This document shows positions 1 to 64,000 of a stretch of DNA of 64,000 nt, in pieces. Position 1 is the stretch's first letter; each line of letters begins with the position of its first letter. The stretch is from an uncultured Spirochaetota bacterium (GTDB lineage Bacteria > Spirochaetota > Spirochaetia > SZUA-6 > Fen-1364). The notes below the pieces were generated by a model. That model was not told the DNA's origin. It searched no databases and saw only the letters and a program-made list of their open reading frames with translations. The translations under genes were made by a program, and so were the position numbers. The stretch is taken from contig CAVTHO010000008.1 of NCBI GenBank assembly GCA_963734545.1, positions 480,001 to 544,000 on the forward strand. Reading direction: 5' to 3'.

Positions 1-499
1 AAACCCATCGCCACGAAAGAGTGTCGGTGAGAAAACCGCCCAGCCACGGCCCGATCACGCTGGAGATGCCGAATACCGCTCCGAACAGGCCCTGGTACTT
101 GCCGCGCTCCGCCGGCGAGAAGAGGTCGGCGACGACGGTAAACGTGGTGGAGAATATGCCCGCGCTTCCGAGCCCCTGAAGCGCCCGGAACACGACAAGC
201 TCAGTCATGCTCCTGGACTGGCCCGAGAGGACCGAGCCGAGGAGGAACGTGACCACGCCGATCAGGACCACGACCTTCCTGCCGTAGAGATCGGAGAGCT
301 TCCCGTAGATGGGGATCATGGAAGTGGAGGCGAGCAGGTACGCGGTCACCACCCAGGTGTAGAGGTTCAGGCCGTTCAGGGTCTGCAGGATCTTCGGCAT
401 CGCGGTGGCCACTATGGTCTGATCGAGAGCGGCGAGAAGAAGCGCCGTCAGGATGCCGGCCAGCGTGAATGCACGTTCCCTGCCTGTCACAGTATACAT
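1..499 (-). CDS. MFS drug-resistance transporter, DHA2 (EmrB/QacA) type; runs off the window edge
   Basis: Manual translation from ATG 499: [35 protein letters not shown]...[22 protein letters not shown] (DHA2 motifs LDQTIV, GKLSDxYGRK); SD AAGGAG upstream. Confidence 0.9.
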
Positions 500-529
500 G
501 AAGCAGATATCTCCTTTGCGGAGATAAAG

Positions 530-1450
530 CTACTGAGGCAGTTGGTTCAGGTCAAATGGCGTGGCCTGGTAGACGCAGTAGTTGAGCCAGTTGGAATAGA
601 GCAGGTGGGCGTGGGAACGCCAGGTCACCTGCGGCTCCCGGGTCGGGTCGTCATCGGGGTAGTAGTTTCTTGGAACGGCGATCGGAAGGCCCTTTGCCAC
701 GTCCCTGTCGTACTCTGCCTTGAGGGTGAGCCTGTCGTACTCGGGGTGGCCGGTGACGAACACCATGCGCCCATCGTCCGAGGTCGCCATGTAGACGCCG
801 GCTTCTTCGGAAACCGCCAGCAGCTTCAGGCCCTTCACCGCCTCGATGTCAGCCCTCCGCACCTCGGTATGACGCGAATGGGGCGCCATGAACACCTCGT
901 CGAAGCCCCGCAGGATCGGCTCGTGGGGGTCGAGGATCCTGTGCGCGAACAGGCCGAACACCTTGCAGGGGACCGCGTACTTGGGGACCCGGAAGTGATG
1001 ATACAGCGCCGCCTGCGCCCCCCAGCAGATGTGGAGGGTCGACCAGACGTTCGTGCGGCTCCAATCCATGAGGCGCACCAGCTCGGGCCAGTAGTCGACC
1101 TCCTGGAACGGCAGGCTCTCCACGGGGGCGCCGGTGATGACCAGGCCGTCGAAGCGCTCGTGCAGCACGTCGTCCAGGGACTCGTAGAACGCGTCCAGAT
1201 GCTCGGCAGGCGTGTTTTTCGACTCGTGCATGCCCATGCGGATGAAGGTGATATCGACCTGGAGCGGGCTGTTGCCCAGGAGCCGAAGGATCTGGGTCTC
1301 GGTCACGATCTTCGTCGGCATCAGGTTCAACACGGCGATACGCAGCGGACGAATGTCCTGATGGATGGCCCGCTCCGTGGTCATGACGAAGATGTTCTCT
1401 TCACCAAGGATCTTTCGGGCGGGCAGGTCGTTGGGAATCCTTACCGGCAT
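530..1450 (-). CDS. metA: MetA-family homoserine O-acyltransferase (probably acetyl-CoA specific)
   Basis: [25 protein letters not shown] (catalytic Cys), TGHPEY motifs. Confidence 0.95.
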
Positions 1451-1522
1451 GCTTTTCCTCAGGCGGTAGAATAGAGAAAAACCGCGCGCGTGGGAAGCGG
1501 CCTCCGCACGCTCGCGACCGGT

Positions 1523-2615
1523 CTAGTGCAGCAGCCGCTTCTTGTTGCGGATGTAGTCCGCGAAAAGGAACTCACCGAGCTTGTCCGCCGACGCGTAGTA
1601 CGCCCTGCCCTTGTTGAGGCGCGTCATCTCGTCCACGAAGTCCACCAGCTCGGGGTCCTGCGCGAGCATGAAGGTCGTGATGGTGATGCCGGCCCGCCGG
1701 CAGGCGGATGCGGCCTCCAGGGTCTGGGCAAGGATCTTCGGGTCGAAGCCGTAGGGGTTCTTGTACACTTCCCCGTTCTCCGTGATCGCGGTGGGCTTTC
1801 CGTCAGTCACCATGAAGATCTGCCTGTTGGTCTGCCGGGTGGATTCCAGGATGGACTGCGCCATCTCGAGGCCGGCGCGCGTGTTGGTATGGAAAGGACC
1901 CACCTGCAGATACGGAATGTCGCTGATGGCGATTTCCTTCGCCTCGTCTCCAAAGGTACCGACCCGCAGCGTGTCCTTGGGGTAGCGTGTGAGGATGAGC
2001 TCACACAATGCAAGTGCCACCTGTTTGGCCGGCGTGATGCGATCCTCGCCGTAGAGAATCATGCTGTGGCTGATGTCGACCAGGAGCATGGTGGCGCAGG
2101 AGGACAGGTGCTCCGTCTCGTAGACTTCCAGATCCTCCTCCGCCAGCATGATCTCATCCACACCGGCCCGCTTCACCGCGTTGGAGATCGTGCCCAGCGC
2201 GTCGATCTGGGTCACCGGGTCTCCGAAATTTCCACGCGCGGGTCTCCGTGAGCCTTTCCTCGCCATTGCCCGTGCTGGGCACCCGGTGCTGGCCGAAGCC
2301 GGATTTCTGCAGGCCGTTGAATATCTGGTTCAGCGAATCCTTGCGGATGACCTGCTCGCCCTTGGCGGTGAGACTGTACCCTCCCTCCTTGAGCTTCTCG
2401 ATGATCCGCTGCTCCTCGAGCTGCCGTCTGAACTCCGCCAGGTCGATGTCGGCGTCCAGCGAGCCGCGCTCCTGCAGGTATTCCATCCATTTAAAGACAC
2501 GATCGACATCCCCGCCTGCCATGAGCAGGAGATAGTTGAACAGGCTCATGAGGTCCTGGAATGATTTCAGCAGATTCTGGAGCGTCTGGTCCCACTCGGA
2601 ATACTCCCACAGCAT
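1523..2615 (-). CDS. VWA-domain protein, one frameshift near 2227
   Basis: ORFs 2154-2615 and 1523-2266 join if one base of ...TGGAAATTTCGGAGAC is removed (WKFGDPVTQID); MIDAS-like DISHSM, TNT, TDG. Confidence 0.85.
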
Positions 2616-2628
2616 GCGCGCCGCCTTC

Positions 2629-4164
2629 CTAGTTGTCGCCGCTCGTCGCCATGTGGTCGAACATGGCCTTCAGCATGTCACGGTAGGCGGTTTTCACGCC
2701 CTCCTCGCGCTTGGAGACCATGGAATGCTGGTGCAGCCCCTCCAGAACGAACTCCATGGCCAGGGGGATCCCGTCCCCGTCCTTCAGGTCCAGGTGCTTG
2801 GCCGCGATCTCCTTCAAGCCGGTCACTCTTTCGAGTCGTTTCACGTAGTCGTCATGGGGGAGCTCGTCCGATGTCTCCACCGTGTTCCCCTTCGAAAACC
2901 AGCTGAGGATGGGCTGGAAGGGGGACGGCTCCTGCCGGCCCGCCGCCGGGTCTTCCACGTTCTCCCGTTCCATCCGCGAGCCCGCGGATTCCTTCTTCTT
3001 CTTTTTCGGGGTCGGATCCGGGAACCATCTGCGGAAAGTCTCCTTCACCGCCTCTCCAATGATTTTTCGCGCCACGATGGCTGCCCCCTGCTGCTCGCCC
3101 TCATACACCAGCTCCACCTTGCCGGTGATGGCGGTCACGGCCGCGTGCAGGTCTCCGATGCGGGGATAGACGTGCTTCTCCTGCTGGACGATGGCGCGCC
3201 GCTCCATGTTGCTCATCACGTTCTCCATCAGGGAGATGCTCATGCGCGCGGAGACTCCCGAGGCCTGGTTGACGTATTCGCTGGCGCGCGCCGCGAATGC
3301 CACTTCCTCCACCAGCTCCCGGTACCAGTCCGGCATGACCAGCTCGATGCCGCCCTCCCTCTTCGTCCACGCCTCCTGTGCCGTTATCCGCATTGCCGCC
3401 TGCCGGTCCTGGGGATAGTGGGTGATGATCTGGGAGTCGATCCGGTCCTTCAGCGGGGTGATGATGTTGCCCCTGTTGGTGTAGTCCTCGGGATTCGCCG
3501 AATAGACCATGAGAATGTCCATCTGCATCCGGATGGGGAATCCGCGGATCTGGATGTCTTTCTCTTCCATGATATTCAACAGGCCCACCTGGATCCGGGG
3601 CGGGAGGTCAGGAAGCTCGTTGATGGCGAAGATGCCGCGATTGGTCCTCGGGATGATGCCGAAATGGATGACTTCCTCGTCCGCGTAGGCCAGCTTGCGG
3701 GTGGCGGCCTTGATCGGGTCGATGTCACCGATGAGGTCCGCGATGGTGACATCCGGAGTGGCCAGCTTCTCCCGATAGCGCGCCTCGCGCGGCAGCCATT
3801 CGATCGGCGCGGCGTCTCCGAGCGTGGCGATCGCCTCCCTGCCCTTTCTGCTCACGGGCGCAAAGGGGTCGTCATTCGTCTCGGTTCCCGCGATGACGGG
3901 GATCTGCTCGTCGAGGAATCTCACGAGATTGCGCAGAATGCGGGTCTTGGCCTGGCCGCGCAGCCCCAGAAGGATGAAGTCATGCTTCGAAAGGATCGCG
4001 TTGACCAGGCCGGGGATGACGGTGGTATCGTAGCCGATGATGCCGGGAAAAAGCTCCTCCCGCGAGCGGAGCATGCGGACGAGGTTGGCGCGCATTTCGT
4101 CCTTCACCGTCCGCCGCTCGTAACCGGCCGATCTCAGCTCTCCAAGGGTTTTCGGAAATTTCAA
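2629..4164 (-). CDS. Magnesium-chelatase/MoxR-related AAA+ ATPase
   Basis: GLRGQAKT Walker A variant, LIGDIDPIKA, FAINELPDL, ANPEDYTNRG; TTG start at 4164 preceded by GGAGG. Confidence 0.85.
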   Translation of the reverse strand: MKFPKTLGELRSAGYERRTVKDEMRANLVRMLRSREELFPGIIGYDTTVIPGLVNAILSKHDFILLGLRGQAKTRILRNLVRFLDEQIPVIAGTETNDDPFAPVSRKGREAIATLGDAAPIEWLPREARYREKLATPDVTIADLIGDIDPIKAATRKLAYADEEVIHFGIIPRTNRGIFAINELPDLPPRIQVGLLNIMEEKDIQIRGFPIRMQMDILMVYSANPEDYTNRGNIITPLKDRIDSQIITHYPQDRQAAMRITAQEAWTKREGGIELVMPDWYRELVEEVAFAARASEYVNQASGVSARMSISLMENVMSNMERRAIVQQEKHVYPRIGDLHAAVTAITGKVELVYEGEQQGAAIVARKIIGEAVKETFRRWFPDPTPKKKKKESAGSRMERENVEDPAAGRQEPSPFQPILSWFSKGNTVETSDELPHDDYVKRLERVTGLKEIAAKHLDLKDGDGIPLAMEFVLEGLHQHSMVSKREEGVKTAYRDMLKAMFDHMATSGDN

Positions 4165-4267
4165 CTCGCCCTCCAATCTTCAATTGAAAAAGGTACTGAA
4201 TTCCGGAGGGAATGGGGCAAGAAAGCCTCCCCTCGCGGCGATGCGTGGAATTCGCTATACTGCATCG

Positions 4268-5188
4268 ATGCGCCGGATCGCGACTGCCAGCCTTATCTTC
4301 TTGCTTACCCAGGGGTCGATCTACGCCGCGGAAGGCGCGCATGGCGCCGCCGGCAGCGGGGAGAGCTTCAACCTCTCGACTGCTCTGTTCGCCGAGCTCA
4401 CCGACAACTTCGACCAGCCCTACGCCACGTTCGACATCGCCATCGGGAGCCTGCGCTTTCCCGTCAAGATCACGAAGCATTTCATCCTCATCGGAGTGGT
4501 CGGTCTGCTGGTGCTCGCCAGCATGTTCTACCTTGCGCGCAAGCTGAAGGACCCGTTCAAGAAGCCCACCCGGCTGCAGAGCCTGTTCGAGTCCCTCATC
4601 CAGTACATGAGCGACACGGTCTACCAGCCGGTCCTTGGGACGGAGGGCAAGCGGTTCTACCTCCTGTGCTTCTCCTTCTTCCTGTTCATTCTCTACTCGA
4701 ACCTGCTGGGCATGATCCCTCCCTTCGCCCGTCTGCGGCCCGCCGGAGCGAGCGAGGCGGTCTGGCTGGGCGGAGCGGTCACCGGCAACCTGGCGACGAC
4801 GGCCGGCCTGGGGATCATCACGTTCGTCGTGCTGAACGTGGCGGGAATGCGGAGCAAGGGCATCATCGGGTACTGGAAGGACCTTGTGCCGCACGGCACA
4901 CCGGGGTGGATGGTCCCCTTCACATTGCTTTTCGAGGTGGTCGGCATCTTCTCCAAGACCATCGCCCTCATCATGAGGCTCTTTGCCAACATGATCGGCG
5001 GACACGTGGCGATCCTCCTCATCCTGCTCCTCATATTGAAGTTCCAGTCCCTCGCTATCGGTCCCGTGGCCGTCCTGGTGGACCTTGCCATCTCCGCCCT
5101 GGAGCTGTTCGTCGCCGTGCTGCAGGCCTACATATTCTCGTTTCTCTCGGCCATGTTCATCGGTCTTGCCATACGAAAGCACTCATAG
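4268..5188 (+). CDS. atpB: F0F1 ATP synthase subunit a
   Basis: MRLFANMIGGH, ELFVAVLQAYIF; first gene of atp cluster; start approximate. Confidence 0.95.
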   Translation: MRRIATASLIFLLTQGSIYAAEGAHGAAGSGESFNLSTALFAELTDNFDQPYATFDIAIGSLRFPVKITKHFILIGVVGLLVLASMFYLARKLKDPFKKPTRLQSLFESLIQYMSDTVYQPVLGTEGKRFYLLCFSFFLFILYSNLLGMIPPFARLRPAGASEAVWLGGAVTGNLATTAGLGIITFVVLNVAGMRSKGIIGYWKDLVPHGTPGWMVPFTLLFEVVGIFSKTIALIMRLFANMIGGHVAILLILLLILKFQSLAIGPVAVLVDLAISALELFVAVLQAYIFSFLSAMFIGLAIRKHS

Positions 5189-5243
5189 CGTTCATGCGGC
5201 GCCCTGGGGTTCCGCGGAAAGATCTCTCGGAAGGAGTACGATT

Positions 5244-5495
5244 ATGGATCTGGCAACATTAGCACCTGCCATCATGAAGTTCGGCGCGTTCATCGGCGCA
5301 ACCATCGGCGCCGGGCTCGCGGTCCTCGGCGTCGGGCTCGGCCTGGGGAAGATCGGCGCGAGCGCCGTCGAGGGCATCGCGCGTCAGCCGGAAGCGGCCG
5401 GCAAGATCCAGACGAACATGCTGCTCACCGCCGTGCTCGTGGAGGGGGTCGGCATCATCGCGCTGGTCATCTGCATTCTCGCCATTGTCATGTAG
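5244..5495 (+). CDS. atpE: F0F1 ATP synthase subunit c
   Basis: GxGxG helix, ARQPE loop, LVEGV carboxylate; SD AAGGAG. Confidence 0.95.
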   Translation: MDLATLAPAIMKFGAFIGATIGAGLAVLGVGLGLGKIGASAVEGIARQPEAAGKIQTNMLLTAVLVEGVGIIALVICILAIVM

Positions 5496-5507
5496 GAGGG
5501 GTGAGGG

Positions 5508-6032
5508 ATGGCTCTCCTCCGCATAGATCCCGGCCTCGTCATCTGGCTGTGGATCACATTCGGCATCATCCTCCTGATCCTGCGGTTCACCGTGTGGGAC
5601 AGGATCACCGGGGCGCTGGACAAGAGGTCGGAGAGGATCGAGACGGACCTCGCGTCCGCCCGGAAGGCGGGAGAGAAGGCCACCGCCGTGCTCGCCGAGT
5701 ACGACAGGACGATCCGCGAGGGCAAGGCCGAGGCCGCGCTCATCATCGAGGGCGCGCGCACGGAGGCCTCGCGTCTCCGGGAGGACATCCTCGCCAGGTC
5801 CCACCAGGAGGCCCGCGAGCAGATGGACAGGGCAAAGCAGGAGATCGAGAAGGCACGGGAAGACGCGGAGCGGGCGCTCCGCGGCCAGGTCGTCTCCCTC
5901 TCATTCTCCATCGCGGACGCCATCCTGAAACGGGAGACGGGCACATCGGACAACCGGATGTTCGTCGAGGAGTTCGCCGACAAGCTCATTGCCGGCGCTC
6001 CCGCCGGCCCCGGCGCAGGCTCCCGGAACTGA
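5508..6032 (+). CDS. atpF: F0F1 ATP synthase subunit b
   Basis: N-terminal TM (DPGLVIWLWITF) followed by a charged coiled coil; operon position. Confidence 0.93.
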   Translation: MALLRIDPGLVIWLWITFGIILLILRFTVWDRITGALDKRSERIETDLASARKAGEKATAVLAEYDRTIREGKAEAALIIEGARTEASRLREDILARSHQEAREQMDRAKQEIEKAREDAERALRGQVVSLSFSIADAILKRETGTSDNRMFVEEFADKLIAGAPAGPGAGSRN

Positions 6033-6043
6033 AGGGCGCGGAG

Positions 6044-6580
6044 ATGACCAGCGGCATTGCCCGCAACTACGCCCGCGCGCTGTTCGATCTCGCCGTGGAG
6101 ACCGGTGACCTCCTTGCCGTGGAAGCGGACCTCGGCACGGCGCGCGACCTGCTGTACACGGCGAAGGACGCGCGCGCGTTCCTGGGCAACAGGCTGATCG
6201 GCCGGACCACGAAGAAGAACCTCATCCGGAAGGCGTTCGAGGGAAGGATAGACTCCCGGCTCATGGTCCTCCTTTACCTTCTGGCCAATCGCGGCCGCAC
6301 GGAGCTCATCGGTGAGATCGCGGAGGAATACGAGAGGCTCTCCCGGCTTGCCCGTGGCGTGCGGAACGTGAAGATCGTCTCCGCTTTCCCGCTCGGAAAA
6401 GAGGAGAAGGCGCTCATCACACGTTCACTCGAAGAACGGTGGAAGGCCAGCGTGGAGCTGCGGACGGAGGTTCGCCCCTCTCTCATCGGCGGCGTTGTCG
6501 CGGAGAGCGAGGGTCAGGAGATCGAGCTCAGCATCCAGGGTCAGTTGAAGGGCCTGGCCGACAGGCTCGAAGGAAAGTAG
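6044..6580 (+). CDS. atpH: F0F1 ATP synthase subunit delta
   Basis: [11 protein letters not shown]-terminus, PSLIGG C-terminus. Confidence 0.92.
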
Positions 6581-6584
6581 CGGA

Positions 6585-6606
6585 GAAATGCGCGGGGTAC
6601 CGCGCA
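6585..6606. repeat. Short GTAC-cored palindrome in the atpH-atpA spacer; degenerate member of the dispersed repeat family
   Basis: TGCGCGG-GGTA-CCGCGCA; GAAATGCGCGGGGTACCGCG resembles the reverse complement of the unit at 36404-36427. Confidence 0.5.
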
Positions 6607-6618
6607 GGGGGACAGCCT

Positions 6619-8119
6619 ATGCGCATCAATCTCGAAGAGATATCGACACGGATCAAGGAAGAGATCCGCAACTACTCCAAGAACCTGACCGTCGAGGATG
6701 TCGGGACCGTGGTGGAGCTCGGGGACGGCATTGCGCGCATCTACGGCATGCGCGGCGCCATGGCAATGGAGATGCTCGAATTCGAAACGGGCGTCTACGG
6801 GCTCGCGTTGAACCTGGAGGAGGACAGCGTCGGCGCCGTCATCCTCGGGAACTACCTCGACCTTCACGAGGGGGGCAAGGTCAGGAGAACAGGCAGGGTC
6901 CTGGAGGTGCCGGTCGGTCACGAGCTCGTGGGAAGGGTGGTCAATCCCCTGGGCATTCCCGTCGATGACAAGGGCGAGCTGAAAACGGTCCGGACCCGGC
7001 CGGTGGAGTTCAAGGCGCCCGGGCATCCGCGACCGCCAGCCGGTCAAGGAGCCGCTGCAGACGGGGGTGAAGGCCATTGACGCGATGGTGCCCATCGGCA
7101 GGGGACAGCGCGAGCTCCTGATCGGAGACCGGGGAACCGGCAAGGAATCCCTGGCCATGGACGCCATCATCAACCAGAAAGGCAGGGGCGTGATCTGCGT
7201 CTACGTTGCCGTGGGGCAGAAGGCCTCAATGGTGGCGGGTATCGTGGAAGCGCTGCGCGAGCGCGGCGCCATGGAGCACACCATCATCGTGGCGGCCACG
7301 GCCGCCGAGCCCGCCGCCCTGCAGTACATCGCCCCCTATGCGGGATGCGCGATGGCCGAGTACTTCATGTACGAGGAGCACAAGGACACGCTGTGCGTGT
7401 ACGACGATCTTTCGCGGCAGGCCAACGCCTACCGGCAGCTCTCCCTGCTCCTGCGCAGGCCGCCCGGACGCGAGGCCTACCCCGGCGACGTTTTCTATCT
7501 CCATTCGCGCCTGCTGGAGCGCGCCGCGCGGCTTTCCAATGAACAGGGAGGCGGCTCTCTCACGGCGCTCCCCCTGATCGAAACCCAGGAGGGAGAGGTC
7601 TCCGCGTACATCCCCACGAACGTGATCTCGATCACCGACGGCCAGATCTACCTGCGCACGGATCTGTACAACTCGGGGATACGGCCCGCCATCGACGTCG
7701 GCCTGTCCGTCTCCCGCGTGGGCGGCAACGCGCAGATCAAGGCGATGAAACAGGTCGCCGGGTCGCTGCGGATCGACCTGGCCGCCTATCGGGAGCTGGA
7801 GGCCTTCTCCCAGATGGGGACCGAGCTGGACAAGGCCACCCAGGCCCAACTCGCCCGCGGGGCGCGCATGGTGGAGGTGCTCAAGCAGCAGCAGTACAGC
7901 CCGATGCCGGTGGAAGAGCAGGTCATGATCCTCTATGCCGCCACCCGCGGCTACATGGACGACGTGCCCGTGATGCGCGTGCGCGAGTTCGAGACGAAGT
8001 TCCTCGCCTGGCTGCGCAGCGAGAAGCCGGAGATACTGGCGGGCATCAGGAACCTCGGGACGCTGTCGGAGCCCGAGGTGCTCACCGCGGCCATCGCGGC
8101 GTTCAAGAAGACGTTCTAG
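6619..8119 (+). CDS. atpA: F0F1 ATP synthase subunit alpha, one frameshift near 7021-7023
   Basis: [18 protein letters not shown]; an extra G in CCCGGGCATC breaks the frame; [36 protein letters not shown]. Confidence 0.96.
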
Positions 8120-8122
8120 GCC

Positions 8123-10764
<2,642 letters not shown>

Positions 10765-10803
10765 AGCCCCGGGTTATCATCAAACACGTGTTCGGTGATC
10801 AGG

Positions 10804-10824
10804 CGGAGGCTTTCAAAGCCTCCG
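10804..10824 (+). terminator. Hairpin after the atp operon (no U-tract)
   Basis: CGGAGGCTTT-C-AAAGCCTCCG inverted repeat. Confidence 0.4.
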
Positions 10825-10886
10825 GAAGCGGCCTCACGCTCCGCACAACGCCTTGTAAAAATTTTTCGCGCGCGTGCACGAAACTC

Positions 10887-10915
10887 TTGACAAGTACGCA
10901 CCGAAGCACTATGAT
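10887..10915 (+). promoter_or_regulatory. Near-consensus sigma70 promoter
   Basis: TTGACA-17 bp-TATGAT, 43 bp upstream of a GTG with SD GGGAGG. Confidence 0.8.
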
Positions 10916-10958
10916 CTTACACGATTTTAATTCTATGAGATGAGAGGGAGGGGTTACC

Positions 10959-11063
10959 GTGGCTGTAAAGAAGACAGCGAAGAAAGGCGCCAAGAAGAGC
11001 GCCAAGAAGTCGGCCAAGAAGCCGGCGAAGAAAGCCGCCAAGAAGACGGCTAAGAAGAGGTAG
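10959..11063 (+). CDS. 34-aa Lys/Ala-rich histone-H1-like microprotein
   Basis: MAVKKTAKKGAKKSAKKSAKKPAKKAAKKTAKKR*; synonymous codon variation among repeats; promoter, SD and terminator present; below the ORF-track size cutoff. Confidence 0.85.
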   Translation: MAVKKTAKKGAKKSAKKSAKKPAKKAAKKTAKKR

Positions 11064-11080
11064 GGGAGAGACAATCTCCC

Positions 11081-11128
11081 GCGCGGGGGAGGAGAACGGA
11101 CAATCTCTTCCCCCGCGTTCTTTTTTTT
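11081..11128 (+). terminator. Rho-independent terminator
   Basis: GCGCGGGGGAGGAGA...TCTCTTCCCCCGCGT stem followed by a run of 8 T. Confidence 0.85.
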
Positions 11129-11236
11129 CGCCCACAAGTATTCCCCCCAGGGGAGCGGGCGGTGATCCGCGACTTCAAGGTCTTAAAAACTGCACCGAAC
11201 GAGAGAGACGTATCACGCGCGAGCCTGCGCGATTTT

Positions 11237-12110
11237 TCACCTCCCGAGTATCTTCAGACATTCAAAGAGAACACGTTCCGCGCTGATTCCCTCCATGCCT
11301 GCGCGCGGCGACTCAATTGCGCGCACCGTGCGCCCCCGCGGCAGCCATACCCGCTGGTCGGTGGCGCCGAACAGAACGACAGTGGGACATCCGCACGCGG
11401 CGGCAAGATGAGTCACTCCGGAATCGTTGCCGATGTACAACCGGCAGCGCGAAAGAGATCCGGCAAGGGCGTGGAGATTCAGATCCCGCCAGGTATGCGC
11501 ATCTGACGGCAGGACGATTTCCGCCTCCGCAGGGCCCACGATCCATGCGACCTCCTCGCCCGCGGATTCCAGGGATCGCGCGACCTCCATGAAGCGTTCG
11601 AGTGCCCAGTTCTTCCGGGAGCTGCCGCTGCCGGGATGAATGGCAACCGCCGCCTCCGCGCGGGACTGCGCGGGGCCCGAGGTATCGACCCGCGGCACCC
11701 GCGCCTCGTCGGTGAATGCAAGCTCGGAAAACAGCGACAGATGATAGTCGACGATGGAGACCGGGACCGAAGGAAAGGGGTCCTGGCGCAGGATCGAGCG
11801 CACGCCGCATGACGCGAGCCGGTCCCTGAGGGGTGAGGAGTCCTGAGCGAACAGCGAGGGCGGAAGCAACACGCGAGAGGCGCTCCACGAGAGGGGCCGG
11901 CGTGCCGGTATCGGAAGAAAAGAGCGGCGCGCACAGGGCAGATTCGGCATCCAGGACCTCGTCGAACATGGGAGCGGCGAGCGCGGCGTGCGCCGGCTTG
12001 CCCAGCAGAAGTAGCCGCTCCCGGTCGTGCAGCCTGCGCCAGGCGGCCATCGCGGGCAGCGTCGTGATGAAATCCCCCAGTGCGCCTGCGTGGTAGACCA
12101 GGCTGGTCAT
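11237..12110 (-). CDS. Glycosyltransferase family 9 (heptosyltransferase-like), frameshift near 11860
   Basis: GALGDFITTLP N-terminus; IHPGSGSSRKNW; IGNDSGVTHLAAA...LFG. Confidence 0.88.
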
Positions 12111-12171
12111 TTTCGTACCGTAGCACAGGAGGCGCGTTTCTGGTAATAAAGAGCAAAGAGGTGATCTCCCC

Positions 12172-13425
12172 ATGCCTGCGGCAACCAACAAGAATGTCCT
12201 TGTCATCAACTGCGGCAGCTCGTCGCTGAAGTACGAGGTCTGGCAGATGCCCCAGCGCGTCAGCCTTGGCCGGGGCCTGGTCGAGCGGATCGGGGAGCTG
12301 AAGGGAAAGATCACCCAGAAGACGCCCAAGGGAGACATCATGCGGGAGGTGCAGGTCCCGCATCACAAGGCGGCCATGCAGATGGTGTGCGAGGCGCTCA
12401 CGGACCCGGCCCAGGGGGCGCTGGGCGGCCTCGATGAGATCAGCGGCGTCGGGCACCGGGTGGTGCACGGAGGCGAACAGTACGCCTCATCCACCGTCAT
12501 AGACGAGGACGTCGTGAAGGCGGTGGAGAAGAACGTCGAGCTGGCCCCCCTGCACAACCCGCCCAACCTCATCGGCATCCGCGAGGCCCAGGCCGTGCTC
12601 CCGCACGTGAAGCAGGTGGCCGTGTTCGACACGTCGTTCCACCAGACAATGCCCCCGGCAGCCTACCTGTACGGCCTGCCGTACGAGCTGTACGAGAAGT
12701 ACAGGATCCGCCGCTACGGCTTCCACGGCACCAGCCATCGCTACGTGGCCTCGCGCGCAATGGAGCTGCTCAAGCGCTTCCCTGAAAACACGAACGTCAT
12801 CACCTGCCACCTCGGCAACGGCGCATCGGTGACGGCCATCGAGCACGGGGTTTCCATCGACACGTCCATGGGTTTCACGCCCCTCGAGGGCCTGATGATG
12901 GGCACGCGCAGCGGCGACATCGATCCCGCCATCATCAGCTTTCTCGAACAGCGCGGGTACAGCTCCACCGAGGTCAATGCGCTGCTCAACAAGAAGAGCG
13001 GGCTCCTCGGCCTCTCGGGGATCTCCAATGACCTGCGCGACCTGGAATCAGAGGCGGCAAAGGGAAACCAGCGGGCCGTCCAGGCCCTGGAAGTGTACGC
13101 TTACCGGGTGCGCAAGTATGTCGGCGCGTACGTGGCAAATCTCGTGAAGGTCGACGCCCTTGTTTTTACCGGTGGCATCGGTCAGCACGGGGTCCGCATG
13201 CGGGAAAGGATCTGTCACCGTCTGGAGAACCTCGGCATCTTCATGGACTACGAGGCCAACACGGCACTGGGTTCGGGAGAAGGGGTCGTCTCCACGCCCT
13301 ACTCGCCCATCGCGATCCTGGTGATCCCGACGAACGAGGAGCTTCAGATCGCGATCGATACGTATAATCTCATCTTTGGCGCCGAGAAGGCATTCCGAAG
13401 GCGCCAGAGCGATGTGTCTCTTTGA
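12172..13425 (+). CDS. ackA: Acetate kinase
   Basis: VINCGSSSLK, GHRVVHGG, APLHN, YGFHGTSH, HLGNGAS, TNEEL. Confidence 0.97.
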   Translation: MPAATNKNVLVINCGSSSLKYEVWQMPQRVSLGRGLVERIGELKGKITQKTPKGDIMREVQVPHHKAAMQMVCEALTDPAQGALGGLDEISGVGHRVVHGGEQYASSTVIDEDVVKAVEKNVELAPLHNPPNLIGIREAQAVLPHVKQVAVFDTSFHQTMPPAAYLYGLPYELYEKYRIRRYGFHGTSHRYVASRAMELLKRFPENTNVITCHLGNGASVTAIEHGVSIDTSMGFTPLEGLMMGTRSGDIDPAIISFLEQRGYSSTEVNALLNKKSGLLGLSGISNDLRDLESEAAKGNQRAVQALEVYAYRVRKYVGAYVANLVKVDALVFTGGIGQHGVRMRERICHRLENLGIFMDYEANTALGSGEGVVSTPYSPIAILVIPTNEELQIAIDTYNLIFGAEKAFRRRQSDVSL

Positions 13426-13440
13426 ATGGGGGTTTCTTTC

Positions 13441-13824
13441 ATGGTAGAGCTGGATTTCACGAAGCTCGACGGGCTCGTCCCGGCGATAGCGCAGGATTGG
13501 CAGACGGGAGAGGTTCTCATGGTCGCCTTCATGAACAAGGAGTCCTGGGAGCTCACCCTGAAGACAGGGATCATGCACTACTGGAGCAGGTCCCGGAGCA
13601 AGCTCTGGAAGAAAGGCGAGAGCTCCGGCAACATCCAGGAGGTGAAGGAGCTGCGGATCGACTGTGACGAGGACTGCGTGCTGGCCAAGGTGCGCCAGAT
13701 CGGAGACGCCGCCTGCCACACCGGCTTCAGGAGCTGCTTCTACCGCGTGGTCGAGGGCGGGACGTTGCGCGTCGACGGCGTGCGGGTGTTCGACCCGGCC
13801 GATGTGTACGGAGAGAAGAAATGA
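13441..13824 (+). CDS. hisI: Phosphoribosyl-AMP cyclohydrolase
   Basis: [32 protein letters not shown]. Confidence 0.96.
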
Positions 13825-14717
13825 AGGATTACGTGATCAAGCTTGGCGTGCCCAAGGGAAGCCTCGAGCGCGCCACGATCGAGCTTTTCCAGAAGGCGGG
13901 ATGGAAGATATCGCTCTCCGAGCGCTCGTACTTCCCGTCCATCGACGATCCCGAGGTGAGCTGCAACCTCGTGCGCGCGCAGGAAATGGCGCGCTACGTG
14001 GAAAACGGCGTGCTCGACGCGGGCCTCACCGGCATGGACTGGATACTGGAAAACGAGGCGGACGTGGAGATCGTCACGGACCTCATCTACTCCAAGGCGA
14101 GCACGAGCAAGGCGCGGTGGGTGCTGGCCTGCCTGGCATCGTCTCCCATCGAGCGCCTGGAAGACTGCGCGGGAAAGACGATCTCCACGGAGCTGGTAGG
14201 GTTCACGAAGAGATACTTCGCCGAAAGAAACATCCCCGTGAAGGTCGAGTTCTCCTGGGGGGCCACCGAGGCGAAGGCGGTGGACGGCCTGGTGGACGCC
14301 ATCGTGGAGGTCACGGAGACGGGCAGCACGCTGCGCGCCAACGGTCTCAAGATCGTGCACACCCTGCTGGAGACCAACACCAAGCTCATCGCGAACAAGG
14401 CGGCGATGAAGGATCAGACGAAGAGGCGCAAGATCCAGCACATCGCCCTGCTCCTGCGCGGCGCGCTTGCCGCGGAGAACATGGTCGGCCTCAAGATGAA
14501 CGTGCCGGAGGCGAGCTTCGACGAGATCGTGAAGCTGCTCCCCAGCCTCACCTCGCCGACCGTGTCGCGGCTGCACAACGCCGCGTGGTTCTCCGTCGAG
14601 GTCATGATCCGGGAGTCTGTGGTCCGCGAGCTGGTCCCCCGGCTGATCGAAAAGGGAGCGGACGGCATCATCGAGTATCCCCTCAACAAGGTCGTCAACA
14701 GGAGTGACGCCCTGTGA
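13821..14717 (+). CDS. hisG: ATP phosphoribosyltransferase, long form
   Basis: [29 protein letters not shown]-terminal regulatory domain (PSLTSPTVS). Confidence 0.96.
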
Positions 14718-15508
14718 GGCAGTATCTCGAGCTGTGCCGCCACATCCTCGCGCACGGCGCGGACAAGCCCGACCGGACAGGGACGGGGACGCGCAGCGTC
14801 TTCGGATGGCAGATGCGGTTCGACCTCCAGGCGGGATTCCCGCTTCTCACGACGAAGAAGCTCAACACAAAGGCCATCATGCACGAGCTGCTCTGGTTCC
14901 TGCGCGGGGAGACGAACGTGCGCACCCTGCAGGAAGCCGGTGTCCATATCTGGGACGAATGGGCGGATGCGCAGGGCGAGCTGGGACCTGTCTACGGCCG
15001 TCAGTGGCGGTCATGGCCCACTCCGGACGGCGGCTCAATCGACCAGATCGCCCGGCTCGTGGAAAGACTGCGGGCCGAGCCGTGGTCACGGCGGCACATC
15101 GTGTGCGCATGGAACGTGGCAGACATCGACCGCATGGCCCTGGCGCCCTGTCACTGCCTGTTCCAGTTCTACGTGGCAGGGGACAGGCTCTCCTGCCAGC
15201 TCTATCAGCGCAGCGCGGACGTGTTCCTCGGTGTCCCCTTCAACATCGCCTCGTACAGCCTGCTCACGCACATGGTGGCCCAGGTGTGCGGGCTCCAGGC
15301 CCACGAGTTCGTGCATACCCTCGGGGACGCGCACATCTATACAAACCACATCTCCCAGATCGAGCTTCAATTGACCCGTGAGCCGAGGCCGCTTCCGCGT
15401 CTGAGCCTGCGCACGGGTGTGCCGAGCATTTTCGATTTTACGTTCGAGGATTTTTCCATACAGGGCTACGACCCCCACCCCGCCATCCGGGGCGCAATCT
15501 CCGTGTAG
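14714..15508 (+). CDS. thyA: Thymidylate synthase
   Basis: [34 protein letters not shown]. Confidence 0.98.
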
Positions 15509-15526
15509 TACGGGATCGGGTGCCGC

Positions 15527-16066
15527 ATGTCCGTGGCCCTCATCGCGGCCATAGCCGCCAATCGGGTGATCGGAGACAGGGGCGCCCTGCCGTGGCGCCT
15601 GCCGGACGACCTTGCGCGATTCCGCAGGCTCACAATGGGACACGCCGTAATCATGGGGCGCGCTACGTTCAACTCCATGGGCCGGCCGCTTTCCGGCAGG
15701 CGCAACATCGTGCTGACGCGCGACACCGCCCTGCGGATCCCCGGTTGCGATGTCACGCATTCACCCGGGGAGGCCCTGGCAGCCGCGGGAGACGGGGAGA
15801 AGTTCATCATTGGCGGCGCCGCGATCTACGCTCTTTTCCTGCCGCTGGCTGACCTGATGTACCTCACGCTGATCGATGCGGAGGTGCCGGGGGAGACGCT
15901 CTTTCCTGATGTGCGCTGGGAGGAGTGGCGCGTCCTCCGAGAGACTCCCGGGCGCGTCGACGCTGCATCGTCGTACTCGGCGGATTCTCGCTCGCCTCTG
16001 CCCCACAGGTTCGTGGACTATGAGCGCGCAACCTTGCTTCTGCCGCCAGGCGCCACTCCCCTCTGA
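15527..16066 (+). CDS. folA: Dihydrofolate reductase
   Basis: LPWRLPDD, IMGRAT, RPLSGRRNIVL, IIGGAAIY; follows thyA. Confidence 0.95.
   Translation: MSVALIAAIAANRVIGDRGALPWRLPDDLARFRRLTMGHAVIMGRATFNSMGRPLSGRRNIVLTRDTALRIPGCDVTHSPGEALAAAGDGEKFIIGGAAIYALFLPLADLMYLTLIDAEVPGETLFPDVRWEEWRVLRETPGRVDAASSYSADSRSPLPHRFVDYERATLLLPPGATPL
15965..15988 (+). repeat. Dispersed GTAC repeat copy inside folA
   Basis: GCATCGTCGTACTCGGCGGATTCT, 22/24 to unit GCATCGACGTACCCGGCGGATTCT; read as ASSYSADS. Confidence 0.75.
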
Positions 16067-16162
16067 GCCAGCTTCCGCAGGCTGCATCAGCCTCCTCAAC
16101 CTGCGCAGTGAGCCGCGGCCCGCCCACCGAATTTCACAGGGCCTGGGCCGGGCCCTTGCGTT

Positions 16163-16190
16163 TGTTCCAACCTTATTAATGGTTGGAACA
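16163..16190. promoter_or_regulatory. Perfect 10-bp inverted repeat, operator or terminator candidate
   Basis: TGTTCCAACC-TTATTAAT-GGTTGGAACA in the folA-luxR spacer. Confidence 0.45.
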
Positions 16191-16336
16191 GGCAATCGTT
16201 ACTATGGACGAGAAATTGCAAGGGGGCAGCACACACTTTCGGGAAAACGGGGTCCGGCCCGAGCACGGGCGCGTCTTGGAGACTCTGGAATGATTGCGTC
16301 TTCTCGCCCTCGGATGCGTGTGGTACATTTGCGGCA

Positions 16337-17278
16337 TTGAGCCATTTTGTCGTTCTGCTCTATCTTCTCTCCCTTGGAAGCGGTATCGCGGCCATCTCAT
16401 TGCTAGCGTTTATCTTCTCGCGGACGCGGGAAGCGGCGATCCGCGCGTATCTCCCGTTCCTGGCAATCTATACGATGCTCATCTGCGCCTTGACCGTGCT
16501 GAACTACGTGGCGGCGAACGGGCTGGTGCGCCTGGAGGGTCCGGACTCCCTTTTTGCGCTGCTGAAGATCTACCTAGCCGTATTTGTTCCGTTCCTGGGC
16601 GCGGCCGGGCTGGTCATGCCGCGATTCTATGCTGCCTTTCTCGACCTTTCCCTGCCGCAACGCTACCGCGCCTCGACGATAGTCCTGGCCGCCGCGGCCG
16701 CGCCCGTCTTCGCGATCCTCGTTTCACGGGTGCATTTCTTCGCGGGGCTGGCGGCGTTTCTCGTGTATGTCATCGGGTTCATCACCGCCTCTTCATACCT
16801 CGCCGTTCGCGTGGCGCGGCGCCGGCCTTTTGTACGAGATCCAATGGTGCGTGCAGCCATCGCCGTCCTTTCAATGGCATTCGGGCTGAGCATAGGCGGC
16901 GCCATAGCGGAGTCGTTCCTCATGACCCGGCTGTACGTCGAAACCGGGGGCAAGGCGGTCTTCTTTTCCATCGTCAATCCTCTTTTCTACCTGCTCTGGA
17001 ACGTCCTCTCGATCTTTTTTGCGGCAAAGCGCTACCTGCACCCGGTCGCGCCCGGCTCGGGGCTCGAGCTGTCCCCGCGCTTCCTGGAGCAATTCGGCAT
17101 TACGGATCGTGAAGCCGAGATAACCCGGGCCGTTCTGGAGGGACAGAGCAACAAGGAGATCGCCTACAATCTGAGCATCTCCATCAACACGGTGCGCAAC
17201 CATCTGAGCAGCGTCTTCATGAAAGCGGGTGTCGCAAGCCGCATGCAGCTGGCGAAAAGGCTCCGGACCGCCGGCTGA
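16337..17278 (+). CDS. Membrane-anchored LuxR-type transcriptional regulator
   Basis: About 7 TM segments then ITDREAEI...SNKEIAYNLSISINTVRNH LuxR HTH. Confidence 0.9.
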   Translation: MSHFVVLLYLLSLGSGIAAISLLAFIFSRTREAAIRAYLPFLAIYTMLICALTVLNYVAANGLVRLEGPDSLFALLKIYLAVFVPFLGAAGLVMPRFYAAFLDLSLPQRYRASTIVLAAAAAPVFAILVSRVHFFAGLAAFLVYVIGFITASSYLAVRVARRRPFVRDPMVRAAIAVLSMAFGLSIGGAIAESFLMTRLYVETGGKAVFFSIVNPLFYLLWNVLSIFFAAKRYLHPVAPGSGLELSPRFLEQFGITDREAEITRAVLEGQSNKEIAYNLSISINTVRNHLSSVFMKAGVASRMQLAKRLRTAG

Positions 17279-17316
17279 AACCTCTCGCCTGGCTCGCGCG
17301 GCCAGGCTTCCCCGGG

Positions 17317-17336
17317 CATGGTACGAAAATACCATG
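17317..17336. promoter_or_regulatory. 7-6-7 palindrome, candidate LuxR-family operator
   Basis: CATGGTA-CGAAAA-TACCATG between the regulator and the next gene. Confidence 0.55.
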
Positions 17337-17389
17337 GCGCAAAGCGCGTGGATGTCCTTTCATTGGGAAATCTACTCTCGGGAGGAAAC

Positions 17390-18295
17390 GTGAAAATCAA
17401 AGCTGTCGTGAGCTACCTGATGACTTTCGCGGTCGTGTGTGTGGCAGTCATGGTCTCGACATGGATCGTCCCGGTGAGGGCCGAATTGATGGCGCAGATC
17501 ACCGCTGCCGGTCCCCGCTTCATGGCCGTTACCATGGTCAACTTCGCGATTACCGCGCTGGTGCTGTTCATGTTCCTGCGGGTTGCCCGGACGAGGGGAT
17601 GGAGGCTTGCCCTCGGCATGGTGGGTGCATTCTGGGGCGTGCTGTACTGCATGAGCCAGATCGAGAGCCTGATCTTCAATGAGGCCCTCACCTCGATGAC
17701 GACGCGGGACATTATTGAGACTGTCCTGCGCGGGTTCGTCTCCACCGCGTTGTCAGTCCCGGCGGCAATGCTGATGACCGGGGCATTCAAGAAGCCCGCT
17801 GAAAAAAGTGAAAAAGCCAGGATCGCGCTCGGGGAGTACGTCTGGAAGATCCCGGTGGGAGCCGTTGCGTACGTGGCCGTGTACTGGCTGTTCGGTTATT
17901 TCGTGGCATGGCAGTTTCCCGCGGTACGGCAATACTACTCAGGCACGGCCAACCTCATCCCGTTCTTTCAGTACACCGCCGGCGTCCTGTCTGATTCACC
18001 CACCTTCCTGTTGATCCAGCTCGGACGCGGAGCGCTGTGGGGGCTCCTGGCTCTTCTTCTCGTTGGTCTGCTCGGGAGGAATCGCTCCACGAGCGTCGCG
18101 GGAGTAGCGGCCCTGTTCGTCCTGTTCGGGCTGCAGCTTCTCGTTCCGAATCCCATGATGCCGGATGCGATCCGCATACCCCATCTCATCGAAACCGCAA
18201 GCTCGATGCTCCTCTACGGCGCTTTTCTGGGGAGCTTCCTTCACCCCGGACAGGCGCGCCTCGACAGCCGGCAGGAGGCGCACGCAGCACGCTAG
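17390..18295 (+). CDS. Polytopic membrane protein of unknown function (two similar halves)
   Basis: About 8 hydrophobic segments; GTG start with SD GGAGG. Confidence 0.75.
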   Translation: MKIKAVVSYLMTFAVVCVAVMVSTWIVPVRAELMAQITAAGPRFMAVTMVNFAITALVLFMFLRVARTRGWRLALGMVGAFWGVLYCMSQIESLIFNEALTSMTTRDIIETVLRGFVSTALSVPAAMLMTGAFKKPAEKSEKARIALGEYVWKIPVGAVAYVAVYWLFGYFVAWQFPAVRQYYSGTANLIPFFQYTAGVLSDSPTFLLIQLGRGALWGLLALLLVGLLGRNRSTSVAGVAALFVLFGLQLLVPNPMMPDAIRIPHLIETASSMLLYGAFLGSFLHPGQARLDSRQEAHAAR

Positions 18296-19122
18296 GCTCG
18301 CGGGGGACAGTATCTCAGGAACCTGACGAGGAAAAAGGCGCTCACCGCCGCCATGGAGCCGTATTGCACCAGCTCGACCACGCTGAAGCCCATTCCTTTC
18401 CATGAGATCATGAAGTCGAGGAACACGAGGCACAGGGACATGATCGTCGAGAAGGTGATGAACGCGGGGGCGAGCAGGTATCCGAATCCCTGTTTCCTGA
18501 ACAGGAGGACGGCGGAAACCATGAATGCCGGAAAGAATACACCGAGATCGAGCGCATGAAACGCCGCCGTGATCAGCCCTGAAAAAGCAGCGCTCTCTGG
18601 AAGGATCCCGGTGAAGGTCGAGGGAAGGATTTCACTCAGCCAGAGACCGATGAAGAAAAGTCCCGCAATCGCCAGAAAAATCACCGTGCCGGCCGTCTTT
18701 GTCTCGGGGACAAACCAGTCTCTTACGCGTTCCGCGCTCAGCCCCGCGATGGCGATAAAAAGGCAATAGAGGGCCAGCCCCATTTCAAAGGCGTACAGCA
18801 GAAAGAAATGATTGAAGTGAAGCGTAAAGCAATTGTAAGTGAATACATAGAGCGCATACATCATGGTGCCGAACCAGATGATGAAAGCCCTCCGGGAGCC
18901 GCGGCTCATGAGAAACGAGCTGGCGATCAGTACCGGCACGATGACAAAAAGATTTCCCAGATCCAGCCCGAGCACCTGGACGGTGTAGGCGGGACTGTCT
19001 TTCGAATACAGGTCCTTTTCAAAGAGCAGGCCCCCTGTGCTTGCAACCAGGATGATCGCGCAGAGCAGGAGAGTCAGGACAATCAGCGTTCTTACATGCG
19101 GTATTCGATTCATGGTGTTCAT
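18292..19122 (-). CDS. Polytopic membrane protein of unknown function
   Basis: About 8 TM segments; FHALDLG and GYLLAP motifs. Confidence 0.75.
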   Translation of the reverse strand: MNTMNRIPHVRTLIVLTLLLCAIILVASTGGLLFEKDLYSKDSPAYTVQVLGLDLGNLFVIVPVLIASSFLMSRGSRRAFIIWFGTMMYALYVFTYNCFTLHFNHFFLLYAFEMGLALYCLFIAIAGLSAERVRDWFVPETKTAGTVIFLAIAGLFFIGLWLSEILPSTFTGILPESAAFSGLITAAFHALDLGVFFPAFMVSAVLLFRKQGFGYLLAPAFITFSTIMSLCLVFLDFMISWKGMGFSVVELVQYGSMAAVSAFFLVRFLRYCPPRA

Positions 19123-19246
19123 TTCCCCGACTTCTGTTGATTCGCGCCCTGCATTATCGGGGAACTGGATTCCTGGTCAAGTGCGCTCTCCATTCGTGTC
19201 TTGCCAGGGGGAGGCAATTCCGGTAACGTCCGCTCAAGAGGTCATC

Positions 19247-20434
19247 ATGCGAAGGCACTGAACTGATCACAGCAAAAGAACCCCTGTATTCGCCCTCACC
19301 CTGCTCGCGATCGAGCTCCTCGACGAGCTCATCGGGGGGGCCCGTGAGGCCGCGTGGCCTTTGATCCGCAGCGATCTGGCGCTTTCCTACATTCATATCG
19401 GCCTGCTCGTCAGCGTTCCTGCCATCCTCAGCAATGTCATCGAACCGGTTCTCGGCGTTCTCTCCGATACCGGGCGTCGCCGGGCGCTGATCCTGGGAGG
19501 CGGCTGTCTTTTCGTCCTGTCCTCCGTCCTCACTGCCGTCAGCCCGGGTTTCTGGCCTTTGCTTACCGCATTCATCCTGTTTTATCCCGCATCCGGCGCG
19601 TTTGTCGGTCTTTCCCAGGCGGTCCTCATGGACTTGAATCCCGAGCGCCGGGAACAGAACATGGCGCGCTGGACATTTGCCGGGTCCCTCGGAATGAGCG
19701 CGGGTCCCCTCGCCCTCGGAGCCGCGCTCGGGTTGGGCACGGGATGGCGGGAGTTGTTTCTGGTCTTTGCGGTTCTGGCCGCCGTGCTCCTCTTCGCGGC
19801 GTGGCGCCGGCCCTTCCCGCACACCGGCGGAGACGGCACGACCAGGGAGAGGGGACCCGGGCTGGCGGCCGGCCTCGTGGTCGCCTGGAAGGCACTTCAG
19901 CGCAGGGAGGTCCTGCGCTGGCTTGCTCTCCTGCAGTTCTCCGATCTCATGCTCGACGTGCTGTACGGCCTGCTTGCGCTGTATTTCGTGGACGTGGTCG
20001 GAGTTTCGGCCGGGCAGGCTGCCCTGGCCGTGGCGATCTGGACCGTGGTGGGGCTCGCAGGGGATTTCCTTCTCATTCCCCTCCTGGAGAAAGTGCGGGG
20101 GCTCTCCTATCTCCGGGTGAGCGCGGCGATCATGACCGTGCTGTTCCCGGCGTTCCTGCTCGTCCCGCCGCTCGCGGGCAAGCTCGTCATCCTCGGCGCT
20201 CTGGGCTTTCTCAATTCGGGATGGTACGCCATCCTTCAGGCGCAATTGTACGGTTCCCTGCCGGGGCGGAGCGGTACGGCGCTTGCGGTGGGAAATGCGG
20301 GCGGCCTGATCGGCGGCTTCGTACCTCTGGCGCTCGGCGTGTTCGCGCAGGCGGCCGGCCTCCATGTCGCCATGTGGGCCCTGCTCGCCGGCCCGGTTGC
20401 CCTGCTCATCGGGATTCCCCGATCAAAACATTGA
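19247..20434 (+). CDS. MFS transporter; start uncertain (in-frame TGA at 19259-19261 after ATG 19247)
   Basis: The frame is open from 19262 (LLAIELLDELIGGAREAAWPLIRSDL); GVLSDTGRRR MFS motif A; ~12 TM. Confidence 0.82.
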
Positions 20435-20449
20435 CACCGATTCACGCGT

Positions 20450-21652
20450 GTGACAGGCTTGCGTGTGGCACTCAGTGAATCGCAGTCAGCCGAACCGACG
20501 CGAGACTTGCGGGAGCGGATACTGAACAGGCTCCTCCAGGTTGTTGCGGGCGTGGGAGTCGTCGCCTACGCGCCGAGCGCCTATCTCTCGATCAAGGAGA
20601 GACTCTGGCCGGTTCTCGTCGTGGATACCTTCGCTTTCCTCTACACCATCTGCCTCGCCCTTTTCAAAGGACTCCCCTTTCGATTGAGGGTCCTCTCCCT
20701 GATCTTCATTGCCTACGCCCTGGGAGTCATCCTGATCATTCTTACCGGGCCTTTCGGCGCCGGCCATTTGTTCATCTTCGGCTTCGTTTTTCTCGTCTCC
20801 CTGTTCGGCGGCGTCCGGGAAATGGTTCTGGCAAACGTCCTGGCCATTTTCACCCACGTGGGCTTCACCGTCGCCTCGGCATTGCACCTCCTTCCCTGGC
20901 CGCAGGGCCCCGAATCGGTCATCGTCATCTCGGCCAACTTCATCCTCGTCAGCCTCGTTCTCTCGTTCTCGGCCAACTATCTCATCCGCGGGTACGCTGC
21001 GGCCGCCTCGGGGGAAAAGCGGCTCCGTGAGGCGCTCGAGATGATGCTGAAAGAAATCGAGCACAGGGTAAAGAACAACCTGCAGGTCATCACGAGCCTC
21101 GTCAGCCTGCGAGGCGGTCCAGGCACGGATCCGGTCCGGGCCCTCGAGGACATCAAAGGGACCCTCTCTGCCATATCAGTCGTCCACCAGCTTCTCTACA
21201 GGAGGAACGCCTTCTACCTCGTGGAGCTGAGCGCGCTTCTCACCTCGCTGACCCAGCGGTTTCAAAACCTCGACCGGAATATCACCTTCTCCTTCGAGTG
21301 GAAAGGTACGAAGGTCGAGATGGACGGTGATCGCGCAGTCAGCGTTGGCTTGCTGGTCAACGAGATCGTCATGAACTCGGTCAAGCATGCCTTCCCGCAA
21401 AGGGAGGGACGGATCAACCTGAGCGTGGACTACGACTCCGGGAGCCGCACCGTGTCCCTGTTGATAGGCGACGATGGCCGCGGAATGACGGAAAAGGACG
21501 GCATTTCCGAAGGGAATGGGATCAAGATCATCCGTGCCCTGGCACGGCAGCTCAATGCGGAGATGGAGCTCACGGTAACTCCCAGCGTGCGCTACCGTTT
21601 TCGAATGCGGATCGAGCAGCCCGAGGAGAGCCTGCTCGGATCACGCAACTAG
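20450..21652 (+). CDS. Membrane sensor histidine kinase, HisKA_2/HWE type (no adjacent response regulator)
   Basis: EIEHRVKNNLQVI H-box, NEIVMNSVKHAF, DDGRG. Confidence 0.92.
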   Translation: MTGLRVALSESQSAEPTRDLRERILNRLLQVVAGVGVVAYAPSAYLSIKERLWPVLVVDTFAFLYTICLALFKGLPFRLRVLSLIFIAYALGVILIILTGPFGAGHLFIFGFVFLVSLFGGVREMVLANVLAIFTHVGFTVASALHLLPWPQGPESVIVISANFILVSLVLSFSANYLIRGYAAAASGEKRLREALEMMLKEIEHRVKNNLQVITSLVSLRGGPGTDPVRALEDIKGTLSAISVVHQLLYRRNAFYLVELSALLTSLTQRFQNLDRNITFSFEWKGTKVEMDGDRAVSVGLLVNEIVMNSVKHAFPQREGRINLSVDYDSGSRTVSLLIGDDGRGMTEKDGISEGNGIKIIRALARQLNAEMELTVTPSVRYRFRMRIEQPEESLLGSRN

Positions 21653-21738
21653 CGCAACGGGATCGCCAAACGGCGTCACCCCGTTCAGTGGAAAGTATGG
21701 TACGCTTCTTTCATAATAGTCGTTAAGGGGAACTGTCG

Positions 21739-23874
21739 ATGAAAAATCTACGACTGGCAGCGAAGATCGGAGTCGGCTTCGGTCTGGTCATAGCGATTGC
21801 CGTTGCCCTGGGCGCCATCGCCATCATCAGCATGAGGGGAGTGCAGGGAGATGCGGGACGGCTCGAGCGGGAGACGGTGCCGCAAATGGACGTTGCAACC
21901 AACCTGGAGCGAAACGCCCTGCTCAGCATGTACAACATGCGGGGATACGCGCTCTCCGCCCAGAAGAGCTCGCTCGACGAGGCGAAGACGTATCTCGAAA
22001 TGACGCAGAAGTATCTCACCGACGCAGAGAATCTCGCTTCGAAGTATCCCCGCCTGGGAACGCTGCGCAACAGCGCCGCGGAGGCAAAGTCCCGGGTGGA
22101 GCGCTATGCCAGGACTGCCGACGAAATGGCAGCGGCCATCGCCGACATCGTTGTCGTCCGCAGGGCGCGCGACGAAGCGGCTGCAACGTTCTCGGAGAAA
22201 TCCCAGGCACTCCTGGCAGGACTGAACGACAGAGCAACGGCCGGACTGAAGAAGGGAGCGAGCTCCGCTGCCGGCGTCCGAAGACTTGGCCAGATCAGCG
22301 GAATGAATGAGGTCATCGCCCTTGCCCACAACCTCATACTGGCGAATTTCAGGGCTGAGGCGGCGGACAATCCCTCGCTCCTGCAGAAAGCCCTGGATGA
22401 CTTTGCGCTGTTCTCCGACAAGTGCAAATCCCTGGATGCGATCATGGAGGGAGAGGACAGGGCTGAATTGAAAGAGCTGCAGGCTGAAGGGGAGAACCTG
22501 GCATCAGCAAGCCGCTCGGTGCACGCCGATATGGCGAAGATCTCGAGTCTGAGCATGGACGGCAACAATGCGGCAGTGATGGTGATCAATGCTGCCCAGA
22601 AGATCTATCAGGAGAGCCTCGACGACGCCCATGCAATCACCGCGGTCACCGTGACACGGCTTCTCGCCGCAATGCTCATCCTGGTGGCCGGTCTTGCGGG
22701 CGCCGCGCTGATGAGTGTCACCGTGGCCATCGCTATCACCCGGGCAGTCGTGGGGCCGCTTTCCAAGGGGGTGATGTTCGCCCAGCGCGTCGCCGCGGGC
22801 GATTTCACCGGGCACCTGGACATCGTCCAGAAGGACGAAGTGGGCGTGCTCGTCGATTCGCTGAACGGCATGGCGTCGAGGCTGAAGGAGACGATCATGA
22901 CCGTCCAGCAGAACGCGGCGCAAGTAGCATCCTCCACCGAAGAGATCGCGACCGGCGCGCAGAAGCTCGCCGAGGGAGCACAGAGTCAGGCTTCCACGCT
23001 GGTGCAGACCTCGGCCTCGGTGGAAGAGCTCTCCGCTTCCGTGGATCAGGTCTCCGCGCACGCGCGCTCCCAATCCGAGGCGGTGCAATCGGGAGCCGCC
23101 TCCATGGCGGAGGTGCAGAAGTCGATCGAAGCCGTTTCCGGGAGCCTGGGAGAGATCGCCGCCCTGGCACGAAAGTCCATGGAGGACGCCATCGAAGGCG
23201 CCGCCGCCGTGCAGTCGGTGGTGCGGGGCATCAATATCATCGCGGAGAGCTCGGAGAAGATCGGGGGGATCGTCGGCGTCATTTCGGACATCGCCGACCA
23301 GACGAACCTCCTTGCCCTCAATGCCGCCATCGAAGCGGCCCGGGCCGGCGAGCATGGCCGCGGATTCGCCGTGGTGGCGGATGAAGTGAGCAAGCTCGCA
23401 GATCGCAGCGCCTCGTCCACCAAGGAGATCGAATCCCTGATAAGGGAGAGCGTGAAGAACGTGAGCCAGGGAGTCATGACCGCGCAGGGCTCCCAGAAGG
23501 CGATGGAGCAGATACGGGACGCTTCCCGCCATGTGAACGACATGATCGGCGGGCTTGCCGATGCAATGGCGCAGCAGGTGGTCTCGATTCAGGACCTGGC
23601 AAAAGCTCTCACCAACGTCAGCGAGATGAGCTTGAGCATCTCGGCCGCCACCCAGGAGCAGACCGCCAACGCGCAGCAGGTCTCGAAGGCGGTTGAAAAC
23701 GTCAGCGAGCTGACCCAGGCAGCGGCAGGGTCCGCGGAGGAGATGTCTGCGGCGACGGAACAGCTCTCCAGTATGGCGCAGATTCTGCAGAAGCTCGTGG
23801 GACATTTCAAGGTTTCAAGCGGCGAAGAGAGCCCGCAGCATTCCGCCATCGGTGAGCTGCCGATGATCACATAG
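21739..23874 (+). CDS. Methyl-accepting chemotaxis protein
   Basis: 2 [36 protein letters not shown]. Confidence 0.97.
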
Positions 23875-23916
23875 CGGCCGGGGCGCCGCGCTCAAGGGCC
23901 GGCAGGTTCGCAAATT

Positions 23917-26900
23917 TCAGACAGCCCCGAGGACCCGCATCATATAAGCGCGCAGGGATGGGTCGGTCCATTTTCCCGCGTCCATGCCGGCCCGGAGAAG
24001 GTCCGCGGTCTGGGTGCCTTCCTCGACAACGGTCTGAAAGAATCCTCCCTTGTGAGCGAGCCGGACAGCCTCGTCCATTGCACCCAGGGCCTCCTTCGGT
24101 CCGAACCGATGCAGCCTCGCTTTTGCCAGGAGCAGCAGGGTCTCGATGAGAAGACCGTTCCAGCCTCGCTGTCGCGCAGACGTCGTCAGCTCATCCAGCA
24201 GGCCAAGGGCCTTGTCCCGCTCGCCGTCCGACGCTGCTGCCGCGAGTCGTACCCGCGCCACGGTGACGAGCTCCATGTGCTCGTTCAGGGGGCTTTCCGT
24301 CCCCCGTCGTTGCTGCCGATCAGCCCAGGCAACGGCTGATGCGGTGTCGCCGAACGCCAGCCAGCTCTTCACCCGCTCCGATTCGAACGCGGTCCGCAGC
24401 ACCGTCAGCACCGTAGAGGTCCGCACGATTTCGTCGGCCTTTTCCAGTGCCGCCGCTGTCTCCTCCACCCGCCCCCGCGAGCGCTGCGCGCGTACCAGGA
24501 AGTACAGGCAGAAGTAGACCTCGGAGGGCATGCCCCACCCTTCGACCTGGCTCACTGCCTCCTCGACCATCGCCGCCGCCTCCTCCAGACGCCCCTGCTC
24601 CCGCTTCAGCTCCCCGATAACTGCGGAGGTCTTCGCGAGCTGGCCGCCGCCGCGGGCATGGTGCCGATCGACGTGGGCTTCGTACTCACGGATCATCCGC
24701 TCGCAACCGCCGAGGTTCCCCTGATGCCTGCGAAGCACCAGCAGCCAGAACACTGCGTTCGACATGGACCAGATGTTGTCGATGTCGGTGCTGTAGCGAA
24801 GCCGGTCCGAGAACACCCTGTCAGCGCTCTCCAGGTCGCCCTGGTACAGGAATGCCCTTCCAAGGATAAGGAACACGAGGCTGCGGCCTATCAGGTGGTC
24901 CGCGGGGAGCAGCCCGTCCGCGGTCCGGGTAAGCTCGATGGCCCGCGGCGCATTGCCGGCAAGGTCGTTGAGAAAGGCGCGGATGATCGCAACGTCGCCC
25001 TGCATCGCGCGGGTTTTCCCGTCATCCCGCCCGGTGCCGGGCTGCTCCAGCGCGCGTTCGACCGACTCGAGAACCTTCTCGGTGGCTTCCTGCCTGCCGG
25101 CCAGGACGAGAGCCCATGCGGCGACAATGCCGAGCGCCGGCCGCTGCATCGTGACATCGCCGGGAATCTCCCTGCACCATCGCAGCAGCTCACCCAGCCC
25201 GCCGCGGGAAAGGACCTCCACGTAGCTCCTTTCGATCAGGCCTGCCGCCTGATCGAACCCTCCGGCGGCAAGGTACTGCTGGATCGCCTCGGCAAGCTCC
25301 CCACCGGCGCTGAGCCAGTCCCCCGCCCGCAGGCGCAGCGCGCGGACTTCTTCCGGCGGGCGATCGCGTTCCAGGCGGTTCCGCAGGAGGTCGCCGAAGA
25401 GGTGGTGGTAGCGGTACCAGCACCGGCGCTCGTCCAGTGCCACGAGGAACAGGTTGGCCCGGTCGAGTCGCTCCAGCATCTCCTGGGCTCCGCGCCTCCC
25501 GCTCACCGCCTCGCACAGGCTCGCGTTCATCCTTCCCAGGATCGAGGTCTCCAGCAGGAATCGCTGCGTTTCCCCGTCCTGCCGGCCGAAGACCTCCTCC
25601 GCCAGGTAGTCGAGAATGTAGCGGTTGGTCCCGCCGAAAGCGGTGATGAACGCATCCGCATCCCCTCGGCCCTGCAATGAGAGGGCCGCCATCTGCAGGC
25701 CCGCGATCCACCCCTCGGTGCGTTTTGAAAGCCGGGTGACATTTTCCTCCGACAGGGAAAGCGACATGGACGAGTTGAGGAAAAGACCGGCCTCATCCGT
25801 CGTGAACCGAAGGTCGTCCGCCCGTATCTCGGCCAGGGAGCCGCTGGACCGCAAACGAGCCAGCGGCAGCGGCGGGTCCTCCCGGGTGGCGATGACCAGG
25901 CGCAGCTGGGGCGGCCGGTGCTCCACGAGGAAGCGCACCGCCTCGTGAATCTCCACCGTCTGGATGAACTGGTAGTCGTCCAGCACGAGGGCGACCTCCG
26001 TGCCCCCCGAGCTGACCGAGTTTATCAGGCTCGTCATGACGGCGGAGGCCGGGGCCGGCGGCATGGCAGCGAGCAGGTTCGCTGCCGCCCCACCCAGGCC
26101 GGCCTTGGCAGCCTCCAGCGCCCCGGCACAGTACAGCAGGAATCGATGCACATCGTTATCGCTGCCGTCCAATGACAGCCAGGCAACGGGCAGGCCCGCG
26201 CGGGAGGCCCACTGGGAAAGAAGCGTCGACTTGCCGAAGCCCGCAGGCGCGGAGACCACGGCCAGCCCGTGGGCAATGCCCTGCTCCATGACATCCACAA
26301 GACGTCTGCGATCCACCCGTGCCGCGCGGAGCTGCGGCACATCGAGCTTGGTGCGCAGCAGCCCCTCGAAAGGCGCGGCTCTCGACGAGCGGGATGGGGC
26401 CGTCACGGCCGGAAGCGCAGCGCGCGCCGCTGGCGCTGCCTTGTCCAGTGGCTGCCGCGTGCCCGGATCAGGCTGCGCGCCGAGCTCGCTTTGCAGAAGG
26501 CCGGCAAACTCTTCGTATTGCCTGGCGGCCGCGCTGCGCTGTCCGCTTTGGGCAAGCAGCCGGATCAGCAGAGCCTGGGCAGGTTCGTGCAGCCTGTCCA
26601 GCGTCACCCAGCGCCGGGCAGTCTTCAGCGCCCGTTCCCATTCCTCAGCCGCGGCCTGCGCCCGCGCCAGGTGCTGGAGCGTCCAGCCCTGGTCAACTCG
26701 AATGCTCTCCCGCTCCGCGAGCTGCCAGTCGTCGAACTCCCGGCAGTCGGGAAGCGTGAAGCCTTCGAGAAAATCACCTGCATACAGCTCGGCAGCCTGT
26801 TCGAGCCGGGCGCGGCAGTCGGGGCACGACTCCTCATTTTCATGCGCGTGCCCCTTCACCCCCGCAATGAGAAGCCGCGCCTCGCGCACATCGACCCACG

Positions 26901-27189
26901 GATTGGTGCGGACGCTGATCCTGTCCCGCTCTGCCGTGAGCCATTCTCCCGGCAGCTCTGAGCGAAGCGTGGCAATACTCCGCCGCAGGTTCGCGGGCGC
27001 TCTTACCTGGTCGAAATCCGGCCACAAGAGGGCCGCGAGGCGCTCGCGGGACACGGGGTGATCGTTGAGCGTCAGGTAGGCGAGCAGCGCGGTGGTCTTG
27101 CGGGTATCAAGCCGCACGGGTGCTGCATCGCGCTCGATCCGTGGATGACCGAGCCAGAACAGCTTCACCCGGTTTGTTCGTCGGGGCAT
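23917..27189 (-). CDS. SARP/BTAD-fused MalT-like STAND ATPase regulator without a C-terminal LuxR HTH
   Basis: N-terminal LFWLG...ALLAYL...RERLAALLWP (winged helix) and LYAGDFLEG...FDDW...LDRLHE (BTAD); then LLRTKL, APAGFGKSTLL, LVLDDY, TEGWIAGL, YRYHHLF, TPR-like region; ends with no HTH. Confidence 0.9.
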   Translation of the reverse strand: MPRRTNRVKLFWLGHPRIERDAAPVRLDTRKTTALLAYLTLNDHPVSRERLAALLWPDFDQVRAPANLRRSIATLRSELPGEWLTAERDRISVRTNPWVDVREARLLIAGVKGHAHENEESCPDCRARLEQAAELYAGDFLEGFTLPDCREFDDWQLAERESIRVDQGWTLQHLARAQAAAEEWERALKTARRWVTLDRLHEPAQALLIRLLAQSGQRSAAARQYEEFAGLLQSELGAQPDPGTRQPLDKAAPAARAALPAVTAPSRSSRAAPFEGLLRTKLDVPQLRAARVDRRRLVDVMEQGIAHGLAVVSAPAGFGKSTLLSQWASRAGLPVAWLSLDGSDNDVHRFLLYCAGALEAAKAGLGGAAANLLAAMPPAPASAVMTSLINSVSSGGTEVALVLDDYQFIQTVEIHEAVRFLVEHRPPQLRLVIATREDPPLPLARLRSSGSLAEIRADDLRFTTDEAGLFLNSSMSLSLSEENVTRLSKRTEGWIAGLQMAALSLQGRGDADAFITAFGGTNRYILDYLAEEVFGRQDGETQRFLLETSILGRMNASLCEAVSGRRGAQEMLERLDRANLFLVALDERRCWYRYHHLFGDLLRNRLERDRPPEEVRALRLRAGDWLSAGGELAEAIQQYLAAGGFDQAAGLIERSYVEVLSRGGLGELLRWCREIPGDVTMQRPALGIVAAWALVLAGRQEATEKVLESVERALEQPGTGRDDGKTRAMQGDVAIIRAFLNDLAGNAPRAIELTRTADGLLPADHLIGRSLVFLILGRAFLYQGDLESADRVFSDRLRYSTDIDNIWSMSNAVFWLLVLRRHQGNLGGCERMIREYEAHVDRHHARGGGQLAKTSAVIGELKREQGRLEEAAAMVEEAVSQVEGWGMPSEVYFCLYFLVRAQRSRGRVEETAAALEKADEIVRTSTVLTVLRTAFESERVKSWLAFGDTASAVAWADRQQRRGTESPLNEHMELVTVARVRLAAAASDGERDKALGLLDELTTSARQRGWNGLLIETLLLLAKARLHRFGPKEALGAMDEAVRLAHKGGFFQTVVEEGTQTADLLRAGMDAGKWTDPSLRAYMMRVLGAV

Positions 27190-27222
27190 TTCGCTCCGCC
27201 ATCTTACACCGCGCCCCGAAGC

Positions 27223-27280
27223 GATTCAACGATTATTACACGCATTTCCGGACGTTCGCGGGACACCTGCACCCTACTTT
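27223..27280 (+). promoter_or_regulatory. Conserved promoter copy A: phased direct repeats plus -10 TACTTT
   Basis: 45/58 ungapped identity to 30082-30139. Confidence 0.75.
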
Positions 27281-27313
27281 CAGATGCAGCAAGAAGGATG
27301 GAAAGGAGACCAG

Positions 27314-27805
27314 ATGAAAGGTTTTACAAACTCGGACAGAGCTGACGTCCGGATACTGCCCGCGGTGTTCTTTCTGCCGATGGTGCTCGCCGTGGCGTTC
27401 CACTACTTCGTGTGGCCGCTCGGATTCTCTCTTCCCCAGGCTCTCGGCGGCCGGATCATCCAGGCGGCGGTAGGAGCTCTTGTGGTCTTAATCGGCCTCG
27501 GACTTCCCGGGCTTGCGATGGCACAGTTTCGCAGGACAGGCCAGAAGGCAGACATTCGCCAGCCGACCACCTCCATAATCCGCACGGGACCCTACCGGTT
27601 CTCCCGCAATCCGATGTACCTGGGGGCCATGCTTGTTCACCTGGGAGTCGGGCTGGCTACCGGCAGCGTCTGGGTCCTCCTGACGCTTGCGCCGGCCTTT
27701 GTCGCGGCCCACGTGCTCGCCGTCATTCCCGAGGAAACATACCTTGCGAAGAAGTTCGGCGATGAATATTTGGCGTACAAGGCGGCGGTGCGGCGATGGC
27801 TATGA
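27314..27805 (+). CDS. Isoprenylcysteine carboxyl methyltransferase (ICMT/PEMT) family protein
   Basis: TGPYRFSRNPMYLG, EE.YL..KFGDEY..Y...VRRW; SD AAGGAG. Confidence 0.9.
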   Translation: MKGFTNSDRADVRILPAVFFLPMVLAVAFHYFVWPLGFSLPQALGGRIIQAAVGALVVLIGLGLPGLAMAQFRRTGQKADIRQPTTSIIRTGPYRFSRNPMYLGAMLVHLGVGLATGSVWVLLTLAPAFVAAHVLAVIPEETYLAKKFGDEYLAYKAAVRRWL

Positions 27806-28674
27806 CCAGCGGAAGGCCCTCGAGGCCCATCCTGAAATTCTCTCTGCTCGAGCTCTTCCTCTCCATTCCGTTCTGGGCGATCGTCGCATTGGCGCACGCG
27901 CATGTGATCCCCGATCTTCAAATGTTGAATGCAGCCTGGTCGCTTACTCCGATGATGGCAGCGCTGATTCTTGTCTATCGAGAGAACAAGACAACAGGCG
28001 TGAAGGCGCTTTTCAGTCGATGTTTCGATTACCGGCGAATCAAGGCACGAGCATGGTATCTGCCTGTATTCCTCTTGTTTCCATTCATAGTATTCGGGCA
28101 GTACGCACTGGCGCTCCTGTCGGGAAAGCAGCCTTCCGCGCCGCATCTCACACTCCTGGTGCCGCTTGCGTTCATTGGGTTCTTCTTCGGTGTTTTCGGG
28201 GAAGAACTAGGCTGGACGGCATACGCCCTTGACCGGATGCAGGAAAAGTGGAGTGCGCTCAAGGCAAGTATTCTCCTGGGGATCATGTGGGCATCATTTC
28301 ACGGCCCTGTCTGGATCTTGACTGGCCAGTCTTTTCAATGGGTTGCCTGGCAGTGGATCTATGTTGTGGCGAGCCGGGTCCTGTTCGTCTGGATCTACAA
28401 CAACACGGGAAAGAGCCTGTTCGCCATGGGACTGCTCCATCCCGGGTTCGGTGTCTATTGGTATCTGTGGCCAGTCAGCGCAAACCTGGGCACACCATCC
28501 TTTTACGACCCGCGCAACCTTGCTTTCACCTCTATCGTCCTGGCGGTGACAGTCCTTTTCCTCTGGGGGCCCAGGACGCTGACTCAATACAGATATGCGC
28601 ATCGGGCAAAGGGCCGATCGGTTACCCCCGGTCTGCCATCGCGCCTCGCAAAACAGACAAGGAATACCCAATGA
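27802..28674 (+). CDS. CPBP (CAAX protease/Abi) family intramembrane protease
   Basis: GEELGW, WASFHGP, YNNTGKSL...LLH motifs; ATGA overlap with upstream gene. Confidence 0.88.
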   Translation: MTSGRPSRPILKFSLLELFLSIPFWAIVALAHAHVIPDLQMLNAAWSLTPMMAALILVYRENKTTGVKALFSRCFDYRRIKARAWYLPVFLLFPFIVFGQYALALLSGKQPSAPHLTLLVPLAFIGFFFGVFGEELGWTAYALDRMQEKWSALKASILLGIMWASFHGPVWILTGQSFQWVAWQWIYVVASRVLFVWIYNNTGKSLFAMGLLHPGFGVYWYLWPVSANLGTPSFYDPRNLAFTSIVLAVTVLFLWGPRTLTQYRYAHRAKGRSVTPGLPSRLAKQTRNTQ

Positions 28675-29321
28675 CAAGAATGCATATCGGACTCGCAGCG
28701 GCAATTCCATCAGGCGTCCTGATTGTCGGACTGCTCGTGCTGATCCTTGCGAGCTATCAACGTGACATCCATCAGGCGCGCGCGCGCATCTCGGCCGGGA
28801 GCCGGATCGTCGAGACGCCCCGTGGGCCTATCGAGTACGCGGTTGCCGGTGACGGTCCGCCGGTATTGGTCGTGCACGGCGCCGGTGGTGGATATGACCA
28901 GGGTCTGGACTTTACGAAAGCGCTGGTCCGGGCCGCGCGCCGACTTGCACCCCGGGCCATGTTTCGGGCGCTTCTCGGCACACCGCCAGAGGTAGTGGAG
29001 AGCGCGAGCGCCGATGAACGTGCGAGAGCTGCGCAAGTTCTGGACCACCTCCTGCCCTTCAGCCAGCGCCGGCTCGGGGTACACAACGATGCTTCAATCA
29101 CGCCTTTCCTGCCGCGCTACGAGCTTGAGCGAATTGAGGCGCCTGCCCTCATCCTGGGCGCGGCCGACGATCTGTATGGAACGTTCGATGGCGCCCGCTA
29201 TAGCGCCCGGCATATCCGGCACGCTCGATTCATCGGCTACCCGAGCGGCGGGCACATACTGGTCGGGCAGCTGCAGGAGGCTCTATCCGAGACAGTGGCC
29301 TTCCTGAAAAGGGCGGAGTAA
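28671..29321 (+). CDS. Alpha/beta hydrolase-like protein apparently missing its nucleophile region
   Basis: TPRGPIEYA..GDGPPVLVVHGAGGG and C-terminal ADD/GGH are present, but no GxSxG; only 216 aa. Confidence 0.7.
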   Translation: MTRMHIGLAAAIPSGVLIVGLLVLILASYQRDIHQARARISAGSRIVETPRGPIEYAVAGDGPPVLVVHGAGGGYDQGLDFTKALVRAARRLAPRAMFRALLGTPPEVVESASADERARAAQVLDHLLPFSQRRLGVHNDASITPFLPRYELERIEAPALILGAADDLYGTFDGARYSARHIRHARFIGYPSGGHILVGQLQEALSETVAFLKRAE

Positions 29322-29325
29322 AACG

Positions 29326-30060
29326 ATGAAGGAACCGTTGCGCAGCATGAGGCAATTTCAGGGATTGGCCTCGCGGGAGAGGCTGCACTACCTGGTTTAC
29401 GCCGGCCTGGCCATCGGAGCTGCAGGACTGACGGCAATCGCGTACTTCTCCGACAATCTCGCTTTTCACCGATTGCTCGGCACCGTCAATCCTTTCGTCG
29501 TCACTATTCCCCTGATTTTCCTGGGCTTCATTCTCCTATCCGTTCAAAATTCGCGCCATTGGTTTGCGGTCATCAGAAAGGGAACCCTCAAGGGGGTGCT
29601 TCTCTCTGCCGGGCTCGCATCGATCCTTGGACTCATTGCCATCCTGATCGATCACGCAATCGTGTATCCCGCAGACATGAACGTTGCATTCCCCCTGTCT
29701 CTGGCGTACTACCCGAGCGTTGCCTTTTTCGCTGAAATCGTTCTGCATCTCGTGCCGCTCACGCTGATTTCGATTCTCCTGTCGTCCGTCTTCAAGAAGA
29801 TCTCGAACGCAAAGATCATCTGGATTGCAATCCTGATCGCATCGCTCTCGGATCCCGTCTTTCAGGTTTTTGATGCTGCCGCCAATCACTCCCCCCTGTG
29901 GATTGTGCTCGTGACGGGGCTTCACGTCCTTGTGATCAATTTCCTCATGCTCGTCATCTTCAAGCGCTATGATTTCGTTTCACTGCTTTCATTCAGGCTC
30001 GTCTACTACGTGATCTGGCACATCGTGTGGGGCGCAATCCGGCTCCGCGTCCTGTTCTGA
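29326..30060 (+). CDS. Polytopic membrane protein, possibly a distant CPBP relative
   Basis: Hydrophobic ORF; AEIVLHLVPL and RLVYYVIWHIVWG motifs. Confidence 0.65.
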   Translation: MKEPLRSMRQFQGLASRERLHYLVYAGLAIGAAGLTAIAYFSDNLAFHRLLGTVNPFVVTIPLIFLGFILLSVQNSRHWFAVIRKGTLKGVLLSAGLASILGLIAILIDHAIVYPADMNVAFPLSLAYYPSVAFFAEIVLHLVPLTLISILLSSVFKKISNAKIIWIAILIASLSDPVFQVFDAAANHSPLWIVLVTGLHVLVINFLMLVIFKRYDFVSLLSFRLVYYVIWHIVWGAIRLRVLF

Positions 30061-30081
30061 TCGGCTCCGATCCCACGGGTT

Positions 30082-30139
30082 GATTCAACGGTTTTTCAAC
30101 GCATTCCCGGACGACCGCAGGACGCACGTACCCTACATT
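30082..30139 (+). promoter_or_regulatory. Conserved promoter copy B: TCAACG/GGACG repeats at 11-12-11 spacing plus -10 TACATT
   Basis: 45/58 ungapped identity to 27223-27280. Confidence 0.75.
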
Positions 30140-30170
30140 CGATCCCACCAAGCCGGAAAAGGAGGCGCAT

Positions 30171-30389
30171 TTGGAGCGACAGGAGTACGAGATAAGGCTC
30201 AAGGGGAGCCTCGGCACGTATGGGCAGAAATGGTTCGACGGGTTCTCCCTTCACACGGAGAACAGCGAGGTCACAGTGCTCCGCGGCACCGTTATCGATC
30301 AATCGACCCTCTACGGAGTTCTTTCGCGGATCAGGGACCTGAACCTCCAGTTGATAAGCGTCAATCCAGTTCCGGACAAAGGAGAATGA
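30171..30389 (+). CDS. Small hypothetical protein (72 aa)
   Basis: SD AAGGAGG before TTG; YEIRLKG...WFDG...DQSTLYGVL.RIRDLNLQLISV. Confidence 0.75.
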   Translation: MERQEYEIRLKGSLGTYGQKWFDGFSLHTENSEVTVLRGTVIDQSTLYGVLSRIRDLNLQLISVNPVPDKGE

Positions 30390-30390
30390 A

Positions 30391-31032
30391 GTGGAAAGAA
30401 ACCCCGCATCTATTCGTGGTGTCCGCCGCTGGGCGGCGGACGCGGTGAGCCTCTCGCGGCTCGTGCTTCTCTTCCCGCTTGTATGGTGCGAGATCACCGC
30501 AAGCCCGTGGGCCCTTGCCGTTCTGGCCGTGATCGTCGTGAGCGACCTTATCGACGGCCCGATTGCTCGTCGGCTCGGCACGGCCGGCAGCAGGGGCGCG
30601 TTCATCGATGCCGCCTGCGACGTCGCAGTCGTGATGAGCGCCGCCATCGCGGTCGGAGCTTCCGATGCACGCTATGCCGGGCTTGCCGCCGTAATGGCTC
30701 TTGCGTTCCTGTCCTATGCCGGCTTCAGCCTGATCCTCCGCCGATTCGCTTACACGCGGCTGGGCAGATATGACGGTGCGGTGTGCTTCGGCGTCGTGGC
30801 CCTGGCCGGAGTGAAAGCACTGCTTGCGGCAATCGGTGTCAGCGTGCCCGCGGCCGCGGAATGGATCGTTCTCGGCCTTTCGGCCGCTTTCCTTGCGGTC
30901 TCTGCTGTTGAAAACATTTCGGGGATATGGACCGCAGGAAGAGCCGGCAAAGGACAGGTTCGCCCTGCTTCCTGGAGAGCATTCCCGAGCACCCTGTCTC
31001 CGCACAGCAACAATCAAAGGAGATCCGCATGA
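30391..31032 (+). CDS. CDP-alcohol phosphatidyltransferase family protein
   Basis: DLIDGPIARRLG...GAFIDAACD signature. Confidence 0.88.
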   Translation: MERNPASIRGVRRWAADAVSLSRLVLLFPLVWCEITASPWALAVLAVIVVSDLIDGPIARRLGTAGSRGAFIDAACDVAVVMSAAIAVGASDARYAGLAAVMALAFLSYAGFSLILRRFAYTRLGRYDGAVCFGVVALAGVKALLAAIGVSVPAAAEWIVLGLSAAFLAVSAVENISGIWTAGRAGKGQVRPASWRAFPSTLSPHSNNQRRSA

Positions 31033-31168
31033 GCCTCCCATTGCGTCCCGAGTCTCCGGGCTGCTCCCCGCCCGCCCTTGCCCGTTCGCATAGCGGGAAC
31101 AGGAGACTTTTCGGCCTGTCGCTTTCACTGCCTTCACTGCCCGGCAGCGTCGTGCTACAATCGACTCG

Positions 31169-31885
31169 ATGTCGGGAGAGACGATTCTTGTGGTAGAGGA
31201 CGAGGCCTCTGTCGCGCGCGGCCTCGAGTATGGCCTGAAGGCCGAGGGATTCAACGTCCTCGTGGCCGGCACCGGCGCGAAAGCGCTGGAGATCACCCGT
31301 GCCGGCAAAGACAAGCCCCCGCACCTTATGCTCCTGGACATCCGGCTCCCGGACATGAGCGGCTTCGACGTCTGCAAGACCCTGCGCGAGGAGGGGCGCG
31401 CCCTGCCCATCCTCATGGTGACGGCGCGGGATGAAGAAGTGGACAAGGTCCTCGGCCTGGAGCTGGGTGCCGACGACTACATCGTGAAGCCCTTCTCCCT
31501 GAGGGAAGTGCTCTCCCGCGTGCGCGCCGCGCTGCGCAGGGCGTACGGCGAGCTGGCATCAGCGGCGGCGGAGCGCGTGGTCTTCGGCGACGTAGTGGTG
31601 GACCTCCAGCGGATGCGGGTGGATCGCGCCGGCCAGAACGTGCTCCTTACGCCGACCGAGTATCGGCTTCTCCGCCACTTCGTGACCCATGCGGAGCAGG
31701 TGTTGACCCGTGACTCTCTCCTGGAGGTGGTCTGGGGCTACGACAACAGCGTTGATTCGCAGCGCACGGTGGACGTGCACGTGCGGCACCTTCGGGAGAA
31801 GCTGGAAGCAGACCCCGCCGCGCCCCGCTACCTCGTCACGGTCCGCGGCACCGGGTACGTGTTCACGACAAAGCCCCGGGAATGA
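31169..31885 (+). CDS. OmpR/PhoB-family response regulator
   Basis: LVVEDE, LLDIRLP, GADDYIVKPF, RTVDVHVRHLREKLE, VRGTGY. Confidence 0.96.
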   Translation: MSGETILVVEDEASVARGLEYGLKAEGFNVLVAGTGAKALEITRAGKDKPPHLMLLDIRLPDMSGFDVCKTLREEGRALPILMVTARDEEVDKVLGLELGADDYIVKPFSLREVLSRVRAALRRAYGELASAAAERVVFGDVVVDLQRMRVDRAGQNVLLTPTEYRLLRHFVTHAEQVLTRDSLLEVVWGYDNSVDSQRTVDVHVRHLREKLEADPAAPRYLVTVRGTGYVFTTKPRE

Positions 31886-31920
31886 GCGTAGACATGGACG
31901 TCGAGGCTGGCCGAGGCCCT

Positions 31921-31971
31921 TCCGCGGTACGGGAGTACCCGTTCGGCGGGTACGCCGTACCCCGCGGAGTT
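31921..31971. repeat. Intergenic GTAC-rich palindromic (REP-like) element
   Basis: Imperfect hairpin TCCGCGGTACGG-GA-GTACCCG-TTCGG-CGGGTAC-G-CCGTAC-C-CCGCGGA; 31927-31971 is 42/45 identical to the reverse complement of 39474-39518. Confidence 0.85.
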
Positions 31972-31998
31972 GGAAGGCCGGGAGGCCAGCCATACGTG

Positions 31999-32034
31999 TT
32001 AACGAATCTTAATCGCGCCGTAAATAGACGCTAA
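31999..32034 (+). promoter_or_regulatory. Phased nTAA direct repeats, candidate OmpR-family binding site
   Basis: TTAA 31999, TTAA 32009, GTAA 32020, CTAA 32031 in an AT-rich patch upstream of the PDZ gene. Confidence 0.45.
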
Positions 32035-32073
32035 TGATGAGGACGTAGCTTTGTACCCGGAGGTACAAGCAGC

Positions 32074-33204
32074 ATGAGACTTCAATACATTCTCGTCGGT
32101 GTCCTTTCTCTTGCGGTCGGCACGACTCTGGGGTTTGCCCAGCCGAAGGCGGAGAAGGCAGCCGGCACGACCGAGGCGGCGAATCCGAACACCCAGTCGC
32201 CCGTGGACGAGCCGGGTGTCCTCGTCGTGGCAGTCCAGAGCGACAGTCCCGCGCAGAAGGCAGGAATCGTCCGGGGCGACATCATCCTTGCCGTGAACGG
32301 GACCGCCGTGAACACGCCTGCCGAGCTCATAAAGGGCGTCGAGGCGCGCAAGAGCGGTGACACCCTGTCGGTGAAGCTGCGCCACGGCGACGCGGAGAAG
32401 ACCATGAACGTCACGCTTGCCGAGCGGAACGGGCGTGCATGGCTGGGCACGGCGTTGTTCCCGGGCAGCCGAGAGCGGGGGCGCGAGCTCGGTGATGACC
32501 GGGACCTCGGATTTCAGATGCCGTTCTCGGGCGCATACGTGACGAGCGTCGTTACGGGAAGCCCCGCGGAAAAGGCGGGCCTGAAGGAGGGCGACGTGAT
32601 CCTGTCCGTGGACGGCACGAACGTCGATCCCCGGCACAGCCTGTCCGACCTGATCAGCGCAAAGAAGATCGGGGACACGGTCACCCTCTCCGTCGAATCT
32701 TCGGCGCAGGGCCGGGAACAGCCGCCCCGGGACGTGAAAGTCACCCTGGAAAAGAACCCGTCCGGCAGCATGCCTTACGCGGGAATCCAGTATACGGCAG
32801 CTCAGCCCCGGTTCGGGCGCGGGCCGCGCGGAGGCGCCTTTGCAGGGCCGGGCGTGCTTGTTGCGGATGTCGTTGCGGACGGTCCTGCATCCAAGGCAGG
32901 CATCAAGGCCCGTGACGTCATCACGAAAGTACAGGGCGTTGCGGTGACAGACCCGAAGGAGGTCGCCGATGCGGTGGCCGCGCACAAGCCCGGGGACACA
33001 TTGAGCGTGACGGTCCGACACGAAGCGGATGACAAGGAAGCGGATATGAGCGTGACGCTCGGGGCGAACCCGAACGACGCGGCAAAGGCGTACATGGGGA
33101 TCTCGATGAGCGCTTTCATGGGACAGCCAGGGCCGGGCCCGAGGGGATTCGGCGGCATGCCTCGTCGCATGAGCCCTCCTGGCAACACGCCTCCGGGAAT
33201 CTAG
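32074..33204 (+). CDS. Exported protein with three PDZ domains and no protease domain
   Basis: Signal peptide; three GVLV..V..DSPA.KAG...GD.I..V.G-type repeats. Confidence 0.9.
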   Translation: MRLQYILVGVLSLAVGTTLGFAQPKAEKAAGTTEAANPNTQSPVDEPGVLVVAVQSDSPAQKAGIVRGDIILAVNGTAVNTPAELIKGVEARKSGDTLSVKLRHGDAEKTMNVTLAERNGRAWLGTALFPGSRERGRELGDDRDLGFQMPFSGAYVTSVVTGSPAEKAGLKEGDVILSVDGTNVDPRHSLSDLISAKKIGDTVTLSVESSAQGREQPPRDVKVTLEKNPSGSMPYAGIQYTAAQPRFGRGPRGGAFAGPGVLVADVVADGPASKAGIKARDVITKVQGVAVTDPKEVADAVAAHKPGDTLSVTVRHEADDKEADMSVTLGANPNDAAKAYMGISMSAFMGQPGPGPRGFGGMPRRMSPPGNTPPGI

Positions 33205-33208
33205 AATC

Positions 33209-33278
33209 GCGCATGCCAGGCATGCGCTGAGAGCACGGGATACGCGGGTACGCGTTCCGCGCGGACGCGGTACCGTGC
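33209..33278. repeat. Two intergenic palindromes, the second GTAC-containing
   Basis: GCGCATGCC-A-GGCATGCGC, then GCACGG...GGTACGCGTTCCGCGCGGACGCGGTACCGTGC. Confidence 0.55.
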
Positions 33279-33284
33279 AGCAAA

Positions 33285-34898
33285 TTGGGGGGAGAATTGT
33301 TCCAGTCGATCCGGTGGAAGCTTGCGGCCAGCTACGCAGTTCTTGTCCTGCTCTCGGTAACGCTGATGGGCGCGCTGGCGCTGTACATCGTGCAGCGTGA
33401 CGTGGGCAGGCAGGAAGCGGGGTACCTGAAGGCGAACGCGCGCGCTGTTGCCGAGCAGGCCCGGCGCTTCATGGACCCGCACGTCCGCCGGATCGCGCTC
33501 GCGGAGCTGGCCTCCACCTCCGCATTTCTGGGAGACGCGCGCGTCAGGATCATGGGACCCGACCGCGCGCTCCTTGCTGATTCCGGCAGTCCCGGCCTGC
33601 CGGACGAGTTTCTCTGGCTCATCCCCTCGGGCCTTGCGGAGATCGACGCCGGGCGCGAGGGCTCGTTCCCCTTCATTCTCCCCATGCCGCCGCACCCGCA
33701 CGGCGGGCAGATAATGAGCCCGCGCGAGCTGATGCCCCTGCTCCGCGATCTTCCCCTGGGCACGTCGCACGTCTATGCGCGGCGCATGCTCACCCCGTGG
33801 GGAAGGCGGTTCGTGTTCGAGGGCGATCCGATCGTGCCGGAGGGACCGCGCGCTTCGACTGCGCCTCCCCGGCAGGTGGTCGCCACCACTGTGGCCATCG
33901 GGTCCGAGGGCAGTCCCCTGGGTTACGTCGAAATGTCGAGCCCGCTCAGCCTGAGCGGTGTCGCGCTGGGTCCGATGAGGAGCGCCGTGCTCCTCTCCGG
34001 CCTCGGCTCCCTGGCCATCGCCGTCTGTGTCGGCCTGCTCATCGGGAGGACGCTGTCCGATCCGCTGCGCAGCCTTGCGGGCACGGCGCGCAGGATGGCG
34101 GAAGGAGACCTCTCCTCACGGGCAGAAGCCGGGCGGCGGGACGAGATCGGAGAGCTGGCGCGGCAGTTCAACGGGATGGCGGAAAGTCTCGAGGCGAGCT
34201 TCCGGGACCTGCGTTCCGAGCGTGATTCATTGAAGAGATTCGTCGCCGACGCTTCGCACGAGCTGCGCACGCCCATCACGGCCCTCGCGACATTCAACGA
34301 GCTCCTGCAGGGAAGCGCGTCGGAGGATCCGGCCGCGCGACAGGAGTTTCTCAGGGAAAGCCAGACGCAGCTCGAGCGCCTGCAATGGATCACTTCCAAT
34401 CTCCTGGACCTCTCCCGCCTGGACGCGGGGATCGCGGCGCTGACCCTGGGCAATCACGCTGCCCGGGACATCGTCGAATCGGCACTGGCGGGGGCGAGGG
34501 AAAAGGCGCGGGCGAAGAACATCTCCCTTTCCGTCGAAGCGCGCGACACGGCCCTTGTCGTCTCCTGTGACAGGAACAGGGTGGAAATGGCCCTCTCCAA
34601 TCTCGTTGTCAATGCCGTGAAGTTCACACAGCAGAACGGGCACGTGGCGGTCAGCGTGGCCGCGGAAAACGGCTGCGTCCAGTTCGCGGTGCGGGACGAC
34701 GGCCCGGGGATTTCCGCCGAAGAACTGCCGTTGATATTCGGACGGTTCTATCGCGGCAGGAACGCCGCGGGAGAGGGCGCGGGTCTCGGCCTTGCGATCG
34801 TCCAGAGCGTCGCCCGGGCCCACGGGGGATCGGTGGAGGCACAAAGCGTTCCCGGCGCCGGGAGCGTTTTCACTTTGGTGATCCCGCTCGTCGCGTAG
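33285..34898 (+). CDS. Sensor histidine kinase (HAMP, HisKA, HATPase)
   Basis: DASHELRTP, NLVVNAVKF, DDGPG, GAGLGLAIV. Confidence 0.95.
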   Translation: MGGELFQSIRWKLAASYAVLVLLSVTLMGALALYIVQRDVGRQEAGYLKANARAVAEQARRFMDPHVRRIALAELASTSAFLGDARVRIMGPDRALLADSGSPGLPDEFLWLIPSGLAEIDAGREGSFPFILPMPPHPHGGQIMSPRELMPLLRDLPLGTSHVYARRMLTPWGRRFVFEGDPIVPEGPRASTAPPRQVVATTVAIGSEGSPLGYVEMSSPLSLSGVALGPMRSAVLLSGLGSLAIAVCVGLLIGRTLSDPLRSLAGTARRMAEGDLSSRAEAGRRDEIGELARQFNGMAESLEASFRDLRSERDSLKRFVADASHELRTPITALATFNELLQGSASEDPAARQEFLRESQTQLERLQWITSNLLDLSRLDAGIAALTLGNHAARDIVESALAGAREKARAKNISLSVEARDTALVVSCDRNRVEMALSNLVVNAVKFTQQNGHVAVSVAAENGCVQFAVRDDGPGISAEELPLIFGRFYRGRNAAGEGAGLGLAIVQSVARAHGGSVEAQSVPGAGSVFTLVIPLVA

Positions 34899-34962
34899 AC
34901 GCGTGCAATAATCACATCGCTTGACTCGTCGTGTTGAACGAAACCAACCGGGGGAGGTATCC

Positions 34963-35586
34963 ATGAGAAGAACCGTCTTTTTGGTGATAATCTCCGCTGC
35001 GCTCGCCGCGGCCGCGTACGCACAGGAGAAAGCGCCCGATCGCTTCGGATTCGAGCAGGAGCTGAGCGCGGCTCTTCAGGACATGTCGGGGACCCAGGTG
35101 GGGACGCTGACCGTCGGGGACCTCGAGAAGCTTGCGGGACGCGTCTCCATCGTGGTGCAGAAGATTCAATACGTGCAGAAGGTGAAACGCGCGTCGTTCT
35201 TCCTTCCCGGCGCCGGGCAGTTTATGACAGGGGACGCGCTGGGAGGCTCACTCTTCCTTGCAGGGGACCTTGCCATCGTCACCGGCACCCTGATCGGCGC
35301 GTATTTCCTGCTTCCCACGAACGTGCAATTCAGGGATCTGGACTACTTCCACGTGCCCCTGGGATCGATCAGGAGGGCATGGGAGAGCAACAGCTTCACG
35401 GACTACCTGCCCTCCATCGCCGTGCTCGCCGGCGGGATGGTCCTCAAGGCCGTCCTGGGACACTTCTCCGCGGCCAACGCGGAAAGCGAGGCGCGCGCAC
35501 GCATCGCGGAAGGGAAAATCACCTTCACGCCGAACTTCGACGTGTTCGGCCGTGGATTCGGCATGGGCGTGCGGATGGGGTTCTAG
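34963..35586 (+). CDS. Hypothetical exported/membrane protein
   Basis: SD GGAGG, signal peptide, SFFLPGAGQF motif. Confidence 0.7.
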   Translation: MRRTVFLVIISAALAAAAYAQEKAPDRFGFEQELSAALQDMSGTQVGTLTVGDLEKLAGRVSIVVQKIQYVQKVKRASFFLPGAGQFMTGDALGGSLFLAGDLAIVTGTLIGAYFLLPTNVQFRDLDYFHVPLGSIRRAWESNSFTDYLPSIAVLAGGMVLKAVLGHFSAANAESEARARIAEGKITFTPNFDVFGRGFGMGVRMGF

Positions 35587-35627
35587 ACCCGCGCGCGGTA
35601 TGCGCGTGCGCGCCTCAGTGGGTGCTC

Positions 35628-38600
35628 CTACACACGCGCGCGGTAGGTAAGGCGGCGGTAGTCCTCGACGAACCCGAATTCGACGAGCCTCTCCCTGTAG
35701 GGGCTCTTCCCGACCGGCTCGTCGTTGATGGTTTCCACCCGGACCGCGCTCATGGGCCGCCATTCACGTCCAGTCAGTACCTTGACGAAGGAAAGATACT
35801 CCGGGATGCGAGGCGACTCGGGAGGCACTCTGAACTCGAGCTCCCGGCCCTTGCGGCGCGACACGAGAACCACCGCGTCCCCGTGGAACACCACGTGAGT
35901 AGTGGGCAGACGTGACGGCAGCACCGGCTTCAGGGCCTCGATATCCACGCCGCAGAGGCTCGCAGGGTCCGCCGCGTTCACCCACCATACGGGGCCGGCG
36001 GATTCTGCATCGCCGTGCCCGGCGGATTCTGCATCGCCCCATTCCTCGATCAGCGAAGGGGCAGCAAACTGCAGACCCCTGATCCCCTCGAAAAACCTGC
36101 CTGCCACCACCTCTCCGGAGAACTCCATCAGCCGAAGGCTGCGGAACAGCCGTGACCAGCGAAGAAGAGGCAGCTCGTTTTCCAGCACCTCGCGAAACAG
36201 CACGCCGTAGCGCTGGAGGACCTGCCTGATCCTGTCACGTACGATCTCCTCCTCGTCCAGCGCGTCGCGCTCCCCGTTCCCCCGCTGCACGCGAAACCAG
36301 AAGCCCGTGCTCGGCCGTGTGGCCTGCCAGCGGTCGAAGCCGGGCCGTCCACGGCCTGCCGCGCGGCTGCGCGGAATCCGCATCGCAGTACTCTGCGGAT
36401 TTTGCATCGCGGTACCCCGCGGATTCAGCGGAGAACCGCGGCCCGGGTCGCTCGGCGGCACCTCGCCGGCACGAAAACCGCTGTCCACCCCTTTCCGCAA
36501 TTCCTGGAACGAATCGCTAGGAGACCATGCCTTTCCACGCGAGATCCCACAGGCGATCGGTCAGCTCCGCCGAACTCAGCCGCAGCTTGTCCCCGAGGTC
36601 CCAGAAAGAGTACTTGCCCGCACTGGATTCGAAGAGAGCCTCCGCGGGGGTCTCGTCGGGAGCTGCCTCGAGAAAGAGCTCCGCGTCCTCACGGAAACAG
36701 AATGTAAGGCGCTGCCTGCCGCATCCGAGCCAGAGAAGCCCTGCCTCCGCGAGCAGTCCATCCAGCCACCGTGTCCGGTACTCCTGCAACCGGGCGGGGA
36801 AAACCTCCTCCTCCCACGCGCGGGCCGGAAGCGGAAGCCCGAAGAGCTTTTCCCACTTACCCTTCATCTCGTCAGGCCCGCCGGCACGCTCGATCAGCCC
36901 CTGGCGCCTGGCAACGAAGAGAGGCAGGCGCGCGACAGGAAGAGTTTTCACCTCGGGCCGGGCCCTGGCCCGGGAAATCCGCAGGAGGATCTCGAGATTC
37001 TCTCGGTCGCAGAGCAGCAGGGCCTCCGAGCCTGCGGCGAGCCTGTCCAGCACGACCTGCTCTTCTTCCGCGAGCTCCTGGATGAGAGACTCCAGCCTGT
37101 CCTGGGTCAACCCGAACAGGCGTCCCACGAACGAAGGCTCGATCGGGCCGTAGAATCGCAGCCACTCGCTCAACAATTCCGCCAGGGCATCGACGTACTC
37201 GGCGGATTTCGCATCGACGTACCCGGCGGATTCTGCATCGACGTACCCGGCGGATTCTGCATCGACGTACCCGGCGGATTTCGCATCGACGTACCCGGCG
37301 GATTTTGCACCGTCCGCCGCAGCCTGGAGGCTTCGTTCGACCCGGGGGAGCGTCTCCCGGGCCAGGACACAGGAAAGCTCACCGAACGAGCGCGTGACGA
37401 TCTTCGGCCGGAGCTCCTCTTCGAGGGCTTCTGGAGACAACCCGTAGTCGCGCGCACACGCCTGCAGGAGCGCCTGCCACTCCGTCTGGGGAAGAATGAT
37501 CCTCTCCTTGACCCAGTCCAGAAGCTCGCGCGCATCGCGCGGAGCGTATCCCGCTCCGGTGCGCTGCAGCTTGGCCTGAAAGTCCGCCAGAACGCCCGCG
37601 GCAAGCCGCGGACGCAGATCGGGGGAAAGGGCAAGCTCCCTGACGAGCTCGCCGCGCAGACTCGTTCCCCCTGCTCCCGGCGGCGTATCGTCCGCATACA
37701 TCAGGCTGTTCGTCTGTTTCCACAACAGCCCGTGGCAGAACGGAGAAGGCACGGCGGTGGACACCTCGCCGATCGCGATGACGCCGGAAGAGAGCTCTTC
37801 CAGCAGCATGCCCAGGTGGGGAAGGTCGAACTCGTCCCGCAGGCAGGTCCGCCACGCCTCGAGGAGCAGGGGAAAATCGTCGTAGCGCGACACCGCGGAG
37901 AACAGGGACTTTGCTCTCTGACGCGTGAGCCAGAAAGGCATGCGCCTTTTTGCCGAAGGCCGCGGGAGAAGCAGGGCGCGGCCCGCGCTTTCGCGAAACC
38001 GGGCGCCGAAGAAGCCGCTGCCTTCCAGGCTCCTGCGCAGCAGCCTCTCCAGGCTGCCCGCCGGGACGAGGGACAGGATCTCCTGCGCGGAGCGGGCCTC
38101 CGGCAGAAAGAGCAGGATCGCATCGTTGTTCTGGAACATCTCGGGGCGATAGCCGTACTTTTCCTCCCACGCGGCGGAGAGAGCGAGGCCGAAGGGCTTG
38201 TTGACCCTTCCGCCCCACAGGGTGTGCAGCACGACATACGCTGCGCCGACGTGCCCGGCGGATTTCGCCTCCGCCTTGCCGTCGGGATCACGCGTATGCT
38301 CGACGAGCAGGTGATGGCGATGGGGAAGGTCCGCGCCGGTCGCCTCTCTCTGCCGGGCAAGGAACTCGGTCATCGCGCGCGCCGCATCGGGCTCCAGGCC
38401 ATGGGAGGCTTCCTGCGCCGCGGGGAAGTCACGATCCCCGATTTTCCCGTTCCAGTCTTCCAGCGTGCGCGCGATCCGGTCGGAAATATGGAAATCCCTG
38501 TTGCGCTCTTCCGCTTTCCAGAAGGGGGACATGCCGATCCTGGTTGCCACGGGCACGACCTCGACGTTCTGGTGATCGATCTTCTGGATGCGCCAGCCCT

Positions 38601-40317
38601 GCGTGCCGAACACGAAGCTGTCACCCAGGGAGCGCTCCCAGACGAACTCCTCGTCCAGCTCGCCGATGAGCGGTCTTGGAATCCGCGGCGCGCAGGCTGA
38701 AGTAGCCCCTGTCGGGAATGGTGCCGCCGCTGGTGGCCAGGCGGATCCGCGCACCCTCCCTGGCGCGCACGGTGGAATCGATGCGATCGTAGGAAATCAT
38801 CGGCGCGAGATCGCGCAGCCGCGTTTCCTCGTACTTGCCGGCGAGCATGTCCAGCACCAGATCGAATTGCCGGCGGGCGAGCGTGCGGTAGGGAAAGCCG
38901 GCGCGAATGAAGTCGTACAGCTCGTCCACCTTCCAGGTTTCCACCGCGGTCATGGAGACGATCACCTGGGCCAGGACATCCAGCGGGCAGGTCACCGGAG
39001 TGATCGTGTCGATGTCCTGCTCCCGGACGCAGCGCGCCGTGACCGCCGCGTCCACGATGTCCTTGCCGTGCAGGGGAAAGATGACGCCCCTGCTGGGCTG
39101 GCCCACCGTGTGGCCGGCGCGGCCGAGACGCTGGACAGCGGAAGCCACGTTGAAGGGCGTCTGCACGAGAATGACCTGATCGAGGGAGCCCACGTCGATG
39201 CCCAGCTCCAGGGAGCTGGTGGCCACGATGGCTTTCAGCTCGCCGCGCTTCAGCCTCTGCTCAACGACAAGGCGGAGCTCCCGTGAGAGCGAGCCGTGGT
39301 GAGACCAGGCGAGCGTCTGCGGCTGACCCTCGTTGATGAACCGGGCCAGCTTCTCCGCGTGGCGGCGCGAGTTGACGAAAAAGAGGGTGGACCGATTCTC
39401 CGCGATGATCTTCCTGCACTCCCGGGCCAGCGCATCGAACAGGGGCTCTTCGCCCGGCGCGCTGGTCGGCGCCAAATCCGCCGGGTACGGCGTACTCGCC
39501 GAACGGGTACTCCCGTACGTCGGCGCAGAATCCGCCGGGTACGTCGGCGCAACGGCCGGATACGAGATGCGGATGTCATAGTCCTTTGCCATCGGGCAAT
39601 GGACGACCTGTACGCGCCTCTTGCGATAGACCGGCTCCCCCGCCGCGCGCTCCAGTTGGTACCCGCCCACAAGATCAGCCACGACGGACAGCGGTTTTAC
39701 TGTTGCCGACAGGGCGATTCTCTGGAACTCCCCCGCCAGCCTCACCAGCCTGTCCACCGCGGTCACGAGGTGCGTGCCCCGCTTCGTGGCCGCGACGGCG
39801 TGGATCTCGTCGAGGATCACGGCGGCAACCCCGTCCAGCATCAGGCGGCCGTTCGGCGACGAGAGGATCAGGTTGAGGCTCTCCGGGGTGGTGATGAGGA
39901 TCTCGGGGGGATGGCGCAGCATCCTCTGGCGCTCGGTGGACGAGGTGTCGCCGCTCCGGGTGAGAACACGTATCGACGGCAGCGAATGGCCCGCCTGCTG
40001 GAAGACCGTGGAAAGCTCCTGCAGCGGCGAGAGCAGGTTGCGCTGGATGTCGTTGTTCAGCGCCTTCAGGGGCGAGACGTACAGGATCCGGACCTTCCCG
40101 GGAGACAGGGCACCGGTTGCCAGCTGGTTGATGCCCCAGAGGAATGCGGTGAACGTCTTGCCGGTGCCGTGGGGGCCGACACCAGAACATGCGCGCCCCG
40201 CGCGATCTCGGGCCACGCACGCTCCTGTACTTCGGTCGGCCTGCCGACGGACGTGAGAAACCATGACCTGATCAGGGGGTGGAAGAGGGAAAGGGCGCCC
40301 TCGGTCTCGTCGTTCAT
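35628..40317 (-). CDS. lhr: Lhr-family ATP-dependent helicase (long form), three frameshifts near 40168, 38671, 36518
   Basis: FHPLIRSWF, APTGTGKT (reconstructed), SPLKALNND, DEIH, HHGSLS, ATSSLELGIDVG, QRLGRAGH, GTIPDRG, C-terminal GRFFEGIRGLQFA and AADPASL. Confidence 0.92.
35995..36038 (+). repeat. GTAC-family repeat (about 2 units) inside lhr
   Basis: CCGGCGGATTCT-GCATCGCCGTGCCCGGCGGATTCT-GCATCGCC; read as GDAESAGHGDAESAG. Confidence 0.8.
36380..36427 (+). repeat. GTAC-family repeat (2 degenerate units) inside lhr
   Basis: GCATCGCAGTACTCTGCGGATTTT + GCATCGCGGTACCCCGCGGATTCA. Confidence 0.7.
37187..37306 (+). repeat. Tandem array of 5 x 24 bp inside lhr
   Basis: GCATCGACGTACYCGGCGGATTYY x5; read on the lhr strand as repeats of DA(E/K)SAGYV. 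Confidence 0.95.
38243..38266 (+). repeat. GTAC-family repeat, single unit inside lhr
   Basis: GCGCCGACGTGCCCGGCGGATTTC; read as KSAGHVGA. Confidence 0.7.
39474..39550 (-). repeat. GTAC-family composite element, opposite orientation, inside lhr
   Basis: AAATCCGCCGGGTACGGCGTACTCGCCGAACGGGTACTCCCGTAC...AGAATCCGCCGGGTACGTCGGCGC; read as APTYPADSAPTYGSTRSASTPYPAD. Confidence 0.88.
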
Positions 40318-41169
40318 GCCGGCGACAATACCCGGATGACCTTCTTCCAGTCCACTGGCAGCGCGCGAGGAGCAATATTCTCCTGACCCGCCTGCTTCCG
40401 GGCCTTTTCGATGCGGCTGTCGATCGGAGAATGCGGATCGATGTATTTCAAGAGCTCCGGTTCCTTGCGGGCCGATTCCTTGATCCGCGCAAGGGCCGCG
40501 CTGAAAGACGCCGGGGGGATACCCGCCTGTGCGAGGAGATGCACGGAGAAGGCGTCTGCCCGGTCCTCCGCCTCACGGCCGTAATGCACATTTACCATTG
40601 TCTGGATGATCCGCTCCAGCATTGCCCCACCCTGTCCCCTGGTCACGACAGTTGCCAGAGCGGCCATCCCGATCTGCCGGCCAAGGAGCGCGACAGGATC
40701 GCGGTTGACGACGTGCGACAACTCGTGGCCGAGCACGGCAGCCATCTCGTCCGCTGACTTCAATTCCCGGATGAGGCCCGTGTCCACGCAGATGACACGG
40801 CCGGGGAGCGTGAAGGCGTTGATCTCGGGCGATTTCACGACCAGCACGTCGACCGTGATCCGGCGGTCTCCCGACCGTGTCTTCGGGGATTGCGGGCAGC
40901 AATCTGCCCATGATTGCAGAAAACGCACCGGTGACTTCCCCGTCATCCACCACGTACTCCGTGGCACGTATCTGCTCCTTCATGATCGGTCCCAGCGCGT
41001 CATCAAGTGACTGCGAGATATCCAAAGGCGCCCCATGCCGGGGAAACAGCACCCGCTGGGCAGCGAATGCCGCAATGCCCAGAACGAGAACGACCGCGCA
41101 GATCACGCCCAGCTCCCGGGCCAGGCGCCGTGTCCGGCTCAAAAGCCCTCCGGAGGCTTGTTCTCCCAC
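40314..41169 (-). CDS. M48-family metallopeptidase, frameshift near 40875
   Basis: INAFTLPG, AVLGHELSH, YGREAEDRAD, HSPIDSR. Confidence 0.88.
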
Positions 41170-41651
41170 TCCCTCGGCCTGCGGCGCTTCTCGGCATTCG
41201 GCCCGTAGTATCTGCCGAAGCAGAATGGCCCGATCAGCGGGAAGTAGATGAACCGCCCTTTGCGCGCGCGAACGAGCGCCACAATTGACCAGATGATATA
41301 GGCCAGATTGGCCAGGACGGTAAAGAGCAGGTACCAGAAAAACCCGGGGGCAAATCCATCCTTCACGATGAGGTTGCCGACAAGCCAGCCGACCAGCCCT
41401 GCGTTCAGCAGCACGACCGGAATGTGGGTCAGAAGGGCCTGAAGGGAATGGAAGGCAGCGAAAACGGAGTTTTTCCTGTTCACAAAGAAGTAGATCACCG
41501 AGGCAATGAGATTGACGAGCGGTATGGGAAGCCCGATTGCGAGCGAAGCGAACATCATGAGGTACGCGCCCATTGCGTCCTCTTTGTCGCGGTCGGGAAT
41601 CTCGTCAGGCTGCGGCAGCCGCACGCCGGCAGGCGTATCGATCGAGCTCAT
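41139..41651 (-). CDS. DUF4870-like membrane protein
   Basis: Three TM segments; FAAFHSLQAL and KGRFIYFPLIG. Confidence 0.7.
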   Translation of the reverse strand: MSSIDTPAGVRLPQPDEIPDRDKEDAMGAYLMMFASLAIGLPIPLVNLIASVIYFFVNRKNSVFAAFHSLQALLTHIPVVLLNAGLVGWLVGNLIVKDGFAPGFFWYLLFTVLANLAYIIWSIVALVRARKGRFIYFPLIGPFCFGRYYGPNAEKRRRPREWENKPPEGF

Positions 41652-41681
41652 GAGTCACTCTCCATCGGTTGAAAAAGCGAA

Positions 41682-41714
41682 TGCGCCCGGGAACCTTGAC
41701 GGCCCCCGGGCGCA
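41682..41714 (-). terminator. Hairpin after the DUF4389-like gene
   Basis: TGCGCCCGGG...CCCGGGCGCA followed on the minus strand by TTCGCTTTTT. Confidence 0.5.
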
Positions 41715-41728
41715 GGGAGAAGAGCCGG

Positions 41729-42313
41729 CTATTCTTTGCCCGAGAACTTCGGATACTCGTCTGTAAAGTAGCCGAGGTAGAGATTCACGCGGGTCGCCCA
41801 TCGGTACGTGCCGACGTTGAAGGCGTGCCAGCGGGAAGGATACGTCCCGGCAAACAGGATTGCCCACCACGCCAGGAAACCCAGGACGCCGCTTGCGATC
41901 AAGCGGAAGAAGAGGCAGAAGGCATGCGGGATCCCGACGTAGATGAAGCCGAACAGGACCCGAAGAATGACCAGGCCTCGGCTGACCCTTTCCGGCCGGG
42001 GGACATCGAGCTTCACCGTGTCGCTCGTGCCGCTGGGGAAGAAGGCAGGGTAGCCGTCAACGAGGTTGGCCAGGATGGCTTCCACACGGAGAGACCAATT
42101 GGTATACCCGATCTGGAATTTGAATATCGACTCGGGGAACTTTGCGGTAAAGAGCACCACCCAGAACGTGACAAAGGACAGGATCCCGGACCAGATTCCC
42201 ACTATGCTCAGAAGGAAGAAATGCGGGATGCCTATATAGATCATCCCAAAGAACGTGCGCAGAAGCAACTGGCCGCGGGAATACTTTTCCTGATGTGTGA
42301 TCGTAAGCTTCAT
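41729..42313 (-). CDS. DUF4389-like membrane protein (internal duplication)
   Basis: Two copies of SRG...LR....IPH...W..LF...YP...RV..Y....D.YP.F. Confidence 0.8.
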   Translation of the reverse strand: MKLTITHQEKYSRGQLLLRTFFGMIYIGIPHFFLLSIVGIWSGILSFVTFWVVLFTAKFPESIFKFQIGYTNWSLRVEAILANLVDGYPAFFPSGTSDTVKLDVPRPERVSRGLVILRVLFGFIYVGIPHAFCLFFRLIASGVLGFLAWWAILFAGTYPSRWHAFNVGTYRWATRVNLYLGYFTDEYPKFSGKE

Positions 42314-42333
42314 TTTGGCCTCCTGTAGCAGGA

Positions 42334-42362
42334 AATGTACGCCGTGTTCGACGGTATTGCAA
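42334..42362 (-). promoter_or_regulatory. Sigma70-type promoter
   Basis: Minus strand TTGCAA-17 bp-TACATT, followed by SD AGGAGG. Confidence 0.6.
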
Positions 42363-42429
42363 CGCTTTTTTTCATGGCGGAGCCCGGGATCGCCTTGAAT
42401 GGGGGGCTGCCGGCGCGATACCCTGCGCC

Positions 42430-43371
42430 GTGGATCGTCGGCGAATATTCACGCTTTGCGCGGCAGGCGTCGCGGGGCTCATTGCGATCAACGCCGGGCT
42501 CGCCGTTGCGGTCGCCGCGAGCTCGCGTCACGAGGCTTCCGCCTGGCCCGGCAAATCATTCGCCTTCTGGCGCGAACGGACCTGGAAGCACGTGGAGGGA
42601 AGAATCCGCGGCCTGCCGCCGGGAGCGCGCCTGCGTCACAGCACGATCGGCCGGCTGGGGTATCGGCAGGAATCATTCCCTGTTCACCTTCTTCGGTTTT
42701 CAGCGGCACCCCGGGAGAGGAGACCGCTGCGTGTTCTCCTGGTGGCGGGCGTGCATGGCACGGAGCCGGCGGGAGTCGAGGCGCTTATACGGATCGCCGA
42801 GGAGCTCGCCCGCGATCCGTCCCGGTTCTCGGCGGTGTCCCTGGACATCGTGCCTGTCGTCAATCCCTGGGCCTGGGTCTACGGATACCGCTACAATGGA
42901 GACGGTGAAGACGTGAACAGGGACTTCTCCTCGCGGCGGACGCGGGAAGCCCGGATCATCCGGAAGCTCTATGACGAGAACGGGCCGTATGACCTCCTCC
43001 TCGACCTTCACGAATCGAAAAAGCCCGGATATTTCATCTATCAATACGTATCGGAGGAGGAAGGCCTCGGTGGGCAGTACGTGAAGCTCCTCAGCTCGCT
43101 GGGCAGGCCGCTGGAAAACAACTACCGGGAGGGTGTGTTCAGGACAACGGGAGGAATCCTGCGAATCCCCGCCGCGTCCCTGCTCTGGATTTCCATGGGC
43201 GGCAGGCTGTCCCTCGAGCAATATGCCCGGCTGCACGGAACGCGTCATGCCTACACCGTTGAAACGCCCCTCGCGGACGATTTCGATCAGCGGGTGGAAG
43301 TGCATCGCAGGACCGCGGAAATGTTCATCTCCCGGCTGGCCGGCATTGCTTTTGCTTCCTCCTCCCGTTAG
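42430..43371 (+). CDS. M14-family zinc carboxypeptidase/deacylase
   Basis: GVHGTE, NP, DVNRDF, LDLHES, TVETP; N-terminal hydrophobic anchor. Confidence 0.85.
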   Translation: MDRRRIFTLCAAGVAGLIAINAGLAVAVAASSRHEASAWPGKSFAFWRERTWKHVEGRIRGLPPGARLRHSTIGRLGYRQESFPVHLLRFSAAPRERRPLRVLLVAGVHGTEPAGVEALIRIAEELARDPSRFSAVSLDIVPVVNPWAWVYGYRYNGDGEDVNRDFSSRRTREARIIRKLYDENGPYDLLLDLHESKKPGYFIYQYVSEEEGLGGQYVKLLSSLGRPLENNYREGVFRTTGGILRIPAASLLWISMGGRLSLEQYARLHGTRHAYTVETPLADDFDQRVEVHRRTAEMFISRLAGIAFASSSR

Positions 43372-43393
43372 CTTTTTCGTGGAAGGACACCCC

Positions 43394-44656
43394 ATGAGCG
43401 CCCACACGATACTCCTGATTTTTGTCGTCTTTTTCCTGGCCGAATTCGGCTGGAACACGTTTCTCACTCTCCTCAATCTCGCGCACGTCAAGGGCCATGC
43501 AGCCGTTGTGCCCCCGGCCTTTGCAGGGACCGTGGACGCCGACACGTATGCCCGGTCCGTGTCCTACACCCTCGCGCGCGGCAGGTTCGGGCTCCTGGCC
43601 GGCAGCGTCTCTTCCGCCGTGCTTTTCGCCGCCGTCCTCACCGGGGTGCTGGGCCGCATCGACAATCTGGTCCGCCTGCTCCCTGTTCATTCCTACCTGA
43701 CGGGGATCCTGTTCATCGCGGCGATCTCGCTCCTGTTCTGGCTGCTCGCGCTGCCCTTTTCCCTGTATTCCACTTTCTCGATCGAAGCGCGATTCGGATT
43801 CAACAAGACCACCCCGAGGCTTTTCCTGGTGGATACCCTGAAGGGGTTCGCCGTTTCCGCGGTCATCGGCATCCCCGTGCTGCTCGGACTCTTCTGGTTC
43901 ATGGATCGAACGGGCAGCCTGTGGTGGATCTGGGCGTTCGGCGCAATGACCGTTTTCCAGCTTGTCATGAGCGTGCTCGGCCCGCTCGTTATCGCGCCCC
44001 TCTTCAACAAGTTCACCCCGCTTCCGGACGGTCCGCTGAAGGAGCGGATCCTGGCCCTGGCGCAGAAGCTGGGCTTCCGCACCCGGGGCATCTTCGTGGT
44101 CGACTCCAGCAAGCGCTCCCGGCACTCGAACGCCTACTTCACGGGCCTCGGCCGGGCGAAACGCATCGTTCTCTTCGATACCCTCGTCCAGTCGAGCGGC
44201 GAAGAGGAGATCGTCTCGGTGCTTGCGCATGAAATCGGGCATGAGAAACGCAACCACGTGAAGAAGGGTCTTGCGGTCTCGCTGGCCCTTTCCCTCGTCG
44301 GTTTTTTCCTGCTCAGCCTCCTCCTGCACTGGCTGCCCCTCTACCAGGCGTTCGGTTTCACGCAGCCCGGCTATCACAGCCTGCTCGTCCTCATCGCCTT
44401 CTGCTCGGGCCCCTTCTCGTTCTTTCTGCAGCCTTTGTTCTCCCTGCGCTCGCGCAGATACGAGTACGAGGCGGACAGGTTCGCCGTGCAGGGAATCGGT
44501 TCCGCGGCAGGCATGAAATCAGCCCTTCTGCGGCTGAGCAGGGACAATCTCTCCAATCTCGCTCCTCATCCCCTGTACAGCTTCTTCCACTATTCGCACC
44601 CGACGCTGGCAGAGCGCCTCGCGGCGCTGGATCGGTTCGAGAAAGCCTTGGTATGA
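43394..44656 (+). CDS. M48 (Ste24-type) membrane zinc endopeptidase
   Basis: IAPLFNKFTPL, NAYFTG, LAHEIGH, EYEADRFA, YSHPTL. Confidence 0.93.
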   Translation: MSAHTILLIFVVFFLAEFGWNTFLTLLNLAHVKGHAAVVPPAFAGTVDADTYARSVSYTLARGRFGLLAGSVSSAVLFAAVLTGVLGRIDNLVRLLPVHSYLTGILFIAAISLLFWLLALPFSLYSTFSIEARFGFNKTTPRLFLVDTLKGFAVSAVIGIPVLLGLFWFMDRTGSLWWIWAFGAMTVFQLVMSVLGPLVIAPLFNKFTPLPDGPLKERILALAQKLGFRTRGIFVVDSSKRSRHSNAYFTGLGRAKRIVLFDTLVQSSGEEEIVSVLAHEIGHEKRNHVKKGLAVSLALSLVGFFLLSLLLHWLPLYQAFGFTQPGYHSLLVLIAFCSGPFSFFLQPLFSLRSRRYEYEADRFAVQGIGSAAGMKSALLRLSRDNLSNLAPHPLYSFFHYSHPTLAERLAALDRFEKALV

Positions 44657-46434
44657 AAACCGACGCCGAGAACGTGCTCTGGAACCTCGACGACCTCGTC
44701 TCTCCGCCGTTCGACGAAACCGTCGATGCGGAGCTGGCCGAGGCTGACCGCAGGATGGACGAGTTCGCTGCAAAGTACAGGGGCGCGGTTGCGCGCCTGG
44801 GCGCGTCCCGGATGCGCGGACTCCTCGAGGAATACGAAGCGATCATCGACCTGTCCGGAAGGGTGGAGAGCTTCGCGTCACTCTCCTGGGCTTCGCAGAG
44901 CAACGACCCCGCGCGCGGCGCGCTGCTGCAGAAGGTCAGGGAGCGCCATTCGCAGATGGCCCAGAAGGCCCTGTTCCTGGAGATCGAGTGGGCCAACGCC
45001 CCCGAGGAGGACGCGCAGAAGCTCATCGATGATCCCCTGCTCTCCCGCTGGCGGCACTGGCTGACCATATCCCGGCGCTACAAGCCCCACCTTCTGTCGG
45101 AGCCGGAGGAAAAAATCCTCGCGGAGAAGTCGGTGAACGGCCCGCAGGCATGGACGCGCTATTTCGACGAGACCCTTGCCTCCACGCTCTTCGAGTGGGA
45201 GGGGGAGACGGTCCCGGCGGAGGTCATCCTCCGACAGCTCTACGCGGCGAATCGCGAGGTGAGGCGGCGCGCCGCGGCAACACTGACCCGTGGTCTGCGG
45301 AGCGTTCAGCGCACCACCACCTTCGTCCTGAATACTCTCCTGGCGGAAAAATCATCGGAGGACAGGCTTCGCAGATACTCCACCTGGATTTCCGCCCGTA
45401 ATATGGAAAACCAGGTCGACGACGCGACCGTGGATGCCCTGGTGCGCGCCGTGACCTCGCGGTACGACATCGTGGCGCGTTACTATCATCTGAAGAGGCG
45501 GCTTGCCGGCCTCGACCAGCTTTTCGACTACGACCGCTATGCGCCCCTGGCGGCAGTGGACAGGCGCTTCACCTGGAGTGAGGCGCGGGAGACGGTCCTC
45601 GCCGCCTACGCCCGATTCCATCCCCGCATGGCGGAGATCGCCTCCCTCTTCTTCGAAAAGGGATGGATCGATGCCGCTGTCCGTCCCGGCAAGCGCGGCG
45701 GCGCCTTCAGCAGCGCGACCGTCCCTTCGGTGCATCCCTACATTCTGCTGAACTTTCAAGGCACGACGCAGGATGTCATGACGCTTGCCCATGAGCTGGG
45801 TCACGGCGTGCACCAGTTCCTGGCCCGGGACAGGGGCGTGCTCCTGCAGAACACCCCGCTCACGACAGCGGAGACCGCCTCCGTGTTCGGTGAAACGCTG
45901 GTGTTCCAGGACCTTCTCTCACGGGAGAAGGACCCCGAGGTCGTCCTGTCCATGCTGGTGCGCGAGATAGAATCCTCGTTCGCAACGGTATTCCGCCAGG
46001 TGGCAATGAACAGGTTCGAGGAGGCCGTCCATGCCGCGCGCCGCACGGAAGGCGAGCTTGCAACGGAGCGGATTTCCCTGCTGTGGCGGGAGACCCAGCG
46101 CGCGATGTTCGCCGACAGCGTCACGCTCACCGACGACTACGGCCTCTGGTGGAGCTACGTCACGCACTTCATCCATGTGCCGGGGTACGTATACGCGTAC
46201 GCCTTCGGCGACCTCCTGGTGCGCGCCCTGTACAGCCGGTATCTCACGGAGGGAGGAGAGTTTCCCGCAAAGTATCTGCAGATGCTCAGCGCCGGCGGCT
46301 CCGACTGGCCTGTCGCCATCGTGAAGCCCCTCGGCGTGGACCTGGCCGACCCCGGCTTCTGGGCCCAGGGGCTCAGGCTGTTGGAGGAAATGGTCATTCA
46401 GGCAGAGGAGCTCGCCGGGGCCTCGGGGAGCTGA
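44653..46434 (+). CDS. pepF: M3-family oligoendopeptidase F
   Basis: WNLDDL, GKRGGAF, TLAHELGHGVH, AETASVFGE, YVYAYAFG. Confidence 0.92.
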   Translation: MKTDAENVLWNLDDLVSPPFDETVDAELAEADRRMDEFAAKYRGAVARLGASRMRGLLEEYEAIIDLSGRVESFASLSWASQSNDPARGALLQKVRERHSQMAQKALFLEIEWANAPEEDAQKLIDDPLLSRWRHWLTISRRYKPHLLSEPEEKILAEKSVNGPQAWTRYFDETLASTLFEWEGETVPAEVILRQLYAANREVRRRAAATLTRGLRSVQRTTTFVLNTLLAEKSSEDRLRRYSTWISARNMENQVDDATVDALVRAVTSRYDIVARYYHLKRRLAGLDQLFDYDRYAPLAAVDRRFTWSEARETVLAAYARFHPRMAEIASLFFEKGWIDAAVRPGKRGGAFSSATVPSVHPYILLNFQGTTQDVMTLAHELGHGVHQFLARDRGVLLQNTPLTTAETASVFGETLVFQDLLSREKDPEVVLSMLVREIESSFATVFRQVAMNRFEEAVHAARRTEGELATERISLLWRETQRAMFADSVTLTDDYGLWWSYVTHFIHVPGYVYAYAFGDLLVRALYSRYLTEGGEFPAKYLQMLSAGGSDWPVAIVKPLGVDLADPGFWAQGLRLLEEMVIQAEELAGASGS

Positions 46435-46563
46435 CCGCCGGCCCCGCGACGGATTTTCCCGCGCCATCTTGATTTTCGCCGAAAAACAGGTAGGATAGAG
46501 GGAAAGGGTGCCGACCAGGGCAGGAGCATCTTTCGAGAGATCAAGGGATAAAGGAGCAGCAAT

Positions 46564-46842
46564 ATGGCAAGAAACTATCTGGTGTTCATCTTCGGGCTCG
46601 TCCTCCTTCTCGTGTTCAGCTTCTTCTTCTGCTACGTGGCGATCTATAACGAGAATCTCCCGGCGGGGATTGCCGCCATCGTCGGCTTCGTCGCCTCGCT
46701 CGTCATCGCGATCATCATCGGCAATGCCAGTCGCGACGAAGGCGGCGTCCTGTATATCTGGTTCTTCGTAGTCGCCGGGATCACCGCGATCATCCTGATA
46801 TGGTTCCTGTCACGCGGCGGGGTCGTGCTCAAGATCTGGTAG
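46564..46842 (+). CDS. Small three-TM membrane protein
   Basis: SD AAGGAG; hydrophobic; followed by a terminator. Confidence 0.75.
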   Translation: MARNYLVFIFGLVLLLVFSFFFCYVAIYNENLPAGIAAIVGFVASLVIAIIIGNASRDEGGVLYIWFFVVAGITAIILIWFLSRGGVVLKIW

Positions 46843-46862
46843 GGCGCGTTTACAGAACACTG

Positions 46863-46894
46863 AAGCCCCTGGCCGTCCGGCCAGGGGCTTTTTT
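46863..46894 (+). terminator. Rho-independent terminator between convergent genes
   Basis: AAGCCCCTGGCC-GTCC-GGCCAGGGGCTT-TTTT. Confidence 0.85.
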
Positions 46895-47813
46895 ATGATC
46901 CGGCACCGCTGCCCGAGGAGGCATCCCCTCCCGTGCGGACCCGGCCGAGAGTGTTCACCAGGGCCACTCCCCCCATCGCCAGAACTCCGCCGGCGATGTC
47001 GATGAGCCCCGGAGCCTCCCCCAGCCATACCCATCCGACAAGGAACGCCACGACGGGCACGGCGAACAGGAGACTGGAAGCCCGGGAAGCGGGAAGCCGG
47101 GAAAGCACGATAGCCCAGGTTGCATACGCCAGGGCGGCGGGCCCTATCCCGAGGTATACCACTGCCAGAGTGTCGGCGAGCGAAGCGTTGCGCACCTGGC
47201 CCACAAGCCCGGGAAAAAACGGGAGCAGCATGAGGGTGCCCGCCCATATCGCCCAGGTCGTGATATCGACGGGGCGATAGCGGCCCAGCATGCTCTTCTG
47301 GATGATGTTGTACGCGCTGGCCGACAGGGAAGCGAGCAGGATCAATCCCGCGCCCCAGTTCAGCCCGAATCCAGAGCCCTTCCCGAGACCGATCACCACG
47401 ACGCCGGCAAAGCTCACCCCGATGCCTGCCCATCCCCAGAGCCTGAGCCGTTCCCCGAGGAAGATGATCGCGGCAAGGGCCGTCCAGATTGGGAGGGTCT
47501 GGATAAGCACCGCGGCGGGTCCTGACGGGATTCTCAGCTCCCCGATGTTCAATGCGATGTTGTAGAACGCGAAGCCCAGCAGGCCCAGGAGAAGCACGAG
47601 CGGAACGTCGCGGAGGGCGGGCAGCCTCATTCGAGTGATCAGCGCGTACACCGAGAGCACGGCGGAGGCGGAAAGGAACCGCAGCAGCGCAAGCTGCGCG
47701 GGGGCGTACGAATGAAGACCCGCCCGGATTCCGGCAAAAGCGGAGCCCCAGAAGAGCACAGTTATCAGTGCCGCGCCGGCCACGGACAGGGTGCGGGGAA
47801 TTGCAGGTTTCAT
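46893..47813 (-). CDS. DMT/EamA family transporter
   Basis: LFWGSAF, LRF, LGERL, VYLGIGP, WLGE; 10 TM in two repeats. Confidence 0.92.
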   Translation of the reverse strand: MKPAIPRTLSVAGAALITVLFWGSAFAGIRAGLHSYAPAQLALLRFLSASAVLSVYALITRMRLPALRDVPLVLLLGLLGFAFYNIALNIGELRIPSGPAAVLIQTLPIWTALAAIIFLGERLRLWGWAGIGVSFAGVVVIGLGKGSGFGLNWGAGLILLASLSASAYNIIQKSMLGRYRPVDITTWAIWAGTLMLLPFFPGLVGQVRNASLADTLAVVYLGIGPAALAYATWAIVLSRLPASRASSLLFAVPVVAFLVGWVWLGEAPGLIDIAGGVLAMGGVALVNTLGRVRTGGDASSGSGAGS

Positions 47814-47871
47814 GGGATTTCCTGCCGCATTGTACACAGGACACCTGGCGCGTCAACTGCGGCAGCCGGGC

Positions 47872-48339
47872 TCACACGAGGTCGGCAAACACGGCGGCGG
47901 CGGCACGGCAGACATCGGCAGGCGCCAGGATGACCTGCATGCCGCGGGCGCCCGCATTGACGTAAATCGCCTCGTATGTCGAGGCGATCTCGTCTATCCA
48001 TGTGGGGTATTTCTTCTTCATCCCTATGGGGGAGCAGCCTCCCCGCACGTACCCTGTCAGAGGCGTGAGGTCCTTCAGATTGACCAGCTCAACCTTCCGG
48101 GAGCCGGTCGCCTTCGCCGCTTTTTTCAGATCCAGGGCCGCGGCGCCGGGAATGCAGAAGACATGAACGGCCTGTGTTTCGTCGTGAGCGACGAGCGTCT
48201 TGAACACGATGTCGGGGCTCACACCGAGCTCCCGCGCGACGCTCGGCGCGTCAATGTGCTCATCACCCACGGCATAGGTCGCGACGTCATAGGGGATTCC
48301 CATGGAGTCCAGGATGCGGAGGACATTGGTCTTCTGCAT
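47872..48339 (-). CDS. ybaK: Cys-tRNA(Pro) deacylase
   Basis: KTNVLRIL, VFKTLV, LDLKK, TGYVRGGCSPIG. Confidence 0.93.
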   Translation of the reverse strand: MQKTNVLRILDSMGIPYDVATYAVGDEHIDAPSVARELGVSPDIVFKTLVAHDETQAVHVFCIPGAAALDLKKAAKATGSRKVELVNLKDLTPLTGYVRGGCSPIGMKKKYPTWIDEIASTYEAIYVNAGARGMQVILAPADVCRAAAAVFADLV

Positions 48340-48384
48340 GAAACCCTCCTGACTCGATCACGCCCTATGGAGTATCCTCTTCTC

Positions 48385-48822
48385 ATGGACAGGTCAATCG
48401 ATCGCGACAAGCTTTGCTTCTGCTGCGGGGCCGACAACAAGCGGGGACTCCATCTTGCCATTTCGTATCCCGAGAAGGGAGCCGCGGAAACAAGCCTCCA
48501 GGTGCCGGAGTGGTTCTCCGGGTGGAAGCAGATGACGCATGGCGGGCTTCTCGCCACCCTGCTGGACGAAATCATGGCCCACGCCTGCGTCGGCATATCG
48601 CAGAAGGCGGTCACCGCGGAGATTACTGTCCGTTTCCAGAAGGCCGTGGAAACCGGTTCGCAGATCAGGGCCATGGGAAAAGTCGAGGAAGCGAGAGGCA
48701 GGATCCTCCTTACCCGCGGCTGGATCTACGACGCGGAGGGCACCGTCGCGGCGGAGGCAACGGCACGCTTCATTGCGACAGGCCGTATTTCGCAATCTTC
48801 AGCGCCAGCGTCTTCCTCGTAA
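48385..48822 (+). CDS. PaaI-family (hotdog) thioesterase
   Basis: CFCCGADN.RGL, HGGLLATLLDE. Confidence 0.88.
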   Translation: MDRSIDRDKLCFCCGADNKRGLHLAISYPEKGAAETSLQVPEWFSGWKQMTHGGLLATLLDEIMAHACVGISQKAVTAEITVRFQKAVETGSQIRAMGKVEEARGRILLTRGWIYDAEGTVAAEATARFIATGRISQSSAPASSS

Positions 48823-50158
48823 CGCAAAGCTCGCGCGCCGTCCGGGACTTGTTCCCTCCGTTGCGGGCGAGGCTCTCCGCGATCATGCGCCGCTCGAATT
48901 GCTCGATCACCGTCTCCAGCCCTTCCTTCAAAGGCGTGCCGGGGGGAGCGGAGGGAACGCCGTTCGCCCCGACCGGGACCCGCTCATCCCGCGCGGCCCC
49001 GGGGCGCGCCGGGGACAGGAAGCTCTTCTCCCCCAGGAGCACGATCTGGTTCACCGTGTTCTCCAGCTCGCGGACATTGCCCGGCCAGTCCCACGCCTGC
49101 ATCGCCGCGAGGGTCCCGGGGCTGAGCGGCGCCGGCTCTCGCGTGTAGCGCTCGCCGTACTTGGCCAGGAAATGCGCCACGAGCAGGGGGATGTCCCCCC
49201 TGCGCTCGCGCAGCGGGGTCAGGCGGAGTGACACCACGTTGATGCGGTAGAAGAGGTCCTCGCGGAATCTCCCCTCACGGATCAGGGAACCGAGGTCCTT
49301 GTTCGTCGCGGCGATCACACGGGCGTCCACGCTGATGCGCTTGACCCCCCCCAGCCTCTCGAAGCTGGCCTCCTCGATCACGCGCAGGAGCTTTGCCTGG
49401 GTCTCCAGCGACATGTCGCCGATCTCGTCGAGAAAAAGCGTGCCGCCGTCCGCCAGCTCGAACTTCCCCCTCCTCCGCTCGACCGCGCCGGTGAAAGCGC
49501 CCCGCTCGTGCCCGAACAGCTCGGAGAGCAGGAGGCTTTCGCTCAGCGCCGCGCAGTTGACGGAGATGAACTCGCCGCCCTTGCGCGTTCCCGTGAAGTG
49601 GATGTAGCGCGCAAGCACCTCCTTGCCCGTCCCGCTCTCCCCCGTGATGAGCACGGTGACCGGAGTGTTCTTCACCAGGTCCGCCGTGCCGATAAGGGCC
49701 CGGACCGAGGGATCATTCGTGACGAACTGGTGAGGAGGATAGCGCCGGGTGAGCTCGTCCCGCAGGAAGCGGTTCTCCGTGGCCAGCGCGCGCAGCGCGA
49801 GGCACCTGCGCACCGCGTCCAGCAGCTTGGCATTGTCGATGGGCTTGAGGAAGTAGTCCGCCGCGCCGCCCTTCATCGAGGTGACCGCCGTATCGATGCT
49901 GCCGAAACCGGTGATGACGATCACGATGACGTCCGGTTCCAGGCGCTTCAGCTCCCGCAGGAGGTCGATTCCCGTCTTTCCGTCGCGGAGCCTGATGTCC
50001 ACGACGGCGGCATCAACCGGGTACTTTGCCGCCTCCGCCACGGCAGCCTCGAAATCAGCCACGCTGTGCACGGTGAACCCCTCCCGGCGGAACAGGTTCT
50101 CCAGGCCGTGCCGGATGCCCTCTTCGTCGTCGACGATCAGTATGGATGCGCCCTTCAT
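48770..50158 (-). CDS. Sigma54-dependent NtrC/AtoC-family response regulator
   Basis: REC domain; GESGTGKE, GAFTGA, LFLDEIG, WPGNVREL; Fis HTH. Confidence 0.96.
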   Translation of the reverse strand: MKGASILIVDDEEGIRHGLENLFRREGFTVHSVADFEAAVAEAAKYPVDAAVVDIRLRDGKTGIDLLRELKRLEPDVIVIVITGFGSIDTAVTSMKGGAADYFLKPIDNAKLLDAVRRCLALRALATENRFLRDELTRRYPPHQFVTNDPSVRALIGTADLVKNTPVTVLITGESGTGKEVLARYIHFTGTRKGGEFISVNCAALSESLLLSELFGHERGAFTGAVERRRGKFELADGGTLFLDEIGDMSLETQAKLLRVIEEASFERLGGVKRISVDARVIAATNKDLGSLIREGRFREDLFYRINVVSLRLTPLRERRGDIPLLVAHFLAKYGERYTREPAPLSPGTLAAMQAWDWPGNVRELENTVNQIVLLGEKSFLSPARPGAARDERVPVGANGVPSAPPGTPLKEGLETVIEQFERRMIAESLARNGGNKSRTARELCVTRKTLALKIAKYGLSQ

Positions 50159-52273
50159 GCTGCGCCTCTGGGGTCAAGACAGGGCAGGCTCAGGGAGAAT
50201 CGCGCGCCGCGGCCCTCCCTGCTCTTCACATCGATCGCGCCGGCGTATTTCGTCACGATGCCATAGACCACCGACAGGCCCAGCCCTGTACCGGCGCCGT
50301 TGGCTTTTGTCGTGAAAAACGGGTCGAAGATCCTCGGCACGATTTCCTTGGGTATGCCGCAGCCGCTGTCCGCGACGACCAGGGAGATACGGCCGTTCGC
50401 CATGCGCGTGCTGATGAGGATCCTTCCCGGCCCGCTGATCGCGTGTACGGAGTTCTTCAGCAGGTTGATCACCACCTGCTTCAGCTCGTCGTTGCTCACC
50501 ACCGACAGCGGGAGATCCGGCGCCAGGCGGGTGTCGATGCGGATTCGCCCCTCGCGCGCAATGGAATGGCTCACGAGCCCGATCACATCCCGCACGACCC
50601 CGTTGACGTCGGAACCGGGCGCGTGACCCGAGTCCGCGGAAGCGAAGTTCAGGAGTTCCTGCACGATGCGGCCGATGCGGCGGGTCTCCTGTTCGATCCA
50701 CCGGAGGGAGACCTTGCGTTCGGAGCTCGCCTCGTCGTCGATGAGGTTCTGCACATTGGTGAGGATGGAGCTCAGGGGATTGTTGATCTCGTGGGCCATG
50801 CCGGCGGACAGCATGCTGAGGGTGGAAAGCTTCTCCGCCTGGAGGATCTTCTCCGCAAGCTCGGTCTTCTCGCTGATGTCCTCCGCCATGAACACGCAGC
50901 CCGATGCCTCCTGCAGCTCGCCCTCCGAGCTGTAGAAGGGGTAGAGCCTTATCTCGTACACTCGTCCACTCAGCGAGCGCTTGACCTCGGAGTAGAACTC
51001 CCGCTCCCGCCGGAATATCGAGAATATCTTGTCCGCGATCATTTCATCGATGACGTCGATGTCCAGGTAGGTCAAAGGGGCGCCGATGACCGCGCGCCCC
51101 CACGAGCTGGAAGGACTCGAGGAAGGCGCTGTTGACCTTCTCCACCACGAGGTCCCGATTGACAATGGCGATCCCCGCGCGGATCGAGTTGACGATCTTT
51201 TCGTTGTATTCCTTCAGGAGCAGGGTCTCGTGCAGCGCCTGCTGGATGGCGGCGCGGTTCTGCGCGAGCTCGCGGGCCATCTCGTTGAAGCTGCGGAAGA
51301 GGCGGCCGATCTCGTAGCCGCCGCGGGACCGCACCTGCGTGTCCCAGGCGCCCGTCCTTATCCGCTCCATGCCCGCCAGCAGATCCGCAATCGGGTGGGT
51401 GATGTTGCGCGAGAGGAAGAGGCTCAGCACGAGGGTGAGGAGCGCGCCCGCGAGGGAGACGAGAAGGATGGTCCTGTCGAGCACGAGAAGCCGCGCGTTG
51501 TAGGGCTCATTGGAGATGAAGGTGCCGAGGAACAGCTCGTCCCCTTCCTGCTCGTGGTCGAGCCGGCCGAGTCTCTGGAACGCGGCGTTGTAGATTTCCC
51601 TTCCCATGCGCCGATCGTAGAGTTCTCCGTACGCGCTCTGCATTGCCTTCGGGTCGAAGAAGGCGGGCGCCATGTCCGGGGAGAGCGAGGCCGACAGGAG
51701 GACCTTGTTCTTGCAAAAAGGCGACGAGGGACCTCCGGCTCGAGCGTGAGCTGGACACAGAACTCCGAGTCGATGCGTTTGAGAAGGAACACATCGGTGC
51801 GGCCTCCTCCCCGCGCGGGGAGGCCCGTCACGCCGACGAGACAGAGCGTGCCGCGCACGGAGGCGAGCTCGATGTAGGGATGAGCCCTGTCGTTTGCGAG
51901 AGACTGCAGATCGGACATGACGAGGGTGCCCGGCGATGTCTGCACCATGTCCGAAACAAGACCCGTTCGCGCTCTTGAGCGCCAGCGCGTCGACTTTCGT
52001 CACCAGGAGAAGCTCCTTGAGGGACCGCTCTCTCTCTTCGGTGCCCGGACGCGGCAGCCCGGGATCGTTCGCAATGTCGATGAGGCTCTTCCAGATCTGG
52101 CGCTTCCATGAATTGAAGCCGTCATACAGGACCGATGCCTCCTCTTCCAGCTCCCTCCGGGCGTCGTCCAGGTTCGCCCGGCGGGTGACGTTCGTAATGA
52201 GCAGGATCGTCAGGGCCGACTGGAAAACGATGACGCCGATGAAGAACAGGAGGGTCTTTCTGAAGAGCTTCAT
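50155..52273 (-). CDS. NtrB/AtoS-type sensor histidine kinase, several frameshifts (near 51950, 51720, 51100)
   Basis: TM, HAMP, PAS-like region, [25 protein letters not shown]. Confidence 0.88.
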
Positions 52274-52279
52274 GGGCCC

Positions 52280-53033
52280 CTAGTGCACCACCGTTTCCGC
52301 CCCCACGATCAGGCTCACCACCTCGTCCGCGTTCGTCTGTTTGGTGATGAGCTCGGCAACCTTCTCTCCCCGGCGCATGATGATCATGCGGTCCGCCACC
52401 TGGAAGACATCGTGCATCTGGTGGCTGATCACGATGATGCCGATGCCGTGGCTCTTCAGCAGGTTGATGGTGTCGATGACTTTCCTCTGCTCCGCCACGC
52501 CGAGCGCCGCCGTGGGCTCGTCCATGATCAGGAACTTGGCGTCCCAGTAGATGGAGCGGGAGATCGCCACCGCCTGGCGCTGGCCGCCGGAGAGCGCCCG
52601 AATGCGGTTGCGCAGAGACGGGATGAGGATGTCCAGCTTTTCGAGGATCTTGCGGCTCTCCGACTGCATGTAGGCGTGATCCAGCACATTGAGGAACCCG
52701 AGCGCCTTTTTCATCTTCTCCCGGCCGAGGAAGATGTTGGCCGGCGTGTTGAGGTTCTCCGCAAGGGCGAGGTCCTGGTAGATGGTCTCGATTCCCATCG
52801 CAAGGGCATCCATCGGGGAGTCGATGGACGACCTCCTTGTCCATGAAGAAGATCTTCCCCTCCTCCGCCTTGTAGACGCCCGAGATGACCTTGATGAGCG
52901 TCGATTTTCCCGCGCCGTTGTCCCCCAGCAGACCCACCACCTCCCCGGCGCTCACGCCCATGCTCACGTTGTTCACGGCAACGAGACCCCCGAACCGTTT
53001 CGTGATGTTCTTGACCTCCAGCACGTAATCCAT
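52280..53033 (-). CDS. Sugar ABC transporter ATP-binding protein, frameshift near 52825
   Basis: GDNGAGKS, IYQDLAL, LSGGQRQ, IMDEPT. Confidence 0.92.
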
Positions 53034-53037
53034 GTCG

Positions 53038-54097
53038 CTAGTCCTCCTTGTGGATGAGCTCGGGGAAGAACTGATCGATCAGCACGGCGAATATCAGAAT
53101 GACGCCCACGGCAATGAACTTGTCAAATGTCGGCACGCCCATCATCTTCAAGCCCATTTCCAGAACGGAAAGGATGAGGACGCCCAGGATGGTCCGCCAC
53201 ACGCTGCCCAGGCCGCCGAACAGGCTCGCCCCGCCGATGACCACGGCCACCACCGCGTCCAGCGTGAAGGCGGCTCCCGCATCCGCCTTGCCGGTCACGT
53301 ACTCCAGCATGTAGATGATACCGGAGAGAGTGGCAAGGAATGACGAGATGATGTACACGACGACGAGGTGCCGCTTCACGTTGATCCCCGCGCGAAGGGC
53401 GGCGTCGATGTTGCCGCCGATGGCGTACGTGTGGCGGCCGAACCGGGTGCGCTTGAGCACGAATGCCGCCACTGCCACGACAAGGACGGTGACAACGACC
53501 ATTGTGGGGATGACTTCGAACACGACGGTGCCTCGCGGCACATCCGGCCGCGTAAAGAACGAGAGGCCTCCGCCCTTGACCCAGTACATGAAGTAGCCAT
53601 TGCCGATGACATTCGCGAGGTTGGGAACATTGATCGCCGCCGATCCCGAGGAGAGGAGCAGGGCGGTGCCGTACGTGATCCCCTGGACCGCGAACGTGGC
53701 AAGGAAGGGGGGAACCTTCAGCCGCGCAACGAGCAAGCCCGTTCACGAGCCCCGGCAGCAGCCCCAGGGCCAATGTGATCGATATGGCCAGGAGCAGGGA
53801 CAGCTCGGGGGCCAGGCCCATGCGGTCGAATCCCGCCGCGAGCTTGGCCGATACCACCGTGGCGAACCCCATGACAAAGCCGACGGAAAGGTCGATGCCC
53901 GGACCGCCGCTCACGATGACGAAGGTCTGCGCGGTGGCGAGGAGGGCCAGCGTGGTGCTGTAGAAAAGTATGATCTGGAGCCCGTTGAGGCTGAAGAAGC
54001 CGCCTCCCAGGAAGCTGAAGAGAACCAGCTCGAGCAGGAGGAATACTATCGCCCAGCGTTGTCCGAGGAATGATGCAAGTCCCATGCGCCTTGTCAT
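53038..54097 (-). CDS. Sugar ABC transporter permease (RbsC type), frameshift near 53737
   Basis: IDLSVG, VPPFLAT, RFGRHTYAIGGN, AVVIGGASLFGG. Confidence 0.9.
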
Positions 54098-54115
54098 CTG
54101 CCGCTCCTTGGACGA

Positions 54116-55201
54116 CTAGAATAGATCCGGGAAGAGCTGATCGATCACGATCGCCACGATGAGGATGAGCCCGACCGCGATATAGCGATAGAAAGGGTCC
54201 ACGCCGGAGAGGTTGAGGCCATTTTCCAGTACCTTGAGGATGACCACACCGACAGCCGAGGCCGCGATCCTCCCCTTACCGCCCGAAAGGCTCGCCCCGC
54301 CAATGATGACCGCGGCGATGGCGAAGAGCTCCAGTTGGGCACCGAAGGTAGTATAGTTTCCAGTCCCTGCCTGGAACAGGTCGATGATTCCCGCGAGTCC
54401 CGCAAGGCCCGCAGAGAGAACGTACACGAAAACGAGGTGCCGCCTGGTGTTGATCCCGGCGCGCACGGCCGCGTCCATGCTCCCCCCGATGGCGTAGGTG
54501 TGCTGGCCGAAACGCGTGTTCTTCAACAGGTGCCAGAGCACGGCCAGGGCGACGAGAATGAAGAAGAAGGAAAAGGGAATGACTCTTACCAGCTCCCTGA
54601 TCTGTGCGGAGGCAATGCCGTCAGGCCGAGCGAGGAAGTTCCACGCACCCGTGGGAGGATGAAGATAGAGCAGATAGCCGTTGCCGATCTCCGTGAGCCC
54701 GGGGGGAATGAACCCGACGGGAAAACCGCCGCAGATGTGGTAGGCAACACCGATCGCGATGCCCTGCGTGCCGAGTGTCGCGATGAACGGAGGAACCCTG
54801 AACCGGGCAACCAGCGTGCCCGCAGTCAGCCCGAGGGCGAGGCTTGCCGTCATGGCCACCGCGATGCCGAGAAGCACGCACGCGACGGGCGACCAGCCGG
54901 CGGCATAGAGGATCTGCATGGTGCTGGCGGAGGATACGGCAGACAGCCCGAGGATGAAGCCCACCGACATGTCGATTCCGCCCGAGATGATGACGAAGGT
55001 CTCCGCGCAGGCAAGGAGCAGGGACGTGGTGGCGAGGTGAACGATGCTCTGGAAATTGCTCAGGGCAAAGAAGTTTCTCCCCGTGAAGGAGAAAAAAACG
55101 AGCGTGAGCAGGAGGAAGAAAAACGACCAGTTGCGCGCCAACACGGCAAAGAAAGTTCCCGGAGTTTTTGCGCTGGCGATGACGGCAGATCTATCCCCCA
55201 T
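54116..55201 (-). CDS. Sugar ABC transporter permease (RbsC type)
   Basis: GGIDMSVG, VPPFIATLG, IAAVIIGGASLSGG. Confidence 0.93.
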   Translation of the reverse strand: MGDRSAVIASAKTPGTFFAVLARNWSFFFLLLTLVFFSFTGRNFFALSNFQSIVHLATTSLLLACAETFVIISGGIDMSVGFILGLSAVSSASTMQILYAAGWSPVACVLLGIAVAMTASLALGLTAGTLVARFRVPPFIATLGTQGIAIGVAYHICGGFPVGFIPPGLTEIGNGYLLYLHPPTGAWNFLARPDGIASAQIRELVRVIPFSFFFILVALAVLWHLLKNTRFGQHTYAIGGSMDAAVRAGINTRRHLVFVYVLSAGLAGLAGIIDLFQAGTGNYTTFGAQLELFAIAAVIIGGASLSGGKGRIAASAVGVVILKVLENGLNLSGVDPFYRYIAVGLILIVAIVIDQLFPDLF

Positions 55202-55270
55202 TGCAACCTCTTCCTTTTGTCGACTGTACATCAGAACGGGTATGCCCGCAATGTGAATATGGAAAGAAAG

Positions 55271-55313
55271 GGCCGGCCCCGGATGATCGCGTGCGCGATC
55301 GAGGAAGCCGGCC
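55271..55313. terminator. Intercistronic hairpin after the binding-protein gene
   Basis: GGCCGGC...GATCGCG-TG-CGCGATC...GCCGGCC, followed on the minus strand by CTTTCTTT. Confidence 0.55.
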
Positions 55314-55325
55314 CAATAGCGGGAT

Positions 55326-56318
55326 CTATTTGTAGATGTACTGCTGCATGTCAGCGGCGTTCACGTTGTCCTTCGTGAAGAACTGGAACCCAGGGATGAT
55401 CTTCTTCTGCGGAGCGGTCTTCGAGGACAGGTACTTGAAGCCCGAGTCCACACCGAGAGAGCCTATCTCGCCCGGCAGCTGGGCCAGCACCATGTCGATG
55501 TCGCCGGCCTTGAGCGCCGCGATGAGCGTCGATGTCGCGTCCCAGGAGGCGATCTTTACGGCGCCGGCCAGGCCCGCGTTCTTGACCGCTTGGGCCGAGC
55601 CCTGGGCGCTGAACACGTTGACTCCGAAAATCGCGACGATGTCAGGGTCCTTCTGGAGGGCGGCCGTGGTCTGCTCCATGGCCTTCTGCTGGACGTCCAT
55701 GCACCAATCCATGCCAATCAGCTTCATGCCGGGGAACTCCGCGATCCCTTCCTTGAAGCCATTGCCGCGGTCGACGACGGAGGAAGTATCGGGATTGGTG
55801 TTGACCACGTAGACCTTGCCCTTCTCGCCGACAAGCTTTGCCAGGTGCTCGGCGATCTGCTTGCCGCCCAGCTTGTTGTCCGTTCCGATGTAGGCAAGCG
55901 GGAAGTTGTAGTCGCTGGCCTTGGAGTAGTCGCCGTCCCCGAGGTAGGTGTCCACCGTGATGACGGGGATTCCTTTGTCATAGATCTTCTTCAGGGGCGC
56001 AACCATGGCGGTAGAGGAAATCGGGGCAATGAGAAGCAGGTCGATTCCGCCCTTGGCCATCAGCGCGTCGAGGTTGGGGTTCTGATATTCGGGTCCCCAC
56101 TGCGTGGGATAGTCGCCCACGACCACGTTCACGCCGAGCTCCTTGGCCTTCGCCCTTACTCCCCGCTCCATCGTGGTGTAGAACGGATCCGCGATGCCGG
56201 GCATGAAGGCGATGGTGAATGTTTTCTTCGAAGTCTCACCGCCGCCGGAAGCGAAAATCGGCATCGCCATCAGCACGACGAGTGTCGCGGCAATGAACCA
56301 GATCAGAGATCTCTTCAT
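55326..56318 (-). CDS. Sugar ABC transporter substrate-binding protein (RbsB/LacI fold)
   Basis: Signal peptide, DPFY, GIPVITVD, IGTDNKLGG; SD AGGAGG. Confidence 0.93.
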   Translation of the reverse strand: MKRSLIWFIAATLVVLMAMPIFASGGGETSKKTFTIAFMPGIADPFYTTMERGVRAKAKELGVNVVVGDYPTQWGPEYQNPNLDALMAKGGIDLLLIAPISSTAMVAPLKKIYDKGIPVITVDTYLGDGDYSKASDYNFPLAYIGTDNKLGGKQIAEHLAKLVGEKGKVYVVNTNPDTSSVVDRGNGFKEGIAEFPGMKLIGMDWCMDVQQKAMEQTTAALQKDPDIVAIFGVNVFSAQGSAQAVKNAGLAGAVKIASWDATSTLIAALKAGDIDMVLAQLPGEIGSLGVDSGFKYLSSKTAPQKKIIPGFQFFTKDNVNAADMQQYIYK

Positions 56319-56370
56319 ACAAACCTCCTGTGACATTTAGAGAGAGTGGTTGACAACCGCCTTGTATAAA

Positions 56371-56387
56371 TGCAATCGACGTGCCAA
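56371..56387 (-). promoter_or_regulatory. Sigma54 (-24/-12) promoter
   Basis: Minus strand TTGGCACGTCGATTGCA = TGGCAC-N5-TTGCA; the operon ends with an NtrC-type activator. Confidence 0.85.
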
Positions 56388-56574
56388 AAAGGGACAGATC
56401 GGACGGATAGCTGTTATGTCCTTTCGCAGAAAGATATTATGTGTTCCGCACGGCTCGCAGCATTCCTGCCGCCCTGGCCCGCCTGGATACCCTGGCTATC
56501 CAGTTGATGGATACCCGGGGTACGCACCGGCGACCCCGCTCCCCATCGCCGCCACATTCTGTTAATGTGTCGCG

Positions 56575-57887
56575 GTGAGCCTTCTCCGAGCCATCCGGCG
56601 GGTTTCCAGGCGGCCGCTTTCATCGCACATCGAGCGCGCATGCGGGCCGTTGGGGCTGCGCCGTCTGGCGGGATTGAAATGGTTCTGGCTGGACGGCGTA
56701 TTCAGCCAGGCCCAGGAAAGCTTTTCCACTGACTACATCCCGCTGTTTGCCCTTGCCGCCGGGGCATCGCCGGGGAGCATAGGTCTCCTGGCTGCCGCGG
56801 CCAGCCTTCTGAGCATCGCCGGCTTCCTGCCCGGCGCCATCGTGGGGTCGCGGCTGCAGGGCGCGAAAGCCGTTTGTGCTTGTCAGCGGCGGCGCGGTGG
56901 GAAGGCTCTTTCTGCCGCTTCTCGCGCTTTCACCCTTGCTGGTGCCATCCGGCGCCTCGCTCGTCTTCCTCATCATCGCGCTGAATGCATTCCGGATCCT
57001 GGCGGGAAGCTTTGCCAATGCATCCTGGACCTCCCTCGTCGCCGACCTCGTGCCCAGCGCAAACCGGGGCAGGTACTTTGCCAGCCGCAACATGGCCATC
57101 GGCCTCGTGGCCCTCGTGGCTTCTCCGCTGGCGGGACAGATCATCGGAACGATCAATGGCCGGTTCGTGCACGCATTTCCCGGCTACCAGGTCTCCCTGC
57201 TCGCAGCCTTTGCGCTCGGCATGGTTTCCACCGTGTCGTTTTCCCGCATACCCGAGCCTCCCGCGCGAAAGCCCGCGCGGCTGCGCGAGAAGGCGCGCGG
57301 ATTCATCGAGCTCGTGCGGCGCAACCCGCCCTTCGCGTGGCTCGCGGCGAGCAGTCTCGTGTGGGGCGTATCGCTGACCATGGCCTCGCCGTTCTTCAAT
57401 GTGTATCTCGTCACGGCCCTGGGCGGAAACGCGGCGGCGGTCGGCACCGCGGCAGGCGTGTTCGCCCTGGCCGGCCTTTTCGGCCAGGCCGCGTTCGGCC
57501 GGCTCGACCGACCGCCGGGGAAGCCGCGCGATACTCGTTCTGACAGGCTTCCTCATCCCGATATTCCCCCTGCTCTGGGCGTTGGCCCGGGCGCCGCTGC
57601 ACGTGTACCTCATCAACGTGGGCTCGGGCTTCCTGTGGGCAGGATACAACCTGGCCGGCTTCAATATCCTGCTGGAGATGAGCCCCGCGGAAGACAGGGA
57701 ATCAGCGGTCGGCCTCTATCAGTCGGCCGTTGCGGCAAGCGCGGTTCTCGGCCCGCTGCTCGGCGGGTACCTCGCGGGCGCGGTCGGCTTCAAGGTGGTA
57801 TTCGTGCTGAGCGGCGTGGGCCGGCTGGCAGGTACGAGCCTCTTCCTGGCCATGGCGCGGCAGCGGAAAAGAGCTCCCGCGGCGTAA
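56575..57887 (+). CDS. MFS transporter, frameshifts near 56860 and 57515
   Basis: WTSLVADLVP..RGRYFASRN, GPLLGGYL; ~12 TM over three frame segments. Confidence 0.8.
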
Positions 57888-57924
57888 ATATTCGCCGCAC
57901 GATCATAAATTTGTCCTCCGGGTA

Positions 57925-57954
57925 TTGCAAAAATATCCACGACTCGCATACACT
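57925..57954 (+). promoter_or_regulatory. Possible sigma70 promoter of the polyamine ABC operon
   Basis: TTGCAA-18 bp-TACACT. Confidence 0.45.
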
Positions 57955-58041
57955 GCGCCTGCTGAGAGGCGGGATCGCAAGGTCGCGATCGAGCTGGTTC
58001 CAGCTTGCCGCGCGTCCGCGGCACAGGGAGGTCCTTCTGAG

Positions 58042-59213
58042 TTGGAAAGGCAATACAATCTGTCGGGGGTCGCCACCGCGGAGGTAACGCTCGTCGCCGG
58101 ACAGCGTTCGTCCGCCGGCGACGAGAGCGCGCAAGACCGCAGGGTCGCGGTCGCTGATCGCGGGCTCGCGATCGATGAGACCGCCGGGTGCGACCTGGCC
58201 GTCAATGGGGTGTGCAAGAGCTTCGGCCCTGTCACGGCTCTCGACGATGTATCGCTCAGCGTCGAAAGTGGAGAGTTCGTCACCATCCTGGGACCATCAG
58301 GATGCGGCAAGACCACCCTCCTCCGAATCGTTGCGGGGCTGGAGCTTGCCGACAGGGGCCGCGTGATCCTCGGCAGTGCGGACGTGACCAGGGTGCCTGC
58401 CAACCGCCGTCCGGTCAACACCGTCTTCCAGAACTACGCCCTTTTCCCTCACCTCAATGTTTTCGAGAATATCGCCTTCGGGCTGCGCGCCCGGCGGTTC
58501 CCGCCGACAGAGGTCGACAACCGCGTGCGCGCCGCGCTGGAGATGCTGCACCTGGAGGAGATGCCGCGCCGCCGCACTTCCCAGCTCTCCGGCGGGCAGA
58601 AGCAGCGCGTGGCGCTCGCCCGTGCGCTGGTCAACCAGCCCGACGTGCTCCTGCTGGACGAGCCCATGTCCGCCCTGGACGCCAAGCTGCGCGCCGAGGT
58701 CCAGCTCGAGCTGCGCAGGCTGCAGCGGCGCCTGGGCAAGACCTTCGTGCTCGTCACCCATGACCAGAACGAGGCAATGACGGTCAGTGACCGGATCTTC
58801 GTCATGCAGAACGCGCGCATCGTCCAGTCCGGTCCCCCGGCCGAGGTGTACGACAGGCCCGCAAACCGCTTCGTCGCGGAGTTCCTCGGCACGACAAACC
58901 TGATCCCCGCCTGGAGAAACAACGGCACCGTGCACACGGAGCTGGGGAACCTGTCCCCCCGCCTGCATCCCTCCTGGGAAAAGGGCTTTCTCTCCATTCG
59001 GCCCGAGCGGATCCAGCTCCGCGCCGCCCAGCCCTCCTCCAATGGCATCCGGGTCATCGTCTCCGAGGTCATCTACCGCGGCGGCCACCTCGACGTGTAC
59101 GTGCAGCCCGGGCAACCTTCACCTCCGGGGCACGCCCGGGCGCGACCCTCACCCCCGGCCAGCAGATCTGGCTGGAGCTGCCCTCCCGGCACCTGGAGGC
59201 GCTTGGTGAATAG
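58042..59213 (+). CDS. potA: Spermidine/putrescine ABC transporter ATPase, frameshifted near the 3' end
   Basis: GPSGCGKT, VFQNYALFPHL, LSGGQKQR, LDEP; TTG with SD AGGGAGG; likely stop TAG 59211-59213. Confidence 0.85.
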
Positions 59214-60114
59214 GCTCCTCGTCTGGTACGGGGAGCTTGCAACCACTCGAACGCTCACCGCCCGCGGCCTTGCTCTGCTTGCCATTCCCCTGGCGTGGAT
59301 CGTGGTCCTCCTGGTGGCCCCCCTTGGCGCGATGGTGGCGTGGTCGGCGGCTTCCCGCGTCGCCGACAGGCGACATCGAGTGGACATTCACGCTGGGCAA
59401 CTTCGCCCGGCTCGCCGGGTTCGACTCCTTCGGGTGGACCCGGGCGTACCTGTCCATCCTCGGCACCACGCTCGTCGTGTCCGCCGTGACGACGCTCATC
59501 ACGATCGCCCTCGCCTATCCGCTGGCATTCTTCATCGCCCGCAGGGCCCCTGCCCGGCGCTACCTCTGGCTGACCCTCATCATCATCCCCTTCTGCACGA
59601 ACCTCGTCATACGCACATACGCCTGGATGCTGCTCCTCGGCAACCAGATGGTGCCCGGCGCGACTCGCCCAGTGGCTGCACCTCATCGAGCCGTCGGCCG
59701 CCCTCTACCCTTCCACGATTCGCGGTGTTCATCGGCATGGTGTCCAACTCCCTGCCCTTCGCCGTGCTGCCCCTGTACACGAACGTGGAGAAGCTCGACT
59801 GGGCCATCGTGGAAGCCAGCCGGGACCTGTACGCCGATCCGACGCGGACCTTCCTGCACGGAATCCTCCCCCAGACCCTGCCCGGCCTGGTGACGGCCGT
59901 GATCCTCACGTTCATCCCCGCCATGGGCGCTTTCGTCATCCCCGACCTCCTGGGAGGCGGCAAGGCGTGGATGCTGGGCAACCTCATCCAGCACCAGTTC
60001 GGCGTCAGCCGCGACTTCCCCTTCGGCGCCGCGGTGAGCCTCGTGCTCACTTTCCTCACCATGGTCGGTCTTCTCGTGCTCCGCCGGTCGGGCGAAGAGG
60101 TGAGCATCCTGTGA
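59206..60114 (+). CDS. potB: Spermidine/putrescine ABC permease, frameshifted
   Basis: AYPLAFFI, IIPFCTNLVIRTYAW, LPFAVLPLY, EASRDL, IPDLLGG. Confidence 0.82.
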   Translation: MNRLLVWYGELATTRTLTARGLALLAIPLAWIVVLLVAPLGAMVAWSAASRVADRRHRVDIHAGQLRPARRVRLLRVDPGVPVHPRHHARRVRRDDAHHDRPRLSAGILHRPQGPCPALPLADPHHHPLLHEPRHTHIRLDAAPRQPDGARRDSPSGCTSSSRRPPSTLPRFAVFIGMVSNSLPFAVLPLYTNVEKLDWAIVEASRDLYADPTRTFLHGILPQTLPGLVTAVILTFIPAMGAFVIPDLLGGGKAWMLGNLIQHQFGVSRDFPFGAAVSLVLTFLTMVGLLVLRRSGEEVSIL

Positions 60115-60934
60115 CGCGCGGGAAGGGCGCCCGGCGCGGGCACACCCGGCTGATCTCGGGGCATTGCCGTTGCCACGATCGTTTTCCTCTACCTGCCGCT
60201 CGCTCGCCGTGGCGGCCATGTCCGCTGAACGCGGCCCGGTTCGGCGTGGCGTGGAAGGGCTTCAGCTGCGGTGGTACGTGCAGCTCGCGCACAACCCGAT
60301 GGTGCTCCAGGCGGGCCTGAACACGCTGATCCTCGCCGCCGTCTCCACGACCGCGGCCACGATACTGGGCACGTTCCTCGCCATCGGTCTCGAGCGCTTC
60401 CCCTGGCCCCGCTGGGTGCGGCGGCTCGTGGACGGCGTGGTCTATGTGCCGGTCGTCACCCCGGACATCGTCTTTGCCGTGGGCATGCTCCTGGCCTTCG
60501 AGGCGGTGCGGGAGGCGCTCGGCGGCCTGCGCCTGGGCATGGCGACGATGATCGTGGCGCACGTGACATTCCAGGTGAGCTTCGTGGCGCTGGTGGTGGG
60601 AAGCCGCCTGGCCACCCTCGGCCGATCAGTGGAGGAAGCGGCGCGGGACCTGTACGCGGGCACCTGGCAGTCGCTGCGCAAAGTGACGCTCCCCCTGATT
60701 GCCCCGGGGATCGTCGCCGGCGCCATGCTCGCCTTCACCCTGTCTCTCGACGATTTCGTCATCAGCTTCTTCACCTCCGGACCCAGCTCGGTCACGCTGC
60801 CGCTGTACATCTACGGCTCGCTGCGCCGGGGGATCACGCCGGAGATCCACGCTCTTTCCACAATCGTCTTCCTGGTGACCGTGGCCCTCGTGCTCGGGCT
60901 TCAGGCGTTCACCAGGAGCCCCAGGGAGGACTGA
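60111..60934 (+). CDS. potC: Spermidine/putrescine ABC permease, frameshifted near the 5' end
   Basis: AHVTF, EEAARDL, AFTLSLDDFVIS, TLPLYIY, TPEIHAL. Confidence 0.85.
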
Positions 60935-60937
60935 CCA

Positions 60938-62012
60938 ATGCGAAAGCTGCTGCTGCTCGTGCTCGCCTGCGTGTCTCCTCGCGGCCTGCGGCGGAAGGCG
61001 ACCCCTGCCGGCACCGCGCCCGGCGCGTCAGCCGCCGCGCCGGCCACGCGTGACGGTCTTCATGTACTCCGAGTACATCGATCCCGAGCTGGTGGAGCGG
61101 TTCCAGAAGGAGACGCGGGCTGAAGGTGGTCCTCGACACCTATGAGAACACCGAGGAGATGATGAGCAAGGTGGCGAGCGCCGGAGACCAGTACGACGTC
61201 CTCGTGGTTTCCGACCACGCCATCCCCGTCATGGCGGCAAAGGGCGCGTTCCGCGCCGCTGGACAGGAGAAGGATCCCCAACGCGAAGAACGTCGACGCC
61301 CGATTCGTCGCGCCCGCCTACGATCCCGCAGGGCAAGTACAGCCTGCCCTACCAGTGGGGCACGATGGGCATCGTTTTCCGCAAGGACAAGCTGCCCGGC
61401 TTCACCCCCTCCTGGTCCGCGCTGCTCGATCCCGCGCGGCAGCCGGGCCCGGTCGTTCTCCTGGACTCCATGCGCGACCTGATGGCGGCGGCCCTGTTCT
61501 ACCGGGGATTCTCCCCGAACACCCGGAAAGCGGATGAGCTGAAGTCGGCCGGCGACCTTCTGCGCGCGGCGCGCACGAAGCGGATGGTGGGTTTCTATGG
61601 AAGCCCTGACAGCGTTGCCAAGGTGCTTGCCGGAGACGCCTGGGTCGGCATGGCCTACAACGGAGATGCGGTTGCCAAGCTCGACGCGAACACCGATTTC
61701 GCCGTGCCGAAGGAAGGCACGATCATCTGGGTGGATGCAATGACAATCCCCGCCCGGTCACCGAACCCCGACGGCGCCTACAAGTTCATGGATTTCATCC
61801 TGCGTCCGGACGTCGGAGCGCAGCTCTCCACCTATCTCGCGTACGCCACGCCCAATGCGGCGAGCCTGCCCCTGATCAAGGAGGAAGTGCGGACCGACCC
61901 GCGCGTCTATCCCACGGAGGCGCAGCTTGCCGGGATGGTGATGCTGGAGGACGTGAGCAGCGCCACGACCCTCTACGACCAGGTGTGGACCCGGGTGAAA
62001 GCAGGCGAGTAA
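60938..62012 (+). CDS. potD: Spermidine/putrescine-binding protein, frameshifted
   Basis: YSEYIDPE, DTYENTEEM, PYQWGTMG, PKEGTIIWVD, AYKFMDF, YATPN across frames. Confidence 0.85.
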
Positions 62013-62030
62013 GGGCCGGGAAACCGCGGG

Positions 62031-62098
62031 CTCGCGGCCGGACCGAATGCCGCAAACTCGCGGCCGGGCGAAATGCCGCAAGCTCGCGGCCGGACCGA
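62031..62098. repeat. 26-bp tandem repeat (about 2.6 copies) between convergent genes
   Basis: CTCGCGGCCGGACCGAATGCCGCAAA / CTCGCGGCCGGGCGAAATGCCGCAAG / CTCGCGGCCGGACCGA. Confidence 0.85.
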
Positions 62099-62100
62099 TC

Positions 62101-64000
62101 TCAGCTGGCCGCGTCCGCCGAACCAGGTTCGGGCAGCGCGGCCGGCAGCGGGCTGGCTGGAAGGGCAGCCGCCAGCTCGGCCGGACCATCTATCTCCTCC
62201 CCCAGCGTAAATCGCTCGACGAGATGCTCGAGCTTGGCCGCCATGGTGGAAAGCTCCATCGTCGCCGCCGACATCTCTTCCGCCGCGGCAGATGCCTGCT
62301 GGGTGAGCTCGTTCACGTTTTCTATGGCCTTCGAGACCTGCCGGGAATTCGAGGTCTGCTCCTCGGTGGCCGCGGAGATGCTTTCGCTCATTCCGCTGAT
62401 ATCGCCGATGGCCTTGCTCACCGCGCGTATTCCCTCCAGCCCCTGGCGAAGATCGCCCGACAGGGCCTCGACGAGCTGGCTGGTCTTCTTTGCGCCCGCG
62501 ATGATGGCGTCCATGGCCGACTGGGAGGCCTCCGCGATCTGCACTCCCATGCCCACCGTCTTTGCGCTCGTGCCGATCAGGACCTCTATCTCCTTTGTCG
62601 AGGACGCGCTGCGGTCCGCCAGCTTGCTCACCTCTTCCGCGACCACGGCAAAACCGCGGCCGTGCTCCCCGGCCCGGGCTGCCTCGATGGAGGCGTTCAA
62701 CGCCAGGAGATTGGTCTGGTCTGCGATATCGGAAATCACGCTGATGATGCCCGCGATCTTCTCGGAGCTTTCCGAGATGGACTTGATGGCCGCGACGACC
62801 GTCGTGACGGATTCGGTTCCCTGCCGCGCCTTCTCCATTGCCTCGCGCGCCGCTTCCGAGACGCTGGCAAGCGTTTTCGACATCTGTTCCACGGTGGCCG
62901 AAAGCTTCTTGATGTCGGTGGAAGAGTTCTCCACGAATGATGCCTGGGCCTGCGCGTTCTGCGAAACCTGCCCCACCGAAGCGGTGAGCTGCTCGACCGA
63001 TGCGCTCGTCTCTTCGAGGGTGGCTGCCTGTCCCTGCGCGCCCGAGGAAAGCTGGCGGGCGGAGGCGGAGATCTCCTCGCTGGATCCCGCAACCTGCGAC
63101 GCCGCCTCCCTTACCTGACGCATCATCGCGCTGACATGTGCGCTCATCGTGTTGAATGCGATGGAAAGGTCCCCGAACTCGTCCTTGTTTCTCACCTTGA
63201 TTTCCTGGCTCAGGTCGCCCCCCGCGATCCGCTGGGCCGCGCCCACCATGGCGGAAAGGGGCGAGGTAACCACCCGGGTGAGGAAAATGCCGCAGAGTAT
63301 CGCCCCCACAATGCCCACTGCCACGCCTGCCACCACGACGCCGAGTGTCATTGTCTTCATCGACGCAACGGCGGCGAGACGTGTCGCAGCCGAAGCCTCC
63401 GTTTCTTTCAAGAGCTTGTCGACCAGGGGGTCCATGGCATCGAAAATCTGACCGTATGCCTCGATGTCGGCCGCGATCTTCGCATCGAGCGTGACGAACT
63501 GGGCAAGGAGATCCGTGTACTCTTGTAGGAGCTTCGCGGCCTGCCCTCCGCGGGCTCCGGACCTGGCAAGGGATGCCGACACCGATGCGATCGAGTCTGC
63601 CAGCTTTTTCGCGGCTTCGTCCTTGCCTCCTTCGAGGATCACCTCTTTTTCGAGTCTTCGTACCTGGCCGAATGCCCGGATCAGGGCCGGTCCCCCGTTT
63701 GCCTGGATTTCGAGCTCCGCCTCGTCTCCCTTGGCAACGAACTGGCCTTCGATTCCGGAGTCGAGATTCCCCTTTGTGATGAGAATGTCGGCGACCTGGC
63801 GGAAAGCAAAGTCGTATCGACCCGCCAGAGAGACAATCTGCGCCGCGTCTCCACGAGCTTCCGGGTCGGCCGCGGACAATTCCATGATCGACCGGGCATA
63901 CTTCAAGAGCTCATCAATATTTGCCTTCACTTCATCCTTGAACTTAGGATCGCCCGAGAGGAGGAACTCCTTTTCAGCCGCCTGGGCCTCGAACTGCGCC
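62101..64000 (-). CDS. Methyl-accepting chemotaxis protein (5' end outside the window)
   Basis: [36 protein letters not shown]; frame open to the window edge. Confidence 0.96.

Follow-up and report, generated by a model that had tools for sequence, protein, structure and literature searches.

A 24-nucleotide repeat family conserved as DNA within and between genes of uncultured wetland spirochaetes

How can one unit of 24 nucleotides recur in genes as unrelated as those for ATP synthase epsilon, DHFR and Lhr, and be read in different frames within them? The question is raised by a 64,000-nt stretch of DNA from an uncultured Spirochaetota bacterium (contig CAVTHO010000008.1, positions 480,001 to 544,000; hereafter the window), for which the initial annotation had proposed a dispersed repeat with a GTAC core that is conserved as DNA rather than as peptide and adds loops to proteins.

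Unit A in the window and across the genus

Eight matches to the 24-nt unit (unit A) were found in the window at three mismatches or fewer (15965, 36007, five tandem copies at 37187-37306, and 39527 on the minus strand), against 0.00 expected from 100 shuffles, and Tandem Repeats Finder placed 24-nt arrays at 36380-36425, 37187-37309 and 39516-39564. The enrichment extends genome-wide, with 97 matches at five mismatches or fewer and 267 by nhmmer (165 loci). The family comprises 231 units at 140 loci, of which 77 are intragenic, 55 intergenic and 8 partial, the intragenic fraction being approximate as genes were delimited with our own codon-usage caller. Units are 23-27 nt long and are laid out as a 6-bp G+C stem, a TAYY loop holding GTAC, the tail ATT and a short linker; the GTAC tetranucleotide itself is not over-represented (observed/expected 0.92 genome-wide). 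The features of the window are collected in Table 1.

Table 1. Repeat copies, related hairpins and host genes in the window (positions in the window).
Feature	Position	Strand	Context, basis or reading
Simple GTAC-loop hairpin, 7 bp	6589..6604		sequence; relative of the family, not the 24-nt unit
atpC (ATP synthase epsilon), interrupted by unit	10473..10943	+	Pfam, tblastn, DNA
Single unit A, 25 nt	10635..10659	+	at beta-hairpin turn of epsilon; reads ATYPADSA
Single unit A, 24 nt, in frame in folA	15965..15988	+	reads ASSYSADS
A-like hairpin (CCGCGG stems), module B and duplicated GTAC in loop	31922..31967	+	intergenic
Outer hairpin CACGG/CCGTG around B-like two-hairpin module	33234..33277	+	intergenic
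lhr (large helicase-related)	35628..40375	-	Pfam; three open frames in assembly; six repeat places
Partial, full and partial unit in lhr	35995..36038	+	gene-strand reading GDAESAGHGDAESAGP; full unit at 36007
Two units, CGG type, in lhr	36380..36427	+	reads NPRGTAMQNPQSTAM
Five tandem units in lhr	37187..37306	+	reads (K/E)SAGYVDA x5
One degenerate unit in lhr	38243..38266	+	reads KSAGHVGA; mostly missing in G002
Composite in lhr: unit A, then unit A with module B in loop	39466..39556	-	reads PTYPADSAPTYGSTRSASTPYPADLAP

The family is restricted to a single genus of uncultured spirochaetes from wetlands. Matches to the unit A pattern numbered 132 in G000 (the genome of the window), 174 in G028 and 90 in G002; within the genus, eight more genomes had 7-52 and another seven had 0-1; 63 genomes of other genera gave one match in total, and the reversed-pattern control gave 0 everywhere. 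In a scan of public genomes, 77 of 80 among the matches listed were titled as Spirochaetia, Spirochaetota or Spirochaetaceae MAGs.

Conservation as DNA and variation at orthologous sites

Unit A is conserved as DNA and not as peptide, as had been claimed, because it is used in all six frames, its stem covaries and copies also lie between genes. The intragenic units fall in frames F0 (28), F1 (22), F2 (5), R0 (9), R1 (17) and R2 (31), and the four common frames yield small, polar or Gly/Pro-rich peptides typical of linkers. They lie in proteins of no common kind (ATP synthase epsilon, DHFR, Lhr, a kinase and a PBP-like enzyme), and three different frames occur within lhr alone, with the peptides KSAGYVDA/ESAGYVDA, NPRGTAMQNPQSTAM and PTYPADSAP; together with the readings in atpC and folA, these agree with the annotated entry into genes in several frames. 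Within genes the array period is divisible by three in 41 of 43 cases, as compared with 22 of 48 outside genes (Fisher 1.6e-7). Of the cells that make up the stem, 91.5% are paired versus 83.6% in shuffles (reached in 0 of 500), the covariation resting essentially on pair 8/15, which switches between CG (69) and GC (66) with 8 unpaired, and for which two subfamilies may be the cause. The ACG type is the commonest intragenic variant; its A.G mismatch is found in 51 of 144 distinct units and its fold (-3.2 kcal/mol, z -0.6) does not improve on that of shuffled sequence, so hairpin formation is not maintained in all copies.

Comparison with sister species supports the reading of the copies as insertions, as orthologous sites are empty, filled or different in copy number, with variation seen at folA, lhr, the kinase, the PBP-like gene and atpC; inserts are missing from orthologues, and orthologous copies have diverged between species. 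The kinase gene carries its 24 nt in G000 only, and exactly 24 nt of the PBP-like gene, present in G000 and G002, are missing in G028. The folA gene of G002 has exactly 24 nt fewer; the insert was seen in G000 alone and is missing from 46 of 46 aligned homologues. In the folA model pLDDT drops under 50 only for residues 148-151, which belong to the loop that joins strands 134-141 and 160-167, and the insert is predicted to be a disordered, low-confidence loop, in keeping with the added loops that had been proposed. More generally the additions are to loops or tails, with 23 of the 77 intragenic loci in the last tenth of the gene.

The lhr orthologue of G002 is one 1573-residue frame, and in G000 the gene is broken into four frame pieces, with indels of a single base at 40169, 38671 and 36518, all outside any unit. 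At the place of the partial, full and partial unit G002 has two full units; the 48 nt of the CGG-type pair (fold z -3.9) are missing there, a reverse-oriented partial unit standing in that place; and the five tandem units correspond to one. Compared with G002, the composite (fold z -3.1) is an insertion of 78 nt and has a 9-nt direct repeat at its flanks.

In atpC, for which a 24-bp unit at 10636 had been annotated, the unit is indeed present, but the copy is 25 nt long and shifts the frame in the assembly: the Pfam profile is matched only over positions 3-51 of 80, tblastn splits the gene into two pieces (frames +2 and +3), and the frame before 10632 and that from 10660 are +1 apart. This frameshift is not trustworthy; the single extra base could be an artefact. 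In Logan contigs of two wetland runs the unit is present with three more letters. Overall the site is filled in five genomes and in two orientations (besides the window, G002 with two forward units, G010 and G024 in reverse, and G001 decayed) and empty in eight (G011, G003, G006, G007, G028, G023, G022 and G009).

Modules B and C and the proposed seeding of new sites

Further hairpin modules, B and C, lie in the GTAC loop of unit A bracketed by G(T/G)AC and are new here. Each is 26 nt long with two small GTAC-loop hairpins, and they are lodged inside loops of A and of each other, in both orientations. For 33 B/C matches the left flank was GTAC in 27 and GGAC in 5, and the right flank GTAC in 16, GTAT in 8 and GCAC in 8. 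Module B forms 30-nt tandems, and its distribution among species is uncoupled from that of unit A.

The intergenic relatives annotated at 6585, 31921 and 33233 proved to be related GTAC-loop hairpins, though not plain units. The first (DNA fold -10.3 kcal/mol, z -4.9) lies 10 nt past the stop codon of the ATP synthase delta gene, an OSCP domain being found in the upstream ORF. In the second (z -5.0) module B occupies 31931-31956 in reverse orientation, and G002 has the plain hairpin minus the 30 nt; two clean filled/empty pairs were found at 31900-31967. The third folds at -19.5 kcal/mol (z -3.9).

We consider it likely that these are lineage-restricted, ultra-short, hairpin-forming dispersed repeats of a REP/RPE-like kind, that is, selfish or neutral mini-insertions and not a peptide motif, and we infer seeding, slippage and selection as the processes. 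A new site would rarely be seeded by a discrete quantum, one unit for A and 26 nt plus 4 nt, after G(T/G)AC, for B or C; head-to-tail arrays would then grow and shrink locally by replication slippage, with homogenisation within each array; precise loss would occur occasionally; and selection would retain intragenic copies only in loops or tails, at a total length divisible by three and in a frame that is not rich in arginine.

Our leading guess for seeding, a tentative one and a sub-hypothesis of this explanation rather than a strict rival, is that the repeats are non-autonomous and moved in trans by a Y1-HUH transposase (IS200/IS605 or RAYT-type), which in a REP-like manner would bind ssDNA hairpins, insert 3' of a tetranucleotide and excise precisely. 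The resident IS200-like elements have TTAG on the left flank and at their end and occur as direct tandem copies, and B and C follow the same logic, with G(T/G)AC to the left, GTAC, GTAT or GCAC at the module end, and their own tandems; the loop would be the single-stranded part of an extruded hairpin. Unit A insertions are clean, with no obvious duplication, the loss in G028 is exact, and GGATT(C/T) comes after the hairpin at the right end of the G000 IS, which is also the case in unit A. A Y1_Tnp match was present in 9 of 11 genomes with at least 7 unit A matches versus 2 of 7 with 0-1, a comparison confounded by kinship.

However, Y1 transposase genes neither adjoin the repeats nor are needed for their presence. 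No unit A or module B was found within 1.5 kb of the 12 Y1_Tnp loci examined (35.7 kb in all), and repeats occur with no Y1_Tnp match in G002 (96% complete, with 90 A and 33 B matches), in G010 (A) and in G021, G012 and G006 (B). The only Y1 gene is that of an IS200-like element with its own hairpins, and Y1 genes are multi-copy and IS-like, not single-copy and RAYT-like. Transposition of single-stranded DNA on the lagging strand predicts an orientation bias, whereas units are oriented 70 plus and 70 minus, with no strand bias and no link to GC skew; nor is there a GT[AG]G guide tag. The search for HUH or RAYT genes flanked by the repeat, suggested in the initial annotation, was negative, with no RAYT present and none flanked by the unit, and no gene that would mobilise the repeats was found. 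The earlier statement that the window holds no mobilising enzyme stands for the 11 window ORFs compared with Pfam, among which none was met.

No dedicated enzyme would be needed if copies arose from short shared seeds (e.g. CGGCGGA, Gly-Gly), through ectopic template switching or through gene conversion, the arrays being slippage-driven minisatellites, a tentative reading to which we give about the same weight as to the Y1-HUH guess. Arrays finish in a partial unit (N + about 0.4 copies), same-site copy number differs between species, and linker and loop variants are particular to each array, a sign of local duplication. Unit matches of at least 8 nt lie at empty or neighbouring sites in 4 of 7 inspected, although this count is small and post hoc (the background within 6 nt is 9.5% for 8-mers, and chance 7-mers are common, at 25%) and some seeds are probably remnants of older units; no seed is seen at folA. 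The Gly-Gly turn of atpC has been struck repeatedly in both orientations, and loci are clustered (21 gaps below 2 kb versus 8.1 expected, reached in 0 of 1000 randomisations), but template switching leaves unexplained why B and C are regularly bracketed by G(T/G)AC and why they are inserted into loops in both orientations.

It is improbable that the copies are functional cis-elements, either post-stop RNA or DNA hairpins (termination, mRNA stability) or GTAC sites for protein binding or methylation, with the intragenic copies as by-products. Occupancy of a given site is not conserved from one sister species to another, the family is missing from whole species of the genus, intergenic loci do not favour 3' ends (our tally gives 17 convergent, 13 divergent and 25 tandem), Rfam gave no family matches in the window, and the copies have no T-run as in terminators. 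Nevertheless 12 of 65 intergenic arrays begin one base past a TAG stop codon, TAG being only 30.5% of stops, which hints at a function or target rule not predicted by the selfish model. In three species the array stands directly past the stop of the same small gene, though with differing unit variants, and most units of the well-folding CGG type lie outside genes (80, with 45 inside, versus 39 and 67 for other types; Fisher 4e-5). Stop-proximal REPs have been reported to affect translation, as cited in the accessible text of PMC6006769. Arrays after TAG, TAA and TGA were also spotted by eye in other genomes.

A protein-level repeat selected for function (e.g. a YPADS or GGFG motif), with DNA likeness due to recent duplication, would fit the frame-preserving intragenic arrays and the linker-like peptides of the common frames, but it is very improbable, being contradicted by the frame counts, the 55 of 140 loci between genes, the unrelated hosts, the orthologues with no insert and the predicted disorder in folA. 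Least credible is an artefact of the long-read MAG (adapter or chimeric sequence), to which the single-base indels, the broken frame of atpC and contig C5, with an inverted duplication close to its end, might point; the occurrence of diverged variants and compensatory changes in no fewer than 11 genomes of the genus and in many independently deposited MAG records, the divergence of orthologous copies and the Logan contigs contradict it for the family as a whole, and it remains only for the extra base in atpC.

Relation to known bacterial repeats

The suggestion that the element is possibly undescribed can be kept for the family itself, on which a literature search aimed at it found no paper, but not for the wider phenomenon, since palindromic short repeats within ORFs are described for other phyla in the accessible text of PMC3733652. 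As far as described in the accessible parts of Di Nocera et al. 2013 (PMC3733652) and Quentin et al. 2018 (PMC6006769), REP/BIME elements (GTAG- and CGTC-tagged superfamilies) are similar in their 20-40 nt with a G+C stem and short loop, an unpaired 3-nt tail, subfamilies with complementary stem changes and G-T pairs, species-specific occurrence in tens to hundreds of copies, and some copies within ORFs, DNA repair genes included; CGTC REPs also occur without a dedicated transposase. By the same descriptions unit A differs in having no GTAG, GTGG or CGTC tag at its foot, a stem of 6 bp (Table 1 of PMC3733652 lists stems of 8-9 bp in CGTC and 5-13 bp in GTAG elements), mostly head-to-tail arrays where head-to-tail dimers are called negligible in REPs, more than half of its loci intragenic, and no flanked RAYT. 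With neither tag nor RAYT, and with the repeat-rich G002 lacking a Y1 gene, the REP/RAYT analogy drawn at first does not amount to membership.

Rickettsia palindromic elements (RPEs), according to the accessible text of PMC10969869, are likewise palindromic, in frame in unrelated housekeeping genes and tolerated as protein additions; they are about 150 bp long and each encodes a conserved peptide, whereas unit A has 24 nt, six frames and tandem arrays and is also common between genes. MITEs share the short, non-coding, dispersed character and presence/absence polymorphism, and the 4-nt repeat that brackets B and C is like a target duplication; the repeats differ from them in having no terminal inverted repeats and in length (24-30 nt versus more than 100 nt in the accessible text of PMC10969869), and no parent IS with ends matching the repeats was found. 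With IS200/IS605 elements the likeness is that recognition would rest on small hairpins and not on terminal inverted repeats, that insertion is beside a tetranucleotide recurring at the other end (resident IS; modules B and C), and that precise loss and tandem copies occur, but the repeats are gene-free, do not flank Y1 genes, occur in genomes with no Y1 match and show no strand bias. The small dispersed repeats (SDR) of Nostoc and other cyanobacteria reportedly have units of 21-27 nt, are patchy among relatives, show insertion polymorphism at orthologous sites and nested elements, and have no known transposase; judged from that description the unit family is alike in these traits and unrelated in sequence and phylum. 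The unit family appears to be a very small cousin of the known bacterial selfish repeats.

Copies, fold and nested modules of the repeat

The 24-nt unit (unit A, GCATCGACGTACCCGGCGGATTYT) matched the window eight times at up to 3 mismatches, with 0.00 matches in shuffled sequence. In the source genome G000 (5.14 Mb in 10 contigs, 63% G+C, 89% complete), where the window is C8:480001-544000, 97 matches were found at up to 5 mismatches. A profile built from these 97 gave 267 hits at 165 loci, and at a score of at least 12 there were 231 units at 140 loci, which confirms that the family is dispersed, as the initial annotation had proposed. The 24-nt length held for the window arrays reported by Tandem Repeats Finder; the copy in atpC (ATP synthase epsilon) is 25 nt. 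Direct reading of the sequence at the other places listed in that annotation showed that the intergenic relatives at 6585, 31921 and 33233 do form GTAC-loop or composite hairpins, the first being only a simple hairpin.

Genes were called with our own codon-usage caller (4818 genes, 88.4% coding). Seventy-seven of the 140 loci lie inside called genes, 55 are intergenic and 8 overlap a gene end. As non-coding DNA makes up only about 12% of the genome, intergenic DNA is approximately threefold enriched in unit A, and despite this more than half of the loci are intragenic. Single units account for 89 of the 140 loci and occur on all 10 contigs; the arrays are head-to-tail and reach 6 copies. The loci are clustered, with 21 gaps below 2 kb where 8.1 were expected (none of 1000 randomisations had as many), and are oriented 70:70, with no bias relative to GC skew or gene strand. 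GTAC itself is near expectation in the whole genome (ratio 0.92). A separate observation was that CTAG is strongly avoided genome-wide (813 observed, 3874 expected, ratio 0.21).

Positions of the repeat and of neighbouring features (window coordinates unless a contig is named)
Feature	Position	Remark
Unit A match	15965	up to 3 mismatches
Unit A match	36007	up to 3 mismatches
Unit A, five tandem copies	37187-37306	up to 3 mismatches
Unit A match	39527	minus strand, up to 3 mismatches
24-nt arrays	36380, 37187, 39516	Tandem Repeats Finder
GTAC-loop hairpin only	6589-6604
Composite hairpins	31922-31967, 33234-33277
atpC bearing the repeat	10488-10637
Second ATP synthase epsilon gene	G000:C1:85463-85669
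AAGAAGACGGCC-like tandem repeat	10968-11058	period 12/24/36, about 7.6 copies
lhr	35628-40375	minus strand, four frame pieces
lhr indels	about 40169, 38671, 36518	at the first, C run one shorter
Y1_Tnp gene	G000:C4:159630-159989	IS200-like
IS200-like locus L013	G000:C4:158130-161489
Inverted duplication	G000:C5:736000-741500	near the C5 end
CACCGCCC hairpin family	G000:C4:678803, C4:678877, C5:585094, C6:260918, C7:675321

Unit A is a hairpin of a 6-bp stem and a 4-nt loop. In a set of 144 distinct units, drawn from G000 and from other genomes, 91.5% of cells in the proposed stem were paired as opposed to 83.6% after shuffling, and 0 of 500 shuffles reached the value found. Covariation rests essentially on one pair, which switches between C-G (69 units) and G-C (66 units) and is unpaired in 8; two subfamilies may be its source. 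The next pair is an A.G mismatch in 51 of the 144 units, and this ACG-type variant folds like shuffled sequence (z -0.6), whereas CGG-type units and composites fold well (z -3.1 to -5.0). Most CGG-type units are extragenic (45 inside genes, 80 outside), unlike the other types (67 inside, 39 outside; Fisher 4e-5). A search of the whole window against Rfam gave no matches at the gathering score.

All six reading frames are used by the intragenic units. ESAGYVDA-like peptides result from 31 of them, ASTYPADS-like from 28, AAVPGGFG-like from 22 and NPPGTS-like from 17, and the two arginine-rich frames account for 5 and 9. The large helicase-related gene lhr holds units in three frames by itself. 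The earlier claim that DNA rather than peptide is conserved therefore stands.

The loop of unit A often contains a 26-nt module, B, made of two small GTAC-loop hairpins joined by GAAC, and the second loop of B can contain a similar module, C. In 33 regex hits to B or C in G000, the left flank was GTAC in 27 and GGAC in 5, and the right flank was GTAC in 16, GTAT in 8 and GCAC in 8. Module B lies inside unit A in both orientations (at least 6 forward and at least 5 reverse), is also hosted by other outer hairpins, and forms tandems with a period of 30. At window 31922-31967 the related genome G002 has a plain hairpin, to which G000 adds B and a second GTAC, 30 nt in all; 25 bases upstream, G002 carries a 60-nt composite of B and C after CATGGAC, where G000 is empty.

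Distribution among related genomes

A pattern of two units, searched in one genome per species, was found in at least 96 stretches, and 77 of 80 among the matches listed bore the titles of Spirochaetia, Spirochaetota or Spirochaetaceae MAGs. There were no matches to it in viral contigs. A pattern of one unit, scanned in 81 genomes of the order, was essentially confined to one genus. Hits per genome, which are not independent counts as the genomes are kin, were 174 in G028, 132 in G000, 90 in G002, 52 in G024, 47 in G022, 41 in G001, 31 in G009, 27 in G010, 26 in G011, 15 in G023 and 7 in G027. Seven more genomes of the genus had 0-1 hits each and the 63 genomes of other genera had one hit altogether; the reversed-pattern control gave 0 in all genomes scanned.

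Module B is distributed differently. It was found 13 times in G021 and 6 times in G008, neither of which has a hit to A, and 10 and 9 times in G012 and G006, which have one A hit each; G001, G011 and G023 have no B hits. The distributions of A and B across species are thus uncoupled, and they are therefore separate families which share an architecture and a preference for GTAC loops.

Insertions in genes and turnover at orthologous sites

Inside genes, neighbouring units stand a multiple of three nucleotides apart in 41 of 43 cases; outside genes they do so in 22 of 48 (Fisher 1.6e-7), and periods of 23, 25 and 26 are frequent there, a pattern that probably reflects filtering by selection. Of the 77 intragenic loci, 23 fall in the final tenth of their gene. 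In folA (DHFR), the 8-residue insert is missing from all 46 aligned homologues, some of them 85-90% identical. In the AlphaFold model of this protein (mean pLDDT 89.4), the sole internal stretch below 50 is residues 148-151, which lie within the insert, in a loop between strands 134-141 and 160-167. The expectation that the repeat adds loops to proteins thus agrees with the predicted structure, and the peptide is absent from orthologues. In ATP synthase epsilon the insert is at a beta-hairpin turn. Unit A, which is probably selfish DNA, illustrates how core enzymes, here DHFR, ATP synthase epsilon and Lhr, acquire added loops and tails.

In an empty-site comparison of the kind that the initial annotation had suggested, orthologous sites were found to be empty, filled or different in copy number. 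G002:C6 is collinear with G000:C8:419-529 kb at approximately 85% identity, and G028 is nearer to G000 (87-90%). Exactly 24 nt extra in folA, and a 24-nt unit in a kinase gene, are seen in G000 alone. A PBP-like gene carries a unit in both G000 and G002 and lacks exactly 24 nt in G028; no duplication is visible here or at the folA insert. Within lhr, G000 has 5 units against 1 in G002, 2 against none, and a 78-nt composite, flanked by a 9-nt direct repeat, against none. One 3-unit array is present in G002 and lacking in G000, and one small gene has arrays after its stop codon in G000, G002 and G028 that differ in unit variant and period. Collinearity with G002 is lost right after the folA repeat (window 15954 onward, G002:C6:68772) and resumes at window 31148, after 15 kb in G000 and 8.4 kb in G002.

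At the atpC turn, five genomes carry an insert (one forward unit in G000, two forward in G002, reverse in G010 and G024, decayed in G001) and eight are empty (G011, G003, G006, G007, G028, G023, G022 and G009), which requires several gains or losses at one spot. The frameshift in atpC was considered as biology (bypassing or recoding) and this was rejected as unsupported; the frameshift is distrusted. Three single-base indels in lhr, none of them within a unit, occur in this assembly as well, and the genome has a second epsilon gene on C1. The lhr indels were located against the intact gene of G002 (1573 residues), and the breaks are either long-read assembly error or a sign of a decaying gene. 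Logan contigs from related wetland populations end inside the atpC unit at 10658/10659, the unit is 3 letters longer in those of two runs, and the empty allele occurs as a loose end in those of one run. No run contained half of the query words; all runs were Logan contigs, and no RNA run was listed.

G000 apparently has two ATP synthase operons. The tandem repeat just downstream of atpC would encode a Lys/Ala-rich stretch. The extract of the G028 atpC orthologue (L163, G028:C18:316689-317056) is out of frame from its start, possibly due to a coordinate offset or an assembly indel.

Twelve of 65 intergenic arrays in G000 start one base after a TAG stop, and 0 of 79 intragenic array heads do; TAG makes up only 30.5% of stops. 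In other genomes TAG stood at a fixed offset before only 4 of 96 arrays, and by eye arrays followed TAG, TAA and TGA. In one case the TAG was already there before the array inserted behind it, and in another the array brings a TAA, replacing ten codons. TAG as the insertion target was rejected, as no single rule fits these arrays; stop adjacency may come from a rule of target choice, from selection for an effect on termination, or from filtering of insertions close to the ends of genes.

Mode of spread and relation to known repeats

A mobilising enzyme of the RAYT kind (REP-associated Y1 transposase) was suggested by the analogy to REP elements in the initial annotation, and the expected RAYT genes flanked by the repeat did not materialise. 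The single gene in G000 with a Y1-HUH transposase domain (Y1_Tnp, PF01797) is flanked by its own 8-11-bp hairpins, which are found nowhere else in the genome and are unrelated to unit A. Y1_Tnp is present in 12 of 21 genomes of the genus, often in several copies, and gave no match in G002 (96% complete), G012 or G006. For 12 Y1 loci in the genus, the surrounding 1.5 kb contained neither unit A nor a module. The RAYT link was rejected on the unrelated hairpins, the Y1-less G002 and these 12 loci.

The genus has two IS200-like subfamilies (L013 and loci L132-L139), both preceded by TTAG and ending in TTAG, with direct tandem copies in G028:C31 and G009:C12. An inverted pair of units at C5:738064/739408 was rejected as an insertion sequence, being part of a larger inverted duplication near the contig end; the duplication carries ABC-transporter permease and sugar-kinase genes, the second copies of which are broken, and resembles an artefact of fold-back in assembly. 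A further family of dispersed hairpins, CACCGCCC-NNN-GGGCGGT then ATCC(A/G)CGCG(C/T)GGG, is unrelated to unit A.

What favours movement of the repeats by a Y1-type mechanism is indirect. Resident IS copies with TTAG on both sides, in tandem, follow the same logic as B and C with G(T/G)AC; the loops would serve as single-stranded targets, and gains and losses of units are exact. The balanced orientation, unrelated to GC skew, and the lack of repeats near the Y1 loci argue against it. Alternatively, ectopic template switching at short seeds could have spread the units in place of such an enzyme: matches of at least 8 nt to unit A occur at 4 of 7 inspected empty sites against a background of 9.5%, although the sites are few, the seeds were counted post hoc, and some of them resemble old units. 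Seeds of 7 nt were discarded as too common (25% background), so that only the longer matches are suggestive. Slippage alone does not account for the scatter of lone units, which make up 89 of the 140 loci and occur on every contig.

Returning to enzymatic movement, we tentatively raise the somewhat improbable idea that A, B and C are mobile hairpin modules of a novel, ultra-small class (24-30 nt). These would insert into each other's single-stranded GTAC loops, where G(T/G)AC would be duplicated (4 nt), as well as into Gly-Gly-type gene seeds, would excise precisely, and would be moved by a non-RAYT enzyme not encoded alongside them.

The nearest kind of known element is the short palindromic REP/BIME-type repeat, including the CGTC family (PMC3733652; PMC6006769); Rickettsia palindromic elements and the cyanobacterial small dispersed repeats (SDRs) are near to it as well. 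Unit A shares with REP/REPIN-RAYT systems a short imperfect palindrome in many copies, with the ACG variant folding weakly. According to PMC6006769 and PMC3733652, a REP hairpin has a conserved tag of four nucleotides, GT[AG]G (or CGTC), at a distance of 0-2 nt from its foot; this tag is missing from unit A, which has GC(G/A)(C/T) on the 5' side and ATT on the 3' side. REP/REPIN elements flank their RAYT, are mostly extragenic and replicate as inverted doublets, unlike unit A with its intragenic loci and head-to-tail arrays. Unit A is not a REP member, since the tag, a RAYT and extragenic inverted doublets were looked for and found lacking. The CGTC family has no transposase and enters ORFs (PMC3733652; PMC6006769), and a spirochaete CGTC family and intragenic REPs, listed in the supplements of PMC3733652, may bear on this comparison. 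Rickettsia palindromic elements (RPEs), according to the account in PMC10969869, are palindromes of about 100-150 bp that encode one conserved peptide and are inserted in frame. The analogy drawn to them holds for in-frame tolerance only, as unit A has 24 nt and uses six frames.

An IS200/IS605-derived miniature element would carry hairpins that match the ends of a resident element and would insert with a strand bias; unit A bears only a short likeness to the resident element (a GGCGG stem arm then GGATT(C/T)) and has no such bias. MITEs have terminal inverted repeats and a target-site duplication; A, B and C lack the former, and in 32 of 33 hits B and C have G(T/G)AC on either side. Minisatellites (VNTRs) are tandem arrays at one or few loci whose copy number varies between strains; unit A varies in copy number at orthologous sites, and its single units are dispersed. 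The cyanobacterial SDRs, reportedly described by Elhai in 2008, are said to be dispersed units of 21-27 nt, nested in each other and polymorphic between relatives; A, B and C show analogous nesting, patchiness and polymorphism. A literature search aimed at repeats in wetland spirochaete MAGs gave nothing related to the unit A family.

The nested modules, the atpC hot spot and the tests against RAYT are new beyond the initial observation. In practice, unit A repeats also give rise to wrong annotations and seeming frameshifts in MAGs built from long reads. How 24 nt can spread is a long-standing puzzle, shared by the CGTC REPs, RPEs and cyanobacterial SDRs, all of them short palindromic repeats for which no transposase is known. 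This genus is unusually clean material, with a discrete 24-nt quantum, exact losses, a Gly-Gly turn in atpC hit repeatedly in both orientations, GTAC-loop modules that are present in one sister species and absent from the next, and species with A and no B or the reverse. Comparative tests of mechanism are therefore possible, for example for genes that co-vary with A or B. If the proposed class is real, A, B and C would be the smallest system of nested transposition on record and a natural source of loop insertions in proteins.
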